DNA of 64,000 nt from a virus. This document shows positions 1 through 64,000 of this stretch, one piece after another. How positions within the stretch are numbered: position 1 is the stretch's first letter; each line of letters starts with the position of its first letter. The notes beneath the pieces are model-generated. The model was not told the origin of the DNA. It searched no databases and saw only the letters and a list, made by a program, of their open reading frames with translations. The position numbers and the translations under genes are program-made. The stretch is from the IMG/VR virus record IMGVR_UViG_3300021964_012561, positions 1 through 64,000 of that record. One strand, given 5' to 3'.

Positions 1-3000
1 TTGTTGATTATCATACGACAGTTCAGTCAACTTTTAATCAGAGAGCTTTGCACATTGATTTTGACAAATCAGGTGTAGTAGCAGCTAGTAATACTTTGGA
101 TTGCGTCGGTGCATTAATAGAAATGGACGATTCAGCAACGAATAATGCTAGTTCAACTGTTCGAATGACAGGATTAGAAATTGACGTAGATTCTGCAAAC
201 TCGCAAGGAACGACTCAAAATGTTGGAATTGATTTAAATGTAATTAATGCGGATACAAACGAAGGTATTAGGATTAAAGCAGCAGACGGGACAGGATCTG
301 ACATTAAAATGATGTCTACTGCCAACAACAATGATTTTGCAACAATAGCAGTTGGAGCAAATGGAGAGACTACCATTACAACTGTTGATGATGATGCTGA
401 TAGTGCACACTTAAATTTAGTTGTCGATGGTGTTTTTAATGTACAAGTAGGTGGAACAACAAACTTTATAATCGATTCAACAAGTACAGTAATAAACAGC
501 TCCAGGAGGAATAAAGACACATTCATTAACGGAGATACAAATTATGGAACTTTCTTTTTAGATGCGTCAGATGAAAGTGTAATTATTGGTCATGAAGATT
601 TTGATTCAACTCCAACTGCTTCTGAAGTACCAGGATACGGCGCCGATGTCAAAATTATGCTATCAGGAACCGTTGGTACAAGAGGTAGCTCAACAAGAGG
701 CGTTGTTTTAATGCCAGGAGATTTGGTTGTTAGTGGTACAACGCATCATGAAAACAATGTTCAAATAACAGGATCTTTACAAGTTGACGGAGATATCTCA
801 CTACAACCATTGCATTATTTAAGATTCAACAATCCTGGAGATGATGATATTTCTATTAGGTCATTAGGCAATGATGATTTATGGATTGATGGAGATGATT
901 CTGTAAGTTTGGTGGCTGATGAAAATGTTGACATGTACATCGGAAGTCTTTCAAACACTTTCAATAGTGCGAACGGTTATCAAAGTTTAAATACGGGCAG
1001 AGGACAATTTGATTTTTCTGTAATGACAGATAACTACATGACGCTTTTGGTTTCTGGAGGAGATGATTCTGTTATAATTGGATCTGATGAAATAAATTAT
1101 GCTGCATTGGGAAGAAATATTCCTGGTTATGGTAATGATGTTAAAATAATGCTTTCAGGCTCAATAGGGACAAAAGACTCTTCAACAAGAGGGGTTGTCC
1201 TAGTTCCAGGTGATATGGTTGTAAGTGGATCTTTGTATGATGCTAGCGGAAATATAATTGATGCAACACCAACAGTGACAGGTACATTTCATGTACCAAC
1301 ACCTACTACAATGGTTACAACTTCTTCTGTTTCTTTTTCTGGAGAAGAAGGATTCAATTATGATCCATCAAACGTAGGCACTGATACACACTTCTTTGTT
1401 TCTGGTACAATCGGAAGTAAAGATACGGCAGTGGTTGGCACTTCTGTTTTTGGTGGCGATGTTGTAATTAGCGGATCTTCTTACCTGCTTGAAGATGCTT
1501 ACATGGGTCAAAATAAAAAACTTCTTTTTAGTGACTTAACAAATGCACAATACATTACTGGTTCCGGAACTGATGGAGGAATTTTAATTGATGCCGGCGC
1601 AGATCTTACAATTAAAAATTCAGGCGGAACATACTTTTATGTAGATCCACCAGGTCCGGACCCGATTACACTAACAAATCAATTTACTAATGAATCAAGT
1701 ACTTTTAATGAAAATAATTTAAATATTGATTTTAAGGTTAATACACAAAACCTAAATAACGCAATTTTTGTTGATGCATCAACAGATCAAGTCTTAATAT
1801 TGTCTGGAGGCGCAGGATCAAGTTTAAACCCGCAAGATTTTACAGATACTAACTTTTTTGTTTCTGGATCGATTGGCTCGCGAGGAACATCAACAAAAGG
1901 AACAACAGTTTTTGGTGGTGATGTTGTAATATCTGGTACTTTGCATGGCGGAAGCCCATTAAAAATAGCAGGTGGGATGGAAATTACCGGTTCTTTAACA
2001 ATGGAGGAAGGAAGTAAAATAGTTTTCCCATCAGGTGCAGGATTGACCGGTTCTTTGCAAGAGGTTAGTGAAGGAATACCTTATTTATTAGCTGGATCAA
2101 ATATAAGTATAACAACATCATCGAATGGTCAAGTCACAATTACATCAACAGGTGTCGCAGCTGGTGCTGGAGGATCCAACACGCAGGTTATTTTTAATAG
2201 TGGAGGAGCACAAGCTGGAGACTCAAACTTTACATTTAATAGTTCAACTGATACATTGACAGTAACTAATATCTCTGGTTCATTAACACAATTATCAGAT
2301 GGTACACCATACATCATACCTGGTACAAATGTATCAACGTCAACCGGGTCAAATGGTGCGATCACAATATCATCAACAGACACCAATACAACATACACAG
2401 CAGGTGATGGCCTAGATTTAGCAGGTACAGAGTTTTCTTTAGATATAAATGGTTTGTCTGTGGACTCAAATGCTGGTAATTTATTAGATTCTATAGCAAT
2501 TGCAGATAATAGTGATTCTAATAATGTTAAAAAAATAACTTTAACCCAACTCCAAACCTTAATAGATACTGATACAACTTATTCTACAGCAACTTCATCT
2601 GCATTAGGTTTAATAAAAATTGAAGACAATACAGAACAGACAGTGGCTGCCAATGCAGTTTCTTCAACAGCAAGTAGAACATACGGAATTCAGTTAAATA
2701 GTTCTGATCAAGCAGTCGTTAATGTACCATGGACTGACACCAATACAACATACACAGCAGGTGATGGCCTAGATTTAGCAGGTACAGAGTTTTCTTTAGA
2801 CCTTAAGGCTTCTGGAGGCCTTCAAATCGATGCAACAGAATTAGAAATTAATGACAGTATAGTTGCAACAATCAGTGGTTCAACTTTCACCGGAGATGTT
2901 AAGTTAGGTAATTTAACTTTGGACAACGGAGGAAACGAAATAGACGTAAGCTCTGGCGCTTTAACCTTAGATGTTGCAGGAAATATTGAGTTAAATGCAG

Positions 3001-4259
3001 ACGGCGGAACAATTGACTTTAAAGACGGAACGGAATCATTAATGCAATTGACAGATTCAGGAATTACTTTTGATGATGACACCGTAATCCAAGCAACAGA
3101 CGGAAATCTTTCTTTTAAGGCAACTGGTACAAATCATGATATAATATTTGCAGTTGATGATGCCGGCACTGACATAGATCCAGTTTTAACTATAGATGGA
3201 AGCAGCAACGGCAATCTATTACATACCCCTACAGATTCTGGCTATTTTGAAGTCAATGATTCAGACACTGACGGTTTATCCAGGTTGTATGGTTCGGGTT
3301 ATCTTAGATTAGATAGGTATTCAGATACAGCAACATTATCTCCAGTTATTAACTTTAGAAGATCTAGAGGGTCAGATGGATCAGAGGCTGCTGTACAAAG
3401 TGGTGACAGATTAGGACACCTTGGTTTTTACGGATATGATACAGCAGCCGGAGCAATTGCTGCAGAAATCATCGCTATCGCTGCAGCAAACCACGGGGAT
3501 GGAAGTGATTCTACAGATTCTCCTGGAAAATTAGAATTTTATACAACTCCTGACGGCACTTCTACTTCTACCCTGGCAATGACAATCAATTCAGATCAAA
3601 CTATCGACTTGACAGATAATTTAACAATCGGAGGAGATTCTGACGGATCTGATAGATTAATCACATTTGGGCATTCAACTTTAAAATCCGTAATTGGTAT
3701 CGACGATTCACAAGATGTGTTTGCAATCAATACAGACGCTTCTTTCGAAACAGATAATGATTTCGCAATTGACACAAATGGTAATGTAACAATGCCTAAC
3801 ACATGTTTCGTATCAGCACAACTAAGCACATCTGAAACAAATATAGCAATAAATACAATAACTGACGTCGTATTTGACACAGAACATTTTGATAATCAAA
3901 GTGCTTATAACAATACGACAGGAGTTTTTACTGCCCCTGTTGATGGCTATTATTTAGTGACAGTTAGATTGCAATTAGAATCTATAGATACAGCTGCATC
4001 TGAGTATAGAGTTGCTGTAACAGGTGGAGATGATACTGTAAAACCTCAATTCATGTATCATCAATTTGATCCAAATTTCTCATCAGATACTAGTAGTATT
4101 GCGCAATGGTCAATAGGTGGTACTTCTATGCACTATATGGATTCAGGTGATACAATCAAGGTGACAATTTACCAAGGTGCCGGAACACAACAAACTGATA
4201 TCGATGGTAGTACATCTGAAGGTATAGGATCAATTCTCCAAATAAGGCTTTTGGGATAA
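1..4259 (+). CDS. Giant mosaic tail fibre/adhesin with C-terminal C1q-like domain (5'-truncated)
   Basis: Frame is open back to base 3 (VDYHTTVQSTFNQRAL...). G/S/T/D-rich beta-repeat sequence with fibre motif VNVPWTDTNTTY. C-terminal VFDTEHFDNQSAYNNTTGVFTAPVDGYY is the C1q signature (~3801-4256). Confidence 0.8.
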   Translation, partial: VDYHTTVQSTFNQRALHIDFDKSGVVAASNTLDCVGALIEMDDSATNNASSTVRMTGLEIDVDSANSQGTTQNVGIDLNVINADTNEGIRIKAADGTGSDIKMMSTANNNDFATIAVGANGETTITTVDDDADSAHLNLVVDGVFNVQVGGTTNFIIDSTSTVINSSRRNKDTFINGDTNYGTFFLDASDESVIIGHEDFDSTPTASEVPGYGADVKIMLSGTVGTRGSSTRGVVLMPGDLVVSGTTHHENNVQITGSLQVDGDISLQPLHYLRFNNPGDDDISIRSLGNDDLWIDGDDSVSLVADENVDMYIGSLSNTFNSANGYQSLNTGRGQFDFSVMTDNYMTLLVSGGDDSVIIGSDEINYAALGRNIPGYGNDVKIMLSGSIGTKDSSTRGVVLVPGDMVVSGSLYDASGNIIDATPTVTGTFHVPTPTTMVTTSSVSFSGEEGFNYDPSNVGTDTHFFVSGTIGSKDTAVVGTSVFGGDVVISGSSYLLEDAYMGQNKKLLFSDLTNAQYITGSGTDGGILIDAGADLTIKNSGGTYFYVDPPGPDPITLTNQFTNESSTFNENNLNIDFKVNTQNLNNAIFVDASTDQVLILSGGAGSSLNPQDFTDTNFFVSGSIGSRGTSTKGTTVFGGDVVISGTLHGGSPLKIAGGMEITGSLTMEEGSKIVFPSGAGLTGSLQEVSEGIPYLLAGSNISITTSSNGQVTITSTGVAAGAGGSNTQVIFNSGGAQAGDSNFTFNSSTDTLTVTNISGSLTQLSDGTPYIIPGTNVSTSTGSNGAITISSTDTNTTYTAGDGLDLAGTEFSLDINGLSVDSNAGNLLDSIAIADNSDSNNVKKITLTQLQTLIDTDTTYSTATSSALGLIKIEDNTEQTVAANAVSSTASRTYGIQLNSSDQAVVNVPWTDTNTTYTAGDGLDLAGTEFSLDLKASGGLQIDATELEINDSIVATISGSTFTGDVKLGNLTLDNGGNEIDVSSGALTLDVAGNIELNADGGTIDFKDGTESLMQLTDSGITFDDDTVIQATDGNLSFKATGTNHDIIFAVDDAGTDIDPVLTIDGSSNGNLLHTPTDSGYFEVNDSDTDGLSRLYGSGYLRLDRYSDTATLSPVINFRRSRGSDGSEAAVQSGDRLGHLGFYGYDTAAGAIAAEIIAIAAANHGDGSDSTDSPGKLEFYTTPDGTSTSTLAMTINSDQTIDLTDNLTIGGDSDGSDRLITFGHSTLKSVIGIDDSQDVFAINTDASFETDNDFAIDTNGNVTMPNTCFVSAQLSTSETNIAINTITDVVFDTEHFDNQSAYNNTTGVFTAPVDGYYLVTVRLQLESIDTAASEYRVAVTGGDDTVKPQFMYHQFDPNFSSDTSSIAQWSIGGTSMHYMDSGDTIKVTIYQGAGTQQTDIDGSTSEGIGSILQIRLLG
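2379..2800 (+). repeat. Exact 65-bp direct repeat pair (2379-2443 and 2736-2800) inside the tail-fibre gene
   Basis: GACACCAATACAACATACACAGCAGGTGATGGCCTAGATTTAGCAGGTACAGAGTTTTCTTTAGA occurs twice, 357 bp apart and in frame (DTNTTYTAGDGLDLAGTEFSL). Confidence 0.95.
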
Positions 4260-4334
4260 AATAAATAAAATTTTAACTCTCTGAAAAATAGGGTAATATC
4301 CTCTAAGAATAATTAAATTTTTGGAGGATTTTTT

Positions 4335-6266
4335 ATGTTCTCGCAAAGCGTGTTTGAGACCAAGAAAAATAGAAATAAATATGAATTTCAAGAAGCAGAT
4401 GTTATCTTTGTGGCTGATCTATTCACTGATGAATACTCTGGTGGTGCTGAGCTTACCACAGAAGCATTGTTTGGAACTAGCCCCTATAAAACCTATAAGC
4501 TTAAATCAAGTGAACTAACAGAACAACTGGTTCAACAAGGTGTTAATAAAACTTGGATCTTTTTTAACTTTTCACAAATGAATTTAAACTTAATCCCACA
4601 GATCGTAGCAAATCTTTATTATTTTATAACAGAATATGATTATAAGTTTTGTCGTTATCGATCGATAGAATTGCATAAAAAAGAAACAGGAGAAGAATGC
4701 AATTGCCACGATTCAGATTATGGTAAATTTATTTCATCTTTTTTTGCCGGCTCTGAAAAAATCTTTTGGATGTCTGACCAGCAAAAAGAAAGGTATCAAG
4801 AAAGATTTCCATTTTTAACAGACGAAAAATCGATACGATTGACTTCAGTTTTTTCTGTAGAAGATTTAGAATTTATTGAAAAATTAAGAATTGAAAAAAG
4901 TGAAAAAAATAACAAAAAATGGGCGATTATAGGTTCTAACTCCTGGATTAAAGGAATCGAAGAAACAAAGCAAAAACTTGAGGCTTTCCTACCAGAAGAA
5001 TATGATTACGATATATTGTCCAGCCTAGATTATAAAAGTCTCTTAAGAAAACTTTCTGAATACGAAGGATTATGCTTTATGCCTTTGGGTGGTGATACAT
5101 GCCCAAGAATAGTAATTGAGGCAAACTTATTAGGTTTAGAGCTTTATATTAATGATAATGTTCAACACACCTCCGAAGAATGGTGGGGTGGGACCTCTGA
5201 TGAAATTGAATCTTATCTTCTTGACGGACATAAACGTTTTTGGGACGAGATTGAACGACATTTAAACAGAGAAATAAAATTAAGTGGTTATACCACAATC
5301 AAAAATGTAATCTCTAGTGATTATCCTTGGAAACAGAGTATTAAATCTCTTTTAGGTTTTTGTGATGAAGTTGTAGTTCTTGATGGTGGCTCTGATGACG
5401 GATCTTATAAAGAGTTGCTTAAGTGGTCAAAAGAAGAACCAAAACTAGTAGTAAAACAAATTAAAAGAGATTGGAATAATCCTCGTTTTGCAATGTTTGA
5501 CGGTGCAAATAAGGCAATCGCAAGAACATTGTGTACAGGAGAGTGGTGTTGGCAACAAGATGTTGATGAAATTGTTCATGAAGATGATTACCAAAAAATC
5601 AAACCATTGATTAGGCAAATGCCAAAAGCATTAAAATTACTATGCCTACCAGTAATCGAGTATTGGGGATCGAATAAAAAAGTAAGAGTAGATGTTAATC
5701 CTTGGAAATGGAGGTTGAGTAGAAATGATACCCACATTACACATGGGATTCCAGCAGAACACCGAAGGTATGATCAAGACGGAAATGTTTTTTCAATAGG
5801 TTCAGACGGTTGTGATTATGTACACAATGACAATTATCAACCTATACCACATTCAACTTTTTACACACCAGAATTACATCAAGTAAGATTGCAAGCACTA
5901 TCAGGAGATGAAAAAAGTTTAAGTGTTTATGAAAATTATTTAAATCAAGTTGTAAACCAATTACCTGGTGTGTACCATTATTCGTGGTTTGATATAAAAA
6001 GAAAAATCTATACTTATAAAAATTATTGGTCGAAACATTGGACTTCAATGTACAACAAGTCAATAGAAGACACACCAGAGAATAACATGTTTTTTAACAA
6101 AAAATGGTCTGATGTATCAGATGAAGAAATTAGAAACCTAGCTATAAAAATGGAAGAAGAATTAGGAGGCTGGGTTTTTCATCAAAAAATTGATTTTTCT
6201 AAACCTACTCCTTGGATAACAATTAACCGATCAGAACCTGATCTATCTCAAGAATGGACAAAATAA
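4335..6266 (+). CDS. Two-domain glycosyltransferase (GT-B/GT4-like N-term + GT2 C-term)
   Basis: N-term GGAE and DTCPRIVIEA (GT4-like). C-term DEVVVLDGGSDDGS and QQDVDE (GT2 DxD). GGAGG RBS upstream. Confidence 0.8.
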   Translation: MFSQSVFETKKNRNKYEFQEADVIFVADLFTDEYSGGAELTTEALFGTSPYKTYKLKSSELTEQLVQQGVNKTWIFFNFSQMNLNLIPQIVANLYYFITEYDYKFCRYRSIELHKKETGEECNCHDSDYGKFISSFFAGSEKIFWMSDQQKERYQERFPFLTDEKSIRLTSVFSVEDLEFIEKLRIEKSEKNNKKWAIIGSNSWIKGIEETKQKLEAFLPEEYDYDILSSLDYKSLLRKLSEYEGLCFMPLGGDTCPRIVIEANLLGLELYINDNVQHTSEEWWGGTSDEIESYLLDGHKRFWDEIERHLNREIKLSGYTTIKNVISSDYPWKQSIKSLLGFCDEVVVLDGGSDDGSYKELLKWSKEEPKLVVKQIKRDWNNPRFAMFDGANKAIARTLCTGEWCWQQDVDEIVHEDDYQKIKPLIRQMPKALKLLCLPVIEYWGSNKKVRVDVNPWKWRLSRNDTHITHGIPAEHRRYDQDGNVFSIGSDGCDYVHNDNYQPIPHSTFYTPELHQVRLQALSGDEKSLSVYENYLNQVVNQLPGVYHYSWFDIKRKIYTYKNYWSKHWTSMYNKSIEDTPENNMFFNKKWSDVSDEEIRNLAIKMEEELGGWVFHQKIDFSKPTPWITINRSEPDLSQEWTK

Positions 6267-6277
6267 AGAGGCGATAA

Positions 6278-6991
6278 ATGAAAGTAGTTTTTATAATACC
6301 GATGTTCAATGCAGCACCGCACGTTGGAGAATTAGTAAAGTCATTACAAGATCAAAAAAATACTAATTGGGAAGCCGTAATTATTGACGACATGTCAGAA
6401 GACGATACTATTTTTATGGTTAATCATGCCGTAGGAAATGATGAAAGATTTAAATTTATTGTCAATAAAGAAAAAAAATATGCACTTAAAAACGTAGTTG
6501 AAAATTCAATTAATACCGCCAAAGAAAAAAATTGTATCATTGCAATTTTAGATGGAGATGATGCGCTTTGCAATGAAGACACTGTTGATCTTATCTTAAG
6601 TGCTTATAAAGATGACGATGTAGGTACAGTTTGGACAGCTCATAAATGGGACATTAATAATATGAACATTTCAAAAGATTTACCTGATAACATTAGGGTT
6701 AACCCTTATGAATACCCGTGGGTATCTTCTCATTTAAAAACTTTTAGATCTAATTTAATTTTAGAAATCAATAAAGAAAATTTTAAAGACATCGATGGTA
6801 ACTGGTTTAAAAGAGGCTATGATCAAGCATTGTATTTGCCGTTAATGTATCTAAGCATTAAAAGAGTTTTTATACCTGAAGTTTGTTATCTTTATCGCAT
6901 AAATTCTAATTCAATGAAACATAGAGAATGGAAAGAGCAAGATCAATTAAGTACAGTCAAACTTATTAGAGCAAGAGGTTTTATAAAATGA
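6278..6991 (+). CDS. GT2 glycosyltransferase
   Basis: IIPMFNA, IIDDMSEDDT, ILDGDD, YLYR motifs. Confidence 0.9.
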   Translation: MKVVFIIPMFNAAPHVGELVKSLQDQKNTNWEAVIIDDMSEDDTIFMVNHAVGNDERFKFIVNKEKKYALKNVVENSINTAKEKNCIIAILDGDDALCNEDTVDLILSAYKDDDVGTVWTAHKWDINNMNISKDLPDNIRVNPYEYPWVSSHLKTFRSNLILEINKENFKDIDGNWFKRGYDQALYLPLMYLSIKRVFIPEVCYLYRINSNSMKHREWKEQDQLSTVKLIRARGFIK

Positions 6992-7341
6992 AACCAAAGA
7001 TAATTAAAAAGCCTTGGGGATGGGAAGAGATATGGGCAGACATTCCAGGCAAGTACCTTGGAAAAACAATCAATATTAATATGAAAGAAAGGCTTTCACT
7101 TCAGTATCATGAAAAAAAAGACGAAACAATTTATGTGATGAGAGGTGTACTAGTACTCTACATTAAAAACAAATATACAGAAAGTGTTAAAAAAATTGAT
7201 TTAGGCCCAGGCCAGTGTTATCACATACCTGCAAAAACAATACATAGATTTTCTGCAGAAAAAGGAGACGTTGCAATTTGTGAAGTAAGCACTTATTATC
7301 CAGATGATGTTGTTAGATTAGAGGATGATTATAATAGATGA
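6988..7341 (+). CDS. Cupin, mannose-6-phosphate isomerase type II-like
   Basis: KPWG, LSLQYHEKKDE, IPAKTIHRF, DVVRLEDDY. Confidence 0.8.
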   Translation: MKPKIIKKPWGWEEIWADIPGKYLGKTININMKERLSLQYHEKKDETIYVMRGVLVLYIKNKYTESVKKIDLGPGQCYHIPAKTIHRFSAEKGDVAICEVSTYYPDDVVRLEDDYNR

Positions 7342-8294
7342 AATACAAAATTTTAATGATTGGAAAACCTGGTGGCAATTTAGTAAGAACATATGACTGG
7401 CACATTAAAGCATTAAATAATGATAGTCAAAAAAGATATCAGGTAGATTGTATTCATTCACTTGGAAACAAAGTTAACTTAGCTGATTATAACATTTTTT
7501 GGTTTTATGCAAAAGCATTTCAGCCTCAACTATATCATACTATAAAACAGCTAATGCCTCATTCAAAGACAATTTTTGGGCCTAATATTTTACTTGATAA
7601 ACCTGACTTAGGGCCTAGTGATGAATGGGACAATTGGTATATTAATCATTGTAATCCTGACATACATTTGGATCAAGTTGCATTTTATTCTGATCATGTC
7701 AATAAATTTTTAAGAGAAGATGTCAGAAAAACTTCTAGGTGTCTTAATAAATGTATTGAATTAGATGACAACTTATATAAGCCGGATACAAAAAAAATAT
7801 ATGATTGTTTAATTTATTCCAAAAAAAGAAGATATGATGTAAATTTTGAGGATTTTAGATACGAATTATTGCTTTTGTTAGAAAAAAATAACATTAAATT
7901 TTGTGAAATACCTGCAGGAAAATTTGGCAAATACGAAAGAAAAGATTATTTTGATTTACTAAATAAATCAAAAGTTACTGTTAATTTAAGCTTAGACGAA
8001 TGTCCAGGCATTTTAAATTATGAATCAATGTTTTTAAACGTACCTGTCATAGGTTCACCTCACAATGTTCCAATAACTTCTGCTAAGGCACTTCATGTAT
8101 TAAATACAGACGAAATGACATCAAAATACTTAGTTAGAAAAAAATCAGCTGCAGAAAAATACTTTAAAAAAATTAAAGCATTCTTGTCAGGAGAAATAAA
8201 ATTAGAATCAAATCACAGAGAATGGGTGCTGAAAGAAACTAGTTTTAAAAAATATTGTGATCGTCTTGAAAACTTAATTAAAGAGGTAAAATGA
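7338..8294 (+). CDS. Putative GT-B glycosyltransferase
   Basis: C-terminal ECPGILNYESMFLNVPVI resembles the GT4 E-x7-E motif; glycan-cluster context. Confidence 0.65.
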   Translation: MKYKILMIGKPGGNLVRTYDWHIKALNNDSQKRYQVDCIHSLGNKVNLADYNIFWFYAKAFQPQLYHTIKQLMPHSKTIFGPNILLDKPDLGPSDEWDNWYINHCNPDIHLDQVAFYSDHVNKFLREDVRKTSRCLNKCIELDDNLYKPDTKKIYDCLIYSKKRRYDVNFEDFRYELLLLLEKNNIKFCEIPAGKFGKYERKDYFDLLNKSKVTVNLSLDECPGILNYESMFLNVPVIGSPHNVPITSAKALHVLNTDEMTSKYLVRKKSAAEKYFKKIKAFLSGEIKLESNHREWVLKETSFKKYCDRLENLIKEVK

Positions 8295-9298
8295 TTAATT
8301 TAAATTTTTTAACTTCTAACACAAATATTAACAGAGGATCATACAGAATCTGGGTTCATGACATTAATAATCTATTGATTGAAAATGAAGAGATTAATTC
8401 TAAGATAGTAACTAATTCTAAAAAAATTGATAAAAATTGTGATGTTATTATCTTAGGAAAGTCGTGCTATAAAAACGTGGACTTAATAAAAAAAGAACAC
8501 CCAACAAAAATCATAGGCGCAATTAATATAGATGCTGATTTTAAAAACAAAAACATAGACTTTGTTATAGTAGGTTCTATCGAAGAATATACCAGTATGT
8601 CTTTTTATGAAAATGTTTTTATCGTTGATTTAATTGAAGAAAAATTTATGAAAGTTCCGATAAAAAATCATGTTGATAAAAATAATCTAGTACTTGGTTA
8701 TCATGGGCATCACCCACATCTATTTAAGTTTTTCCCATTTTTAAAATCAGCAATTGAAAACATTAACAAAGAAATAGATTTAACTTTAAAAGTAATAATT
8801 GGTGATAAAAACTTTAATTGGCAGCATGGAAAACCTGAAATTGATAATTTAGAAATTCTTTATTATGATGAAATCAACGTAAGTGAAACAATTAAAACAT
8901 TTGACGTAGGCATTGTTCCTAATGTTTTAGATATGAGAGTTTTTGATAGTTTTAATCAAATTGCAAATTTTAAAAATTTAGAAATAGGAATCAACACAAC
9001 AGATTATTTTTTAAGATTTAAAAACAAAACGAACCCAGGGCGTGCTTATGTTTTTTATCAACATGGAATTCCAGTAATACATGACTTAAGCCCAAGTAGC
9101 TACGCTTTCATGCAAGAAGCAGGTTTATATTCTTGTGCACATGATGCTGAATCTTGGGAAAAAGAAATTAAAAATTTTATAGACTATAAAAATAGAAATA
9201 AACACGCAAAATCTTTCTATGAAATTTTCCATAAAAAATTCAATAAAGAAAATAGAACTAATAATTTTGTAAATGCAATTAAAAGTTTAATAAAATAA
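8291..9298 (+). CDS. Putative GT-B glycosyltransferase
   Basis: GSYRI start, LGYHG, FDVGIVP, KTNPGR, GIPVI: divergent GT4-like pattern. Confidence 0.6.
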   Translation: MINLNFLTSNTNINRGSYRIWVHDINNLLIENEEINSKIVTNSKKIDKNCDVIILGKSCYKNVDLIKKEHPTKIIGAINIDADFKNKNIDFVIVGSIEEYTSMSFYENVFIVDLIEEKFMKVPIKNHVDKNNLVLGYHGHHPHLFKFFPFLKSAIENINKEIDLTLKVIIGDKNFNWQHGKPEIDNLEILYYDEINVSETIKTFDVGIVPNVLDMRVFDSFNQIANFKNLEIGINTTDYFLRFKNKTNPGRAYVFYQHGIPVIHDLSPSSYAFMQEAGLYSCAHDAESWEKEIKNFIDYKNRNKHAKSFYEIFHKKFNKENRTNNFVNAIKSLIK

Positions 9299-9313
9299 AA
9301 AAAAGAGGTACAA

Positions 9314-10078
9314 ATGAACAAAATAGCAGAAAAAGGTTATCTTTATATTGCCTATGGTGAAGCTTTTACTAAAGAAGCATTAATGTCAATAGAATCTTTA
9401 AGAAGATACACTGACTTACCTATTGCAATTTACACAGATCAAAAAGATTTAGCAGAAGAAAAAAAAGATAAATTAAAAATTACTTTAATCGGTCAAATTG
9501 TTGCAAAACACTTAAGGGCAAAAGTAGATTATATGGATCAATCTCCATTCATAAATACGGTATTTATGGATTCTGATACTGTGGTTGTAAGAAATTGCGA
9601 CGACATGTTTGCTCTTTTAGAAAGATTCGATGTTGCAATTGTAAATGATTATGCAAGAAAAAGATTGAAATATTCAAAAATAGTTCCGGAATATGGTGAA
9701 ATTCCTTATGCTTTTTCTGAGGCAAATAGTGGTGTAATTGCTTTTAACAGTTCTACAAGAACAGATACTTTTCTTAAAATGTGGAAAGAGTATTTTTATA
9801 AGTACTATCAGCAAACAAACGGCTGGGATCAAGTAAGTTTTAGAATATCTTTGTGGAAAAGCAATGTAAGAATTCACCACATGCCTTTTGAATACAATGT
9901 CAGAAGCGCCGCAAATAGAGAAAAACAAAATCATTACAAAAGAGAATTTGGCGAAGATCATATGGAGTCAAGGATTATTCACATACATTACGATAATGAA
10001 ATACATAAAGGTATCTATAAAATTGATGACGTTGATGAGCTTGAAAGAATTGTAAAAGAAAAAGCTGTGGTATACTAA
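9314..10078 (+). CDS. GT-A glycosyltransferase (GT8/nucleotide-diphospho-sugar transferase-like)
   Basis: GYLYIAYG, FMDSDT (DxD), NSGVIAF, WDQVSFR, EYN, IIH. Confidence 0.75.
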   Translation: MNKIAEKGYLYIAYGEAFTKEALMSIESLRRYTDLPIAIYTDQKDLAEEKKDKLKITLIGQIVAKHLRAKVDYMDQSPFINTVFMDSDTVVVRNCDDMFALLERFDVAIVNDYARKRLKYSKIVPEYGEIPYAFSEANSGVIAFNSSTRTDTFLKMWKEYFYKYYQQTNGWDQVSFRISLWKSNVRIHHMPFEYNVRSAANREKQNHYKREFGEDHMESRIIHIHYDNEIHKGIYKIDDVDELERIVKEKAVVY

Positions 10079-10079
10079 A

Positions 10080-10817
10080 ATGACCAATATTTTACAAGAT
10101 CTTTTTGAAAACAAGAAAGTTGCATTAGTAGGTCCTGCAAAGTATATGACCAACTTGCCGCTAGGAAAAGAAATTGACAGTCATGATACAGTTGTTAGGA
10201 TTAATAGATCTTGGGAGTCTATTAGCAGTCATAACAAGAGCATAGGTAGTAGAACAGATGTATTATATTCCTGCTTGATTGAAAAACCGGCAAATGCAGG
10301 AGAAATAAATGTTGAAAAATATGTTGAAAATAACATTAAGTTAGTTTGCGCACCTCCAGCATCTAGCATGAAAGGATTGTCAAACGAAACAAGATTTCAC
10401 GATTTAATTGACATAGAAAAAATTGAAAAATTAAATCAAAAAATACCTGTCAGATTAGTTGATCATCATTTTCATAATGCCTTGGCATATAAAGTAGATT
10501 GCCGACCTAACACAGGATTTGTAGCCATTTATGACATCTTAAGAATGAATCCAAAATTTTTATCAATTTATGGTTTTAGTTTTTACTTAGATGGTTTTAT
10601 TCCCGGTGTTAAGAAAGGAATAATAAACGAACAAAATAAAACTGAAGCTGAGTTTGCAAATCAATGCTTTAATTCAAAGCGCCACGTCCAAAAAAATATG
10701 TGGCAATTTGCTAAAGAAACGCTTTTAAACAATGAAAAAGTAAATTTAGATTCTCAGTTAAAGATTATTTTAGAGTTGGAAAGATTAGACAAAAGCCTTT
10801 ATGAAAAGAAAAAATGA
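10080..10817 (+). CDS. GT29 sialyltransferase-like glycosyltransferase
   Basis: Sialylmotif-L-like VALVGPA..LGKEIDSHDTVVRIN..GSRTD, motif-S-like PNTGFVAI..LSIYGFSF, and a downstream His. Confidence 0.75.
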   Translation: MTNILQDLFENKKVALVGPAKYMTNLPLGKEIDSHDTVVRINRSWESISSHNKSIGSRTDVLYSCLIEKPANAGEINVEKYVENNIKLVCAPPASSMKGLSNETRFHDLIDIEKIEKLNQKIPVRLVDHHFHNALAYKVDCRPNTGFVAIYDILRMNPKFLSIYGFSFYLDGFIPGVKKGIINEQNKTEAEFANQCFNSKRHVQKNMWQFAKETLLNNEKVNLDSQLKIILELERLDKSLYEKKK

Positions 10818-11464
10818 TTATTTTTATTCCAATCAAAGAAGAATCTCAAAGAGTTCCTAATAAAAACTTTAGAAAGATTAACGGAATAGAACTTTATAAA
10901 AATTTATTATATAAACTTACTAATCATAAAGTTTTTATAGATACTGACAGCAATAAGATTATAGATGCTGTTAAAAATGACAAAAAACTTAAAAATGTTT
11001 GTACTTACAAAAGAAAACAACATTTGCTTGGCCATGAAGTTTCTGTTTGTGACTTAATTGAAAATTTTATTATTGAAAAATCTATGCATAATAAATCAAT
11101 CTGTCAAATACATGTAACATCGCCATTTATAAAAGAAAAAACATTAACAACAGCATTTAATAAGTTTAAATCTGGATATGATTCTATTGTTTCTTGTAAC
11201 ATATATCAAAATAGACTATGGCGTAAAGAAAAATATGGATATTGCCCAGTTAATCATAACCCGATTAAACTAGAACAAACTCAAGACCTGCCTAAATTTT
11301 ATGAAGAAAATTCTTTATTTTACATGTTTCAGGCAGATAAATTTTTAAAAACAAAATCAAGGATCGGAAATAATCCGTATTTTTATGCATGCAATTTTCC
11401 AGAAAATATTGACATAGACACAGAAGACGATTGGAGTATTGCTAAAACTATCGCAGGAGAATAG
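10814..11464 (+). CDS. Acylneuraminate/ulosonate cytidylyltransferase (NeuA/KdsB family)
   Basis: IPIKEESQRVPNKN, IDTDS, HVTSPF, QTQDLP, YEENS, DIDTEDD. Confidence 0.9.
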   Translation: MIIFIPIKEESQRVPNKNFRKINGIELYKNLLYKLTNHKVFIDTDSNKIIDAVKNDKKLKNVCTYKRKQHLLGHEVSVCDLIENFIIEKSMHNKSICQIHVTSPFIKEKTLTTAFNKFKSGYDSIVSCNIYQNRLWRKEKYGYCPVNHNPIKLEQTQDLPKFYEENSLFYMFQADKFLKTKSRIGNNPYFYACNFPENIDIDTEDDWSIAKTIAGE

Positions 11465-12154
11465 ATGAAATTAATGTGGCAGCAAATCCCATCAACAGTC
11501 ATATCAGAAATTTTATGCATTAACGACACAGATGGCGTAGTAATAGATACAGAGCATGGCTGTTTTAACACGGAGACACTTTATTCTTGCATACAAGTTG
11601 TTACATTACACAAAAAAGAATGTTTCATCAGATTAACAGAAGTCAACAAGACATTAATTAGAGCCTGTTTGGATGCAGGCTGTACTGGTATTATTTTTTC
11701 AACTGTTGAAAATGTTGAAGACGCTAAAAAAATACATGAATGGTGTAAATTTCCATCCATTGGCGGTAAAAGAGGTTTAGGGTTAGTTCGAGAAAACAAG
11801 TGGGGTCTTGATAAAAATTTAATTAGTAATCCTCCAAAATTAATTGCTCAAATTGAAACAATAGAAGGCGTCGAAAACATCAAAGAAATTTCTTCTTTCC
11901 CTTTTGATTTTTACATGATAGGCCCTTATGATCTATCAGCAAGTGCTGGTGATCCTGGAAATTTTGAAAATGAAACTTTCAAGGATTCAATTAAAAAAGT
12001 GAGGAAAATAATACCAGACAATAAAATGGCAGTTCACATACCAAAAAACATTAAAAAAGAAATGAAAAATTATAAAAATTATGGTATGATTGCTTTAGGA
12101 ATGGATACAACTTTTTTAATTGAAAAGTGCAAGGAAATTGAAAAATATGCTTAA
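11465..12154 (+). CDS. HpcH/HpaI class II pyruvate aldolase
   Basis: VIDTEHG, LDAGCTG, GKRGLG, IAQIET, IGPYDLSAS. Confidence 0.9.
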   Translation: MKLMWQQIPSTVISEILCINDTDGVVIDTEHGCFNTETLYSCIQVVTLHKKECFIRLTEVNKTLIRACLDAGCTGIIFSTVENVEDAKKIHEWCKFPSIGGKRGLGLVRENKWGLDKNLISNPPKLIAQIETIEGVENIKEISSFPFDFYMIGPYDLSASAGDPGNFENETFKDSIKKVRKIIPDNKMAVHIPKNIKKEMKNYKNYGMIALGMDTTFLIEKCKEIEKYA

Positions 12155-13124
12155 TTTTGAAAATTTAGATGAAAAATTTGTTAAGGTTGTCAACTCTAAA
12201 GAATGGAAAGAGTTGCAACAAAAATTCAACAAATGTAATGACATTTATGTCCTAGGACATGGAGGTAACTTAGCTATAGCAGACCATGCTGCTGTCGACA
12301 TAACACGCCTGTCAAATGGTACAAAAAATGCCATATGTCCCGGAAGTGCTATTGTCGCTACTTCTTTGATTAATGACACAAGCTTTGATCAATGGATGGT
12401 CAATTGGTTACGTCAAAGAACTTCCACTAGAACAAAAGATCAAATGAAAAAATCGCTAGTTTTAGGAGTTTCATCATCAGGAAATTCTACTGACATTATT
12501 AAAGCTCTTCAATGGGCAAATGACAATAATATGGAAATAGCTATGATTTCATCAAAAGACATTAAAGTAAAAGTTAAAGATTTGACAAAGGTCTTACTAG
12601 GAGCAGAGTATTATCACACAGCTGAGGTACTAACTCTTTTACTTACTTATGAACTAACGCATGGTTCTGGTAATGTTTGCCCGCCTATAGGGAAAAACGA
12701 CCCTGAAGATTTAAAAAAATTAAACTGGAAAGGCAGTAAGATAAGAAAGCATAGCTACCCTGATGAACAGATTAATCTTGGAATTGATTTTGATGGCGTA
12801 ATTCATAAGTGCTCAAAAGGTTATTATGATGGTACTATCTATGATGATCCAGTAGAGGGAGCTTACGAAGCTTTGTCTAAGCTGTCAAAAAAATATACTT
12901 TGATTGTTTATACTTGCAAGGCGAAACCTGACAGAGGCCTAGTGAATGGAAAAACCGGAACAGAGCTAGTTTGGGAGTGGCTAGAAAAACATGACATGTC
13001 AAAGTTTGTTTCAAAAGTAACAGCAGAAAAACCTAGAGCAATTGCTTACATTGATGATAAAAACATAAGTTTTTCTGATTGGGACCAAACATTGTTGACT
13101 TTAACTAAAAAAGGTCAACTATAA
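12147..13124 (+). CDS. SIS (GmhA-like) sugar-phosphate isomerase fused to HAD phosphatase
   Basis: N-term LGHGGNLAIADH, GVSSSGNS (SIS). C-term IDFDGVIH ... KP ... YIDDK (HAD). ATG 12147 preferred to TTG 12120. Confidence 0.8.
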   Translation: MLNFENLDEKFVKVVNSKEWKELQQKFNKCNDIYVLGHGGNLAIADHAAVDITRLSNGTKNAICPGSAIVATSLINDTSFDQWMVNWLRQRTSTRTKDQMKKSLVLGVSSSGNSTDIIKALQWANDNNMEIAMISSKDIKVKVKDLTKVLLGAEYYHTAEVLTLLLTYELTHGSGNVCPPIGKNDPEDLKKLNWKGSKIRKHSYPDEQINLGIDFDGVIHKCSKGYYDGTIYDDPVEGAYEALSKLSKKYTLIVYTCKAKPDRGLVNGKTGTELVWEWLEKHDMSKFVSKVTAEKPRAIAYIDDKNISFSDWDQTLLTLTKKGQL

Positions 13125-14179
13125 TGAACTTAAATCCATTTAAAACTATTTACTTTGTATGGGAAAGATGGGGCGGTGGTTGTACAATGGGCTGCTATCA
13201 ACCTTTACTTTCATGTATTGACTTAAATATCAATGCGAGGTCAATCAATAGAAGACAATTACTCAATGAAATTAATAAAATTAAAGATAGCTTAATCTTT
13301 ATTTTTAAATTTAAGCCGACACAGAATGAAATCAACGTTTTGAAAAACAATAAAAATACAGTTTTAAGATACGTAGGCGATGGTTTAATTAGAAATGAAA
13401 TTAATTATCATGTTAAAATGTTAAATATTGATGGGATAATTGTAGGAAGTAGAGCATTTAAAAAAATAATTGATGCAAATCAAAAAATAAAATCAATAAC
13501 CACAGTAATACCAGCAAATCATGACTATTTTCTAGAAAATAAAATTTACCAAAAAGAAAGATCTAATACTTTTAGATTGTTTTTCGGAGGCTCTAGGGAT
13601 CCCTCAGGTATTGAAACACAAGGAGAGTTAGGTTTGAGTGGCCATGACCATCATGAAGGTTATTTTCATAGCTTGTTCCACATGTTTGAAAACATGAAAA
13701 ATCAAAGCGAAGAGAATCTTAGAAAATATTTAATTAGCGCGAAAGATTGTAATTATCTTAATCAGCTTAAAAGTTCAAACAGTAATCCTTCCAGATATTC
13801 ATGTCATTATGGTGTAAGATCACCTACTATTTTCTCTGTAGCCGGTCAAAAAATAAATTATGAGCAATGGGTTACAAAAACAGGAGGAAAAGTATCAACA
13901 GCAGCCGCATGCGGATCAAACATTATTACTTCTTTAGACCCATCTGTTAGAGAGTTAATTGATGAATCTTATCCTTATGCAATAAATACAGAAAAATCAG
14001 GCTTCATAGACAATTATAAAGAAATTTGTTCTGAAATGATCAATAAGGCAAGAATAACTTTTGGAAAAAAAGAATGGAAAGAGGGTTTAAAAATTATGAA
14101 TGATGTAAAAGAAAAAACAACAACACAAGTAATTACCAAAAGATACATTGAATTTGGGATTAATTGCTACCAGAAATAG
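13124..14179 (+). CDS. Hypothetical protein, possible divergent GT-B glycosyltransferase
   Basis: KTGGKVSTAAACGSNII resembles the GT-B C-terminal motif; context. Confidence 0.45.
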   Translation: MNLNPFKTIYFVWERWGGGCTMGCYQPLLSCIDLNINARSINRRQLLNEINKIKDSLIFIFKFKPTQNEINVLKNNKNTVLRYVGDGLIRNEINYHVKMLNIDGIIVGSRAFKKIIDANQKIKSITTVIPANHDYFLENKIYQKERSNTFRLFFGGSRDPSGIETQGELGLSGHDHHEGYFHSLFHMFENMKNQSEENLRKYLISAKDCNYLNQLKSSNSNPSRYSCHYGVRSPTIFSVAGQKINYEQWVTKTGGKVSTAAACGSNIITSLDPSVRELIDESYPYAINTEKSGFIDNYKEICSEMINKARITFGKKEWKEGLKIMNDVKEKTTTQVITKRYIEFGINCYQK

Positions 14180-14187
14180 GATAAAAT

Positions 14188-15366
14188 ATGAAAATAACTT
14201 TTCTAAACCTCGGAAAACAACCAATTGCAAATAACTTCTTACCGAAAGAATATCTGCAAAAAAAAGAATATTTTTTTGACTTAGAGGTTGTTTTTGACAC
14301 TAATAACAATCTTGTATCTTTAAAAAATTTTGTTGAACCTGAGAAAATGTTTAACGATCAGTATGTTTATCATTCATCACAATCAAGAACAATGAGAAAT
14401 CATTTTAAAAATGTTTCAAGCTTGCTAAAGAATGAATTTAATCCTGACAAGGTGGTTGAAATAGGTTCTAATGACGGTGTTTTTTCTTTTAACTTTAATC
14501 AAGAAAAAACTTTTTGTGTTGAACCTTGCGGTAATTTTGCAAAAATAACAGCAGGTAAAAATTATAAAACATACAACGAATTTTGGAATTACAAAACTTC
14601 TAATCAAATAAAAAACAATCACGGTCTTGTTGATTTAGTATACTCTGCAAATTGCATGTGTCACATACAAGATTTAGATGATGCATTTTCAAGCGTTTAT
14701 AATTTACTTAGTGATAAAGGAATATTTGTTTTTGAAGATCCCTCTCTGCTTAAAATGATTTCTAGGAATTCTTTTGATCAAATTTATGATGAACATGCTC
14801 ATATTTTCTCTGTCCTATCACTTAAAAATCTATTAGAGAAAAACAACTTAGACTTGTTTAGAGTTGAAGGTTTAAACATTCATGGCGGTTCAAATAGAAT
14901 ATTTGCTTGCAAAAAAAATACGAGAAAAATAGAAAACTCTGTAAGTTTATTTTTAAAAGAAGAAATTAATGCTGGATTAGATAAAATAGAAACATTTCAA
15001 AATTTCGCAAAACGAGTTGAAAAAAATAAAAAAGACTTAGTGAAAATTTTAAGTAATTTTAAATCACAAAATAAAAAAATTGTAAGTTATGGCGCAACTT
15101 CAAAATCAACAACAGTTTTTAACTATTGTGAAATAGATGATAAATTAATAGATTACATAACAGATACTACTATAGCAAAACAAGGAAAGTATTCACCCGG
15201 TGTACATATCCCTGTGCATAGTGATAAAATGTTTGATGAAACAGTTGATGTTGCTTTTTTAGGTGCCTGGAATTTCAAAAAAGAAATATTTGAAAAAGAA
15301 AAAGATTTTTTAGCTAGAGGCGGTGTTTTTGTAACTCATGTACCAGAAGTAAAAATTATTTCCTAG
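14188..15366 (+). CDS. NDP-hexose C-methyltransferase (TcaB9/NovU-like)
   Basis: LGKQPIANNF, VEIGSNDG, FDQIYDEH, IHGGSNR, YGATSK, AWNF. Confidence 0.9.
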   Translation: MKITFLNLGKQPIANNFLPKEYLQKKEYFFDLEVVFDTNNNLVSLKNFVEPEKMFNDQYVYHSSQSRTMRNHFKNVSSLLKNEFNPDKVVEIGSNDGVFSFNFNQEKTFCVEPCGNFAKITAGKNYKTYNEFWNYKTSNQIKNNHGLVDLVYSANCMCHIQDLDDAFSSVYNLLSDKGIFVFEDPSLLKMISRNSFDQIYDEHAHIFSVLSLKNLLEKNNLDLFRVEGLNIHGGSNRIFACKKNTRKIENSVSLFLKEEINAGLDKIETFQNFAKRVEKNKKDLVKILSNFKSQNKKIVSYGATSKSTTVFNYCEIDDKLIDYITDTTIAKQGKYSPGVHIPVHSDKMFDETVDVAFLGAWNFKKEIFEKEKDFLARGGVFVTHVPEVKIIS

Positions 15367-15376
15367 GAGTGTAAAA

Positions 15377-15775
15377 TTGAAAAATTATAAAATTAATTAC
15401 AATGAAGACGATCGAGCACAAAGATATTTTTTAGAGTTTAATGAAATGAAAGGCCAAATTAACGTATCTAGAGTAAATTCTACAAAACACGTTGTTGCTT
15501 GGCACAGACATAAAAAACAAACCGATTATTGGTTTTGTGTAAAAGGTTCTTTTAAAGTAGGCTTGCGCCACCCTGACGGCAAGGTAGAATTTAAATATCT
15601 ATCAGACAAAATTCCAAATGTATTAGAAATACCACCAGGAGTTTGGCATGGTTATAAAGCGTTACAACCGGAATCTATAATGTTGTATTATTTAAATGAA
15701 AAATATGATGTAAAAGATGAATGGAAGGCAAAGCCAGGCAGCTTTGGTGAGACATGGGAAACAGAGGACAAATAA
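15377..15775 (+). CDS. dTDP-4-keto-sugar 3,5-epimerase (RmlC-like cupin)
   Basis: DDR, AWHRHKKQTD, IPPGVWHGYKAL; TTG start with AGGAG RBS. Confidence 0.8.
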   Translation: MKNYKINYNEDDRAQRYFLEFNEMKGQINVSRVNSTKHVVAWHRHKKQTDYWFCVKGSFKVGLRHPDGKVEFKYLSDKIPNVLEIPPGVWHGYKALQPESIMLYYLNEKYDVKDEWKAKPGSFGETWETEDK

Positions 15776-16483
15776 GTGTTTTTGCAAAAAGAAAATCTAA
15801 TGATGATTCACGTTCCAAAAACAGGAGGAACAGCAGTTTCTAATGCTATTAAAATTGCTTTCGGTGATTATGGAGAACATAGACATTTGGATCTTAATTA
15901 TTACAAATCCAACATTGCTCCGGAGCTATGGTCTTCTATTTTTAAGTTTAGTTTTATTAGGTGTCCTAAAGAAAGAATGGTTTCTACTTTTAAACAATTA
16001 GTTGAAAAGAGATACAAAGAAGGTAGAGACTTTGATGAATATAAAAGCTGCAATCCGCATGATTTTAACAAATGGCTGGTTAATGTTTGGCACCCGCACG
16101 TTTCTGGGAAAGCTATCAAGTCAAAAGATAAAAAAATGATAACGTGGATGAATAAAAATGTTTTACCTACCAAGCCTAGCGGATTTAATCCTAACATATA
16201 CCATTTTTATTTAGGGGACAATATATTGTCAAATAATAGCTTAAATTTGTTAGATTTTAGATATTGTCGTCAAGAGTTTGTTTTTGCTATGGAAAAGTAT
16301 CAAGAAAAAAACAAAACTTTAATTAACTTTGATAGAATCTCTTTAATCTTAAATGAAGCAAATGAAAACAAATACGAATTTTTTTGGAATAAAAAAAGTC
16401 AAGATCTATTTAACAATTTTAACTTTTTAGATTTAAAATTTTATGAAACGTTTATTAATGAAAAAGAAAGAGAGGTAAAATGA
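15776..16483 (+). CDS. Sulfotransferase (family 2-like)
   Basis: 5'-PSB loop IHVPKTGGTAV and 3'-PB motif FIRCPKERMVS. Confidence 0.8.
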   Translation: MFLQKENLMMIHVPKTGGTAVSNAIKIAFGDYGEHRHLDLNYYKSNIAPELWSSIFKFSFIRCPKERMVSTFKQLVEKRYKEGRDFDEYKSCNPHDFNKWLVNVWHPHVSGKAIKSKDKKMITWMNKNVLPTKPSGFNPNIYHFYLGDNILSNNSLNLLDFRYCRQEFVFAMEKYQEKNKTLINFDRISLILNEANENKYEFFWNKKSQDLFNNFNFLDLKFYETFINEKEREVK

Positions 16484-16881
16484 AAGGAGTCGAAAAAATA
16501 GAAATACAAAAATTTGATGCTGAAAGAGGAATCCTCTGTCCTATTGAATTTGATTCTTTGCCAATTTCTGTTGAAAGAATTTTTTATGTTTACGGTGTAA
16601 ATAATAAAGAAATAAGAGGTAATCACTCACACTACAAGACAAATCAAATCTTAATTTGTCTGAGCGGAAAATGCCTTGTAACATGTAGAAACGGAAAAGA
16701 AGTAGAAGAGTATGTTTTGGACAGCCCAGACAATGGATTATTAATAAGAAGTATGATCTGGGATGAACAGATTTATGCTTCAAAAGACACTGTTCTTTTA
16801 GTGTTATCAGATACCAAATATGATAAAAGCGATTACATAGAATCTTGGGAAGAATACTGCAAAGCTATAAAGGCGGAATAA
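16480..16881 (+). CDS. dTDP-4-keto-6-deoxyhexose 3,4-ketoisomerase (FdtA/QdtA cupin)
   Basis: ERG, RIFYVY, RGNHSH, LDSPDNGL, VLLVLSD..YDKSDYI. Confidence 0.9.
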   Translation: MKGVEKIEIQKFDAERGILCPIEFDSLPISVERIFYVYGVNNKEIRGNHSHYKTNQILICLSGKCLVTCRNGKEVEEYVLDSPDNGLLIRSMIWDEQIYASKDTVLLVLSDTKYDKSDYIESWEEYCKAIKAE

Positions 16882-17613
16882 ATGAAAACATTAGGCTGGA
16901 AAAATGTCATCTATAAAACTACTAAAGATTTACCTGATAATGTAGGCACTTATGATAATCGTGACTGGATTGAAAAACAAATCAATAGAGTTAACAATTT
17001 TGACAAAGAAGTCAAAATAGCTTCAAAAAGAAACCAATCTTTAATAGACACTGTATCTAAAATTAAAAAAGAAAAAGTGTGTGTGGTCGATTTAGGTGGA
17101 GGCTTTGGACTGTCTTATTTGCCTTTAAAATACAAAACAAACAAAACTCTAGACTATAAAATTATTGAAGGTGAACAAGTTGCAAATTCAGCTAGCTCGT
17201 TTTTCAAAAATAATAACGAACTAAGTTTTTTTAGCAACTTTGAAGAATTTAAAAACATCGATGTTGATGTTTTTTATGTTAGAAGTACATTACAATACAT
17301 CTATGATTGGAAAAAAACTATTAGGCAAATAATAGAATTAAAACCTGATAACGTTGTATTTTCTCATTTAGCAGCTGGAGACATTAAAGAAAATTTTTTA
17401 ACAATTCAAGTTTGGGGAATTCAAGAAATACCTTACTGGGTAATTAAAGAAAAAGAAATAATGAGTAGTTTTATAGATAACGGTTATGTTTTGACAAGCA
17501 GAGATATCTCTGAAGACATTACAAAAAATGATCTATGGAAAGCATTTATCGCGCTACCAGTTGAAAAACAAATTAATGCTACAATAAGCCTATCTTTTAA
17601 AAGAGTTAATTAA
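16882..17613 (+). CDS. Class I SAM-dependent methyltransferase (glycan-associated)
   Basis: VVDLGGGFGLSY, IIE, STLQYI motifs. Confidence 0.8.
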   Translation: MKTLGWKNVIYKTTKDLPDNVGTYDNRDWIEKQINRVNNFDKEVKIASKRNQSLIDTVSKIKKEKVCVVDLGGGFGLSYLPLKYKTNKTLDYKIIEGEQVANSASSFFKNNNELSFFSNFEEFKNIDVDVFYVRSTLQYIYDWKKTIRQIIELKPDNVVFSHLAAGDIKENFLTIQVWGIQEIPYWVIKEKEIMSSFIDNGYVLTSRDISEDITKNDLWKAFIALPVEKQINATISLSFKRVN

Positions 17614-18407
17614 TGGAATCTAAAAAAAACATTGCAATTTGCGCTTATGGCGAAGTCGGTAAAGAATTATCAAAATTTATTATTAGACAAAAAAGACAAA
17701 TTGAAAACATTAAATTTGTATGCTTATTAGGTAGAGATAAAAAATGTGAAGAAATTAAAAATCTTTATGATGATGCGAATATAAAAACTTTTAAAGACAT
17801 CAATGTAAATAGCGAAGAATTTAGAAAAACTATGTTAGAAAATAAAATTGACATAGTTTTTTTACTTTGGTGGCCAACTATAGTCAAGAAAATTTCAATA
17901 GAAACAGCAAAAATTGGTTTTGTTAATTTACACCCAAGTCTTTTGCCGTTTAATCGTGGAATGCATCCTTACTATTGGTCAATTGTTGAAAATACACCTG
18001 CAGGAGTGTCAATACATTTCATAAATAAGAACATAGATGAAGGCATGCTAATATGCCAAAAAGAAATCAATAAAAACATAACAATGACAGGAGAAAAACT
18101 ATACAGTTTGGCGCAAATTGAAATTATCAAGTTGTTTAAAAAAAACTATGTAAACATAATAAAAGGAGAGTACAATACAAAAGAAATTAAAAATAGTGAA
18201 GGTACTTTTCATTATAAAAAAGAATTAAACTTGCATTCAAAAATTGATCTAGAAAAAAAGTACAAAGCAATTGATTTAATTAACATTGTAAGGGCAAGAT
18301 CTTTTAATGGTAACCCTTCAAGTTTTTTTATTCATGAAGGAAAAAAATATTACATTAATATTAAAATAACTGAAGAGAAAAAAGATGAAAATAACAAAGA
18401 AGATTAA
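17613..18407 (+). CDS. Sugar N-formyltransferase
   Basis: NLHPSLLPFNRG, GVSIH, IDEG; C-term INIVRA as in dTDP-amino-sugar formyltransferases. Confidence 0.88.
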   Translation: MESKKNIAICAYGEVGKELSKFIIRQKRQIENIKFVCLLGRDKKCEEIKNLYDDANIKTFKDINVNSEEFRKTMLENKIDIVFLLWWPTIVKKISIETAKIGFVNLHPSLLPFNRGMHPYYWSIVENTPAGVSIHFINKNIDEGMLICQKEINKNITMTGEKLYSLAQIEIIKLFKKNYVNIIKGEYNTKEIKNSEGTFHYKKELNLHSKIDLEKKYKAIDLINIVRARSFNGNPSSFFIHEGKKYYINIKITEEKKDENNKED

Positions 18408-19044
18408 TGTACCTTTTCCTGCTTTAAGTATTGATGACTTTATACCAGATGTTGATTTAGTTAAAAAAGCAGCAAAATCATTTGATCAATTCAAAGATAA
18501 AGATTGGGTAAAGTACTCTAAAGAAGGAGGACAGGTCCAGTACTGTTCAAAAATACCTAGAAAGTCAACAAAAGAATCTTTAGCTTTATTAGACTACATT
18601 TCTGACAATTTTAAACCTGAAGATTATTTTCCAAACGAAAACAAAGTCTTTCCTGACTTAAATCATTATGGAGGAGGAATGATGCTTACTCCAAACTCTA
18701 AAAGCCAAGGAGGATATTTAGGCATGCACATTGATGCTGACATTCATGGTATCAATCGCAACTGGAAAAGAGAATACAGCGCTGTGCTTTGCATTTCTGA
18801 AGATTACGATGAAAGCTTTGATCTTTTAATTCACAACGGAAAGCAACACGACAGGTTGAAATACAAATTTAATCGTCTTAATGTTTTTAAATGTACTCCA
18901 AATTCTTGGCACGGATTTCCAACAATTACTTCTGGGTTCAATAGGAAAGTTTTAGGAGTGATGTTTTGGTCTATTATGAGCGAAGAACAAATTAAAAATG
19001 CTAGAGTAAAAGCAAAATTTAACAATAATTTAAAATTTGACTGA
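18385..19044 (+). CDS. 2OG-Fe(II) oxygenase
   Basis: HxD (MHIDA), SWHG and distal R (NRK). Confidence 0.8.
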   Translation: MKITKKINVPFPALSIDDFIPDVDLVKKAAKSFDQFKDKDWVKYSKEGGQVQYCSKIPRKSTKESLALLDYISDNFKPEDYFPNENKVFPDLNHYGGGMMLTPNSKSQGGYLGMHIDADIHGINRNWKREYSAVLCISEDYDESFDLLIHNGKQHDRLKYKFNRLNVFKCTPNSWHGFPTITSGFNRKVLGVMFWSIMSEEQIKNARVKAKFNNNLKFD

Positions 19045-19051
19045 GGATAAA

Positions 19052-20167
19052 ATGAAAAAAATATACGCAGCCGGAACTCACATAACCAGTCTAGAAGAAG
19101 AATATGTACTAGATGCCCTTAGGAATGGTTGGTACGGTAGTAAGAAATATTATTACTGCGAAAAATTAGAAAGTGAGTTTTCAAGTTATCATGACAGAAA
19201 ATATGGACTTATGACAACAAATTGTACTAGCGCATTACACCTCATTCTTGCAGGATTAGGAATAGGCCCGGGAGATGAAGTTTTGGTACCTGAGTGCACT
19301 TGGATAGCATCTGCATCGCCTATTACATATCTTGGGGCAAAACCGGTTTTTTGTGACATTCAAAAAGAAACGTGGTGTTTATGCCCAAAATCAGTTGAAA
19401 AATCAATAACAAAAAAAACTAAAGCAGTAATTGCTGTTGATTTATTTGGAAACATGCCAAATATGAAAGAATTGTCTGAGATCTGCAAGAAGCACAATGT
19501 CTATCTTATTGAAGATGCCGCTGAAGCTTTAGGTTCAAGTTACTATGGAACTAAAGCTGGAAAGTTTGGAATAGCATCAACGTTTAGTTTTCACAATACA
19601 AAAACAATGAGTACAGGTGAAGGAGGTATGTTACTTCTAGATGATGAGGAACTATATAAAAGGTGTGTAAAGTTAAGAGATCATGGAAGAGGCCCGGACA
19701 CAAAACCATATTTTAATGATATAGTCGGTTATAAGTTTATGCCTTTTAATCTTCAGGCTGCGCTAGGCTTGGCGCAGTTTCACAGAGTAGATGAACTAAT
19801 AGGATTTAAAAGGCATCACTTGAATATGTACAAAGAACACCTGAAGGGTTTGTCTTTAACTTTTAATTACGAGTCTGAAGATGTGGTCAATGGCGCTTGG
19901 ATAACTGCGATGGTTATTGATAAAAAATACAAAATAACAAAACAAGAATTTATTGAAAAAATGAATAGTTTTAATATACCGGTAAGACCTTTCTTTTATC
20001 CGCTTTCTAGTATTCCTGCTTTTAATATGAAAGACACTTATCAAGAAAAAAATAAAGTAAGTTATGACGTTTCATCAAGGGGTGTTAATTTACCTGGCGC
20101 TCCAAATCTTACTGATGAGTCAATTACCTTTATTTGCAGTAAAATCAAGGAGGTGCTAAGAGCATGA
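19052..20167 (+). CDS. DegT/DnrJ/EryC1/StrS sugar aminotransferase (full length, perosamine synthase-like)
   Basis: NCTSALH, IEDAAEA, FSFHNTK (PLP Lys), TGEGG; ATG 19052 with GAGGA RBS. Confidence 0.92.
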   Translation: MKKIYAAGTHITSLEEEYVLDALRNGWYGSKKYYYCEKLESEFSSYHDRKYGLMTTNCTSALHLILAGLGIGPGDEVLVPECTWIASASPITYLGAKPVFCDIQKETWCLCPKSVEKSITKKTKAVIAVDLFGNMPNMKELSEICKKHNVYLIEDAAEALGSSYYGTKAGKFGIASTFSFHNTKTMSTGEGGMLLLDDEELYKRCVKLRDHGRGPDTKPYFNDIVGYKFMPFNLQAALGLAQFHRVDELIGFKRHHLNMYKEHLKGLSLTFNYESEDVVNGAWITAMVIDKKYKITKQEFIEKMNSFNIPVRPFFYPLSSIPAFNMKDTYQEKNKVSYDVSSRGVNLPGAPNLTDESITFICSKIKEVLRA

Positions 20168-21093
20168 TAAATTTATTTAATATTAACAATTACAAAGTTG
20201 ATATATCAAAATTTGGAAATCATCTTCACGGAAAAGTAGTAAGTGATTTTGAAAATAGTTTCGCTAATTATGTCGGTGCAAAATATGCATGCTCAGTATC
20301 TAGTGCGACTAATGCCATTTTTCTAATTTTCGAAGGTAAAGAAGAGCTAGTTAAAGTTCCTAGCATGTTACCTCCTGTTGTTAACAACGCTTTAATAAAA
20401 GCCGGAAATAAAATAGATTATACAGATAATGTTGATTGGGTAGGTGATTCTTACGTTTTGCACCATTTTAAAAATTACAAAGTAATAGACTCTGCTCAAA
20501 AAGTAGAAAAAGATCAATTTAAAAAAGAGGCAAATCCTGATGATCTGATGCTATTTAGTTTTTATCCTACAAAACCTGTAGGGAGTATTGATGGTGGAAT
20601 AATTGTTTCAAATGATTATGAAAAAATAAAGTACTATAAAGAAGCTACCTTGAACGGAATGAGTTTCTCCAATAACAATTGGGAAAGAAAAATTAAATTT
20701 CCTGGATGGAAAATGTATATGAATTCTTTTCAAGCCTATATTGCAATGAAAAATTTAAAAAAGTTAGATGAAAAGAAAAAATTATTAAAAAAAGTTAGAG
20801 AATCTTACAATAAGTCGTTTAAATACGAAAATACTAGTGAACATCTGTACAGACTAAACGTAAGCAACAGAGAAAAGTTTATTCAAATACTAAAAGCAGA
20901 AAAAATAACTTGCGGTATACATTATAAGGCTAATCATAATAATGATGTTTATAAGTTTAATAAAAATTATGACTTGCCAAAAACAGAAAAATTTGAAAAA
21001 CTAACAGTCTCTATTCCTTTTCATGAAAAATTAAAACAAAAAGAAATAAAAAAGATAATCAGTGTTGTTAAAAGCACTGGCCTGTTAGTGTAA
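20164..21093 (+). CDS. DegT-family aminotransferase (internally shortened)
   Basis: SSATNA, IDSAQ, SFYPTK, DGG, GIHY, SIPFH. Confidence 0.85.
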   Translation: MINLFNINNYKVDISKFGNHLHGKVVSDFENSFANYVGAKYACSVSSATNAIFLIFEGKEELVKVPSMLPPVVNNALIKAGNKIDYTDNVDWVGDSYVLHHFKNYKVIDSAQKVEKDQFKKEANPDDLMLFSFYPTKPVGSIDGGIIVSNDYEKIKYYKEATLNGMSFSNNNWERKIKFPGWKMYMNSFQAYIAMKNLKKLDEKKKLLKKVRESYNKSFKYENTSEHLYRLNVSNREKFIQILKAEKITCGIHYKANHNNDVYKFNKNYDLPKTEKFEKLTVSIPFHEKLKQKEIKKIISVVKSTGLLV

Positions 21094-21111
21094 TTCAAAA
21101 AGGAATAAAAA

Positions 21112-22344
21112 ATGATTTGCTTTGATTCTAAGCGTACAATAGACATTATTTTAAATAACATTTCTGACCTGAATAAAAAATGGGGTCATAGAAAAGATGA
21201 CATTTTTTTAAAACTAAATGATCAAAATAAAGAACATTTTTTTAAAGAAAAAGATCATCAAATCATCTGGAAAGAAACAGAAGAATCTTGCAATAAAAAA
21301 CTAAACGTTTTGTTTGCACATTTTAGTTTGTCTAAATATGAAATGGAAGCTATTGAAATGCCACTTTATGCTTCTAAATATTTTAACAATAAAGATACTA
21401 ATATAGACATATGTTATTTTGATTCTAGAGGAAATATAACGCAAGATAGAAGCAAAGTATATGTACAGTCTGCTAAAAGCGGTAAAAAAACTATACCTAA
21501 GACAGACAAAGAATTTCTAAAAAGTTATGATTTGCTTATAACTCGATCAAGCACGCTCAAAAGGCTTAGATCGTCTTTGCCAGAAGTTTATAATACTTGC
21601 GACTATAAAGTTAACATTCAAACAAACAATCATATTGATTGCATTGGAATTGGAGAAGACTACGCTTTTTGCTACACAGACTTTTTTGCACCGGCTGGTA
21701 GGAAATTTTTAAATGGCGCAAACGCAATTTTAGAAAAACCTAATTTTCATAAATTTAACATTGTTGTAATTGTAGGATCAGTTGTCTGGTGGAAAGGTCA
21801 AAAAGAGTGGATTAATAACATTGATCCATTACTATTGAAAGACTATATTGTTTTAATTTTAGGCCCAGTTAAATATCAAAACTATTTTGTAGATCTTTTA
21901 AACGAAGCAAAAAAGAAAAACATTGACCTGCTATACTCTGACTATGTACATCCAGACTTTTTGTGCGACGTTTTATGTTTTTCAAAGATAAGTGTAATGA
22001 ACCCTTTTATGGAGCCTCCACATCAATTAGCTTTAGGGCCGGCAAGAACTGTTGGAGAATCTATAGCTTGCAGAAACATCTGCATACATGGTTGGGCCAA
22101 CGATCCAGTCAACGGTAGAAAGAGTAATGGTAAAAACATTTCAATTCCAAGCGAATGGAAAGATTTTGTAATCATGTATGACAATGAAAACAATCAGAAT
22201 TCATCTTACTTTTACAACCAAGCATTAGAAAAAGCTAAACAGTTGAATTATAAAAACATAGACTTTGAAAATCAAATAACAGTAGAAGAAAAAAGTGATC
22301 AAATTTTTAAAAAATGTATAGGTTTGCTAAATGATAAAAAATAA
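21112..22344 (+). CDS. Putative GT-B glycosyltransferase
   Basis: VGSVVWWKGQ and PARTVGESIAC resemble GT4 motifs. Confidence 0.55.
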   Translation: MICFDSKRTIDIILNNISDLNKKWGHRKDDIFLKLNDQNKEHFFKEKDHQIIWKETEESCNKKLNVLFAHFSLSKYEMEAIEMPLYASKYFNNKDTNIDICYFDSRGNITQDRSKVYVQSAKSGKKTIPKTDKEFLKSYDLLITRSSTLKRLRSSLPEVYNTCDYKVNIQTNNHIDCIGIGEDYAFCYTDFFAPAGRKFLNGANAILEKPNFHKFNIVVIVGSVVWWKGQKEWINNIDPLLLKDYIVLILGPVKYQNYFVDLLNEAKKKNIDLLYSDYVHPDFLCDVLCFSKISVMNPFMEPPHQLALGPARTVGESIACRNICIHGWANDPVNGRKSNGKNISIPSEWKDFVIMYDNENNQNSSYFYNQALEKAKQLNYKNIDFENQITVEEKSDQIFKKCIGLLNDKK

Positions 22345-23044
22345 AATTGGTGTTTTTGCTTATAACTGGCCTCACCTTAAAACTCAGCAAGGATTAATTA
22401 ATATGTGTATGTCAGGATTTAAACCTGAGATTGTTTTTGGTGCCGACCCAGTAGAATTAAAGTTTTATAAATCAAAAATTAGAATAACACCTAAAGATTT
22501 GTATTTACACAATACTAAAGATATATGTGAATTTTACAACATACCCTATGTTGTTGTCAAACATAACAGCAAAGAATGTATGGAATTAATAAAAGAAAAT
22601 AAATTAGACTTAGGAGTAATTTTAGGGGCAAGAATTTTAAAAAAATACATTATTGATTCTTTTAAAGTTGGCGTAATTAATGCGCATCCCGGTTTATTGC
22701 CTGAAAATAGAGGTTTAGATACAATTAAGTGGGCAATAATCAAAGGGCTGGACCAAGGTGTTACTTGTCATTTTGTTGATCATAAAATAGACATAGGTAG
22801 AGAAATTGTAAAAGAAAAAATAAATGTTTATAATGATGATACATTAATTGACATTTACTTAAGAATACAGGCAAAAGAACAAAAAATGATAATTGATTCA
22901 TTAAAAAAAGTTATGCACAATAAAGATTTACATTCTTTTAAAAAGTTGACAACTGGAAACAATTACCATAAATCAGTTCCGCCTGACTTAGAAGAAAATT
23001 TGTTTGATTATTTTGTTAAGTATAAAAGTAATTATGGAGAATAA
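22331..23044 (+). CDS. Formyltransferase
   Basis: INAHPGLLPENRG, GVTCH, IDIG. Confidence 0.85.
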   Translation: MIKNKIGVFAYNWPHLKTQQGLINMCMSGFKPEIVFGADPVELKFYKSKIRITPKDLYLHNTKDICEFYNIPYVVVKHNSKECMELIKENKLDLGVILGARILKKYIIDSFKVGVINAHPGLLPENRGLDTIKWAIIKGLDQGVTCHFVDHKIDIGREIVKEKINVYNDDTLIDIYLRIQAKEQKMIIDSLKKVMHNKDLHSFKKLTTGNNYHKSVPPDLEENLFDYFVKYKSNYGE

Positions 23045-23848
23045 ATGCCCCAGATTATAAGAGACATTTTTGAAAATTACGTAAAAGAAAGATTTGATTT
23101 AAAAGATTGCATAGCAGTAAATAATGGAACAAGTGCTTTAATTGCACCCCTATGGTCAATGGAACTAAATCCTGAAGATGAAATAATTACAACACCATTT
23201 ACATTTATTGCAACTTCAAATGCAATAATAATCGCCGGTGGTAAGCCAGTTTTTGTCGACATTGATCCTAAAACTTACCTTATTGATCCGGAAAAAATTG
23301 AAGCTGCGATTACAAAAAATACAAAAGCAATTATGCCTGTTCATTTGTACGGCAGAGTTTGCGACATGGAAAAAATTAATGCTATAGCTGAAAAACATAA
23401 TTTAGTTGTAATAGAAGATACGGCACAAGGATTTGGAGCAACATGTCACTGTGGGAAACATGCAGGAATGATGTCAGATGCAGGAACTTTTTCATTTTAC
23501 AAAACAAAAAACATATCAACATTCGAAGGTGGAATGATTTGCATTCCAAAAAGTTCCAAGCTAGATGCAAAAAAAATAAGATCAATTTGCAATCAAGGTC
23601 AAGACGGTAGGTATAATCATGTTCATATTGGTTTTAATTTTAGGTTGGCTGAACCTCTTTGCCTCATGGCATATGAACAAATAAAGCTTCACATGACAGG
23701 TATCAAGGCAGAGCTAGGCATTCGAGGACCTAAACAAGGACATTATCCTAACGTAGTTTATGAACAACCTATTTACAAGAAAAAAGGAATAACAGGAAAT
23801 TGTCCAATTGCAGAAAAAGTTGCTAAAAAAATTAGGGAAAACATTTAA
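23045..23848 (+). CDS. DegT-family aminotransferase (short, WbpE/WlbC-like)
   Basis: NNGTSAL, TTPFTFIAT, IMPVHLYG, IEDTAQ, SFYKTK, EGG. Confidence 0.88.
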   Translation: MPQIIRDIFENYVKERFDLKDCIAVNNGTSALIAPLWSMELNPEDEIITTPFTFIATSNAIIIAGGKPVFVDIDPKTYLIDPEKIEAAITKNTKAIMPVHLYGRVCDMEKINAIAEKHNLVVIEDTAQGFGATCHCGKHAGMMSDAGTFSFYKTKNISTFEGGMICIPKSSKLDAKKIRSICNQGQDGRYNHVHIGFNFRLAEPLCLMAYEQIKLHMTGIKAELGIRGPKQGHYPNVVYEQPIYKKKGITGNCPIAEKVAKKIRENI

Positions 23849-24540
23849 TGTCAATTGTAGGAATACATCAACCAAACTTCATGCCTTGGATAGGTTATTT
23901 TAAAAAAATCTCAGAGAGTGACAAGTTTATTTTTTTAGACAGTGTCAAATGTTCAAAAAATTCTTATTTTAACAGAAATAAATTTTCAACATCAAAAAAA
24001 TTTGACAATTCTTTTTGGCTTTCTTGCCCAATTAAAAAAGATTCATACAAAAAAAATTTATCTGATGTTGTTTCAAGTTCTGAGTTTTTACAAAAGCATG
24101 TAAGACATTTAAAAATGAGACATTCAAAAACAAAAGAGTCAGAATATTTTAAAGAAATTATAGAGACATACAGTAAATTTAGTGCTAATGATCATTTTAA
24201 AGTTGCAGATTTTAATATAGAAATTATAAAACTAACATGCAGCTTTTTAGATATTAAAACAAAATTTTTTTTATCATCTTCGATTGATCATGATCAATCT
24301 AAATCCAAGCAATTATTATTAATAGAATTGATTAAAAGACTAGAAGGTAAAAAATATATGTCTGGGACAGGAGCAAAAGCTTATCAACAAGATGATCTTT
24401 TTTTAAAAGAATCAATTAATTTACAATATTGCAAAAACGTTAAAAATAAGTCTATTTTAATCAATGAAGAAAATGTCAGCATGATTGATTTAATTTTACA
24501 CTTTGGGTTAGATAAATGCAAAAAGATGATTTTAGCTTAA
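23848..24540 (+). CDS. wbqC: WbqC family protein (putative glycyltransferase)
   Basis: IHQPNFMPWIGYFKKI..SDKFIFLD, NRN, YMSGTGAKAY, SMIDLI. Confidence 0.88.
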   Translation: MSIVGIHQPNFMPWIGYFKKISESDKFIFLDSVKCSKNSYFNRNKFSTSKKFDNSFWLSCPIKKDSYKKNLSDVVSSSEFLQKHVRHLKMRHSKTKESEYFKEIIETYSKFSANDHFKVADFNIEIIKLTCSFLDIKTKFFLSSSIDHDQSKSKQLLLIELIKRLEGKKYMSGTGAKAYQQDDLFLKESINLQYCKNVKNKSILINEENVSMIDLILHFGLDKCKKMILA

Positions 24541-25157
24541 AAAATTATAAAAGATGCCTAGAAAAATCTATATCACTAGGTTATAATTTTTTCACATTAG
24601 ATGACTATTTCAACAATAAAGACATGTCAGATAAAAAAATAATTTTGCGTCATGACGTAGATACACAACTTGATATTGCTTTAGAAATGTCAGAAATTGA
24701 AAAAAACTTAAACGTTAGTTCTACATATTTTATAAGGATTCACTCTCATTCTTACAACCTTTTATGCATCAAAGATCTTTCAAAAATTAAAAAATTAATT
24801 AAAAATTCTCACGAGGTTGGTTTTCATTATGAGTCTGATTTTTATTTGTTGAACAACAAAAGCATTAACAAGTCTATTGATCTTGAAATTTCTTTAATAG
24901 AATATTTTTGCAACATAAAAATCAAAACAATTTGCCCACATGAACCAACAAGAACAAATTGTTTTGATTTAGAAAATGTTAGTTACAATCAAGCTTACGA
25001 TAGCAATCTTTTAAAACAATATAAATACATATCAGATAGTAGCTGTAGATGGAGAGATGGTTCTTTTTATGAAAATATTTGTGCCGGACACAAAAATTTG
25101 TATATTTTAACGCACCCTTATTGGTGGTATAATAATTCACCTATTGAAAACTATTGA
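24516..25157 (+). CDS. Polysaccharide deacetylase-like (WbmS-like)
   Basis: ILRHDVD, STYF, HEVGFH, YISDS, LTHPYWW. Confidence 0.8.
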   Translation: MQKDDFSLKNYKRCLEKSISLGYNFFTLDDYFNNKDMSDKKIILRHDVDTQLDIALEMSEIEKNLNVSSTYFIRIHSHSYNLLCIKDLSKIKKLIKNSHEVGFHYESDFYLLNNKSINKSIDLEISLIEYFCNIKIKTICPHEPTRTNCFDLENVSYNQAYDSNLLKQYKYISDSSCRWRDGSFYENICAGHKNLYILTHPYWWYNNSPIENY

Positions 25158-25163
25158 GGTAAT

Positions 25164-26171
25164 ATGAACAATAATGTTGCAATAATCGGCTGTGGGGCGA
25201 TTTTTAATAGACATGTAGAGTCAATAATAAATACACCTAATTTTAATTTAGTCGCAGTTTGTGATTCTCAAAAAGAAATAGCTGACAATAAATCAAAAAA
25301 ATATAATTGTTCTGCTTTTTATTCTATAGAAGAATGTTTAAAAAAAAGTAATGCAAATTTTTATGTTTTAGCGACGCCAAATAATTTGCATTACAAACAT
25401 GCAGTAATGTGTATAAATTCAGGAAAGAAAGTTTTAATTGAAAAACCTGCAACATTAAATGTTAGGCAATTAGAAGAAATAATTAAATTGTCCAATGATA
25501 AAAAAGTTGATGCATATGGAGTTTTGCAAGTAAGATTAAATAATTCAGTAACAGTTGTTAAAAAATGTCTAGAAAAAGGATTGCTAGGTAAGTTAAGAGG
25601 TGTAAATCTTGTACAACGCTGGCAAAGGCCTGTTGAATATTTTAGCGGCTGGAGATCTATTCCTGACGTCGGAGGAGGAACTTTGCACGAAGTAGGAATT
25701 CACTACGTAGATATATTGCAATATTTAGTCGGCGTACCTAAAGTTATTGCTTCTTCAGCTTATAACACTAAACATGTAGATGCTGACATAGAGGACACTG
25801 TATACTCACTCATTGATTATAAAGAATTTGGAGGTACGATAGAAGTAACAATTTCAGCAGAGCCTCATAATTTAGAGTGTTCTATCTCCATTTTAGGTTC
25901 TAATGGTTTTATAAAATTAGGCGGAAAAGCTCTAAACTTAGTCGAAAGTTACAATTTCTTAAGCCATGGTGCAAAAAAACAATTTGAATCAATTATGAGT
26001 AATCATGAAAACGTTACTTACATACCTCCTAACAATTACGGGTCCTATCTTGGTTCGTGTCCAAATCACTTAGGTGTGTATCAAAATTTAAACATGTTTA
26101 AGTTAGAAAATACAAAAAACTCTCTCCAGATTATTGAAAATATTTATGAAAAATTAGGAAAAAAGTATTAA
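25164..26171 (+). CDS. Gfo/Idh/MocA oxidoreductase (WbpB/WlbA-like sugar 3-dehydrogenase)
   Basis: IIGCGAI, ATPNNLH, IEKP, QVRLN, WQRP..YF, GGG, IHYVD, NLECSISILG. Confidence 0.88.
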   Translation: MNNNVAIIGCGAIFNRHVESIINTPNFNLVAVCDSQKEIADNKSKKYNCSAFYSIEECLKKSNANFYVLATPNNLHYKHAVMCINSGKKVLIEKPATLNVRQLEEIIKLSNDKKVDAYGVLQVRLNNSVTVVKKCLEKGLLGKLRGVNLVQRWQRPVEYFSGWRSIPDVGGGTLHEVGIHYVDILQYLVGVPKVIASSAYNTKHVDADIEDTVYSLIDYKEFGGTIEVTISAEPHNLECSISILGSNGFIKLGGKALNLVESYNFLSHGAKKQFESIMSNHENVTYIPPNNYGSYLGSCPNHLGVYQNLNMFKLENTKNSLQIIENIYEKLGKKY

Positions 26172-26194
26172 AATTAAATTAAAAAGAGTTAAAA

Positions 26195-27034
26195 ATGACA
26201 AATAAAACATTCCCTACAGACAAGCCGCACATATCATTTTCAGAAATTAAAGTTTGGAAAGAATGCCCATACAGGCATAAATTAACATATGTTGATAAAA
26301 TCGATATGTTTGAAGACAGCCCATATCTTCATTTTGGAACAGCTGTTCACGAAGGTTGTGAGAGGTTAATAGAGGGTACTGAGCTCGATCGTAATAAAAT
26401 CATAGGTGTAATGAAAGAAAGCTGGCAGAAAGCTGGTTTTGAAAACCCTGCATGGTATTCTAAGCAACCTGGTTGGTATAAACATGAACCGGTTTCAACT
26501 TGGGAAACTTGGGCAAATAATATGTGGGATGAAGTAATAAATTTTCTAAATGCTGAATTTCCTGGTTGGGAATGCCTTAAGGCAGAAGAAGAACTTTATG
26601 AAAAAATTAAAGATTTAGATGTTGATCTTTCTTTCAAAGGATTTATCGACGGTGTTCTTAAAGTTCCTAAAAAAAGAGGTAAAGGTCATGAATATTGGAT
26701 TATCGATTGGAAAACAGCAGGAGCATGGGGATGGCGAAGAGATAAAAAACAAGACTTAGGAATGACAGCACAGCTAATTCTGTATAAACATTTTTGGGCT
26801 AAGAAGCACGGTATCGATTTAAAAGACATCCGTTGCGCATTTATTTTACTAAAAAGAGGTGCAAAACAAGGAAAAGTTTGTGACATTGTAAAAGTATCAG
26901 TTGGTCCAAAAACTTACGAAAAAGGTCTAAAGCTAATGAGAAGCATGATTAAAACAACTAGTAAGGGCATGTTTCTTAAAAATAGAAACAGTTGTACATT
27001 TTGTCCATATAAAGGTACGGAGCATTGCAAATGA
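26195..27034 (+). CDS. PD-(D/E)XK exonuclease, Cas4/AddB-like with Fe-S cysteines
   Basis: ISFS..ECP, GTAVH, GFID, IIDWKT, QLILY; C-term CTFCPY..HC. Confidence 0.88.
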   Translation: MTNKTFPTDKPHISFSEIKVWKECPYRHKLTYVDKIDMFEDSPYLHFGTAVHEGCERLIEGTELDRNKIIGVMKESWQKAGFENPAWYSKQPGWYKHEPVSTWETWANNMWDEVINFLNAEFPGWECLKAEEELYEKIKDLDVDLSFKGFIDGVLKVPKKRGKGHEYWIIDWKTAGAWGWRRDKKQDLGMTAQLILYKHFWAKKHGIDLKDIRCAFILLKRGAKQGKVCDIVKVSVGPKTYEKGLKLMRSMIKTTSKGMFLKNRNSCTFCPYKGTEHCK

Positions 27035-27450
27035 AAAAGAAAAGAAACTGGGCTAAAAATAGGGAAATATTAAAATCAATTCCTAATCCTTCAAAAGAAG
27101 CTTATGAAATTAAAATGAAAGTTCCTGAATTAACTTTTGAAGGCTGCAGAGGTCAACCTGATTTTGCGCATCTATACATTACTTTTTATCCTAGCGACAA
27201 AGTTATAGAATTAAAATCTCTCAAAGAATACTTTTTTGCATTTCGAAGTCAAATTTATTCATATGAGCGCATAATTAATGTAATATATGACGACATGATG
27301 TCAGCATACGAACCTACAAGACTAAGATTGGTTATGGTTTGCAATCCTCGAGGCGGTATTTCATCAAAACTTACTGTTGATTCTGACTGGGGTGTTAGAG
27401 GCGGAAAGGACCAATTTAAAGATTGGGTAGGTCAACAAGAGGAATGGTAA
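27031..27450 (+). CDS. queF: QueF-like T-fold protein (type I), atypical active site
   Basis: GQPDFA, QueF motif ELKSLKEY, PRGGI; ATG overlaps the upstream stop (ATGA). Confidence 0.8.
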   Translation: MKKKRNWAKNREILKSIPNPSKEAYEIKMKVPELTFEGCRGQPDFAHLYITFYPSDKVIELKSLKEYFFAFRSQIYSYERIINVIYDDMMSAYEPTRLRLVMVCNPRGGISSKLTVDSDWGVRGGKDQFKDWVGQQEEW

Positions 27451-27687
27451 TTGGCGGAAAAGAAAGATAAATACCCAGACAATGTTAGTGGTAAATTTTA
27501 CGTAGATAAGGAATGTATTTTTTGCAATGTATGTGCGAATGCAGCTCCTAACAACTTTAAAATTAGTGATGATGGCACCCATGATGTTGTCTATAAGCAA
27601 CCTCAAAATGAAGAAGAAGAAGACGAATGCTACGAAGCTTTAGAACTATGTCCTGTCTATGCCATAGGTGACGACGGAGAAGAATAA
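27451..27687 (+). CDS. Single-cluster 4Fe-4S ferredoxin
   Basis: FYVDKECIFCNVC..AP ... CPVYAIG; acidic. Confidence 0.9.
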   Translation: MAEKKDKYPDNVSGKFYVDKECIFCNVCANAAPNNFKISDDGTHDVVYKQPQNEEEEDECYEALELCPVYAIGDDGEE

Positions 27688-27691
27688 AAAG

Positions 27692-27721
27692 TTTACATTC
27701 TAGCAATCTGCTGTGTATTAT
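27692..27721 (+). promoter_or_regulatory. Sigma70-like promoter upstream of the GT4 pair
   Basis: TTTACA-N18-TATTAT in one of the few intergenic gaps, followed by a GGAG RBS. Confidence 0.45.
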
Positions 27722-27742
27722 TAAAACAAAAAATGGAGACAC

Positions 27743-28990
27743 ATGCAGAAAAAATTAAAAGTTTTAGTTCTGTCTGATCATGCTTTGTCCACTAGTGGCG
27801 TAGGTACTCAGACTAGGCATTTACTAAACGGTCTTATAGAGAAAGGTTGTTGGTCGTTTCGACAATTCGGCGCCGCAATGAAACATTCAGATTACAATAC
27901 GGTTGTCATTAATGAAGATTTTATAATCAAGCCTATTGACGGCTTTGGAAATCCAGAAATGTTAAGAGTTGCGCTAGCAACAGAAAAACCTGATGTATTG
28001 TTTATTTTCACAGATCCAAGATTTTTTGTTTGGCTTTTTGAAATGGAAGATGAAATTCGTCAAATATGTCCTATAGTTTGGTGGCACGTATGGGATAATT
28101 ACCCATATCCTGAATTTAATGATGCCTTTTATGAATCAACAGATTTGATAAATTGTCATTCACACATGACTTATGAAATGATTAAAGGAAAGTTTCCCGA
28201 TAAAACTAACTGGATTCCGCATTCACTTCCGGAAAATTTATTTTTCCCATTAAAAGAAGAAGAAATTAAAAATTACAAAACACAACTATTAGGAAAAGAT
28301 AGGGAAGATCATTTTGTTGGCATTTGGGTAAATAGAAATGCTAAACGTAAAAGACCTAACGATGTTTTGGAATCATGGTCATTGTTTTTGAAAGATCTAA
28401 AGAGAAAAAAAGGACACAAAAAAGCAACGCTAATCATGCACACAGAACCCACAGATAACGAAGGTCCTAATTTATTTAGAACAGCTGAAATGTTAGGAAT
28501 AGAAAATAATGTCTTTTTCTCTAGAGACCGTCTGGAGTTTGAAAAAATGAACGTTTTGTACAATATATCAGACTTTTGCCTAAATATATCTTATGCAGAA
28601 GGCTTCGGTCTTTCTACGTTAGAAAGTATGATGACTGCCACCCCTATTGTCGCAGCAAAAACAGGCGGTCTGACAAAGCAAGTTTGGAACTCTAAAACAA
28701 AAAAAGCTAACGGTGTAGCGCTAGACATTGATTTAAAAACACTTGTAGGTAGTCAAACTGTTCCTTATATATATGAGGACTATGTTTCTAGTCAAACTAT
28801 TGCAGCTGGCATAATGAAGCTTTACAAAATGAACAAAAAAGAAAAAACTCGATTAAGTAAACAGGTTTTAAGTTATGCAAGAGAAACGTTTAATCATCAA
28901 AATACAATTGATCAATGGCATAATACAATGTTAAAAACGCATAAGAAATTTAAAGAAAATAAACAAAAATGGAATCTAATAGAAATTTAA
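27743..28990 (+). CDS. GT4 glycosyltransferase
   Basis: TSGVG, NRNAKRK, AEGFGLSTLESM, TGGL. Confidence 0.9.
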   Translation: MQKKLKVLVLSDHALSTSGVGTQTRHLLNGLIEKGCWSFRQFGAAMKHSDYNTVVINEDFIIKPIDGFGNPEMLRVALATEKPDVLFIFTDPRFFVWLFEMEDEIRQICPIVWWHVWDNYPYPEFNDAFYESTDLINCHSHMTYEMIKGKFPDKTNWIPHSLPENLFFPLKEEEIKNYKTQLLGKDREDHFVGIWVNRNAKRKRPNDVLESWSLFLKDLKRKKGHKKATLIMHTEPTDNEGPNLFRTAEMLGIENNVFFSRDRLEFEKMNVLYNISDFCLNISYAEGFGLSTLESMMTATPIVAAKTGGLTKQVWNSKTKKANGVALDIDLKTLVGSQTVPYIYEDYVSSQTIAAGIMKLYKMNKKEKTRLSKQVLSYARETFNHQNTIDQWHNTMLKTHKKFKENKQKWNLIEI

Positions 28991-29000
28991 GGAGAAAATT

Positions 29001-30161
29001 TTGAGAATACTTTTAAGAGCTCCCCTTTTGACTTCAAGTGGTTATGGGGTTCACGCCAGACAAATTTTTGAAGCTGTGGAATCAATCGACGGCGTCGAGC
29101 TAGATGTAGAGTGCCTAAATTGGGGAAAGACTCCTTGGTTGCTCAATCAAGAAACAAACGAAGGACTCATTGGAAGAATTATGAGTCATTCAAGAAAAAT
29201 TAAACCACCTTATGACTTGTCAATACAGGTACAACTACCAGATGAATGGGATTCAAGTTTTGCAAGAAAAAACATTGGAGTGTCTGCAATTGTTGAAACT
29301 GATCGCTGTAATCCTTCATGGATAGAATCATGCAATAAAATGGACTTGGTAGTAGTTCCATCTGAATTCACTAAAGGCGTAATTAAAAAATCAGGTGTTG
29401 TTACAACAAATATTGAAGTTGTACCTGAATGGTTTAATCAGTACATAATAAATGATGATTTAAGATTAGACAAAGAAATAGATTTAAAAACCGAACATAA
29501 TTTTCTAATCTTAGGTCAATTAGGCGCAATGAACGCCGATGATGATAGAAAAAATATTTACAAGACTATCAAGTGGGTTGCAGAAAACTTTAAAAATAGA
29601 GATGATGTTGGCATTATTATAAAAACCAACATGGGAAAGAATACTAAAATTGACAAAAAATTAACACAAAACATTTTAAATCAAATGAAAAATCATTTTA
29701 AAGATTCAAAAGTAAAATTGTATTTAATTCACGGAACGATGACAGATCAAGAAATTGCTGCTCTTTACAGGCATAAAAAAATTAAATGTTTAGTGTCAGC
29801 TACAAGAGGGGAGGGATACGGTTTACCTCTAATCGAAGCAGCAGCATCAGGAATGCCAATCATTGTAACAAACTGGTCTGGCCACTTAGACTTTTTACAA
29901 AAAATTAATTTCTTGGCTGTTGATTATGACCTTAAAGAAATTAACGAATCTCGCGTTGATAATAGAATATTTTTTCCAGGTTTTCGATGGGCTGAGCCAA
30001 AAGAAGAAAGTTTTAAGAAAGCTCTCAGCAAATTAATTAATGATTTTGAAACTTTTAAAAATTTAGCAGAAAATGAAAAGAAAGTTATAATTAAAGAATT
30101 TTCAAAAGAAAATATAATTAATACTTATAAAGAATTAATTAAGAAATGTTTAAGTTGCTAG
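29001..30161 (+). CDS. GT4 glycosyltransferase
   Basis: SGYG, VVPSEF, DRKN, GEGYGLPLIEAAASG; TTG start with GGAG RBS. Confidence 0.9.
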   Translation: MRILLRAPLLTSSGYGVHARQIFEAVESIDGVELDVECLNWGKTPWLLNQETNEGLIGRIMSHSRKIKPPYDLSIQVQLPDEWDSSFARKNIGVSAIVETDRCNPSWIESCNKMDLVVVPSEFTKGVIKKSGVVTTNIEVVPEWFNQYIINDDLRLDKEIDLKTEHNFLILGQLGAMNADDDRKNIYKTIKWVAENFKNRDDVGIIIKTNMGKNTKIDKKLTQNILNQMKNHFKDSKVKLYLIHGTMTDQEIAALYRHKKIKCLVSATRGEGYGLPLIEAAASGMPIIVTNWSGHLDFLQKINFLAVDYDLKEINESRVDNRIFFPGFRWAEPKEESFKKALSKLINDFETFKNLAENEKKVIIKEFSKENIINTYKELIKKCLSC

Positions 30162-30170
30162 GTTGTTAAA

Positions 30171-30476
30171 ATGTTAATTTCTTTTTTAATAATCTTATCG
30201 TCGTGTTTGTTTTTATTAAGTTGTATTTTAGTTTATAAGTTGTATCAATATTCATTAATAATAATCAATACAGAAACTGCCATAGAAGAATGCCTAGACA
30301 TTTTAAACGAAAGATACGAAAATGTTTCTGCAATTTTGGAAAAAGAAGTATTTTTTGATTCAGTTGAAGTGAGAGCTGTTATTAATGAAATAAAAATAAG
30401 ACAGGAAGCAATTTACCAAGTTGCAGAAATAATGATAAAGGATAAACAAATTGATGAAAAAAAAGATAAAGCTTAA
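30171..30476 (+). CDS. Small protein with N-terminal transmembrane helix
   Basis: Hydrophobic N-terminal ~22 aa followed by a helical acidic tail. Confidence 0.6.
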   Translation: MLISFLIILSSCLFLLSCILVYKLYQYSLIIINTETAIEECLDILNERYENVSAILEKEVFFDSVEVRAVINEIKIRQEAIYQVAEIMIKDKQIDEKKDKA

Positions 30477-31206
30477 TAATAAAGTTTTGATTAAAGGAAA
30501 AAAACCAAAAAAAAAGAAAAAGTATTATTTTGGAAAAGAAGCGCATGCTGCAGTTATTAATTACCAAAATGCTAAAACAATTAAAGAAAAAAACAGCATC
30601 TATGTAGAAAATATAAAGCCTGCATTTGAAAAATTAGTAGAAAACTTAATTTTTATTCATGGCTTTTCTACATGCAAAAATAGTTTTTTAATACTTAAAG
30701 CAGATTGCGTTTCTTTTTTATTTGAAATTTTGCAAAAATTTGATGCATCGAAAGGGTCAAAAGCTTTTTCATATTTTAATATTTGTGCAAAACATTTTCT
30801 CATAATACAGCAAAAAAAGAAAATTAAAAAAAATAGAAGACATGTTTGTATTGACGATACAAATTTATCGTCTAGAGAAAAAAACCAAATTGAGAATTAC
30901 GCTGTTGTGAATTGTCAAGAAACTACTATGATTCACGAAGAAGATAAAACACTAATTAAAGAAATGATAGAAAAAATATCTTCTAAGCTTAGCAATAACA
31001 ATGAAAAGAAATGCATTTCTGCTATTGGAACGTTATTTAATAAGATTGATGAACTAGAGTATTTAAATAAACGTGCTGTCTTTGTTTATTTACGAGAGTT
31101 ATCTGGTTTGAACGCAAAACAATTATCAGTTGCTATGTCTAACATTAGAAGGCATTATAGAGAAATTTCTAAAAATGATGATTTGTTTAAATTTTTTGGA
31201 GAATAA
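30454..31206 (+). CDS. Phage RNA polymerase sigma factor (gp55/sigma region 2-like)
   Basis: KFDASKGSKAFSYFNICAKH matches sigma region 2.3; lies directly upstream of the structural genes. Confidence 0.7.
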   Translation: MKKKIKLNNKVLIKGKKPKKKKKYYFGKEAHAAVINYQNAKTIKEKNSIYVENIKPAFEKLVENLIFIHGFSTCKNSFLILKADCVSFLFEILQKFDASKGSKAFSYFNICAKHFLIIQQKKKIKKNRRHVCIDDTNLSSREKNQIENYAVVNCQETTMIHEEDKTLIKEMIEKISSKLSNNNEKKCISAIGTLFNKIDELEYLNKRAVFVYLRELSGLNAKQLSVAMSNIRRHYREISKNDDLFKFFGE

Positions 31207-31208
31207 AA

Positions 31209-31556
31209 TTGTCAAAATCAAAAAAAAGAAAACAGGAAGAAAAAATTAAAGAATTTTCAGACATTCTTGACGCTTTAGAGAAGACTGAAGACAAGAAAAA
31301 AATGTTATGGAAAGAATCGTATCAAAATGCACTTGACGATAGAGAAAATGCCAACATATTGCTTGTTGATTTAATGAAAGTATCAATGAACAATTCAACA
31401 AATCATTTGCAATTTGGTAGTTTAATGGCTAAATACCTTGAAAGAATGTCAAAATCAAATGATCAAATCTTAAAGTTAGCAGAGCTTATTGCAAAAGAAC
31501 AAGAAGCTAATGAATCTGTTACACCTGATGAAATTTTTAGCAAGATAATGGAATAA
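31209..31556 (+). CDS. Hypothetical helical protein
   Basis: Intact ORF, tightly packed; no motif recognised. Confidence 0.6.
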   Translation: MSKSKKRKQEEKIKEFSDILDALEKTEDKKKMLWKESYQNALDDRENANILLVDLMKVSMNNSTNHLQFGSLMAKYLERMSKSNDQILKLAELIAKEQEANESVTPDEIFSKIME

Positions 31557-31558
31557 AA

Positions 31559-33142
31559 ATGGATAATCCGCCAAAAAATTATGGAATGGACTTAAACAAT
31601 AAAGGTTTGGCAAGAGGTCAAAATAGAAAGTTTATAAGTTTTACAGGTCAAAATAAGATTATGCCGATTGCATCAGGCTATAATTATGCATCTGCAGTTG
31701 TAATCGATGTAATTTCAGATCCAAAGCTTTATTTTAATACACAAATGGCAATTAGAAACTTTTATTCAGAGATTGGAAATGATTTTTATGGGCAATTAAA
31801 AAATAGCCCAGATGACATTGAAGAAAATTTTCATCATAAGGTACCTAGAAATTCAATTATTTGTAAGTTACTTGATGAAGGCGAGGCGCAATATTCAAAT
31901 AATAAAGTTTTGTGTTACCCGTTTTTCTCTCCACATCTTTCATTGCCAGTCAAACCAGGAGAACAGGTCTGGATATTAGCAGAAACTTTTCATGAAATTA
32001 CAAGATTTTACTGGATGAACAGAAAGCATGGTAGTTACCATAATGACAATGTAAATTTAACTAGTCAAGAAAGAGAAGTTTCTATCTATTTTAGAACTGA
32101 TTTAAAAACTGGAATAAATGCATTTAATGATGAAGAAATTATTGGTGCACATAATTTTCCTAAACTTGTCAATACTAAACATCCAGAATTTTTGGAACCA
32201 AATACTACTTTTAAAAAATCAGAAGCTTATATAAAAGAATTTACAAATGAGCCTGTTCCTGAAGTCATTAAAAAGTGTGGAGATCTGGTTTTACAAGGGT
32301 CTAATAATACGTTAATACAGCTTACAACAGAAAAGTTTACTGACGTTGCATCATTAAACGAAAGATATTCAAAAAATTTATTTTTACCAAAAGATTCAGT
32401 AGTACCTGAACGCGTTTATAGAGTACCTCAATCTCCTGCAATAGACATGTGCATTGCAAGAAAGAAAAAACATTTCACAGAGTTAGCTAAAAAAAATGAA
32501 AAAATAATTTCTGCAAAAACAAGTGAAAAAAATGTTTTATCTCTTGTTGAGAACAACAGGGATGGTTTGCCAGGAATTGAAAATTACGAAGTTAATAAAT
32601 TTAATGAAGATTTTTATACTAATAGAGACAAAGATCCTGCAAATTGCGGAGCCAGGCTTTATATGAGTAACAATTGCAATATTGACGCAATTTTTAAAAT
32701 TTCAGATACTGAAAAATCTCAAGAGACTTTTCAGCAGTACTTTGGTGCAACTCTAGCAGGTTATTCAGAACACATACGTTTTATTGCTGAAGGTGAATCA
32801 AGCTCTTTTAGGGTTGTTAAAAAATACAATGAAGGTGAAACTTTTTTAGAAATTAATAATGACGGAATTGTAAGAATTGGATCAAAGGATTCAAATAAAT
32901 CGCCAGAAAATACTATACAACAAGGAATGCAAAGCTTTGTAAGAGGTGAAGACTTAGAAGAAATTCTAAAAGATTTAGTATCTGCAATCAATTCTAATTT
33001 TTCTACAATCAAAACAGCCATGGAAACTAATTTTGCTCCATTAATAGGCCCTAATGTTCCATTAGCGTCAGCGTCAGCTGCAATTAATAATTTATCTATA
33101 AACTGTGAGCCATTTAAATCAATAATAATAAAAGGAGAATAA
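31559..33142 (+). CDS. Baseplate hub/central spike (gp5-like OB-fold) protein
   Basis: YPFFSPHLSLPVKPGEQVW, GDLVLQGSNNT, C-term VRGEDL; located before gp25. Confidence 0.6.
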   Translation: MDNPPKNYGMDLNNKGLARGQNRKFISFTGQNKIMPIASGYNYASAVVIDVISDPKLYFNTQMAIRNFYSEIGNDFYGQLKNSPDDIEENFHHKVPRNSIICKLLDEGEAQYSNNKVLCYPFFSPHLSLPVKPGEQVWILAETFHEITRFYWMNRKHGSYHNDNVNLTSQEREVSIYFRTDLKTGINAFNDEEIIGAHNFPKLVNTKHPEFLEPNTTFKKSEAYIKEFTNEPVPEVIKKCGDLVLQGSNNTLIQLTTEKFTDVASLNERYSKNLFLPKDSVVPERVYRVPQSPAIDMCIARKKKHFTELAKKNEKIISAKTSEKNVLSLVENNRDGLPGIENYEVNKFNEDFYTNRDKDPANCGARLYMSNNCNIDAIFKISDTEKSQETFQQYFGATLAGYSEHIRFIAEGESSSFRVVKKYNEGETFLEINNDGIVRIGSKDSNKSPENTIQQGMQSFVRGEDLEEILKDLVSAINSNFSTIKTAMETNFAPLIGPNVPLASASAAINNLSINCEPFKSIIIKGE

Positions 33143-33143
33143 A

Positions 33144-33623
33144 ATGGGAGATGTTTTAACGTCAGATCAAAAAATTCAAGAAGCAATAAATAAAGCAAAA
33201 GAAGAAATAAGAAATGCTCCTGCTGGACAAGAAGCGGCTCTTGAAAAAGCTTTAGCGGCTATTAGCTTTAAAGAAATCGGCCCTGCTATAGCAGCTAGCT
33301 TAGGTGAAGAATTTATTCCAGTTGGAGGTGTAGGATTACCTCTAGTCATGAGAAAAACAGGAATTGAAATATTAGGTGGTAAGGAAAAATTAATTAATTC
33401 AGGTTTAACTGAGGCTCAAATTAATGAAAAAGTATTAGAAATGGTTGCCTATATTTCTTTTATTACCCTAAGTTTTGCATCAATTACTAGTGGAAATTTA
33501 ATTCCGTCGCCTCCTAGCTTTGCTGTTGCTAAAAAATATTATGATATTTTAGGGGAGTTATTAGCATATGCTGACAATATTCAAAATAATAGAGCAACTA
33601 CGATAGTAGAAGGAGTATTGTAA
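33144..33623 (+). CDS. Hypothetical protein in the baseplate module
   Basis: Intact ORF with RBS between the gp5-like gene and gp25. Confidence 0.55.
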   Translation: MGDVLTSDQKIQEAINKAKEEIRNAPAGQEAALEKALAAISFKEIGPAIAASLGEEFIPVGGVGLPLVMRKTGIEILGGKEKLINSGLTEAQINEKVLEMVAYISFITLSFASITSGNLIPSPPSFAVAKKYYDILGELLAYADNIQNNRATTIVEGVL

Positions 33624-33667
33624 TCTTTTTTTGAAGAGGATAATTAGAAATAAAAGGAGGAGTAAAA

Positions 33668-34174
33668 GTGGCAACTTTTAAATTTAAGAGTTCGGGTTTT
33701 AAATATGATGACATTGTTGTTATTGATCAAGAATCACAACCTAAAAGAACACCGATCGGCATAAAAACTCCTTTAGAATTTTCTAGAAAATCTAGAAAAC
33801 AATTATTTCACATGAATGATAATCCAATTTTTCAAATTAAAGATAATTTAAGAAATTTAATTTTAACAGAAAAAGGTGAAAGGATTGGACGTCCAGATTA
33901 TGGTTGCGGACTTAAAGATTATGTTTTTGACTTAACAGCAATTCCTAATTATGAACAAAAAGTCATTAATATAATAAAGGGCCAGGTTGAAAAATTTATG
34001 CCTTTTGTTTTGATTACAAATATTGAAATTTTAGATTATTATTCAAATGGTGTTGATCAATTTGATGAACGCAGCTCAAGATTAGCAGCATTACTTTTAA
34101 GAATAAGTTTTGATGTACAAAAAATAGCTGTTAAAAATCAAAAAATTGATGTAATAATTTTTTCAGGTGGATAA
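33668..34174 (+). CDS. Baseplate wedge gp25/GPW-like protein
   Basis: QIKDNLRNLILTEKGERIGRPDYGCGL signature. Confidence 0.9.
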   Translation: MATFKFKSSGFKYDDIVVIDQESQPKRTPIGIKTPLEFSRKSRKQLFHMNDNPIFQIKDNLRNLILTEKGERIGRPDYGCGLKDYVFDLTAIPNYEQKVINIIKGQVEKFMPFVLITNIEILDYYSNGVDQFDERSSRLAALLLRISFDVQKIAVKNQKIDVIIFSGG

Positions 34175-34176
34175 AT

Positions 34177-36024
34177 ATGGCAAAAAATTTAAAAAAACAG
34201 ATTAAAAAAAATAAAGAAATTTCTTATCTTGCAAAAGATTTTGATTCTTTTAGAGCGGAGCTTATTAATTACGCTAGAAATCATTATGGATCAAAAATTG
34301 TAGATTTTTCTGAGTCGTCAGTTGCAGGAATGTTTATAGATGTAGCCTCTTACGTCGGAGATTCTTTATCATATTATTTGGATCATCAATTTAATGAATT
34401 AAATTTGGAAACTGCAATAGAACCTAAAAATATTGAAGCACTTGCAAGACAAGCCGGAGTCGAAACAAGAGGAGCCACTCCCTCCACAGCATTGGCAAAA
34501 ATAAGAATGGTAATTCCAGCTGTGACTGAAAATGGTTTAAGAGTAATTAACGAAAACTATTTACCTAAAATTTTAGAAAATTCCGTATTTACATCTGAAT
34601 CTGGTATTAACTTTTATACAATTGAAACTGTCGACTTGTCAAAAAAGGATTCTCAAGGCAATATATTAATTGATAACATTCTTCCAAATGTCGTACAAGA
34701 TGGCATTATTCAAGATTTTATTATTGAAAAAGAAATAAGATGTTCTAGTGCAAGAGTAATTGTAGAAAACTTTCCAATCAACAACAACATAGTTCCTTTT
34801 AGAACTATTTCGCTACTTAATCCAAACGTGCATAGCATTATTTATGTAAGAGATAGTTCAGGTGAGGACTACTATGAGGTTGATTCACTTTCTCAAGATA
34901 CTGTCTTTATAAAAGAAGAAAATTCGCGTAATGATGTTGACTTAGTACCGTACCGTTTAAAAATGGCACCCGCCCCAAGAAGATTCATAAAGGTAACATC
35001 ATCAATAACAGGAAAAACTTTATTAAGGTTCGGGTCTGGCGACGAAGATACATTCGATGAAGACGCAATTCCTGACCCAAGTGATCATGCAATTACTCTG
35101 TATGGTGATAGAAAGACTTTTGCAAAGGTTGCCATAGATCCTAATAGCTTTTTAACTACAAACACTCTAGGAATATCTCCAAGAAACACAACGTTATCGA
35201 TAAAGTACTCCTATGGCGGAGGAATTAATCATAACATAGATCCTGGTGAACTGGTCTTGGTTAACACTTTAAAAACTCAATTTAATTCTGCTGTTCCTTC
35301 GTCAATTATTTCATCGATTAGAAGATCAACAACTGTAATTAACGAATTTCCTGGATTTGGAGGTGATAATCGTCCTACGCTAGAACAGTTAAGAAATTTA
35401 GGACTTTTATCGAAAACATATCAAAAAAGAGTTGTAACAAGAGAAGATTTGCTGTCTAGAGTCTATAGTATTCCAACTAATTTTGGTCGCGTCTTTAGAG
35501 CTTCCGTAAGAGATAATCCAAATAATCAATTTGCAACCCAGTTAAGCGTTCTTTCAAGAGACAAAAACGGTGTTTTAGTTTATGCTCCTGACACACTAAA
35601 GGAAAATCTTTCTGTGTACTTAAGCAAGTTTAGACTAATTTCAGATGCTGTAGACATTGTTGATGCTGTTATTGTTAATTTGTCAATAAGTTATGTTGTA
35701 ACTATTGACAAAGGAGTCAGTAGAACTAATACAATCCAAAATATAAATGTTGCATTAAAAAACTATTTTGATATTAAAAACTTTCAAATTGATCAACCTA
35801 TCATAACAGGCGAAGTTGATAATTTAATTTTAAATACATCAGGAGTAGTTTCTTTGATTAGTTTGAAATTTAACAATATGTTCGGCACTAAAAACGGAAG
35901 AATATACTCAAACTTTAGTTATTCTCCTAACAGAAATTTAGATAGAGGCCTTCTTTTTCCTCCACCTGGAGGTATTTTTGAAATTAGGTACCCAAATGAT
36001 GACATTCAAGGGAGTGCAATCTAA
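34177..36024 (+). CDS. Baseplate wedge protein (T4 gp6/baseplate J-like)
   Basis: KDFDSFRAELINY, DFSESS, YVGDSLSYYLD, RFGSG, QKRVVTRED. Confidence 0.88.
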   Translation: MAKNLKKQIKKNKEISYLAKDFDSFRAELINYARNHYGSKIVDFSESSVAGMFIDVASYVGDSLSYYLDHQFNELNLETAIEPKNIEALARQAGVETRGATPSTALAKIRMVIPAVTENGLRVINENYLPKILENSVFTSESGINFYTIETVDLSKKDSQGNILIDNILPNVVQDGIIQDFIIEKEIRCSSARVIVENFPINNNIVPFRTISLLNPNVHSIIYVRDSSGEDYYEVDSLSQDTVFIKEENSRNDVDLVPYRLKMAPAPRRFIKVTSSITGKTLLRFGSGDEDTFDEDAIPDPSDHAITLYGDRKTFAKVAIDPNSFLTTNTLGISPRNTTLSIKYSYGGGINHNIDPGELVLVNTLKTQFNSAVPSSIISSIRRSTTVINEFPGFGGDNRPTLEQLRNLGLLSKTYQKRVVTREDLLSRVYSIPTNFGRVFRASVRDNPNNQFATQLSVLSRDKNGVLVYAPDTLKENLSVYLSKFRLISDAVDIVDAVIVNLSISYVVTIDKGVSRTNTIQNINVALKNYFDIKNFQIDQPIITGEVDNLILNTSGVVSLISLKFNNMFGTKNGRIYSNFSYSPNRNLDRGLLFPPPGGIFEIRYPNDDIQGSAI

Positions 36025-37535
36025 TGTATAGAATTTTATCAGCTAGTAAAGATACGTACATAACAAATAAAATTATTAATAATAAATTTAGAGCAACTGA
36101 CGCAAACCTAGGTCAGGCAGGAACTTTAGATCTTTTTAAGCTTTATAATGAATCAACTATTTCTGGCGAAACAAACCCTATAGAGAGTTCGAGGCTTTTG
36201 ATTAAATTTGGCTTAAGCGAAGTCACTAAAATGCATAATGAAAAAATAATTGACGTAGGTGATAGTTCTTTCAAGGCTTTTTTAAAACTTCATGACATTT
36301 ATGGAGGCCAGACAACTCCTAAAAATTTTAAAATTATTTCTTTTCCGCTGTCAAAAAGTTTTGATGAAGGCCCTGGCTATGATGTAGTCAGCTACTCAGA
36401 TATTGGTGCAACTAATTGGGTGACAGCATCTTTCACTAATGGCGTAGTATCAGACTGGTCTCAAGCAGGCGCAAATGCTTCTGGTTCATTAGGTGATACT
36501 GACATCGATGTAATAGTAAGTGGAACAATACAAGGTCAAGATTCAAAAATACCTTTGTCTTCAGAAATGCTTTTTGAAACAGGTGAAGAAGACTTGATAT
36601 TAGATGTGACAAATTTCATATCAGCATCAACAGTCGGGTTGATTAATAATCATGGTTTTCTTATAGCACTTTCAGGTACATATGAAACAAATAATAAATC
36701 TTATTTTGTAAAACGTTTTGCCTCTAGAAACACATTGAATACAGCTATACGTCCTAAATTAATTATAAAATTTGATGACTCAATTCAAGACAATCACGAG
36801 AATTTTGAATTTGACACAACAGGAAGTCTTTATCTTCATAATTTTAAAAGAGGGTCGTTAGCAAATCTTATTTCAGGATCTTCAGGTAATGAAATAACAG
36901 GTGCTGATTGTATGATCTTAAAAATAGAGTCAGGTAGTTTTTCTAAACAATTTAATGTTTCTCAAGTACCAAGAGGATCTAATCGATTGACAGGAATATA
37001 TTCATCATCATTTGCAATTAGTAGTTTTGATTCTACATTATACGATCATGTAATAGCATCTGGAAGTATTACTTTCAATGAAATTTGGTCAAACTCAAAC
37101 GAAACTGTTACTTATTTGTCATCGTCTTTTAAAATAAAACAATCAAATAGGAATAAAATAAACTTAGGCGAACAAAGAGTAGTTACAAGAATACTTAACT
37201 TAAAAGGAAGATATCGTCAAAATGAAAAGGTCCGTTTAAGAGTTTTTGTAGAAAGTGCTGATAGAGAACTAATTCTTAGAAAAACACCATATGAAACGCC
37301 TAGTGCGCTTTATTCAAACATGTGTTATAGAGTAAGAGACTATGATTCAGGTGAAATTATAATACCTTTTGACGCTTCAGCGACTAAACTTTCACATGAT
37401 ACAAAAGCAATGTATTTTGATTTCTATATGAGTTCAATACCAAAAGGAAGAACATATGTGTTTGATTTTAAAATACAAGAAAATGATTTCGACATAGTAA
37501 TAACAGATTTAGCTTCTAAATTTATTATTGTTTAA
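36024..37535 (+). CDS. Baseplate-associated structural protein (DNRLRE-like beta domain)
   Basis: ASKDTYI, SRLLIKF, LDVT, NHGFLI, FASR, RPKLII pattern; coupled to gp6. Confidence 0.6.
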   Translation: MYRILSASKDTYITNKIINNKFRATDANLGQAGTLDLFKLYNESTISGETNPIESSRLLIKFGLSEVTKMHNEKIIDVGDSSFKAFLKLHDIYGGQTTPKNFKIISFPLSKSFDEGPGYDVVSYSDIGATNWVTASFTNGVVSDWSQAGANASGSLGDTDIDVIVSGTIQGQDSKIPLSSEMLFETGEEDLILDVTNFISASTVGLINNHGFLIALSGTYETNNKSYFVKRFASRNTLNTAIRPKLIIKFDDSIQDNHENFEFDTTGSLYLHNFKRGSLANLISGSSGNEITGADCMILKIESGSFSKQFNVSQVPRGSNRLTGIYSSSFAISSFDSTLYDHVIASGSITFNEIWSNSNETVTYLSSSFKIKQSNRNKINLGEQRVVTRILNLKGRYRQNEKVRLRVFVESADRELILRKTPYETPSALYSNMCYRVRDYDSGEIIIPFDASATKLSHDTKAMYFDFYMSSIPKGRTYVFDFKIQENDFDIVITDLASKFIIV

Positions 37536-37549
37536 TAATAGGAACAATC

Positions 37550-40500
37550 ATGTCAAAAAGACTATTAACAAATAACAAAGGAAAACTTTTTAAATCGAAG
37601 TATAGAAAGTCCAACACAGATGCTAGATCGTATTTGCAACCAGGCAATAGTGAAATTTTAAAAATTGCCAATATTGAAAATACAAATTTAGAAAGCACTG
37701 CATCTTTTAGGTACGAATTTAACAAACCGATTAAATCGACCCAGCAGCTAAATTTAGATTTTTCTAAGTTCGAAAATCACACATTTTTTCATTCGGCTGT
37801 TGCAAAAGTTAATGAATCTTTCCTAAACATACTTAACTTTTACCCTTTTAATGGAACAGAAAAACAAATTGAAGCATTTGAAGATAGTTTGACAGGTTTT
37901 GAAAAATACATACTTGACAAATATCCTAAAAATAAAGGTTACTTAGTTTTTTCCGGAACACAAAAAGGTGAAAGCTTGTCAAACGGTACACAAATTAACG
38001 TATTAGATCAAAATGCATCTCGTGTTCCTTCAATTAAATCGTTAAAAGACAGAAACGTAACTTTAGACCCGTCAGTAAATAGTTTTGCAGTTCAATTTTT
38101 TATTAATCCAGAATCAATTGTAAACGATAATCAAATAATATTCCAGAAAAAATCTAGCCTAGCAAATAATTTTACTTTATTTTTATCTAATTCCTCAAGT
38201 ACATCTAACTGTGAAATTCACTTTGGAATAACCTCAGGATCCCGGTATACAGCAGTTTCATCTTCAATTGACAAAGGCAGTTTTTCCCATGTAACTGCAA
38301 TGTTTGATACAGATTTTGATCAAAAAACAAAATTAATTATTTTTAATCAAGACAACATTAAAACAGTAGCGTCATCTAGTAATGCTTTAAATGTTATGTC
38401 TTTAAATTATTTTGGAGCAGACTTAGACATAGGTTCTGGAGGTAATTTTCGTTATAATGATCAAGAGTTCGAACCACAACAAACTTTTAGTGGATCCATT
38501 GACGATTTTAGATTGTATCATCGAAAATTATCAGATGATGAAATCTTTAAAAACAAAGATAGATCAGTTAGCGGGGATAAAAATTTAGTCCTGTATTACA
38601 AATTTAACGAACCTTATGGGTCATATGCAGGAAACAACATTGTTTTAGATCATTCCGTTAATTCAAGAAGTGAATTAATTCAAAATTTTATCGTTAATAA
38701 CCGACTAACTGGATCACTCACACCTTTAAAGTCTGAAGACATTAACAAATGCCCGGTTTTATTTCCTCAATTTCCAAAAGTTTCTTCTTTTAATAGTGAA
38801 ATGCTAGTAACAGCTTCACTTTACGATACTGCCAACCCCAACTTAATAACAAAATTAATACCTCAGCATTATTTAGATATTGGCAACAATTTTGAAGGTT
38901 ACGAAGAATACTTAGGAAATATTCAGACTGAAATTAGCAACCTTAACACATTAAGAGAAAGTGTTAATACACAGCGCTCAGCGCAGATGATGACGAAATT
39001 TTTATTAATCTGGGCAAAACACTTCGATCAATTAAAAATGTTTATAGATAGCTTTTCGTTGTACAGGCTTGTTGATTATGATGATTTAAATACAGCCCCA
39101 GATACTTTTCTTAAAAGCTTGTCCCAGTATTTAGGAATGCCTGTTCCAGATTTATTTTCTCAAAATAATGATGATAGTTTTTTTAAGGGGTTAGATTATC
39201 AAAATGTTGCATCAAAATCAAATTTATCAATTAAGAAAATACAATATACTATTTGGCGAAGAATTCTTTCTGAATACTCATCTTATGTATCTTCAAAAGG
39301 TACGTTAGATAGTATTAAATCTATATTTTTAGCATCTGGAATTGATCCCTCAAACATTTTCCACATAAGAGAATATGGTGGTGCAAAAGCTAGGTCACTT
39401 AAAAGTTCAAATCAAAAAATTAATGATAATATTGGTTTTATCGATTTTTCAGGTTCGTTAGGTAATGAAGAAAATAGTCGTAATAATCAAGGAAGATCAA
39501 TTGATAAGTCACCATATTTAAAATCAACATTTTTATCAGGTTCAAGAGTATCACCAGGAAAACCATTAATTAAAGGTACTTTTGTTAATGGTATATCTAA
39601 TAATCTTAGTGATGGTCTTTTTACTTCTTCTTCGTTTGATTATCATGCAACTTATTTTTACTCAAACTATCATGAACACAAGACTTTACAAAGCCTAATC
39701 AGGCTTCAAACGACAGGATCAACAGTACCATCGAGCAAAGAAAGTTGTATTATAAATTTAGTAAATAATAGTCAAGAAAACAAACTAAGCCTATTCGTGT
39801 CAGACGACCCTACAAGTAGTACAATTTCTGAATTGTTTTTAACAGGAGTTAATATTGCTGATGGAAATATTTGGTCTGTTAATTTTGGAAGAAAAAGTTC
39901 TGAATTTTTAGAATCAGATTTAAAAAGTCAATTTTATTTAAAGGCATCAACGTTCGACCCAGGCCTAGATCCAGTCTTATATAAAACTTCTTCTTTGCTG
40001 ACAGAGTCAACTAATTCTGTTTTTTCAAATGTAAGCACTGCACATAATGCATCAGGTAGTATTTTAACAATCGGTTCTCAAAGCTTTGAGGATACTTCTT
40101 TGTTTATTAACGCAGGTACTGCTAATCAGAAAGCAACACATTTTTCAGGTCATGTTTCATTTATAAATTTTTGGTCAAAAGATTATACTGACAAAGAGTT
40201 TACTGCATATGTTAAAAATCCTAGTAATTACGGGTCAAATAATGTTAAATCAAATTATAATTTTTTACAAAATCAGTCAGGTAGTAATCAAAAAGTAAGA
40301 ATACATACTTCTGGTAAGCAGGCAACAACATCATCAAACAGTTCAGGTGAGATAAGAATTTTTGACTTTAGCCAAGAAGAAAATCATTTTTCTGGTTACA
40401 ATTTTGAGGCAAATAAAAAAGTTATAATAAATAAAAATTTTATTAGAGAAACATTATCACCAAATTTTGATTTAAATTCTAGCGAAAATAAAATTAGAGT

Positions 40501-41020
40501 AAGAAGTTTGCAGTCGGAAGACCTTTTAGAAAATCATTCTTTCGCAACAATCGCGCCAGTTTTTGAAGTAGATCCAGCAGAAGAAGTAATTGATGATTCA
40601 AGATTATCTTTTGATTTATCTGTTATGAAGGGTCTCAATGAAAACATTGTCGATGTTTTTCCTCATTTTGATGAAATTGAAACTGCCTTAGGTAAACCTA
40701 ACTTAGTTTTTAATGAAAGATATCCTGATTTAGAAAATTTAAGAAAAGTTTATTTTGAGAATGTAATTGAAGATTTAAATTTAAACAAGTATAGAGAATT
40801 ATTTAAGTGGTTAGATGGCTCTTTTTCTGATATTATTTTTCAATCTATACCACGCAATACTAGGTTTTTAGGAATTAACTTTGTTTATGAGTCACATATG
40901 TTGGAGCGAAACAAATTAAAATATCTACATGACGAAATTTATCTTAAGTCTTTACCTAGAAATCCTTCTAGAGGTAATATTTTTTTAAGTCAATTTGTTT
41001 GCAAAATTAAGAAAGGTTAA
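37550..41020 (+). CDS. Large baseplate/tail protein with LamG-like domains
   Basis: FSGSIDDFRLYHRKLS, LVLYYKFNE; KGTLDSIKSIF resembles P2 gpI/T4 gp7-type wedge proteins. Confidence 0.65.
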   Translation: MSKRLLTNNKGKLFKSKYRKSNTDARSYLQPGNSEILKIANIENTNLESTASFRYEFNKPIKSTQQLNLDFSKFENHTFFHSAVAKVNESFLNILNFYPFNGTEKQIEAFEDSLTGFEKYILDKYPKNKGYLVFSGTQKGESLSNGTQINVLDQNASRVPSIKSLKDRNVTLDPSVNSFAVQFFINPESIVNDNQIIFQKKSSLANNFTLFLSNSSSTSNCEIHFGITSGSRYTAVSSSIDKGSFSHVTAMFDTDFDQKTKLIIFNQDNIKTVASSSNALNVMSLNYFGADLDIGSGGNFRYNDQEFEPQQTFSGSIDDFRLYHRKLSDDEIFKNKDRSVSGDKNLVLYYKFNEPYGSYAGNNIVLDHSVNSRSELIQNFIVNNRLTGSLTPLKSEDINKCPVLFPQFPKVSSFNSEMLVTASLYDTANPNLITKLIPQHYLDIGNNFEGYEEYLGNIQTEISNLNTLRESVNTQRSAQMMTKFLLIWAKHFDQLKMFIDSFSLYRLVDYDDLNTAPDTFLKSLSQYLGMPVPDLFSQNNDDSFFKGLDYQNVASKSNLSIKKIQYTIWRRILSEYSSYVSSKGTLDSIKSIFLASGIDPSNIFHIREYGGAKARSLKSSNQKINDNIGFIDFSGSLGNEENSRNNQGRSIDKSPYLKSTFLSGSRVSPGKPLIKGTFVNGISNNLSDGLFTSSSFDYHATYFYSNYHEHKTLQSLIRLQTTGSTVPSSKESCIINLVNNSQENKLSLFVSDDPTSSTISELFLTGVNIADGNIWSVNFGRKSSEFLESDLKSQFYLKASTFDPGLDPVLYKTSSLLTESTNSVFSNVSTAHNASGSILTIGSQSFEDTSLFINAGTANQKATHFSGHVSFINFWSKDYTDKEFTAYVKNPSNYGSNNVKSNYNFLQNQSGSNQKVRIHTSGKQATTSSNSSGEIRIFDFSQEENHFSGYNFEANKKVIINKNFIRETLSPNFDLNSSENKIRVRSLQSEDLLENHSFATIAPVFEVDPAEEVIDDSRLSFDLSVMKGLNENIVDVFPHFDEIETALGKPNLVFNERYPDLENLRKVYFENVIEDLNLNKYRELFKWLDGSFSDIIFQSIPRNTRFLGINFVYESHMLERNKLKYLHDEIYLKSLPRNPSRGNIFLSQFVCKIKKG

Positions 41021-41021
41021 A

Positions 41022-42077
41022 ATGGAAACAACAACAATTTTCAATATTAAAGAAAGATCTAAACAAGAAAGGCTAAGGCTAGATTCTAGAACTTTTTACG
41101 AAAAATCATTAGCTACAACACTGGTATCCGGGTCCGATAGGATTGGAATGATTCATTATAAAGAAATTTCAACTATTTCTATTATTGTACCTGATTCATC
41201 GATAGAAGGTACTAGGGTAGGAAGAACAACTAGTTTTTCTAATATTAACGACGTTGACTCTTTTAGGTACGGAAAAGACATTAAAAGCGTTAAAAACTTG
41301 CTTAACGACAAAATAGTACCAAACATTACTTTAGGTAGAGAGCAAAATATTACAAATGATGACTACATAGATCATTCTTTAGAGCTTTGCTTTTACGGTC
41401 AAAACAGTCTTTTTAAAACATACGACTACAAAAGAGAAAGTTTTATTCCTTTTGAAGATTTTGAAGGCAAACCTGCATTTAAGCGGTTTATTGGTTTGAA
41501 TGATGAAGACAAGAGTGGAATGTTTCCTTATGCCTACAACGAAAAAAGAAATTATGATAAATTTAGAGATCCGGATCCTGCATCTTTAGATGGCGCAATT
41601 GAAGTTTTTCATGTTAGAAATTCTCCAGCGAATACAGGGTTTATAGACTTACAAATTAAAGGTGCAAGAGGTCTTTTTGGGGTAGGAAATTGGGAATTAA
41701 CTCAACATACAACATACGGTAAAAAGGGGTCACCTTTAGTTTCTGAAAGATATGAAATTAAACAGTCTTCACACGACTTTTTTGACGACGCAGACGAATC
41801 GATCTTAGGTAAACCAGTAGAAGGTTTTATTTCGGAAGGCCTTTATAAATCTTCACCATTTATTGAAAAAAATCATTATTTGATCGATGAATATGAACAC
41901 TTGACAGCAATCCAGAAATCCAATTTAATTTCGTCTTCTAGTCGAGATGATTCAGAATTAGGGACTCGTTTTAAAAGTCGTGATAACGGCCTTATAATAA
42001 CACCGTTTTATCAATTAACCGAACAAAGATCTTTTGGGACAGATTCAATCGCCTTTAGTGGATTATTAAAAGGATAA
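41022..42077 (+). CDS. Hypothetical structural protein
   Basis: ATG 41022 directly after the upstream stop; structural context. Confidence 0.55.
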   Translation: METTTIFNIKERSKQERLRLDSRTFYEKSLATTLVSGSDRIGMIHYKEISTISIIVPDSSIEGTRVGRTTSFSNINDVDSFRYGKDIKSVKNLLNDKIVPNITLGREQNITNDDYIDHSLELCFYGQNSLFKTYDYKRESFIPFEDFEGKPAFKRFIGLNDEDKSGMFPYAYNEKRNYDKFRDPDPASLDGAIEVFHVRNSPANTGFIDLQIKGARGLFGVGNWELTQHTTYGKKGSPLVSERYEIKQSSHDFFDDADESILGKPVEGFISEGLYKSSPFIEKNHYLIDEYEHLTAIQKSNLISSSSRDDSELGTRFKSRDNGLIITPFYQLTEQRSFGTDSIAFSGLLKG

Positions 42078-42079
42078 AA

Positions 42080-45000
42080 ATGCCAAAAATAGTTAAAGTT
42101 AGAAATTATAGCCCGCCTAATCTTTTAGATAAGTTTTTCGTCAATGACATTCTACCTGCGTCAGGAGATAATTTAAGGGGTTTGCGAGGCTATAATTACA
42201 ATGCAGGCAATGATCTAAGATTATGGGTAAGATTTAAATCCGATGCACCTGACGAATTAGTAGATTATGATTCAAATAAAATTCCATCCAATGCGTACCA
42301 AGGAACAGCTAACACGCCTGCAGTTTTAGATGATGTTCTTAACTCCAGAATGCATCAAATGATTGTAGGAGGAAGTACATCTGCCTATGCAAGAATAACA
42401 TTTCCAGGATTAGATGGCAACAATAATCCTATAACTTTTGGCGGAGGCTCTGGCGCAGACCCGGATAGACCTTTTAGCATTGGCTTTTGGTATAAATATA
42501 GGCCGGACAAAAACACACCCAGGACTTTATTTGATAAAGGTAAACCAGGAACTGGTTACGAATATCGTGCAGATTTATTGTATACAGGGGACTTAATTTT
42601 TCGAATTTACGGCAACGGATCAATAACTGATTATGAAGAAGTTAAAGTTGAAAATAGCAATGTTATCGATCAAGAATGGCATCACCTAGTATTTACGTAT
42701 GATGGGACTGGTGGTCCAGCCTCAAATGCAGGTATGGAAATATACATCGACGGTGTTCAGCAGACAGTAGTTAGAGATGACGGAGGTTCATATGCATATA
42801 TGGATGGCGTGTCAGAAAGATTACACATCGGATCACAGGCCAGTGGAGGCAATATAGCTGATGGTAGCATTGCTGAATTTGCAATATGGGGTAAAGAACT
42901 TTCAATTGAAGAGATTAAGGCAATCTATTATTCTTCTCTAGAGGACTCTGTCGTTAAATCTGGTTACATTAGCTTACCACCTAGAGTAAGATTAAGAGAT
43001 GCGGATAATCGCTCAGGTTGCTATCCTACTAAACATAGAATGGGTGATAAGGATCGAAGCGGAAAGCAAAATATATTTTATGAAGACCTTCCAATAAAAT
43101 TTGGTTCATGTATTAAAGATGATTTTGAAAGTGTCATAACAGATGATCTAGGAAATGCACCTCTAGGTTCAGGTATTAATCGCCAAAAGTTAGATGAAAA
43201 TAAATGGGCTTTATCACGTCATATGTCGATACGGACAGACAAATATCAAGCTTCTGACGGTAGTACTGTAGAAGACAAGTGCTTAGTTTTCGCCGGCAGA
43301 GGTACGATAGAAGTAGGAGAAAATGTAAGATTCTTAAAGGTAAAAAATAAAATTACAAATCCGATAAGCATTGATTTTGATGTAATTCAAGGCCCATATA
43401 GCTTAGGAAATTATCTTCAAGTTGGAGGTCTTGACTTAGGACATGTAGTTCCGTTTGGAAGCCCCTTTTCACCATCTGCAGATAATTTATATAACGGTTT
43501 AAGAATTCAAGCAAGTACACATCCAAATTTTGGCTCTAATCCGACCGTCGACGTTGCATTTATTGATTTGGAACCTGATCAAAGAAATTTTTATGGTCAT
43601 GAAGGAACTGAATTTCCTGTACCTCGCAGAAAAAGAATTAGTTTAGACATGACAAGTTTTAAAACTTTTGAAGATGGATTTTATCTTCGCATAGCTCAAA
43701 AAAATTTTAACTTTGCAATTGCAAATTTTGCAATTTCCAAAATTTCTATTAGTTATGCTGATCAAACAATTAATTATCCGTTACTTTTAGATTATAATGA
43801 TCGCGCAGGAAGTAAAATTTCTAATAAATACATTGCAAACCCACACCAGAGTGGATCTTTGACTGGAACAGGAAGGTCAGTCAGCGGTATATCAGATGTT
43901 GCAAATCCATTTCAAGAGTTTACTCAAGCAATCTCACCATTTAATGAAACGCTTGTAATAGAAAATGAAAATTTTGGCTTTTTTAATACCGGTCTAGATC
44001 CAAACATTTATCCTGGTTTTCAGTCCCCAGCTCGCAGTAAAACAAAATTTACGGTTAACTTAAGCCCGGAAACACCAACAACCTTTGGTCATATAGACGA
44101 ATTAGGTGTTTTAAATCAAAATATAACAACGGATACCTCCGGAGCCGGTCAAAAATTAATGGTCTACTGGAATCAAAATCTTAAACGATGGGAAAAAATC
44201 GGTCAACCTTTGCACCACAATAATCTTAGAAATCCAACATTGTCTGATTTAAACAATACTGGATCAACATTAATGTTATCTCAATCTTGCTTAGGTTTTG
44301 GCCCTAATTTAGCTTCTTTTGGGACAAGAGGTAGTAGTGGAGAGACTAACTTTTATGATCGAGGATTATTAAGGCTTAGCAATAAAAAAACATCATTATT
44401 TAATTTTCCTCATGGGCCTCAATATAACGCAACAGGTAGTCAATTTATAAAAGCAAGTGACTTAGGAATTACAAAACCCTTTCTTTTAGAAAAATGTTCA
44501 ATTGAATTTGAATCAAAATTTGAACAATTTAGTAGTAAAGCATCATCTAATGATTTTGATCAACATAAACCTTTTAGATTAGCCGTAGCACCTGAAAACA
44601 CAGCCGGCTCAGCAATTACAACATTTGGTGCAAACTTAGTGACGCCTACTTTTTTTATGCTAAGACAATTTAAAGATAACTATACAAAACAAGTTTTAAT
44701 TAAAAACAGTGGGTGGAACGCACAACGAGTCATATCCGGATCTAGTTTTTCTATTCCTGGCAACTATAAAACAGGACAAAATGGAGATTCTGAAATTTAT
44801 GTTAATACAAATAGAGAATTAATAACATTTGGCCAAATGGGATTATTTACAACATCAAGCGCGCAATCTGACACTGCTGATAGAGACGCTGACGACTCTA
44901 GAGAAGATGAAAACGGTAACGAAATTTTAATAAGTGATTTTATAGACGCAGGATTATCATATGATTTAAATGTTAATGAAACTTTACCTGATACAAATCC

Positions 45001-46417
45001 TAGGCAATTAACCGGTAGTTTTGTTATGAATTTTAATACAAAATATTCTACAAAAACCATCGACAGCGTTATTAATGTAACACAATTTAATTTTAATGAA
45101 TTTTTAGGCAGCGCTAATAGAAGCACTGTTGTCATGGATTTGCCAAATGAAGCTGTTAGATCAAACGATGATCTTAAGGTAAGTAGAGCAATTGTTAATA
45201 ATTTAAACAGTTTTAGCGGTGAGCTGTCTCAAGCATTGCCAGACTCAACAAACACTTCAAACCCCCAGGTTGTAAAAAGGCATGCACCCTTGAGAGATGT
45301 AGAAAAAATCTCTCCTTATTTAATTTTACCAAATGATAATTTAATTTTGGGCTGGCAGTATCCGCCAATGAAAGATCCAGTTAATCATTCTGTGGGCAAT
45401 GATAGCAATAATAAAGGTAAATTCTCTATGACCCTTTTTGGTAGGGCCAAATTACACCTTTATGGTTCACAGGTTGTAGAAAACAAAGAATTTCACGAAA
45501 CCGTGAATCAAAACTTAACATCTTGTGCTGTTTATGAACATGTTATTGGAGATGAAAAGATTGTTGATCAATGGCAAGTTGCGTATCGAGGAGAATTGAC
45601 AGGAAGTTATTCAAGGCAACATACATATGCTGAAGCCGGATATACTACTTTGCATAACAAAGGCCTCTCATACGAATGGTGGGATACACCTCAATACTCG
45701 GCACTTGTTAAACAAACAGACCCACCTGCTTTTCGAATAGGCGCAGGATCATATAGTAATTTGGATACTTTTGACGGCTTTAATGAATCTATACCCAGTA
45801 TACTTCAAGCATATATAGATGCTTTGCAAGAAGAGATTGGAAGAGAAGTTGTTCGTATCGCAGCACAACAATATAAATCATGTTATACATCGATAAATTT
45901 TAGAGATCAAGATCGATTATTTGCTGACAAGCCAGGAGCCGGCGGCACAAATGTAAATACCGGAAAAGAAGATATCGTCTACTATTATGATGATAGTACT
46001 TATGGTACAACACAAAAATTAGGCTTTGGTAATGTTAGCGGTTATTCTGATATCGACAGACCTAGACCGGTTTATAGTTTTAATCGTGATCATTTCGGGT
46101 ATTATGCTGACATGTACAAACAAGGGCTTGATGGAAAATTTGTTCCTAAGGCACGTCAAGGCTTTACAACAGGGTTTGATATAGCAATTAACTCCCAATC
46201 TCCTGTTAAGATAAAATTTGTAAGTGGTACTGTATCAGAAGGGCCAAATCTTAGACTGTATACAGAAAAAGATGTTGATCTTTATTTGGATGAAAAGTTT
46301 TTTCAAAGTTCAAATTTAAGCACAGCTGCTACGAGTTCAATTCCGTTTATTGATGACAATACGCCTAGAAACAGATCTTACATTGAAACTGAATTTATAG
46401 CAGTACCACTTTTTTAA
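42080..46417 (+). CDS. Large virion protein with LamG/ConA-like domain
   Basis: FSIGFW, WHHLVFTYDG, IYIDG, GSIAEFAIWGKELS. Confidence 0.7.
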   Translation: MPKIVKVRNYSPPNLLDKFFVNDILPASGDNLRGLRGYNYNAGNDLRLWVRFKSDAPDELVDYDSNKIPSNAYQGTANTPAVLDDVLNSRMHQMIVGGSTSAYARITFPGLDGNNNPITFGGGSGADPDRPFSIGFWYKYRPDKNTPRTLFDKGKPGTGYEYRADLLYTGDLIFRIYGNGSITDYEEVKVENSNVIDQEWHHLVFTYDGTGGPASNAGMEIYIDGVQQTVVRDDGGSYAYMDGVSERLHIGSQASGGNIADGSIAEFAIWGKELSIEEIKAIYYSSLEDSVVKSGYISLPPRVRLRDADNRSGCYPTKHRMGDKDRSGKQNIFYEDLPIKFGSCIKDDFESVITDDLGNAPLGSGINRQKLDENKWALSRHMSIRTDKYQASDGSTVEDKCLVFAGRGTIEVGENVRFLKVKNKITNPISIDFDVIQGPYSLGNYLQVGGLDLGHVVPFGSPFSPSADNLYNGLRIQASTHPNFGSNPTVDVAFIDLEPDQRNFYGHEGTEFPVPRRKRISLDMTSFKTFEDGFYLRIAQKNFNFAIANFAISKISISYADQTINYPLLLDYNDRAGSKISNKYIANPHQSGSLTGTGRSVSGISDVANPFQEFTQAISPFNETLVIENENFGFFNTGLDPNIYPGFQSPARSKTKFTVNLSPETPTTFGHIDELGVLNQNITTDTSGAGQKLMVYWNQNLKRWEKIGQPLHHNNLRNPTLSDLNNTGSTLMLSQSCLGFGPNLASFGTRGSSGETNFYDRGLLRLSNKKTSLFNFPHGPQYNATGSQFIKASDLGITKPFLLEKCSIEFESKFEQFSSKASSNDFDQHKPFRLAVAPENTAGSAITTFGANLVTPTFFMLRQFKDNYTKQVLIKNSGWNAQRVISGSSFSIPGNYKTGQNGDSEIYVNTNRELITFGQMGLFTTSSAQSDTADRDADDSREDENGNEILISDFIDAGLSYDLNVNETLPDTNPRQLTGSFVMNFNTKYSTKTIDSVINVTQFNFNEFLGSANRSTVVMDLPNEAVRSNDDLKVSRAIVNNLNSFSGELSQALPDSTNTSNPQVVKRHAPLRDVEKISPYLILPNDNLILGWQYPPMKDPVNHSVGNDSNNKGKFSMTLFGRAKLHLYGSQVVENKEFHETVNQNLTSCAVYEHVIGDEKIVDQWQVAYRGELTGSYSRQHTYAEAGYTTLHNKGLSYEWWDTPQYSALVKQTDPPAFRIGAGSYSNLDTFDGFNESIPSILQAYIDALQEEIGREVVRIAAQQYKSCYTSINFRDQDRLFADKPGAGGTNVNTGKEDIVYYYDDSTYGTTQKLGFGNVSGYSDIDRPRPVYSFNRDHFGYYADMYKQGLDGKFVPKARQGFTTGFDIAINSQSPVKIKFVSGTVSEGPNLRLYTEKDVDLYLDEKFFQSSNLSTAATSSIPFIDDNTPRNRSYIETEFIAVPLF

Positions 46418-46448
46418 CGAATAATTTTAAACCAAGATAAATAATAAT

Positions 46449-47492
46449 ATGGCAGGAATACTAGACAAAAAAACAAGATTTATTGACCTTATTGTAACTC
46501 AAGAAGGAAAAAGACAAATCGCAGCAGGAAAGTTAAGGGCTGAGTATGCATCAATAACTGACATGCACGCTTTTTATAAAAAAGGTTATACATATTCAGA
46601 TGTTACTGATCGTATTTACTTTGAAGCAATGGAACGACCTGAGCATTCGATAGTAATGGAAAAAGATGATAGTGGCAAGCTGTTTACATTTGATCATTCC
46701 CCAACCGGTTCAATAATTGGTAATGCTATCTTTGAAAAAGAAACTCAAGTTGCAACTGACTTGCATAAAGTAAAAATAGCAACCGGTTCTCAATTTGCAT
46801 CTTTAAGTGCTGAAATAGAAAAAACTTTCTTAAGGCATTTTCAGAAAAACTACTTTATCTCGTCCATGGACACTATCGGAGATCAAACTTTTGAGTTAAG
46901 TGATTATTTTTTAGAATATAAAATTACAAATGCAGTCCCATTTGAAAATGGTCCAAACCCTGAAGTAATTAATGTTAATAATGCTGAACCTTTTATGCTT
47001 GACTCAAAATTAGCACACCTTCCTAATTTTGAGTTTTTACCACCTGTTAATGAAGATGGTTCTGCATATGGTCAATATACAGATATAAGAAACACAACCT
47101 TAGAGTCTTGGGACAACATTAAAGAAAGACTAGGAAGAAAAGCATTTACTAATTTTTCTCAAGACATTAATGACAATGTCGATGTTAAAGTTGATACTTT
47201 TGGAGATTTTCATAGAAAAATACAAATGACTGATGCTCCTCCTAGGGCAAAAAAAGAATTCAAAACAATTACGTTTAATAAGACATCTAGAGATAATAAT
47301 TTACTAATTCAAGTTTTTCAAAAAAACAAAAACCTACTTCAAAAACTTGACATTGTAGACGCAGGAATTTTTATTGATGAAAACGACACAAATAACTTAT
47401 TTGAAAAACATGTTTTTTATGTAGGTAAAATTTATTTAGATGATTTTAATACGCCTACGTTTATTAATTTATTTACAATTGTCTTTGATTAG
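46449..47492 (+). CDS. Structural protein, N-terminus paralogous to 56667
   Basis: MAGILDKKTRFIDLIVTQEGKRQIA versus MGFLDHSTNNIIVDAVLTDIGRQSLA. Confidence 0.6.
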   Translation: MAGILDKKTRFIDLIVTQEGKRQIAAGKLRAEYASITDMHAFYKKGYTYSDVTDRIYFEAMERPEHSIVMEKDDSGKLFTFDHSPTGSIIGNAIFEKETQVATDLHKVKIATGSQFASLSAEIEKTFLRHFQKNYFISSMDTIGDQTFELSDYFLEYKITNAVPFENGPNPEVINVNNAEPFMLDSKLAHLPNFEFLPPVNEDGSAYGQYTDIRNTTLESWDNIKERLGRKAFTNFSQDINDNVDVKVDTFGDFHRKIQMTDAPPRAKKEFKTITFNKTSRDNNLLIQVFQKNKNLLQKLDIVDAGIFIDENDTNNLFEKHVFYVGKIYLDDFNTPTFINLFTIVFD

Positions 47493-47500
47493 GAAAACAA

Positions 47501-50164
47501 ATGAGAATTATTGAAGAGGCAAAGCCTGAAAGCAAAAAAATTTTTACTAACGTTAGGAATGTTCCACTTAAATCAAAATTGGTTAATATAACCACAGTTG
47601 ACAATGAAAAACTTTTTCATTATGATGTCTATTTAGAAATTAATAAAAGACAAGCTATACTGCAAAATTTAAAAAAAATTGAAATTAATCTCATAAGTGA
47701 CAAATCCAGCCTAAATAGGCAACGACCTAGTCTTTTTGACAATGTTGATACTAACAATACCAATGAGCTTAACTTGGTGGCAATTAATGCCGCAAGGATT
47801 AACTTCGACCAAGTTGCAAATATAAATTCAAATAATGAAATTTATAGTGTTGGTGAAATGTCTAGTGATGATGTATTTATAAACGAAAATCTAGGAAAGA
47901 TAACTTCTAACATGTTAACAAAACGGCCAGATAAAGAAACATTTGGATTTAAATCTAGGTTAGTCTTAAAGGAGCAACTAAATACAGGACGACCAAATTT
48001 AAAATTTAAAGATTACTTAACGCAACCTACAGTTAGTCAAAACAACGAAACAATTGAAAGAGATAAATTTAATTCAAACTATACAAGGTTTGTTAATAGC
48101 GGCATAGATCCAGCTACGATGTTGTCAAAGACTTTTGGAACAAATACAAATAGAGGTACATTAAGTAAATTTAGAGGAAGTTTTACTTCGTTTGTTTCTT
48201 CGCCAGCATCTGGAGTCAAGCAAAAGCTATATAGTTCGCTAACTAGCGGTATTGAGACAACAATCAATACAGAAGCTTCAAGTGTTGACTATGTATTAGA
48301 ATTAGAAACCCTTGCTAATATTGATGCGAAATTATCGCAGCGAATTGTATTGAGTGAAAGCTTGCTTCAAAACTATCCAACTGATGAAATTAGCATACTT
48401 TTTATTGCAAGGAATGATAAAAACGTCAAAATAGAATCAGGCACTGGCATAATAGAACACACCAAGGAAAAAGAAAAAATTAATTTTCCTAAGTTTGATT
48501 TTGAAGTTGAAGCAAATAGAACAACAACAGGTCAAAGTATACTTTCTATCAAAAACAACGAGTCATCACCTAGGCTATTTAATGTATATAGTAGACAACT
48601 TAATAATTACTTGCCTCAAGAATTAATACCGTTTGAAGAAAAAAGACTAGGTGTATTAGTTCAACCACGACAAAAAATTATTCTATTTAGAAAAGGAAAT
48701 TTTTTTAAGAAAAATCGTCCAGTCTTTTTTAGAGTCAACCCAGTCTTCGCAGAAAAAGAATACTCAAACTCTAAATTTGCCTCAATTACAACAGGAAGAA
48801 GATTAAGTAATTTAACATATGCCGGTATTTCTGCGATTATACAAAATGATCGAATTGCAATTCAGGTTAAAAATGTTTCTCAGGCAATAAAAAAAATAGA
48901 ACTGTATAGAAAAAATTTAACAAAAAAAGAAAGAAAATTTTTGCCCACACAATCAAAAGGTAGGTTAGGTAATAGTAATGAATTGTCTAGAAATAAGTTT
49001 AAATCTACTGCGTCTAACGATTTTAGCGCTATTTATAAATTTGTTGATGATGATGTTGAAGAATTTAATACTTATGAGTACAAAGCAGTTTTATATGATG
49101 AAAATGGTAATAAGTACATGTCATCATCAAGTGCAATCGAAAGATATTCAAAACCAACAGGTTATGTCAACATGACAGCTACGCAGTCTGGAACAGATAA
49201 TTCTTTTTCTGAATACAGGCAAATAACAATTAGCGGAAACGTTGAAAGAAAAGAAACAGATGCAGATAGGTTGTTTAAAGACTTATTTGGTAAATACTAT
49301 GACCTTTTCGAGGATGATCTTAAAGAAATCAAAGATTTGACTGGTATGTCTATTAATGTTTTGGTTGAAATGATTAACAGAGACAATTCTGAAATAACCA
49401 GATTAGGCGAATTATCAGTTGACAATGAAGGTAATTTTTCAAAAGAATTTTTAATTCCTAAAAAGCAATCATTAGCTATAAAGCTTATTCCTAGAGTTCT
49501 TCCTCCTGCTGATCTTCTTTCAAAATTAACAAAAAATTTAGAAAACTTGGCGCTAAAACAGCGCTTTGCACCTGTTAGCCCTAGCGCAAACGCTGCTTTT
49601 AAAACTAGATTACGCAATAGAAGCAGAGGTGCTGTGTCAGCTACTGGTGATAAATTTTCTTCTCGCATGTCTCGAACCAAAGGAAAAATAATTGATTCTA
49701 GAACAGATCTTAACAGAACAGATTTTGACTCATATTACGACGGAGACACTGGTGATGTTTTATATTTACTAATCGAGGGAGAATCTCCTTTTAATGTTAC
49801 AAATTTAGTCAATATTACGAACGCATCTATAGAATATTTAGAATTAAACAATGTTGATCAAGCAAATGACAACAATCAGAAAAGAGTTGGCATCAAAGAA
49901 GAATTTTATTTAGCAAATTTTAGTTTAAATAATGAAAGCGACAAATTAGATTTTTTACTAATGTCATTTGAAGAAAATGGAAATTTAAATTTCAGTGGTT
50001 TAGCATATGCGTCTAACAACACTTCACAAGTTAATTATGTTTACAAAACACCGTTACTTTACGGAAAAATTAGCTTTTTTGCTAGCCCAGTATTAAAAAA
50101 TGGTGAAACTTTGGCACCTATTTTAATTAAAACAATCTACAAAGATGATCAAGGAATCAAATGA
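47501..50164 (+). CDS. Large structural protein, Fn3/Ig-like segments
   Basis: IELYRK ... FVDDDVEEFNTYEYKAV pattern. Confidence 0.5.
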   Translation: MRIIEEAKPESKKIFTNVRNVPLKSKLVNITTVDNEKLFHYDVYLEINKRQAILQNLKKIEINLISDKSSLNRQRPSLFDNVDTNNTNELNLVAINAARINFDQVANINSNNEIYSVGEMSSDDVFINENLGKITSNMLTKRPDKETFGFKSRLVLKEQLNTGRPNLKFKDYLTQPTVSQNNETIERDKFNSNYTRFVNSGIDPATMLSKTFGTNTNRGTLSKFRGSFTSFVSSPASGVKQKLYSSLTSGIETTINTEASSVDYVLELETLANIDAKLSQRIVLSESLLQNYPTDEISILFIARNDKNVKIESGTGIIEHTKEKEKINFPKFDFEVEANRTTTGQSILSIKNNESSPRLFNVYSRQLNNYLPQELIPFEEKRLGVLVQPRQKIILFRKGNFFKKNRPVFFRVNPVFAEKEYSNSKFASITTGRRLSNLTYAGISAIIQNDRIAIQVKNVSQAIKKIELYRKNLTKKERKFLPTQSKGRLGNSNELSRNKFKSTASNDFSAIYKFVDDDVEEFNTYEYKAVLYDENGNKYMSSSSAIERYSKPTGYVNMTATQSGTDNSFSEYRQITISGNVERKETDADRLFKDLFGKYYDLFEDDLKEIKDLTGMSINVLVEMINRDNSEITRLGELSVDNEGNFSKEFLIPKKQSLAIKLIPRVLPPADLLSKLTKNLENLALKQRFAPVSPSANAAFKTRLRNRSRGAVSATGDKFSSRMSRTKGKIIDSRTDLNRTDFDSYYDGDTGDVLYLLIEGESPFNVTNLVNITNASIEYLELNNVDQANDNNQKRVGIKEEFYLANFSLNNESDKLDFLLMSFEENGNLNFSGLAYASNNTSQVNYVYKTPLLYGKISFFASPVLKNGETLAPILIKTIYKDDQGIK

Positions 50165-53100
50165 GTTTTAAAAGCTTTAAATCACCTTTTACTGTATACA
50201 ACAATCCGCTGCCTGATCCGTCACCTTTAACAGATAGCCCAGGAAACAGCCCCATACTTGTTTCTCGACCTCTTATAGTATCAGCAATCGCATTAACAAC
50301 AGAAAAAATTTCATCTGTTATAACTGTTGTTCCTGGAAGTAATGCAACAATTGAAGCAACAAAACATAAAGATACTTCTTCTTTTCATCAAAAACTATTT
50401 AAAAAAGGCATTAATGTTTTAAGGCCTGAGGTTTTACTTTCAAATGAGTTTTCTCCTATCGCTACTGGACGTCGTGTCGAAGAAAATCAAAATTCAATAA
50501 GTGTACAATACGGTAACAATACGTTTGTTGAGGTAACAAATACTGCAAGGCTTCTTGAATTGCATCAAGTATTAAAAGAAAATGCAATTAAATCTTCTGA
50601 AGCTTTAATTAAAAGATACGGTAAAATTGCATATGGGATTGGAGATGTAATTGCAAAAATGAGGACAGCAATGTCAGCACACGCCGATGATATATATGAC
50701 CAAAGTGTTACCAAAATGAGGCAAAACATAATCGATAGGGTTGTTGAAAATTCAAACAATATTGTTCGAACACAAATAGATCAACTTTCTGCTGATGCAA
50801 TTACACTAATAACTGACTATATTATTAATGATTTTATAGCAAAGGAATTAATTAAGTATACCGGTCAAATTTTTGATCACAAAGAAGAAATTGAAAGAGC
50901 TATTGAATTAAATAGGCCTGGCGCTTCGAACGTTAATGCAATTGAAATGATGGAGCAAGTAGGTAATCTTAATCTTAAAAATTTAATCGGAAATAGAAGG
51001 CTTAAAGCGTCAGTCGACAAGTCGACTAATTTTGAAAATATGCTTGACATGATAGGACAATTAAAATCTTATATAAACCTCGAAGACACTATAGATGATT
51101 TAGACAATGCAGAAATAGACCGACAAGAAGGCTTTGTTTATGGAACAAAAAAAGGAAGGCTTCAAGAATCATGCCGAATCTTAAAACAAATTAATTTTCC
51201 TGGTTGTTTTGGGGTCAATCAAAGAAAACTTAAAAGTGTAGTCGGAAATGAAAACAGGATGATTGGAAGTAATGTTCAAAACGCTTTTAACGCAACAGGA
51301 TTAGGAAATGGAGAAGCTGCAGCTGAATTAATAGCTGCACTATGTTTTGATCAAGTAATGGGAGCAACAAAGCTTGTTAAATCTTTATTAGACATTGATA
51401 ACATATTAGAAGACGGAAGAAAATTTGAAACAATTGAAGAGCTTTTTTCGAAAACTTTATTTGATTTTGACACAATACCTTCGCACATGAAAAGGCATGA
51501 ATTTTATTTTAGAACGAGAAAACAAAAAGGTGGCTCAATTGTAAAACATTTATTTGAAGAAAAGCAATCACCTTATGACGAAAAAACATACATTCCTTAT
51601 GAGACAAACAATACGATATCTGAAAAACTGTATGAAGAAAATAATTATTTTCCAGGAGAAGAAATATATTTTACATCAGCACTTAAAAGCAATGACACTA
51701 GTTTTGAAGAGCTAGAAAATTTTATAACTAAATTTAAAACTAAATGGGAAGATTTTTCTACACACTTAATTAAATCAGTAGGTCTAGACTTCGATTTTAC
51801 CGGTAAAGCATCGTCCCCAGATTTAAATACAATTGACCAACTTAACCCTATGAGTTACTTAAATTACTATTTAAATCTTCTAGCTGATGATTTAGAAGCT
51901 ACTTACATGCATGAAAACGTTGAAAGAAGAAAAAAAGGATTAGTTAGTTTAGCTATGCTCTTAAATAATGCAAGTAGTTTAAGCAGAACTGTTTCAAGTT
52001 ATAAGTCAGTTCTAATGAGTACTTTACTTTCAACTTCTGGCGCAGAGCTTTGGCAATCTGCAGACGAACCGGTTTGGGCATTTAAAGAAGACCAAACATT
52101 ATCTGATAAGGGTGAAGGTCTAGTCGGAACACTATACACAGAGGCAGAGGCACAAACAGAAAAAAGTTTTGTAAAAATACTTGAAGGTTTAGATATTGAC
52201 GATTATCCTAAATCTACCCGGGAGCATCCAGACGGAAGAGGGAATTACAATATAACTTTAACAGCGTCGGGTCTAAACCCTGAAGAAGGTGGCATAGGAA
52301 CTTTAGTACCCGGTAGTAAAATTCTCTTAGGGGATACTAATAATTATGTAGCGGGAGAAGATGATAGCACTTTTAAAAGATACTCATATGGTCAAGATGG
52401 TCTACTCGGTGGCACTATAGATAATGAACTTATGTCTACTTTAAACCTTGTTGATCAAGAAGACTGGCAAGGACCTTTAGCCATATTAGGGTTCCTCTTG
52501 ATCGTTGGCGTATTTGCAATTCCAGGTGTAGGCCCGGCTGTCGCAGCTGGGCTGGCAAAAATAGGTTTAGGCGGCCTTACTGCTGGTTACGTATCATCCA
52601 CCTTTGCAATCGGCGCCAGCGGTGCTATTGTGACCGCCGGCGGCACTTATATAGCAACCGGCTTATCTATAGGTGGCATCGCCATCCTTGCCGGCGGCGG
52701 CGCCGCTGCAAGCTATGCAATCGCAACTGCAGTTACGGAAGCATCTTATGAAACAGCAAAACCAGTGGGTGTAACGTTAACAGGCTCTTCTAATTATACC
52801 TTAGGGACAATAACAAATCAACCCGTTCAAATCAATGTTGAAGACAAAGAAAACCTTCCTATGCCTAATATTATGCCAGAAACGGTGTCTCATTTTAATT
52901 CTTACTTTTTTAAAAATAGACCAAGCGCAAGTCGACCAACAGGATTTTTAGAAATTGAACACCCGGGAGAATTTGGCCATGTTAAAAATTTCAGTGCTGT
53001 GCATCGTTCTTTTTTGATGCATTATTTCGCTGTTAAATTATTACAAAATACACAGAGGCTAAAGGTTTATATAAATACAGAGAAAAAATTTAAAATATCA

Positions 53101-54552
53101 ATTAAAATCACTAGAATGAAAGGATTAATTAATGCATTGAGAGGTAATCAATTATCAAGCGGAGCTGTGCGCAGTGAAATTCGAGCACATACCGAAACGA
53201 ATAGACTAATTAATCAGATTAAAAGAAAAATTAGAAAAAGACAAGATTATATTTTAGGTATTATCGGCTCAGTCAATAAAAAAATCTATGAATTAGAAAT
53301 ACAACATAAAAGACTTAAGAGTTTTATAACAACAGCTGAAGGTCGTTCTCCCCTTTTAAGAGAAAAATTAGAAGAAAATAATTTTTTTGAAGAAACAGTT
53401 ACGTTATTAAATCCGTCATATGTAGACTATATATCAAAATCATATTATCAAAATTTTGTTTTAAGCCCTACTTTTGATGATTCTACATTTGCTTTGTACG
53501 ACAAAGATGTTTTATCTGATTTAAAAATTATGTATCGAGTTTTGTCATCAACAAACTATGGTTTTCTAGAAAAAGAAAAATTTGGCAGAAAAAATGTTTT
53601 TCACATTGGGATTCCTTTAGGTTTGCTTGATTTTCTTCGTCGTCAAACATTTAAAGAAACAGGAGATCAGGATTATTTAGATTCAAGTTTAGTTAAAATA
53701 ACTATTTATAAAAATAATCAAATAAATTCTGAATTAAGCTACATACCTAAGCAATTTATTTTTGATTTGTCTAAGCATATTTTGCCTTTTATTTATGATC
53801 AAACTGGCAAGGCAATTTTTGCCAATCATATCGAAAATGCAACAGATGATAAAACCTTAGAAAAAATTATAAATGATATGGAGATTTTTAAGTATAATGA
53901 TATGTTAAACTTTGGTTTTAAAGCTAACGGATTAGGATTAAATGGTATAGTAGGTAATAGAAAGTCATCCGAATCAAATAATTATGATGAAAATTTTAAA
54001 AAAGAAGTTTTGCTTAATCATATTTTTGATTACTATTTAAAATTGTATACACGATTATCTTGCAATATTGATCTAAACGAATCAAGTTTTTTAATTAACT
54101 CTGATAACATTTTTTCAGGAAAATCAGACAATAGAATTGCTTCTGAATTTAAATCAGCTATTTATAGAAAATTTTTAAGAGACTATCCAGAAGTTGATGC
54201 AAACCCAGCTGAAAAAGAATATTTTTCAAGATCAATTAACATGATGAACAATTCATTATTGATGAGTTCAAATAATCGATTAAAAGAAATGATGACAGCG
54301 AATTGTTTTGAGAGAATATTTTCAGTATTTGTTAATGAAAAAGATTTTTTAATAGATTCTGATAATTCAAGTGCATACTCTGGACAAACTCAGTTTGGTT
54401 ATACAGGACAATTGCAGCAAGGTACAGTAAACTACACAAACGGAACAAGCCCCCAAGGTGAAGAAAACACTTTTGCAAGTGAAGTGTTTAACGAAAAAGA
54501 AACAACGATGTCTGGCTTTTCTGTAGAAATAGAAATATTAAAAAAATGGTAA
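50161..54552 (+). CDS. Large helical virion protein with internal Gly/Ala-rich hydrophobic segment
   Basis: 1463 aa; nearly uncharged ~90-aa stretch at aa ~771-860. Confidence 0.55.
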   Translation: MSFKSFKSPFTVYNNPLPDPSPLTDSPGNSPILVSRPLIVSAIALTTEKISSVITVVPGSNATIEATKHKDTSSFHQKLFKKGINVLRPEVLLSNEFSPIATGRRVEENQNSISVQYGNNTFVEVTNTARLLELHQVLKENAIKSSEALIKRYGKIAYGIGDVIAKMRTAMSAHADDIYDQSVTKMRQNIIDRVVENSNNIVRTQIDQLSADAITLITDYIINDFIAKELIKYTGQIFDHKEEIERAIELNRPGASNVNAIEMMEQVGNLNLKNLIGNRRLKASVDKSTNFENMLDMIGQLKSYINLEDTIDDLDNAEIDRQEGFVYGTKKGRLQESCRILKQINFPGCFGVNQRKLKSVVGNENRMIGSNVQNAFNATGLGNGEAAAELIAALCFDQVMGATKLVKSLLDIDNILEDGRKFETIEELFSKTLFDFDTIPSHMKRHEFYFRTRKQKGGSIVKHLFEEKQSPYDEKTYIPYETNNTISEKLYEENNYFPGEEIYFTSALKSNDTSFEELENFITKFKTKWEDFSTHLIKSVGLDFDFTGKASSPDLNTIDQLNPMSYLNYYLNLLADDLEATYMHENVERRKKGLVSLAMLLNNASSLSRTVSSYKSVLMSTLLSTSGAELWQSADEPVWAFKEDQTLSDKGEGLVGTLYTEAEAQTEKSFVKILEGLDIDDYPKSTREHPDGRGNYNITLTASGLNPEEGGIGTLVPGSKILLGDTNNYVAGEDDSTFKRYSYGQDGLLGGTIDNELMSTLNLVDQEDWQGPLAILGFLLIVGVFAIPGVGPAVAAGLAKIGLGGLTAGYVSSTFAIGASGAIVTAGGTYIATGLSIGGIAILAGGGAAASYAIATAVTEASYETAKPVGVTLTGSSNYTLGTITNQPVQINVEDKENLPMPNIMPETVSHFNSYFFKNRPSASRPTGFLEIEHPGEFGHVKNFSAVHRSFLMHYFAVKLLQNTQRLKVYINTEKKFKISIKITRMKGLINALRGNQLSSGAVRSEIRAHTETNRLINQIKRKIRKRQDYILGIIGSVNKKIYELEIQHKRLKSFITTAEGRSPLLREKLEENNFFEETVTLLNPSYVDYISKSYYQNFVLSPTFDDSTFALYDKDVLSDLKIMYRVLSSTNYGFLEKEKFGRKNVFHIGIPLGLLDFLRRQTFKETGDQDYLDSSLVKITIYKNNQINSELSYIPKQFIFDLSKHILPFIYDQTGKAIFANHIENATDDKTLEKIINDMEIFKYNDMLNFGFKANGLGLNGIVGNRKSSESNNYDENFKKEVLLNHIFDYYLKLYTRLSCNIDLNESSFLINSDNIFSGKSDNRIASEFKSAIYRKFLRDYPEVDANPAEKEYFSRSINMMNNSLLMSSNNRLKEMMTANCFERIFSVFVNEKDFLIDSDNSSAYSGQTQFGYTGQLQQGTVNYTNGTSPQGEENTFASEVFNEKETTMSGFSVEIEILKKW

Positions 54553-54565
54553 CAAGGGAGAATTA

Positions 54566-56599
54566 ATGCCTGCAGTTGAAAATGAAGAAGATTTAATTAG
54601 AGACAAAGAAATAACAAAAAAAATTGAATCTGCAAAAGAACTTACAGCAGATCTTCTTAGAAATCCTTCAGAGAGAGTCTCTGACCCAATGATTTCTTCA
54701 AACAATCTAACCAAGTCAATTTTATCAAAAACAGTTTTTAGCTATGATATTCCTGAAGTTGAAAATTTTGAATTAGAATTTGTATATAATTATTTTACTA
54801 AAGATGAACGTTTAGCTGATGCTTTAAGTTTAAATAAAAGAACAATTAACTTAGATGTAGAAAAAACATCTGAAGCATTATATCTTGCTACAAATGAAAT
54901 GCTACCCAGGTATGTTAAATTTAACTTTAAACCACCTAGGGATCCAAACACAACTATAGCATCACGAGTTGAAGAATTCTTGACAGAAAACTTAGATAAA
55001 ATTGTAAAAGAAGGCGGTGCATCTAATAAGTTTTTTACTGGAATTGAATTAAAAGACACAGGTGAAGAAAAAGCAATTTATAACAATTTAAAAGTAACTG
55101 GGTTTATTACAAGACTAGCTGAACCGGAAGATTCATCTCAGTCTGCTGCAAAAAAAATCGCGGATTTGCTTGATGATCCTAACGGTTTAACAGGGTCAGG
55201 TAAAAAATTTATTTTAGAATCATTAAATCAGTTAAAAGACGATCAATTGACTTTTGCTCCATCCGATGTTAGGCCTGAAGTTGCAAAATTTTCAAACAAT
55301 CCTGTTGGTAGGCAAACATTTTCAGTTAAATTTAATAATTTATTTATCAATGACATTGTCAAAAAGGCAAATAGAATGCCTACAGGAGTCTTTCAAGATG
55401 AAATTTTTTCATTTTCTAGGCTAACAGAAGATTATCAAAATAATATTTTGTCAAAAATTGGAAATGATCCTACGAAAATTTATGAAGATGAGTTTATAAA
55501 CAATGTAACAGCATTTGAAATACTCGCCGGCGATAATTCTGGTAATTCTCAAGCTGTAAGAGACATGATAAGAAATAAAGGCTTTGAAATTAAATTATTA
55601 GGTTATTTAATTGAAAAGACCGAAATATTCCCTAATGAATCAGTTAGAGTATACCCGCCTTTTGTAGTTAATGATCCCCAAAAATTATTTGTTAAGGACG
55701 ATAATGTAAGATATGGTGGAAACTATACTTATACAATTAGAACAATTTGCCAAGTTACAACGCCTGTTGTTAAAATAAATTTAGATGACCCTATTTTAGA
55801 CGAAATAGTCTTAGCAAGATTTTTAATGACATCTGAAGGTACAACAAATTCAGTGCTTTGTACGGAAAAAGTACCACCGCCTGTACCAACTGCGATTAGA
55901 CCTAGGTTTGATTTTAAACTTAAGCAACCTATTATAAATTGGCAATTTCCTGTTAATCCACAACGTGACATTAAAAGATTCCAAATTTTTAAAAGGCACA
56001 ACATTAATGAACCTTTTACTTTAGTTGCTGAATATGATTTTGATGATTCTTTATCTAGAACAAATGTAAATGAAAAAGCGCTAGATAAAAATTTAATAAA
56101 AATGCAATTTCCTAAAACTAGTTTTATAGATAAAAAATTTAGTATTGCATCAACTCCAATTTATGCCATTGCTAGTGTCGACGCACATGGAATGACATCA
56201 AACTTAAGTACACAAATACAAGTTCGCTATGATAAAATTAAAAACAAATTAATTTCAAAATTAATCAGTAGAGAAGGTGCACCAAAGCAATATCCAAACA
56301 TTTACTTAGAAGACGATACGTTTAAAGATGTAATAAGCGTAAGTAATTATAAAAGAATGCATTTGTTTTTTGATCCTGAGTATTATAGGGTTTTAAAAAA
56401 TGATACATCAGGCAATCAAGAGAACTTAATTATTGAAAAAGACTTAAAATTAATTGCAGCTAATCCGGATAATTCAACTTATTCAATTCAAATTTTAAAT
56501 TTAGATATGCAAAAAGATGGAATAATTAATATTAAAATCAAAGACGAATCTGCAATGCCGCAGAGAGTCTCTTCGACTACAATTGTCAACAATAATTGA
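54566..56599 (+). CDS. Structural protein with Fn3-like domains
   Basis: DDNVRYGGNYTYTIR; PPPVP..INWQFP..DIKRFQIFKR..YAIASVDAHG. Confidence 0.55.
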   Translation: MPAVENEEDLIRDKEITKKIESAKELTADLLRNPSERVSDPMISSNNLTKSILSKTVFSYDIPEVENFELEFVYNYFTKDERLADALSLNKRTINLDVEKTSEALYLATNEMLPRYVKFNFKPPRDPNTTIASRVEEFLTENLDKIVKEGGASNKFFTGIELKDTGEEKAIYNNLKVTGFITRLAEPEDSSQSAAKKIADLLDDPNGLTGSGKKFILESLNQLKDDQLTFAPSDVRPEVAKFSNNPVGRQTFSVKFNNLFINDIVKKANRMPTGVFQDEIFSFSRLTEDYQNNILSKIGNDPTKIYEDEFINNVTAFEILAGDNSGNSQAVRDMIRNKGFEIKLLGYLIEKTEIFPNESVRVYPPFVVNDPQKLFVKDDNVRYGGNYTYTIRTICQVTTPVVKINLDDPILDEIVLARFLMTSEGTTNSVLCTEKVPPPVPTAIRPRFDFKLKQPIINWQFPVNPQRDIKRFQIFKRHNINEPFTLVAEYDFDDSLSRTNVNEKALDKNLIKMQFPKTSFIDKKFSIASTPIYAIASVDAHGMTSNLSTQIQVRYDKIKNKLISKLISREGAPKQYPNIYLEDDTFKDVISVSNYKRMHLFFDPEYYRVLKNDTSGNQENLIIEKDLKLIAANPDNSTYSIQILNLDMQKDGIINIKIKDESAMPQRVSSTTIVNNN

Positions 56600-56666
56600 C
56601 AAAACTTAAAAAAAATTTACTTATAAAAAAAAATAGTTAATATTTAGCAAATAATAGGAGAAAATA

Positions 56667-57350
56667 ATGGGTTTTTTAGATCACAGTACAAATAACATTA
56701 TTGTTGATGCTGTTTTGACTGACATAGGTCGTCAATCGTTAGCAAGAAATGATGGATCTTTTAGCATTTATCAGTTCGCATTAGCAGATGATGAAGTAGA
56801 TTATGAGATTATTAAACAATTTGGAAGAACTGTAGGTAAAGAAAAGATTGAAAAAAATACTCCAGTGTTAGAAGCATTAACGCAAGGTAGTTTAGCTTTA
56901 AAATATCCGCTAATAAGTGTTTCAAACGAATTTATGACACACCTACCGTCAATGACGATAGATGCAACATCACCAGTTACTTTTGACAGAAATTCAAATA
57001 TTACGCTTAAAGAAATTAAAGTTGACATTGCAACTACAACTGGTGTTGAAATTGAATTTGATTTATTAGATGCAGAACTAATGGTTGAAGTAAATAACAT
57101 CTTTTTAAGACTATCAGGTGAAGCTCCAGACATTATTTATACTGACAATATTGCTGTATATCGATATCCAACCGAACAAGAATCAGCAGGTGACACAATT
57201 ACTACTCGAATACCTCTTGTAAGAAAGGATTTTTCTCAAACAACTTTTAACACATATAAAGTTTCTGGCCAGAGTTACATAAGAACTTATGTTAAAGTAA
57301 CCGGTCTAAATTCAGGATTAAGCAAAACTTTTGAAGTACAAATATCATAG
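56667..57350 (+). CDS. Tail/baseplate fibre-attachment-like structural protein
   Basis: VLTDIGRQSLA..IYQFALADDEVDY resembles the tail-collar (DUF3751) N-terminal motif; AGGAG RBS. Confidence 0.6.
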   Translation: MGFLDHSTNNIIVDAVLTDIGRQSLARNDGSFSIYQFALADDEVDYEIIKQFGRTVGKEKIEKNTPVLEALTQGSLALKYPLISVSNEFMTHLPSMTIDATSPVTFDRNSNITLKEIKVDIATTTGVEIEFDLLDAELMVEVNNIFLRLSGEAPDIIYTDNIAVYRYPTEQESAGDTITTRIPLVRKDFSQTTFNTYKVSGQSYIRTYVKVTGLNSGLSKTFEVQIS

Positions 57351-57360
57351 GTGAAAAAAC

Positions 57361-58590
57361 ATGGCAACATTTAAAACAATATCTAGTGCTGATATAAAAA
57401 CAACTAGATCAAATCTTAATCAATTAATTGATTTTGTAGAAGAAGATATATCCGGTTCTACTACAAGAAAAACATACGAAGTGTTCGTAACTGGAACAAC
57501 AGCAGACAATGGTGTTACATCTTCTTTGTATCAAACAGTTTTTGATCAAAATTTTCAATTGCAAACTGCAAATGAGCTATTTGATTTAACTGTAGGATTA
57601 TTTTTTAATGGTGGTTCTGTAACAGGATCTTCTACAGGAACAGATGACAATGATAAGTTGCTTTTCCCGTCTGAATCTTTAATGATGAGAGAAAAAGTCA
57701 ATATTTATAGACAATATGCACAGCTGCTTTTAGGAAATGCTGAATCTAGATTTGTGGCTCCTTTTGGTAGTACTACTAATAGAGACAATATTGATGAAGC
57801 CTTGTTTATAAACTTTAAGCGTCTTTTTGTAAGAGATGGAATTAAAAGAGAAACTTTTGCAATGAGATTTTTTCAATCTGCATCTGTTTCTTCGCCATCT
57901 TTAGACGGTTTAGGTCCTTCCGGTCAATCTAACATTTTTAGAGGAACTGTTTCAGGTTCAATGATTATAACAGACGTAGGATCATCTGCAAACATTGAAA
58001 GATCTAATACGGGCGGAGATGTAGGTAATTTAGTTAACTCAGCAAAAACATCAGAAAGTGTAGGACTTTTATTTTACCAACAAGGTATTGCTGTTTTAGA
58101 CTTGGCAAAAATTACGTCCGGCTCACAAAAAATGAGTGGCTCCATAGATGCTGTAGGCAATACAGCAGGAAAGATATTGTTAGGTGCCAACATGCAAGGT
58201 AATTTACAAGCTAAGTTTATACCTGATTTTATTGTATCCGGATCTATTGATGACATTGTAAAACACGTTTCAACTGTTAGGTTTGGCAGTGGGTCACAAA
58301 CATTTTTAACATTTCAAAATAACACACAAATTAATTCAACATTAGTATTTTGCAGAGCAACAGCAGATGAATTTAACTTTTCTTCAAATCCAACATATAC
58401 AGAGTCATCTGGTAGAATAAAGGTGATCGATTCTAATGTAGTAGCTGGAACTCAGAAAGCATTTTCTTTTGTAACAACTGTCGGACTTTATGACGCCAAT
58501 GAACAACTTCTCGCAGTTGCAAAATTAAGTCGACCTGTTGAGAAAAATGATGAAAAAGATTTGACCTTTAGAGTGCGATTAGATTTCTAA
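57361..58590 (+). CDS. Structural protein with tail-collar-like C-terminus
   Basis: VTTVGLYDANEQLLAVAKLSRPVEK..RVRLDF. Confidence 0.65.
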   Translation: MATFKTISSADIKTTRSNLNQLIDFVEEDISGSTTRKTYEVFVTGTTADNGVTSSLYQTVFDQNFQLQTANELFDLTVGLFFNGGSVTGSSTGTDDNDKLLFPSESLMMREKVNIYRQYAQLLLGNAESRFVAPFGSTTNRDNIDEALFINFKRLFVRDGIKRETFAMRFFQSASVSSPSLDGLGPSGQSNIFRGTVSGSMIITDVGSSANIERSNTGGDVGNLVNSAKTSESVGLLFYQQGIAVLDLAKITSGSQKMSGSIDAVGNTAGKILLGANMQGNLQAKFIPDFIVSGSIDDIVKHVSTVRFGSGSQTFLTFQNNTQINSTLVFCRATADEFNFSSNPTYTESSGRIKVIDSNVVAGTQKAFSFVTTVGLYDANEQLLAVAKLSRPVEKNDEKDLTFRVRLDF

Positions 58591-60935
58591 TGTCTTTTAT
58601 TAAAATAGGAAACAATTTTTTTGAACAGTCTACCTTACTGCTGCGACCTAAAGTTAATTTTGTGTCATCATCGTTAGGTATAACCGGTTCTGAGAAAATT
58701 GTTTCTAATTTTTCTAAATGTATTAAACAGATAATAGACCCAAAAAAGCAAAGTTTAAATCAAGTTAATGATCGCTCATATGACGAATTAGATTTTCAAA
58801 TTTTAACATATATTGATAATGCTGCCAGTCAAGTAAGACAAGGATTAAGTTCTAACATAGAAAATTATTTAAATAACTATTTAAATTCTGTTAATGATGC
58901 TGTTAATGATGACAGATTTAGTAAATTAATTAATGTGTTTAGATTTGATGTTCCTGTTTCTTATAATCAAAATTATAATATTAAAAATAATTTAAGAAAA
59001 AGTTTAATACCTTTTCATCAGCACAGATATTCAGATGCTGGGTTTCATTATACAAATTACAATACATTAAATTTTTATACCGGTTCAGGATCTCCTCACG
59101 ACTCTTGTTTAATTTATCCAAATAGTAACGACATATACACACCTAGTAAATCTTTTTCATTGAATTTCTGGGTTAATCCTAGATATAGTCAAGATAATAA
59201 AAATTTACCATACAGTGCCGGCACAATTTTTCACATGTCTTCATCATTATGTGTATCTTTAATCAGTGGCTCTTCATCTGATAAAAATAATTTATCTTCT
59301 GATTTTAAAATTATGCTGCAACTAAGTCATAGTGCTGACTCTCGACCAGACACAATTAATTTTTCTAACTTAATTTATCCAAACGACTTAATTTTTACAT
59401 CATCTAATACTTTAAAAAAGAACAATTGGCATAACGTAACAATTAGATGGGGTGCGAATGAGTATGATAATTATGATGGCGCAATTGTAATTGATGAAGT
59501 AGCAACAGAATTTAACATACCTTCAAGTTCACTTTTTCAGTCAAATGAAATAATTACCATAGGAAACTACTTAAATACAGATAAAGTTAATGCAAGTAAA
59601 TTTTTTAACAATACTGTTGACACTGTTCATGGTTTAACTGTACTAAACGAATCAACTTCAGACGAGCCTAGTAATCAAAAAGAAATTTTAAAAAACGGGT
59701 TAAACGCCGAAATTCATGATATAAAACTTTTTAACAAGTATTTAAATGATACAGAAGTCTATTACATTAAAAATTTCGGCATAAAAAAAGAAAAACTTTT
59801 AGGCAGCGATTCAGCTAACATTTATTCAAATTTGCTTTTTTATGTGCCGGTATTCTTTTATCCTATAACTAAAGAAAGAGAAATTTTAGTTACTCCATTT
59901 CAAACTATAGCAGGGTCAACTACAAATGATCCTTTTAATGTCCAATTTTCTTTTGGAGTCGGTGGTAAACACTTAAACTTAGAAAATTTTACACGTGAGT
60001 TTATTCAAGGCGAATTTCCTAGGCTACAATCACTAACAGGATCAGAGCTGGCAAATACAATTCAAAACATAACGGCAGATCAGTACATTTATCACACAGC
60101 GTCGCTAGTCAGAAGAAATAATTTTGTTCTTCCAAATGATAATGGTTTGTTTCAACCTGATTATTATGCAATTCAGGCATCTCCAGCGTCTAGTAGTAAT
60201 AGTTATAAAAAGACTGGCACTTTTGTAGATTACTCTAAAATAAACTTAGAAGAATTAATACCGACCAGTTCTTTATTTCCCGGCCTAGTCTTTCAAGATG
60301 GGTCAATATTTAATGATATTGTAGGCACTAGGCCAGAAAATCCAGGTGTGGCTCCAGGATCTGTTTTATCAATTGCACAAAGAACTAGAGACGTTTCTAG
60401 TAATGAAATAACTGTATTTGACATATCAAACCTTTTTTATGGAAACAGAATTAACCCAGGGTCATTTGAAATTATTGACAATAATCTAACAGGGTCAAAT
60501 CAAAAAGTTAAGATTACATTAAAAGATAACAAAAAAGGGAGTTTATATAGAGCAGACGCTTTGACTAAACATTCAACATGGAATAACGTAGGTGATATTC
60601 TTTATGATGAAGGTATGGTAATTGTCAAGTCTCCTCATTTATTTTACTATTGTAAAGATTCAATTGACATGTCGTTTAAGGGTGAACAAAATATTCATAC
60701 ACTTATTTTAAACGTACCCATTGAAAAACAATTATTTAATTCTTCATCAAACTTTACGTTCCAAACTTTACCACCTAGCAATAACATTAACGATACTGAT
60801 TTAGAATCTTTTTACATAACAGCAGTTAACATTCATGACGATAATTTTAATATTATAATGAAAGCTCATTTCGCTCAGCCTATTTTAAAAACTGAAGATG
60901 ATGAGTTTGTAATAAGATTAAAACAGGATTTTTAA
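58590..60935 (+). CDS. Structural protein, LamG-like domain plus C-terminus paralogous to 57361
   Basis: FSLNFWVNP, WHNVTIRW, EIHDIKLFNKYL; C-term ITAVNIHDDNFNIIMKAHFAQPILK..RLKQDF. Confidence 0.65.
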   Translation: MSFIKIGNNFFEQSTLLLRPKVNFVSSSLGITGSEKIVSNFSKCIKQIIDPKKQSLNQVNDRSYDELDFQILTYIDNAASQVRQGLSSNIENYLNNYLNSVNDAVNDDRFSKLINVFRFDVPVSYNQNYNIKNNLRKSLIPFHQHRYSDAGFHYTNYNTLNFYTGSGSPHDSCLIYPNSNDIYTPSKSFSLNFWVNPRYSQDNKNLPYSAGTIFHMSSSLCVSLISGSSSDKNNLSSDFKIMLQLSHSADSRPDTINFSNLIYPNDLIFTSSNTLKKNNWHNVTIRWGANEYDNYDGAIVIDEVATEFNIPSSSLFQSNEIITIGNYLNTDKVNASKFFNNTVDTVHGLTVLNESTSDEPSNQKEILKNGLNAEIHDIKLFNKYLNDTEVYYIKNFGIKKEKLLGSDSANIYSNLLFYVPVFFYPITKEREILVTPFQTIAGSTTNDPFNVQFSFGVGGKHLNLENFTREFIQGEFPRLQSLTGSELANTIQNITADQYIYHTASLVRRNNFVLPNDNGLFQPDYYAIQASPASSSNSYKKTGTFVDYSKINLEELIPTSSLFPGLVFQDGSIFNDIVGTRPENPGVAPGSVLSIAQRTRDVSSNEITVFDISNLFYGNRINPGSFEIIDNNLTGSNQKVKITLKDNKKGSLYRADALTKHSTWNNVGDILYDEGMVIVKSPHLFYYCKDSIDMSFKGEQNIHTLILNVPIEKQLFNSSSNFTFQTLPPSNNINDTDLESFYITAVNIHDDNFNIIMKAHFAQPILKTEDDEFVIRLKQDF

Positions 60936-60936
60936 A

Positions 60937-61485
60937 TTGCTATTATCATTAGATATATCCACGTCAATAACTGGGTTTTGTGTTTTCAACAAATGGAATT
61001 GCGTGCACATTGGCCACATTGACTTAAGAAAAGAAAAAGATTTCTTTAAAAAAGTTGACATGGTAAAAGAAAAAATTGAAGAATTGCATAAACAATACGA
61101 TTTTAAAGAAGTAGCTATAGAAGAAGCATTTCAATCCTTTGGGCGAGGATTATCTTCTGCTAAGACTCTGTTTACACTGGCAAAATTTAACGGAATCATC
61201 CAATATAATGTATTCTCATTAGGAATCCAACCTACTGTGATTAACGTGAATAACGCAAGAAAGCTTGTTGGGATTAAAGTTAATAAAAAAGACAAGACTA
61301 AAAATACAAAAGAACAAGTTTTGGAGCAAGTACAACAATTAAATACAACTCTAACATGGCCTAAAAGAATACTTAAAAGTGGCCCTAGAAAAGGTTTAGA
61401 AATTTATGATGACTGTTGCTTTGATAGAGCAGATGCTTGGGTAATTGGAAAAGCACATTTACTTGAAAATAAAAAAACTGCATAG
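60937..61485 (+). CDS. RuvC-like Holliday junction resolvase
   Basis: LSLDISTSITG, VAIEE, KEQV, DRADA acidic catalytic pattern. Confidence 0.82.
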   Translation: MLLSLDISTSITGFCVFNKWNCVHIGHIDLRKEKDFFKKVDMVKEKIEELHKQYDFKEVAIEEAFQSFGRGLSSAKTLFTLAKFNGIIQYNVFSLGIQPTVINVNNARKLVGIKVNKKDKTKNTKEQVLEQVQQLNTTLTWPKRILKSGPRKGLEIYDDCCFDRADAWVIGKAHLLENKKTA

Positions 61486-61491
61486 TAAAAT
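61463..61491 (+). promoter_or_regulatory. Sigma70-like promoter, probably giving a leaderless primase mRNA
   Basis: TTGAAA-N17-TAAAAT; the primase ATG begins 7 nt after the -10 box and has no SD. Confidence 0.5.
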
Positions 61492-61497
61492 AGCAGT

Positions 61498-62454
61498 ATG
61501 ATTACTGTTAAAGAAAAAATAAGGCTTATTGAATCATGTTTTGGTAAGTCTAGGCTGTCTGCTGACAATAAAAATGCCGTTGTGTTTTGCCCAATTTGTA
61601 AATCACAAGGTAAAGATAAATTCAAACTAGCCATTGGTATAGATAAAGGTATGTATCATTGTTGGGTTTGTGAGTCTAAAGGTAAAAATATAGGTCGTTT
61701 AGCTTTAAAATATTCAATTCAAAAGAAATCTGCGACTGAACTTTATAGTTATTTTAAAACGGATAAAGATGACTTACAAGTACGAATTGAACAAAAAAAG
61801 ACTGTTGAATTACCTGAAGACTTTAGACTTATTGCAACAAGCAGAGGACATTCAGCAAAGATTGCAAGATCTTACCTTGAAAATAGAGGCTTTAAGGAAA
61901 AAGATTTCTACCGGTTCAGAGTTGGAATTAGTGAAAAATACGGATACAAAAACAGAATAATATTTCCTTCGTTCGACAAAGATCAAAATTTAAATTATTA
62001 TACAGCAAGAACTCACAACTCAGAACAAAAAAGAAGATATCAAAATTCAAAAGTTTCTAGAAAAGACGTAATTTTTCGTGAATTTGACATTGATTTTTCA
62101 AAAGAATTAATTTTAACAGAAGGTGTTTTTGATTTACTAAATTGTCCTGATAACGCTACATGTATTTTAGGTAGCTGGATTGATAAAAATTATGCAATCT
62201 TTAAAAAAATTGTGAAAAATAGTACACCTGTTATTTTGTGCTTCGATGAAGATGCAAAAGCCAAAACACAAAAAATTGCCAAAATGCTTCATGAGTACTG
62301 TGTACCGGTAAAAATAACACAACACAAAGGCAAAGATTTTGGCGACATGTCAAAAGAAGAAGTAGATTATTGGCTAAAAGAGGCAAAACCTTTTAATAAT
62401 GTTGATCGAATATCCTATTTAATAAAGACAATTCAATCCGGTTCAGTTTTTTAG
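61498..62454 (+). CDS. DNA primase (Zn finger + TOPRIM)
   Basis: CPIC...CWVC, YLENRG, RIIFP, TEGVFD, FDED, DFGD. Confidence 0.9.
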   Translation: MITVKEKIRLIESCFGKSRLSADNKNAVVFCPICKSQGKDKFKLAIGIDKGMYHCWVCESKGKNIGRLALKYSIQKKSATELYSYFKTDKDDLQVRIEQKKTVELPEDFRLIATSRGHSAKIARSYLENRGFKEKDFYRFRVGISEKYGYKNRIIFPSFDKDQNLNYYTARTHNSEQKRRYQNSKVSRKDVIFREFDIDFSKELILTEGVFDLLNCPDNATCILGSWIDKNYAIFKKIVKNSTPVILCFDEDAKAKTQKIAKMLHEYCVPVKITQHKGKDFGDMSKEEVDYWLKEAKPFNNVDRISYLIKTIQSGSVF

Positions 62455-62463
62455 AGAGGTTTT

Positions 62464-63072
62464 ATGAAATTAAATCGATTACAATTAAGAAAAATAATTT
62501 TACAAGAAATTCAAAGTTCAATAGACGAAGAGATAATATTTGCAAAAGATGGTTATTTAAACTATGGCATGCAATCTCAACATGATCAAGGCCATGTATA
62601 TAGATCTAAATGTTCTGAATGTGGCTCAAAAATGTATGAAGGTGACAAAGTTTGTGAACAATGTGGTTATTCTATGGCAGAAGAAGAAACACGCAAAGAA
62701 TACATAAGCGAGGGTGCTTGTGGCGGTTGTGGATCATGTAGTACTTGCGGCGAAGATGACGGATCAGATTATTCAATAGATACAATGGGAATGGTAGGGG
62801 ACGCATTACATGCTTTAAATGACGCAGGTTACAATGTTGATGCAACAAAAAGAAAAGACTATAAAATAGGTAATCATAAAATATTTAAAGGGTCGTATAT
62901 GGCAAAAAGTCACCTATACAAAGTCAATAAATATTCAGAAAAGCTTTACCATATGATACCAGACGGTCATAATCTTGAAGACTGGATGAGAACAAAATTA
63001 GCACAAATAGCTGATGACATTGGTGAAGTTTATCACGCATTAGATCATGATATATTTGAGGGTGATGTATAA
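62464..63072 (+). CDS. Hypothetical phage protein with Zn-ribbon cysteines
   Basis: CSEC..CEQC and CGGCGSCSTC; helical C-term; GAGG RBS. Confidence 0.65.
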   Translation: MKLNRLQLRKIILQEIQSSIDEEIIFAKDGYLNYGMQSQHDQGHVYRSKCSECGSKMYEGDKVCEQCGYSMAEEETRKEYISEGACGGCGSCSTCGEDDGSDYSIDTMGMVGDALHALNDAGYNVDATKRKDYKIGNHKIFKGSYMAKSHLYKVNKYSEKLYHMIPDGHNLEDWMRTKLAQIADDIGEVYHALDHDIFEGDV

Positions 63073-64000
63073 ATGCCTTATTTACTCCAGGATCTTTTTG
63101 AAGAAACAAAAAATCACGGAATAAGAAAAAAAGATAAAAAAAGAATGGCAAGATCTTGTAAATACATTAAAAATTACAAGCTGCTACCTGAATTAAAGTG
63201 CCCAGATCCAACGAGTAAATTGCATAAACAAGACGTAGAAGAATTGCTTAGCTACTATCATAATCCAACACTTCCTGAAAAGTTCTTAACTAAGTCTCAT
63301 GAGTCTGTTAAAAAGTTATTTAAAGATTATTGTAAAGACAACAATTTAAAGCCCAGCTGGAAACAAATTGATGATTATAAAAAAGATGTAAGTACAATAA
63401 TTTCACACTTAAAATACAGACATAATAGACCTAGGCCAAAAGAATTTTTAGGTGAAGAATACGATGAAATTAGTGACATGTTTAATCCTTCATTTCCTAG
63501 CGGTCATACAGCTTCTGCATATTTTTTTGCTGAAATGTTATCTTGCATTTATGAAAATCATAGGCAAGAATTAAAAAAATTAGCACGTTTAATAGGACAA
63601 TCTAGGCTTGAAAATGGAGTACATTTCCCATCAGACATTCTTTATGGACGTTTTATTGGAGAAACATTAGCGGGATTATGTAAAGAACAAGGGCTACATA
63701 AAGATTTAATTGACTTTGAGCTTAAGAAAAACGATACAAAAAATTGTAAAGAGTATCTACTTAATAAATTCAAAGATCCTGAACAATTAAAGAATAACAT
63801 TACTGAATTTATCATACGATCAAATGAAATAGAAAAAATTAATGTAGATTATCAAGAATGCATTAATGCTGTTGATAACTTTTTATCAGGATATCGACTA
63901 GAGAAATGCTCTAAAAATAAAGATATTATGTCACATTTAAAAGGCATTGTCGTTGCTCACAAATTACACCCTATTGATAATCCGTATAAAATGATTTTAG
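63073..64000 (+). CDS. PAP2-superfamily phosphatase with C-terminal extension, 3'-truncated (absent from the ORF track)
   Basis: Hand translation from ATG 63073: KYRHNRPRP, PSFPSGH, SRLENGVHFPSD (all three PAP2 motifs); frame stays open to the window end. Confidence 0.85.
   Translation, partial: MPYLLQDLFEETKNHGIRKKDKKRMARSCKYIKNYKLLPELKCPDPTSKLHKQDVEELLSYYHNPTLPEKFLTKSHESVKKLFKDYCKDNNLKPSWKQIDDYKKDVSTIISHLKYRHNRPRPKEFLGEEYDEISDMFNPSFPSGHTASAYFFAEMLSCIYENHRQELKKLARLIGQSRLENGVHFPSDILYGRFIGETLAGLCKEQGLHKDLIDFELKKNDTKNCKEYLLNKFKDPEQLKNNITEFIIRSNEIEKINVDYQECINAVDNFLSGYRLEKCSKNKDIMSHLKGIVVAHKLHPIDNPYKMIL

Follow-up and report, generated by a model that had tools for sequence, protein, structure and literature searches.

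The 64,000-nucleotide window analysed here, taken from an uncultured marine jumbo phage, carries a large set of sugar genes among its tail genes, and a number of its virion proteins share the short motif [S/T]-G-[S/T] ([ST]G[ST] below). The question raised by this locus is whether the motif is a recognition signal for protein modification, the original prediction having been that it marks O-glycosylation acceptors for the neighbouring glycosyltransferases. Motif counts were taken from the translated ORFs of the window. The relevant features are the following, ORFs being referred to by their first coordinate.

3..4259, + strand: tail fibre, 1418 aa, C1q-like tip, ORF open at the 5' end of the contig; 19 sites
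4335..26171, + strand: sugar-nucleotide/glycosyltransferase island, between the fibre and baseplate genes
27743..30161, + strand: adjacent pair of GT4 glycosyltransferases, ORFs 27743 and 29001 (415 and 386 aa)
31559..36024, + strand: inner baseplate genes (gp5-like, gp25-like, gp6-like); 0 sites, internal negative control
36024..37535, + strand: 503-aa protein adjoining the gp6-like baseplate gene; 7 sites, 1.2 expected
37550..41020, + strand: 1156-aa protein with a LamG domain; 9 sites, 1.9 expected
42080..46417, + strand: 1445-aa protein with a LamG domain; 8 sites, 2.8 expected
46449..47492, + strand: 347-aa protein; 2 sites, 0.25 expected
47501..57350, + strand: four more presumed structural ORFs of 887, 1463, 677 and 227 aa; 2, 1, 1 and 0 sites, which is baseline
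57361..58590, + strand: highly conserved 409-aa virion protein; 9 sites, 1.4 expected
58590..60935, + strand: 781-aa protein with a LamG/pentraxin-like domain; 7 sites, 1.0 expected

Size and restriction of the motif excess

Six proteins (the fibre and the 36024, 37550, 42080, 57361 and 58590 proteins) contain 59 [ST]G[ST] in 5,712 aa, and the hand counts on which the original prediction was built (19, 7, 9, 8, 9 and 7) are identical to those obtained by ORF translation. The excess also persisted after shuffling, which was performed over whole proteins or within local blocks of 10-40 residues: the expectation for the six proteins ranged from 17.4 (whole protein) to 19.5 (10-residue blocks), giving z values of 9.4-10.7. 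When all tripeptides were ranked, SGS came first (26 against 5.3 expected) and TGS second (18 against 4.1); the highest-ranking tripeptide in the outer proteins of T4 reached only z 5.6. The 46449 protein, absent from the earlier list, joins the enriched set, with a fourfold excess across 13 orthologs. Over the whole contig, ten proteins hold 78 sites against 23.5 expected, and the remaining 84 ORFs hold 18 against 27.

The enrichment is confined to particular virion families. As had been stated, the gp5-like and gp6-like proteins lack the motif altogether, gp6-like orthologs show no excess (7 [ST]G[ST] against 10.6 expected) and the major capsid protein, with 2 sites against 1.7, does not depart from baseline. 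Several accompanying observations fared less well. The enzymes encoded at 4335-30161 are indeed poor in the motif (2 sites), but only about 5 would be expected from their composition, so that the supposed contrast with virion proteins is mostly compositional. Within the fibre, 16 of the 19 sites lie in residues 201-800, eight of the 19 being held by four internal repeats; the proposed depletion elsewhere is not significant, either in residues 801-957 (zero against 0.7 expected) or in residues 1042-1418 (zero against 1.95, p 0.13). SAS and TAS, described as common relatives of the motif, are not enriched ([ST]A[ST], 13 against 11), and [ST][ST][ST] is so only weakly (56 against 40-46).

Order, hydroxyls and sequence context

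The excess depends on residue order and on both hydroxyl residues. In the six proteins the permuted form [ST][ST]G shows no excess (16 against 17) and G[ST][ST] a mild one (29 against 17). The form [ST]G[^ST] stands at 0.81-fold and [^ST]G[ST] at 1.27-fold, and with Ala or Cys in place of either Ser/Thr the excess is gone. Among 183 orthologs, [ST]G[ST] is enriched 4.3-fold, rising to 7.9-fold with a hydrophobic residue before it, and the Asn/Asp variants are not enriched ([ND]G[ST] 0.80-fold, [ST]G[ND] 0.54-fold, [ND]G[ND] 0.72-fold). If turn propensity alone were at work, Asn-Gly and Asp-Gly would be preferred, and the lack of Asn/Asp enrichment therefore argues against it.

That the motif usually follows a hydrophobic residue was borne out strongly (43 sites preceded by V/I/L/F/M/A against about 6, z about 15). 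A hydrophobic residue stands before the motif in 64-73% of cases and after it in 49%, and the context holds little information beyond positions -1 and +3. With its preceding hydrophobic residue, the motif lies 3-8-fold above chance in some ten tail, baseplate and fibre proteins that face outward and in their counterparts in relatives. The nine-base codon strings are varied and both Ser codon families are used, indicating a protein-level feature. The carriers have no sequence similarity to one another except for one common C-terminal domain; the C-terminal halves of the 58590 and 57361 proteins are homologous. The sites themselves are isolated, from 12 to more than 100 residues apart, and no uninterrupted Gly-X-Y triplet arrays were found in the window proteins.

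Conservation among relatives

In 80 uncultured IMG/VR relatives the same protein families are enriched 4-5-fold, as they are in two cultured phages, Flavobacterium phage immuto (73 against 27) and Microcystis phage Mel-JY01 (55 against 13.7, with SGS the top tripeptide); enrichment in RM378 is weak (59 against 31). Orthologs of the 36024 protein show a 5.2-fold excess of [ST]G[ST], which becomes 10-fold with a hydrophobic residue before the motif, and those of the 37550 protein likewise 5.2-fold. Enrichment recurs in orthologs at 27-60% identity. All of the positive cases belong to one clade, extending from marine jumbo phages of about 300 kb to immuto and Mel-JY01. The fibre and baseplate proteins of T4 show no excess (19 against 22.5), and 222 large unassigned ORFs of the relatives, mostly with other functions, are at baseline. 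One Mel-JY01 protein owes its count to collagen-like Gly-X-Y triplets.

The 57361 family has more than 4,400 metagenomic homologs. Six sites of this protein are retained in more than half of 120 homologs, S31, S33, S293 and S295 being invariant, and one or two positions are apparently kept as far as immuto, Mel-JY01 and RM378, although alignment offsets make this match uncertain. The 58590 family has four conserved motif columns together with further sites that are gained and lost; around 4 sites per protein fall outside the four columns, where chance would give about 1.9 over the full protein.

Glycosyltransferases and their distribution

Pfam assignments in the window comprise two GT2 enzymes, a GT29-like enzyme and two GT4 enzymes, the latter (27743 and 29001) both matching PF00534. 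Besides the GT2 and GT29-like enzymes, the 4335-26171 island encodes a CMP-transferase, aminotransferases and formyl-, methyl- and sulfo-transferases. The GT4 pair is present in every relative with the region covered, most of which also keep sugar genes, at identities of 46-64% in uncultured relatives and 31-34% in immuto. The two genes are adjacent in the relatives and in immuto, and weakly so in RM378, which has a divergent pair. Immuto has the nuclease-GT4-GT4 module found in this phage, plus a sugar island. In Mel-JY01 the GT4 ortholog is broken into two ORFs, yet enrichment persists there. Among cultured phages the distribution of the pair equals that of 57361 homologs, except for one weak extra GT4 match (S-CBS4).

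Motif enrichment thus travels with the GT4 pair, as had been anticipated, but none of the enriched relatives checked lacked the pair and could serve as a GT-less control. Since all cases belong to one clade, the co-occurrence amounts to a single phylogenetic event and is not an independent test, and the link between pair and motif is circumstantial. In this phage the island has the fibre gene on one side and the baseplate genes on the other, all on the same strand. More distant relatives have their glycosyltransferase genes tens of kilobases from the tail genes, and in two such relatives these genes are on the opposite strand.

Judged by sequence, the GT4 enzymes are generic. They have no match to a characterised protein glycosyltransferase, every NCBIfam match being far below its cut-off (for the GtfA family, TIGR02918, 17.8 bits against a cut-off of 574.6). 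The relatives also carry ThyA-family genes, which suggests DNA glycosylation as a possible job for the glycosyltransferases, and they may likewise act on DNA or host glycans.

Recognition tag or structural element

It is very improbable that the excess arises artefactually, from composition, low complexity, internal repeats or a signal at the DNA level. The carriers are rich in Ser, Thr and Gly, the fibre repeats contribute their share of sites, and collagen-like triplets do occur in the one Mel-JY01 protein; however, z stays above 9 in the local shuffles, permuted versions with identical composition lack the enrichment, and 53 sites against about 17 expected are left when three of the four repeat copies are dropped. 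Together with the codon diversity and the recurrence in diverged orthologs, these results effectively refute such an origin.

A reading to which we give considerable weight, while holding it short of an even chance, is that the motif stays unmodified and has a structural role, at strand ends or corners of beta-sandwich and beta-solenoid modules in outer tail proteins. The hydroxyls would then hydrogen-bond from side chain to main chain or form Ser/Thr ladders, with Gly permitting tight packing, and the spread of the motif would reflect shared architecture with no reader enzyme. The hydrophobic residues on either side form a strand-edge pattern, and in an AlphaFold model of the 58590 protein (pLDDT 82) all seven sites are found in coil or where strands end, five of them no more than 4 residues after a strand; across that family the preference is mild (68% of sites in coil or insertions against 60% of all residues). 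In many places two motifs 12-23 residues apart enclose a single strand. The residue-314 site of the 37550 protein lies in a segment that appears to resemble the conserved C-terminal LamG motif. Invariant sites in the most conserved protein, 57361, are typical of structural positions and count against a tag. On the other hand, neither Asn nor Asp, which form turns most readily, shows an excess at either flank, some variants even being depleted. The beta-rich T4 fibre and baseplate proteins have no excess, and three further large proteins of this phage with presumed structural roles (47501, 50161 and 54566) are at baseline. LamG domains hold at most 5 of the 59 sites, the carriers are unrelated in sequence, and new sites keep appearing in variable regions.

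Our tentative preference, which we likewise place below even but first among the readings, is for hydrophobic-[S/T]-G-[S/T] as a recognition tag for modification, most plausibly O-glycosylation primed by the GT4 pair and extended by the island. The motif would be a short tag on the outward-facing virion proteins of the clade, located mostly at the transition from a beta-strand to a loop, and would mark Ser/Thr hydroxyls for post-translational modification in the infected cell. The 27743 and 29001 pair would be the candidate reader and priming enzyme, and extension of the glycan would fall to its candidate source, the variable sugar island. Attachment at the sites, the responsible enzyme and the choice of acceptor hydroxyl are what we infer here. 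The idea of a shared recognition signal gained from the motif being family-specific, inherited within the clade, absent from T4, expressed at the protein level and dependent on both hydroxyls with no substitution by Asn/Asp; its glycosylation component is partly supported. The hydroxyl-specific pattern across families calls for a reader without naming one, and a reader other than a glycosyltransferase, such as a clade-specific assembly chaperone, a kinase or the PAP2-Fic protein at 63073, is nevertheless unlikely. Orthologs of the latter were found in 14 loci against 79 for 57361, a comparison limited by the 10-kb flanks, and no kinase or chaperone candidate was found, nor anything tying such genes to the motif.

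A broader and more doubtful proposal is that this abundant aquatic phage clade bears a glycan coat on tail, baseplate and fibres, attached at a new O-glycosylation sequon of this form, a cytoplasmic GT4 pair reading the sequon and fast-evolving sugar islands diversifying the glycan, like a virion-borne O-antigen. If the sequon is true, it would allow sequence-based prediction of glycosylated virion proteins in a very abundant group of aquatic phages, explain the presence among tail genes of sugar islands as large as O-antigen clusters, and provide orphan GT4 enzymes with a defined peptide substrate. Both immuto and Mel-JY01 are cultured and carry the motif signal, so the question is open to direct bench test. 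If the motif is structural instead, it would still be a useful and unusually sharp signature of the clade's outer-virion proteins.

Comparison with known systems

To our knowledge, mycobacteriophages are the only phages whose own enzymes have been shown to glycosylate virions, and we know of no acceptor sequon in phage tail proteins nor of any described O-glycosylation sequon of the form [ST]-G-[ST]. In mycobacteriophages, phage-encoded glycosyltransferases glycosylate virions (Freeman et al., 2023, as cited in PMC12619734), the glycans described there being at the C-termini of capsid and tail-tube subunits (PMC12619734). The present system is similar in its phage-encoded glycosyltransferases, in having structural virion proteins as presumed acceptors and in the glycan coat proposed. 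It differs in that the modification is predicted and the candidate sites are internal and dispersed, in fibre, baseplate-periphery, sheath and neck proteins, with the capsid at baseline.

GtfA and GtfB form a comparable pair for serine-rich-repeat adhesins, although by score the phage GT4s fall outside the GtfA family. In staphylococci, two glycosyltransferases of the cytoplasm, SdgB and SdgA, act stepwise on a short Ser motif of Ser-Asp repeat adhesins (PMC3794999). An adjacent conserved pair (here GT4, of GT-B fold), surface-exposed proteins and a very short Ser motif are common to both systems, but the staphylococcal acceptors are long tandem dipeptide arrays, whereas those considered here are isolated tripeptides, probably at strand-loop junctions of folded domains.

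The Bacteroidota O-glycosylation sequon is D-[ST]-[AILVMT], and that system acts outside the cytoplasm. Cytoplasmic N-glycosyltransferases of the HMW1C type use N-x-S/T, and flagellin glycosyltransferases have no known sequon (PMC12645811). The motif described here resembles the two defined sequons in being order-specific and three residues long; unlike it, neither is enriched, D-[ST]-[AILVMT] occurring 46 times against 40.3 expected in the ten enriched proteins and N-x-S/T 125 times against 124.9. In Asx-turn and ST-turn motifs Asn/Asp and Ser/Thr are interchangeable. These turns share with the present motif the small polar residues around Gly, and may share its placement at strand ends and in loops, but here Ser/Thr alone is enriched.

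Phage and gene organization

The contig (114.6 kb, the window being its first 64 kb) has a G+C content of ~31% and bears almost all of its genes on the + strand. Given a completeness of ~28% according to CheckV and relatives of up to 309-340 kb, the phage is probably a jumbo phage. Its nearest cultured phages, Flavobacterium phage immuto, Microcystis phage Mel-JY01 and Rhodothermus phage RM378, are all distant. The "moraphages", recently described aquatic jumbo phages with predicted Bacteroidota hosts and four core glycosyltransferase groups, may be of the same lineage (PMC12619734). The genes are arranged as follows.

3-4259, + strand: tail fibre, open at the contig end
4335-26171, + strand: sugar-nucleotide and glycosyltransferase island, ~22 kb
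26195-30161: PD-(D/E)XK nuclease, QueF-like protein and two adjacent GT4 glycosyltransferases (27743 and 29001, + strand)
After the GT4 pair: baseplate and fibre module, in which gp25-like and gp6-like proteins can be recognised; most of the rest lack a PHROG match
Past the window end: terminase, portal, major capsid protein, gp13-like adaptor and two sheath paralogs

Excess of [ST]G[ST] in virion proteins

The motif [ST]G[ST] is real, sharp and clade-wide. Hand counts in the original prediction, for the tail fibre and the ORFs starting at 36024, 37550, 42080, 57361 and 58590, were reproduced exactly, and the resulting 59 sites in 5,712 aa compare with 17.4 expected from whole-protein shuffles. 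Shuffling within blocks of 40, 20 or 10 residues gave 18.3-19.5 expected (z 9.4-10.7 over all shuffles), which rules out local composition as the cause. The order of residues matters in these six proteins, [ST][ST]G occurring 16 times against 17 expected and G[ST][ST] 29 times against 17. A hydrophobic residue precedes 43 sites (~6 expected), as had been predicted, and one also follows half of all the sites. When all tripeptides were ranked without bias, SGS came first (z 9.0) and TGS second (z 6.8).

Over the whole contig, ten proteins, namely these six, 46449, the adaptor and both sheath paralogs, hold 78 sites (23.5 expected), and the remaining 84 ORFs hold 18 against 27 expected. This deficit does not go beyond the general baseline (23 vs 27 in T4), and avoidance of the motif by non-virion proteins was rejected. 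The predicted contrast with the enzymes also largely fell away, their two sites standing against ~5 expected from composition, and the supposed depletion in two fibre segments was not significant (0 vs 0.7 in one; 0 vs 1.95, p 0.13, in the other). Of the related tripeptides thought to be common, [ST]A[ST] (SAS, TAS) equals expectation and triple Ser/Thr runs (SSS) lie barely above it. Known sequons showed no enrichment in the motif-carrying proteins of this phage, and neither did DGY, DSD, DTG and [ST]GxT, motifs reported from other phage clades.

Codons at the motif sites are diverse and the nine-base strings varied, which rules out a DNA-level motif and places the signal in the protein. Internal repeats account for only eight of the 19 fibre sites and LamG domains contain at most five of the 59; neither was retained as a cause. 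C-ending Ser/Thr codons were over-used in motif sites across 3-60935 (ACC 22% vs 6%, TCC 11% vs 3%), although these numbers are small; judging from the commonest nine-base strings, the bias apparently falls before the Gly codon.

Inheritance across relatives

The excess has been passed down within the clade and is restricted to particular protein families. Among the 80 IMG/VR loci retrieved with the 57361 family, orthologs of 36024, 37550, 46449, 57361 and 58590 were enriched 4-5x, or 6-10x with a preceding hydrophobic residue, whereas orthologs of the gp5-like and gp6-like proteins, 47501, 54566 and 56667 were not enriched, and 222 other large ORFs of relatives lay at baseline (208 vs 217). 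The syntenic block of immuto holds 73 sites (27 expected), one tail spike alone having 28 against 9.9, and that of Mel-JY01 holds 55 (13.7 expected) with SGS as its top tripeptide. Whole-genome scans found 10 enriched ORFs in immuto and 12 in Mel-JY01. For RM378, a 33-kb sample looked negative but a weak excess was observed over the whole genome. No excess was found in T4 (19 vs 22.5), and the best tripeptide in its outer proteins reached only z 5.6. This result, together with the unenriched structural proteins of the present phage, rules out a general trait of phage tail proteins.

Of the motif positions in the 57361 family, six occur in over 50% of 120 homologs; four serines never vary and one central Gly alternates with Ala. 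The 58590 family has four conserved motif columns, while other sites have been gained and lost; these non-conserved sites number ~4 per protein, although the expectation for its full length is ~1.9. One or two positions are apparently shared even with immuto, Mel-JY01 and RM378, a figure made uncertain by alignment offsets; other positions are confined to single lineages.

The tandem tail-sheath paralogs (1047 and 1128 aa; G000:C1:89549-96112 of the contig, L097:9549-16112 in the piece analysed) are both moderately enriched. When their 13 sites are read against the PHROG match ranges, only one falls within the conserved C-terminal core of the sheath and 12 fall outside it.

Relationship to the glycosyltransferases

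Wherever the contig of an uncultured relative covers the region, the GT4 pair is kept (46-64% identity); it is also present in immuto, in Mel-JY01 with one gene split, and in RM378 in divergent form. In cultured phages the pair follows the distribution of 57361 homologs, bar one weak extra GT4 match in Synechococcus phage S-CBS4. A module of PD-(D/E)XK nuclease, small ORF and two GT4 genes is common to window positions 26195-30161 and immuto L102:4965-8884; here the sugar island is upstream of this module, and immuto has its own island downstream.

No enriched relative without the GT4 pair, which might have served as a control, was found among the covered uncultured relatives, immuto, Mel-JY01 and RM378. 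The co-occurrence fits the sequon idea, but represents a single phylogenetic event. By sequence the GT4 enzymes are generic, and in the distant relatives their genes do not adjoin tail genes. Given the ThyA-family genes present in relatives, their job may instead be the glycosylation of DNA.

In Mel-JY01 the ortholog of 27743 occupies two ORFs, 198 and 313 aa long (record 83441-84539); a frameshift, a sequencing error and a genuine split are all conceivable.

Structural context and possible roles of the motif

The carrier proteins have no sequence similarity to one another, except for a C-terminal domain that 57361 shares with 58590. Residues 180-409 of the former and 552-781 of the latter are homologous (22% identity), the sole cross-similarity among the structural proteins. 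No solved structure covers the fibre or either of the families 57361 and 58590, and the AlphaFold model of 57361 (pLDDT 56.6) was too poor for use. In an alignment-based model of 58590 (pLDDT 82), which includes a LamG/pentraxin-like jelly roll, all seven sites are in coil or at strand ends. Across this family the preference is modest, 68% of sites being in coil or insertions compared with 60% of all residues.

In its behaviour the motif resembles a recognition tag carried by the outward-facing proteins of the virion. Our tentatively preferred reading is that it would designate Ser/Thr residues to be modified, O-glycosylation by enzymes of the phage itself being the most plausible case. An unmodified structural motif of strand ends is a serious possibility too, though we incline to doubt it. 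Asn and Asp form turns best of all residues and can stand in structurally for Ser and Thr in Asx and ST turns, and a plain beta-turn motif would therefore be expected to show Asn/Asp enrichment. In 183 orthologs these variants were unenriched ([ND]G[ST] 0.80x, [ST]G[ND] 0.54x, [ND]G[ND] 0.72x), which argues against a plain turn role, whereas [ST]G[ST] reached 4.3x, rising to 7.9x after a hydrophobic residue. Likewise, Asn/Asp variants stood at 0.5-1.7x in the ten proteins of the contig, immuto and Mel-JY01, compared with 3.1-5.0x for [ST]G[ST]. Motifs with Ser/Thr on one flank of Gly only were at baseline. The requirement is thus for two hydroxyl side chains around Gly, which points either to recognition of the hydroxyls by a reader or to packing of a very specific kind that they mediate. 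That the motif has another reader, other than a glycosyltransferase, is improbable, and an artefactual excess is scarcely credible.

Regarding the preferred role as a modification signal, no description of an [ST]-G-[ST] sequon was found in the titles and abstracts listed on the topic or in the sequon, consensus and motif passages of one review. As a working analogy, SdgB and SdgA, which modify Ser-Asp repeats step by step, come closest (PMC3794999). Mycobacteriophage virion glycosylation is the closest phage precedent, its sites being C-terminal and on capsid and tail-tube proteins (PMC12619734).

Other repeats in the cultured relatives

An 805-aa protein of Mel-JY01 (record 635-3049, L116:635-3049) contains collagen-like Gly-[Ser/Thr]-[Ser/Thr] triplets over ~450 residues, with 112 [ST]G[ST] hits, and a 180-aa protein (record 9444-9983) has a shorter array of this kind. 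These triplets recall the O-glycosylated collagen-like region of Bacillus BclA. In the tail fibre and tail spikes of immuto (L099:21538-28902), HAE (10 vs 0.16), SHA, YSH and AEG are extremely over-represented, indicating a fibre repeat, ...SHAEG..., that has no relation to the Ser/Thr-Gly-Ser/Thr motif.

Follow-up and report, generated by a model that had tools for sequence, protein, structure and literature searches.

A conserved glycosyltransferase backbone and a hypervariable sugar cassette form a soluble glycosylation system in uncultured Far-T4-type phages

Results

Sugar genes on a marine phage contig

The window analyzed here is a 64,000-nucleotide stretch (positions 1 to 64,000) of the IMG/VR record IMGVR_UViG_3300021964_012561, whose 114.6-kb contig represents approximately 28% of the genome according to CheckV. 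The region at 4335-30161 contains 32 ORFs, 28 of which are glycan-related or of unknown family in Pfam, NCBIfam and Atlas, reproducing the count of about 28 glycan genes in the original prediction. These comprise 26 plus-strand ORFs at 4335-26171, arranged back-to-back with every gap under 35 bp, and two GT4 genes at 27743-30161. The genes had been described as consecutive, which applies to the gapless 26-gene run but not to the whole set, as a nuclease gene, a QueF-like gene and a 78-aa ORF intervene before the GT4 pair. Intergenic gaps of at least 35 bp number only 21 on the contig. A sugar-nucleotide, tailoring or glycosyltransferase family could be assigned to 22 of the 26 ORFs, and the other four have no firm family: 7338-8294 (a GT1 match below threshold only), 13124-14179, 24516-25157 and 15776-16483 (weakly sulfotransferase-like). 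Nine glycosyltransferase genes carry ten domains, close to the roughly ten expected: two at 4335 and one each at 6278, 7338 (weak), 8291, 9314, 10080, 21112, 27743 and 29001. Three of these are weak or lead-level, the calls at 8291 (Atlas) and 21112 (Atlas structure) being leads only.

The contig encodes TerL, a gp20-like portal, a gp23-like capsid protein, two sheath paralogues, a hub, gp25/gp6, UvsX, gp32 and gp46, and the original prediction had named capsid and terminase genes as a check. The capsid is 45.6% identical to that of Flavobacterium phage immuto, the closest among cultured phages, and 31.7% identical to that of S-SSM4. Moreover, sugar islands fill the same locus in more than 50 viral contigs, and island GC follows that of the phage (29.6 vs 32.3% here; 37.1 vs 42.1% in G002, a 284-kb relative rated complete by CheckV); the contig is therefore not chimeric. 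It is a real fragment of a large uncultured marine phage of the Far-T4 type (T4-like).

A conserved backbone of transferases and a nuclease

Four genes are kept in more than 60 IMG/VR relatives: a 643-aa transferase, a Cas4-like nuclease and two GT4 enzymes. The first (4335..6266, plus strand) is a two-domain glycosyltransferase, with a compact GT-B/GT4-like domain at residues 19-312 and a GT-A/GT2 domain at approximately 314-640. Its AF2 model has a pLDDT of 90.2, with VIA Z scores of 20.6 to 6kih and 19.3 to PglA, and of 14.9/13.7 for the C-domain to SunS; the best Foldseek matches are SunS, RmlT and TarS. The nearest folds of the GT-A domain are the peptide S-glycosyltransferases SunS/ThuS and TarS-type enzymes, and GT-A/GT-B fold likeness does not tell the acceptor. 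All 28 sequences compared retain D254-x7-E262 and D409-x-D411. Homologues occur at 67 IMG/VR loci (40-71% identity), where the backbone is conserved, and relatives span at least 2003 protein clusters; no homologue was found in cultured phages. A near-core GT2 glycosyltransferase follows on the plus strand (6278..6991; Pfam Glycos_transf_2, E 2.8e-14); in 35 of 53 relatives, the core transferase has a homologue of this gene no more than 1.5 kb away.

The nuclease (26195..27034, plus strand; Pfam PDDEXK_1, E 3e-21) is a non-glycan core neighbor of the Cas4/RecB-like PD-(D/E)XK type with a four-Cys cluster. Its invariant residues are C24, C267, C270, C278, D152, D171-W-K173 and Q193..Y197. The plus-strand GT4 pair (27743..30161; 415 and 386 aa) matches Pfam Glycos_transf_1 at E 3e-11 and 5e-11, and both enzymes retain the E-x7-E motif, with E286..E294 invariant in one (A3) and E271, within the motif EGYGLPLLEA, in the other (A4). 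Orthologues occur in immuto (gp181/gp180), Mel-JY01, LR756508 and RM378. A plus-strand, non-glycan insert (27025..27687) separates the nuclease from the GT4 pair; it consists of an orphan unimodular QueF-like gene (27025-27450; Pfam QueF, E 1.5e-21) and the 78-aa ORF, and is present only in the closest of the relatives compared, L005.

A hypervariable sugar island

Between the fusion enzyme and the nuclease, which forms its right edge, the variable island extends for 19.9 kb (6278-26171, plus strand) and opens with the GT2 gene. Module A (6988..10078) encodes a cupin sugar isomerase-like protein (6988-7341; Pfam), the weak GT1 (7338-8294), a putative GT-B (8291-9298; Atlas features 0.95-0.99 to virus-only and Glyco_trans_1_2 clusters, a lead) and a GT-A of the Nucleotid_trans family (9314-10078; Pfam). 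Module B (10080..13124) is 3-deoxy-2-ulosonic-acid-like and has four genes, which encode a GT29-like transferase (Pfam GT29, E 9e-8), a PseF/KdsB-like CMP-sugar synthetase (Pfam CTP_transf_3, E 2e-14; NCBIfam PseF, E 8e-19), an HpcH/HpaI-type aldolase (Pfam HpcH_HpaI, E 2e-18; NCBIfam HpaI, E 4e-25) and a GmhA-like SIS isomerase with an additional C-terminal half (NCBIfam gmhA, E 4e-8); all three NCBIfam matches fall under their equivalog cut-offs.

The ten genes of module C (13124..21093) are of the NDP-3-amino-3,6-dideoxyhexose type. They encode a 351-aa protein without a family (13124-14179), a TcaB9-like NDP-hexose C-methyltransferase (Pfam Methyltransf_14, E 4e-49), a WbuC-like cupin, the weakly matched sulfotransferase-like protein (15776-16483), an FdtA 3,4-ketoisomerase (Pfam FdtA, E 4e-38), a methyltransferase over the cut-off of NCBIfam TIGR04325, a sugar N-formyltransferase with a C-terminal dimerization domain (Pfam Formyl_trans_N and N_formyltrans_C; NCBIfam dTDP-4-amino-4,6-dideoxyglucose formyltransferase, E 6e-25), a 2OG-Fe(II) oxygenase, a full DegT aminotransferase (Pfam DegT, E 8e-104) and a 309-aa DegT-like protein. 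Module D (21112..26171; Pfam) has six genes, for a putative 410-aa GT-B (21112-22344; Atlas structure TM 0.60-0.64 to GT4 clusters, a lead), a second formyltransferase, a 267-aa N-terminal form of DegT with a counterpart of 76% identity in L034, WbqC, a 213-aa protein without a family (24516-25157) and a GFO/IDH/MocA sugar 3-dehydrogenase-like protein (NCBIfam UDP-GlcNAc 3-dehydrogenase, E 1e-24, under the cut-off).

Across relatives, the island ranges from 0 kb in L032 and L054, where the nuclease directly follows the 643-aa transferase, to 19.5-19.9 kb. Pairs of phages share 100% of island families at core identities of at least 95%, 43% at 80-95% and only approximately 6% below 65%. Sugar genes and methyltransferases are the commonest families among 149 tallied island ORFs of relatives. 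Instead of the single O-antigen-like pathway originally envisaged, the locus is a conserved transferase backbone with a hypervariable insert.

Absence of membrane and entry enzymes

As predicted, no ORF in 4335-30161 has multi-pass segments, nor even one segment of at least 1.6 in a 19-residue Kyte-Doolittle scan. On the whole contig, there are no multi-pass proteins except a 1463-aa tape-measure-like protein, and of the 624 island ORFs of relatives, a single one has at least two hydrophobic segments. The initiating transferase family Bac_transf was not found. The reported lack of RmlA/RmlB-type entry enzymes extends to the contig (about 28% of the genome), which has no NTP_transferase and no SDR dehydratase/epimerase. 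Furthermore, G002, rated complete, has no membrane protein of more than 224 aa with at least two hydrophobic segments, no Bac_transf and no NTP_transferase (sugar-1-phosphate nucleotidyltransferase). A Tet_JBP search gave zero matches in G002 and zero in control genomes as well. The phage must use primary NDP-sugars from its host, and the results support a wholly soluble pathway, here and throughout the lineage.

Flanking genes

Upstream lies a 1418-aa ORF truncated by the contig start (3..4259, plus strand; PHROG 15750, function not assigned), which is fibre-like solely through a C-terminal C1q-like domain (Pfam C1q, E 5.5e-6) and its composition (S+T 23%, G 11%); a PDB search gave no match. 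In 14 of 46 relatives, paralogous matches precede the transferase. A terminator-like hairpin (4298..4329, plus strand; 13-bp stem, then a T-run) sits in the 75-bp gap preceding the sugar operon. On the other side, the plus-strand flank (30171..36024) leads from the GT4 pair toward the baseplate genes with every gap up to 33623 under 35 bp. It encodes an N-terminally anchored 101-aa protein, a weak late sigma candidate (30451-31206), proteins of 115, 527 and 159 aa, and gp25-like (33668-34174) and gp6-like (34177-36024) baseplate wedges. The baseplate flank of the original prediction is borne out, but its fibre is as qualified above. Its sigma factor has no match in Pfam, PHROG or PDB and aligns only weakly, though colinearly, with the gp55-like late sigma factor of cyanophage S-SSM4 (pairwise E 0.004; 26% across 125 aa). 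No enrichment was observed for the T4 late-promoter motif.

A related arrangement in phage immuto

Cultured immuto has an orthologous nuclease-GT4-GT4 trio (28-32% identity; its nuclease is gp183) and, after it, a soluble sugar island of 8 kb. In contrast to the present locus, it lacks the 643-aa fusion enzyme and has the island on the downstream side of the GT4 pair. The island is annotated, and we found no discussion of it in the literature. Island and GT4 pair are 22 kb away from the baseplate, surrounded by small genes of early type and by lysis genes, and the GT4 gene of RM378 is located among replication genes. GT4 genes are therefore not generally linked to virion genes, and the position between fibre and baseplate, on which the original prediction had drawn, becomes weaker evidence.

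A candidate acceptor motif in structural proteins

Structural proteins contain 86 copies of the motif [ST]G[ST], chiefly in the form hydrophobic-x-SGS, vs 32.4 expected (19 vs 8.8 in the 1418-aa protein), and island enzymes contain 2 vs 4.7 expected. The corresponding G002 orthologues (z 4-6.5) and the immuto tail region (45 vs 18.8) are enriched as well, a cyanophage fibre is mildly so (18 vs 11.3), and the structural proteins of T4 are not (12 vs 14.7). Motif Ser/Thr residues exceed other Ser/Thr in conservation only slightly (0.89 vs 0.76; 120 homologues, p = 0.11). [ST]G[ST] could be an acceptor motif, or else a feature of the fold.

Discussion

We conclude with high confidence that uncultured jumbo phages of a widespread Far-T4-type lineage carry a two-layer, fully cytoplasmic glycosylation system. 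The first layer is the GT-B+GT-A fusion, usually the GT2, and the GT4 pair, providing 4-5 transferase domains with intact catalytic motifs; the second is the 0-20 kb cassette between the fusion enzyme and the nuclease. Based on its enzyme families, the cassette would turn primary host NDP-sugars into rare donors, here of the 3-formamido-3,6-dideoxyhexose type, a C-methylated sugar and a CMP-activated ulosonic acid, which its additional transferases would attach. While virions assemble in the cytoplasm, the conserved enzymes would initiate and lengthen a glycan on proteins of the virion itself, possibly those of the fibre (the 1418-aa protein being a candidate), the baseplate periphery and the sheath, and an exchanged cassette might then confer a strain-specific outer glycan, a virion 'serotype'. 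Virion proteins as acceptor, as originally proposed, are the best single reading, which we infer tentatively, at slightly under an even chance. The starter enzymes are 40-70% identical between phages of 32% and 42% GC, which implies a conserved acceptor.

We consider it unlikely that the system remodels the host envelope. In that case, its soluble enzymes would work on the cytoplasmic side of the inner membrane and elongate a lipid-linked acceptor of the host, either lipid A-core, as in LOS synthesis, or a host Und-PP intermediate. Following export by host MsbA/Lpt or Wzx/WaaL, the altered surface of the infected cell might, for example, block superinfection or prevent the loss of progeny to debris. 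LOS outer-core loci are likewise soluble-only and hypervariable, and LOS-type assembly on lipid A-core uses soluble enzymes followed by the host's exporters; the missing membrane genes, originally cited against a surface-glycan locus, are therefore compatible with a host-surface role. Such loci in Campylobacter, Neisseria and Haemophilus often include a CMP-ulosonic-acid module and its transferase. However, they are bacterial chromosomal loci whose heptosyl- and Kdo-transferases act on lipid A-core, and these families (GT9, GT30) are matched in 0 of 32 ORFs here. Every enzyme family at the locus is known from O-antigen, LOS or capsule loci, the immuto island sits among non-structural genes, and an inner core constant within the host phylum could account for the conserved starter enzymes. 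Nevertheless, cassettes from host O-antigen loci should sometimes bring wzx/wzy, in contrast to the near absence of island ORFs with multiple hydrophobic segments; the nearest Atlas clusters are virus-only for the two island ORFs looked up (a lead), and a masking glycan that differs from strain to strain would be of little use to a lytic phage.

Envelope modification is also the published reading of the hypervariable host recognition clusters of pelagimyophages and cyanomyophages, where glycosyltransferases near tail-fibre genes were interpreted as modifying the host O-chain (Zaragoza-Solas et al. 2020, PMC7029224); LPS-gene clusters also occur in P-SSM2, S-SCSM1 and S-SCSM2R (PMC12801897). 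As here, these are large non-syntenic islands in or beside the structural block of T4-type marine myophages, with adjoining tail-fibre genes, many glycosyltransferase and nucleotide-sugar genes, and predicted roles. In contrast, the present phages belong to another lineage (Far-T4), a conserved transferase backbone bounds a sharp insertion point, and the island consists solely of sugar genes, without fibre genes.

Another cytoplasmic product, either a free or small-molecule-linked oligosaccharide or glycosylated host proteins for takeover, is improbable. The system is soluble-only, and the small-molecule GT4 glycosylators BshA, sucrose-phosphate synthase and TreT are among the best fold/sequence matches, but a 20-kb cassette exchanged among close relatives fits poorly with a single conserved metabolic or takeover target, and we know of no precedent.

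Very improbable is hypermodification of DNA or other nucleic acid, in which the conserved GT-B enzymes would glycosylate a modified base, the island would diversify the glycan and the nuclease would destroy unmodified host DNA. T4-type phages are classic DNA glucosylators, varied DNA glycans are now described (Pyle 2024; Lee 2025), the Atlas features of ORF 21112 include a virus cluster with the T4 alpha-glucosyltransferase family (a lead), a PD-(D/E)XK nuclease lies beside these transferases in three distinct gene arrangements, and here a QueF-like gene separates the nuclease from the GT4 pair. However, LC-UV-MS/MS of immuto virion DNA detected only dA, dC, dT and fdPreQ1 (bioRxiv 10.1101/2023.04.13.536721), and DNA as acceptor is weakened because a phage with the trio and a sugar island has no glycosylated nucleoside. 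This alternative, raised in the original prediction, is further weakened by G002, which has no thymidylate-synthase-family match. To our knowledge, all known glycosyl-DNA routes begin with a thymidylate-synthase homologue or a TET-type oxygenase. Moreover, TGT/DpdA is unmatched in G000-G003, the nuclease bears a Cas4/RecB Fe-S signature typical of recombination exonucleases, and ten transferase domains with formamido and ulosonic sugars far exceed any known DNA glycan.

For glycosylation of the phage's own virion, mycobacteriophages Che8, Corndog and Myrna offer a precedent in virion O-glycosylation, to the extent described in the parts of Freeman et al. 2023 relayed by PMC12619734 and PMC12801897. 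In those accounts, soluble phage transferases beside virion genes place glycans on the phage's own structural proteins, the mechanism proposed here. Their systems, as relayed, have 2-4 genes and use host sugars, in contrast to 28 genes, rare-sugar pathways and hypervariability; their hosts are Actinobacteria, and those of the present phages are probably Bacteroidota. Giant viruses, with chlorovirus capsid glycans and Megavirinae fibril sugar clusters, similarly combine virus-encoded soluble transferases with bacterial-type rare-sugar pathways, formylated and amino-dideoxy sugars, and clade-specific gene sets. They are eukaryotic viruses with a demonstrated acceptor, whereas the present system is known from its genes, and homology is confined to shared families. 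The best PDB match of GT4a is B736L of chlorovirus NY-2A (E 3e-11).

Identity of the contig

The window covers the initial 64 kb of one IMG/VR viral record, which is 114,636 bp long. This contig has a GC content of 32% and a CheckV completeness of approximately 28%, and one strand carries 98 of its 100 ORFs. PHROG searches identified a large terminase (68623–70245), a gp20-like portal (70256–72316), and a gp23-like major capsid protein (77196–79166), so the capsid and terminase genes that the original prediction called for are present on the contig. The same searches recovered gp25-like and gp6-like baseplate wedge proteins (33668–36024), a baseplate hub, two paralogous tail-sheath proteins, each longer than 1000 aa, UvsX, a gp32-like SSB, and a gp46-like SbcC. 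Moreover, the contig is syntenic over most of its length with the 284-kb relative G002, which CheckV rates as complete; this synteny and the recurrence of the sugar locus in relatives rule out a chimeric or bacterial contig. The sequence is of phage and not of bacterial origin.

Based on sequence comparison, the capsid protein is nearest to those of the cultured Flavobacterium phage vB_FspM_immuto (hereafter immuto; 45.6%), Microcystis phage Mel-JY01, Rhodothermus phage RM378, and uncultured huge phages, and shares only 31.7% identity with that of S-SSM4. The neighborhood of immuto, Mel-JY01, and RM378 has been described as 'Far-T4' (Roux et al. 2015, PMC4360716). The gp23-like capsid, gp20 portal, and gp17 terminase are all nearest to RM378-group phages, which places the contig in Far-T4 and, with its capsid nearest to that group, outside the pelagimyophage and cyanomyophage lineage. 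Megablast of 30–50 kb against cultured phages gave no match.

The two tail-sheath genes are adjacent (contig 89549–92692 and 92726–96112, beyond the window), encode 1047 and 1128 aa, and are both kept in G002; T4 has one sheath gene, of 659 aa. In Mel-JY01 (PP395634.1, L109), a 1226-aa FkbM-type methyltransferase protein (4750–8430) and a 640-aa cytidylyltransferase-like protein (11243–13162) lie within the structural module, upstream of the terminase.

Gene content of the sugar locus

Between 4335 and 26171, 26 plus-strand genes abut or overlap; three non-glycan ORFs follow, and two more transferase genes end the locus at 30161. Family searches assigned two transferases to the GT2 type, one GT-A protein to the Nucleotid_trans family, one as GT29-like, two to GT4, and one weakly to GT1, and two further GT-B candidates were visible through the ESM Atlas only. 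The resulting nine genes with ten domains agree with the approximately ten glycosyltransferases first claimed. The ulosonic-acid-like module comprises a CMP-sugar synthetase, an HpcH-type aldolase, and a GmhA-like isomerase. The NDP-3-amino-3,6-dideoxyhexose module comprises an FdtA ketoisomerase, three DegT-family proteins, two formyltransferases, and a TcaB9-like C-methyltransferase, as well as a TIGR04325 methyltransferase, a 2OG oxygenase, WbqC, and a GFO/IDH/MocA dehydrogenase. Of the components of a Wzx/Wzy- or ABC-transporter-dependent O-antigen or capsule locus, the tailoring enzymes for NDP-sugars and multiple glycosyltransferases are present. Neither an SDR dehydratase nor a sugar-1-phosphate nucleotidyltransferase was found on the contig, which represents about 28% of the genome, and the lack of RmlA/RmlB-type entry enzymes noted at first extends from the window to this whole sequence.

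The ulosonic-acid-like module (10080–13124) is compact and has an HpcH/HpaI-type (pyruvate) aldolase where a NeuB/KdsA-type synthase is expected, together with a GT29-like transferase, a PseF/KdsB-like CMP-synthetase, and a GmhA-like isomerase bearing an extra C-terminal half. The isomerase is unusually well conserved, at 67–72% identity in four relatives (L040, L043, L051, and L053) against 24–42% for its neighbors. Among the DegT-family proteins, that at 23045–23848 consists of the N-terminal PLP domain alone (267 aa; 76% identity in the relative L034), and that at 20164–21093 (309 aa) has a divergent N-terminus. Similarly, gp172 of immuto (NC_055915) is a shortened form of 214 aa. These recurring shortened DegT proteins look like maintained variants rather than pseudogenes.

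A conserved backbone with a variable island

An IMG/VR scan with the 643-aa protein (4335–6266) recovered 67 loci at 40–71% identity, and further relatives at approximately 80–86% lie on contigs of up to 261 kb. This enzyme forms at least 2003 clusters in a large protein collection, many of them from Tara and other marine samples, and tblastn found no match in cultured phages. Mapping all ORFs of the contig onto its IMG/VR loci defined a backbone of fixed order: fibre-like paralogues, the 643-aa enzyme, a variable gap, a PD-(D/E)XK nuclease, two consecutive GT4 genes, three small or mid-sized genes, and the baseplate. The gap measures 0 kb in L032 and L054, 1.5 kb in L055, 3.7 kb in L061, 5–6 kb in L064 and L042, approximately 9.5 kb in L024 and L063, 19.5 kb in G002, and 19.9 kb in the window (6278–26171). 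The original count of 28 glycan genes with roughly ten transferases holds, but the block, first read as one pathway, is a composite of conserved backbone and variable gap.

In a sample of 149 non-redundant gap ORFs, the commonest Pfam families were sugar-related enzymes and methyltransferases. These included GT2, GT1/4, GT6, and GT11 transferases; SDR dehydratases and epimerases, among them clear GDP-mannose 4,6-dehydratases; cupins; HldE-like kinase/cytidylyltransferase pairs; and UDP-glucose dehydrogenase. In pairwise comparisons, all island families were shared at a flanking-enzyme identity of at least 95%, 43% at 80–95%, and approximately 6% below 65%. The GC content of the island follows that of the resident phage (29.6 vs. 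32.3% in the window and 37.1 vs. 42.1% in G002), which argues that the cassettes are exchanged within the gene pool of the phages rather than produced by assembly errors. With high confidence, the locus combines a conserved cytoplasmic transferase set with a hypervariable rare-sugar cassette, and the uncultured Far-T4 lineage to which it belongs is very abundant.

T4-type phages of marine and fresh waters rank with the most abundant viruses, and hypervariable glycosyltransferase islands have already been published for other T4-type marine phages. The 'LPS-like' auxiliary genes of T4-type phages have been known since 2005, and to our knowledge the recipient of their sugars has never been demonstrated. 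The present locus sharpens this question: its pathway has a cytoplasmic end-point, thousands of environmental sequences share the conserved starter enzymes, and variation is confined to the sugar-making cassette. It also defines a conserved core and an insertion point and identifies a cultured phage–host pair, as immuto, grown on Flavobacterium sp. LMO8, carries the same core. Four core transferase groups have been described in Moraphages, which were placed outside the T4 group (PMC12619734).

Conserved transferases and nuclease

The 643-aa protein is predicted to fold with high confidence into two domains (pLDDT 90.2). Residues 19–312 form a compact GT-B domain resembling sucrose-phosphate synthase (VIA Z 20.6), PglA (19.3), and WaaG (17.6), and the GT-A domain best matches the glycocin S-glycosyltransferases SunS/ThuS and the teichoic-acid enzymes RmlT, TarS, and TarP. 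Across 28 sequences, neither the D-x7-E motif of the first domain nor the DxD motif of the second varies. A more distant sub-lineage (L065–L072) encodes the two domains as separate genes flanking the nuclease. Both GT4 proteins (27743–30161) retain the E-x7-E motif, and for the first of them the best match with a solved structure is the transferase B736L of chlorovirus NY-2A (E 3e-11). One homologue of the 643-aa transferase (L050:10001–11923) carries a single in-frame stop codon, which could reflect a pseudogene, a sequencing error, or recoding.

The nuclease (26195–27034) has a Cas4/RecB signature, with four conserved cysteines, D..DxK, and QxxxY; proteins of this signature are usually recombination exonucleases. 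A four-Cys nuclease of this kind adjoins these transferases in three gene orders, namely that of the window, that of L065–L072, and that around gp183 of immuto. This adjacency may reflect functional coupling or just old synteny.

Flanking genes and regulation

The 643-aa enzyme comes after fibre-like genes, and no gap of 35 bp or more separates the GT4 pair from the genes leading to the baseplate. Soluble phage transferases therefore adjoin virion genes here, as in virion protein glycosylation of the mycobacteriophage type. This linkage is not universal, because the trio of nuclease and GT4 genes and the island of immuto lie 22 kb from the baseplate and the GT4 gene of RM378 lies among replication genes.

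Regarding the flanks proposed originally, the tail fibre is fibre-like in two features alone, a C1q-like tip and its composition, and the upstream fibre-like ORF has no PDB match and no tandem repeats. The sigma factor on the other side is weakly supported: the 251-aa protein at 30451–31206 has no Pfam, PHROG, or PDB sequence match, and the weak colinear match that it gives to a late sigma factor, the gp55-like protein of cyanophage S-SSM4, reaches 26% over 125 aa (pairwise E 0.004). A homologue of this protein lies three genes upstream of the immuto baseplate. The T4 late promoter TATAAATA occurred 9 times against 11.9 expected and thus gives no timing information. Sigma-70 and terminator scans were at chance level except for a hairpin at 4298–4329, and inspection of 21 intergenic gaps by eye revealed no common motif.

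Membrane components and the end-point of the pathway

A hydropathy scan found no hydrophobic segment in any ORF of 4335–30161, which bears out the description of the pathway as entirely soluble, and no multi-pass protein on the contig besides a tape-measure-like protein. Among the 624 ORFs downstream of the core enzyme in approximately 60 relatives, one has at least two hydrophobic segments, and the proteins of G002 with at least two predicted segments are all of 95–224 aa. These scans of the contig, the 624 island ORFs, and the complete G002 revealed no flippase, polymerase, ligase, or ABC exporter. Additionally, Bac_transf, representing the initiating phosphoglycosyl transferase of the WbaP/WecA type, had no match in the genome set G000–G003, G002 included. 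A Gtr seroconversion cassette consists of the GtrA flippase, the GtrB bactoprenol glucosyltransferase, and the GtrC membrane transferase, and no membrane protein of these types is present in the region or on the contig. The pathway thus ends in the cytoplasm throughout the lineage. G002 lacks an NTP_transferase match and encodes six SDR dehydratases or epimerases, four of them inside its island, which indicates that phages of this lineage start from primary NDP-sugars of the host and tailor them.

Directly 3′ of the GT4 pair, a 101-aa protein (30171–30476) has one strongly hydrophobic N-terminal segment (residues 3–21). It is kept in L005, L032, L042, L054, L061, L064, and G002 and is the sole membrane-anchor candidate near the glycosylation system.

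Candidate acceptors of the glycan

Virion glycosylation is proven in mycobacteriophages, and the phage's own virion proteins are the leading candidate acceptor here, with a likelihood that we place somewhat short of even. The motif [ST]G[ST], mostly as hydrophobic-x-SGS, occurs 86 times in structural proteins against 32.4 expected and twice in island enzymes against 4.7 expected. It is over-represented 3–7-fold in some tail, baseplate, and fibre proteins (36024–41020, 57361–60935, 3–4259, and contig 86454–87611), and it is enriched in the G002 orthologues of the same proteins (z 4–6.5), with about half of the positions in common. Similarly, the immuto tail region contains 45 copies against 18.8, and Mel-JY01 is partly enriched (30 vs. 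15.8); the structural proteins of T4 are not (12 vs. 14.7). This sequence-based support is soft, because a cyanophage fibre is also mildly enriched and the conservation of motif Ser/Thr does not differ significantly from that of other Ser/Thr (0.89 vs. 0.76, p = 0.11, in 120 homologues of ORF 57361, the richest protein). The AF2 model of ORF 57361 (pLDDT 59.6) is too poor to place the motifs or to search for folds, and the motif S-[G/A]-x-T is not enriched (28 vs. 21.8).

More specifically, it is possible, though doubtful, that jumbo phages of the Far-T4 group attach O-glycans to short sites of the Ser-Gly-Ser type in their own tail, baseplate, and fibre proteins, on the scale of an O-antigen and with O-antigen-like strain diversity, giving virion 'serotypes'. 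Strain-specific virion glycans would then be written by a conserved set of starter enzymes, with four domains, together with a rare-sugar cassette that can be swapped, and the resulting coat might be under diversifying selection, for example if it serves as a shield or is bound by glycan-binding proteins of the host surface. If virion proteins are the acceptor, tailed phages would possess glycan coats that differ by strain and are comparable with those of giant viruses, with effects on adsorption, on particle stickiness and decay in the ocean, and on recognition by antibodies and lectins.

Alternatively, the enzymes might remodel a host glycan of the LOS type, which we consider unlikely. LOS outer cores are built by soluble enzymes on lipid A-core and exported by the host MsbA/Lpt, so the original argument that a soluble-only pathway cannot serve the host surface was too strong. 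Remodelling of the host surface is also how the most similar pattern in the literature has been interpreted, namely the hypervariable 'host recognition cluster' of pelagimyophages and cyanomyophages, which lies beside tail-fibre genes and is rich in glycosyltransferases and LPS-type genes (PMC7029224; PMC12801897). The present locus shares with that cluster a non-syntenic, glycosyltransferase-rich island at a fixed site adjoining tail-fibre and structural genes (PMC7029224), but belongs to Far-T4 rather than to the pelagimyophage/cyanomyophage lineage. However, none of 32 ORFs had a Pfam match at E ≤ 0.01 to GT9 or GT30, the heptosyl- and Kdo-transferases expected in LOS core extension. Moreover, the near absence of multi-segment proteins from the island ORFs and the lack of a large membrane protein in G002 disfavour wholesale capture of host O-antigen loci with wzx/wzy. 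The starter enzymes are also conserved across phages of very different GC content, which points to a conserved, probably phage-encoded acceptor. Other cytoplasmic products are an improbable destination of the sugars.

DNA is the least probable acceptor. Every DNA glycosylation route known to us starts with a thymidylate-synthase homologue or a TET-type oxygenase. In a search of relatives, no thymidylate-synthase-family match was found in the complete G002, and G001 and G003 have one each; Tet_JBP had no match in G000–G003, which is uninformative since control genomes also lack one. The nuclease–GT4–GT4 trio has orthologues in immuto (gp183, gp181, and gp180; 28–32% identity), followed there by an 8-kb sugar island. 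LC-UV-MS/MS of digested immuto virion DNA detected dA, dC, and dT, 7-(formylamino)methyl-7-deazaguanine (fdPreQ1) in place of all dG, and no glycosylated nucleoside (bioRxiv 10.1101/2023.04.13.536721). The results from immuto DNA and G002 make glycosylation of DNA unlikely.

The TGT/DpdA family had no match in G000–G003, although the Pfam model may miss DpdA3 because of its divergence. An orphan, unimodular QueF-like gene (27025–27450) is located between the nuclease and the two GT4 genes and has a counterpart in the closest relative (L005) only. By analogy, the gene probably belongs to a 7-deazaguanine DNA pathway whose remainder lies off the contig, and because immuto replaces all of its dG by fdPreQ1, the phage of the window probably also has 7-deazaguanine DNA.
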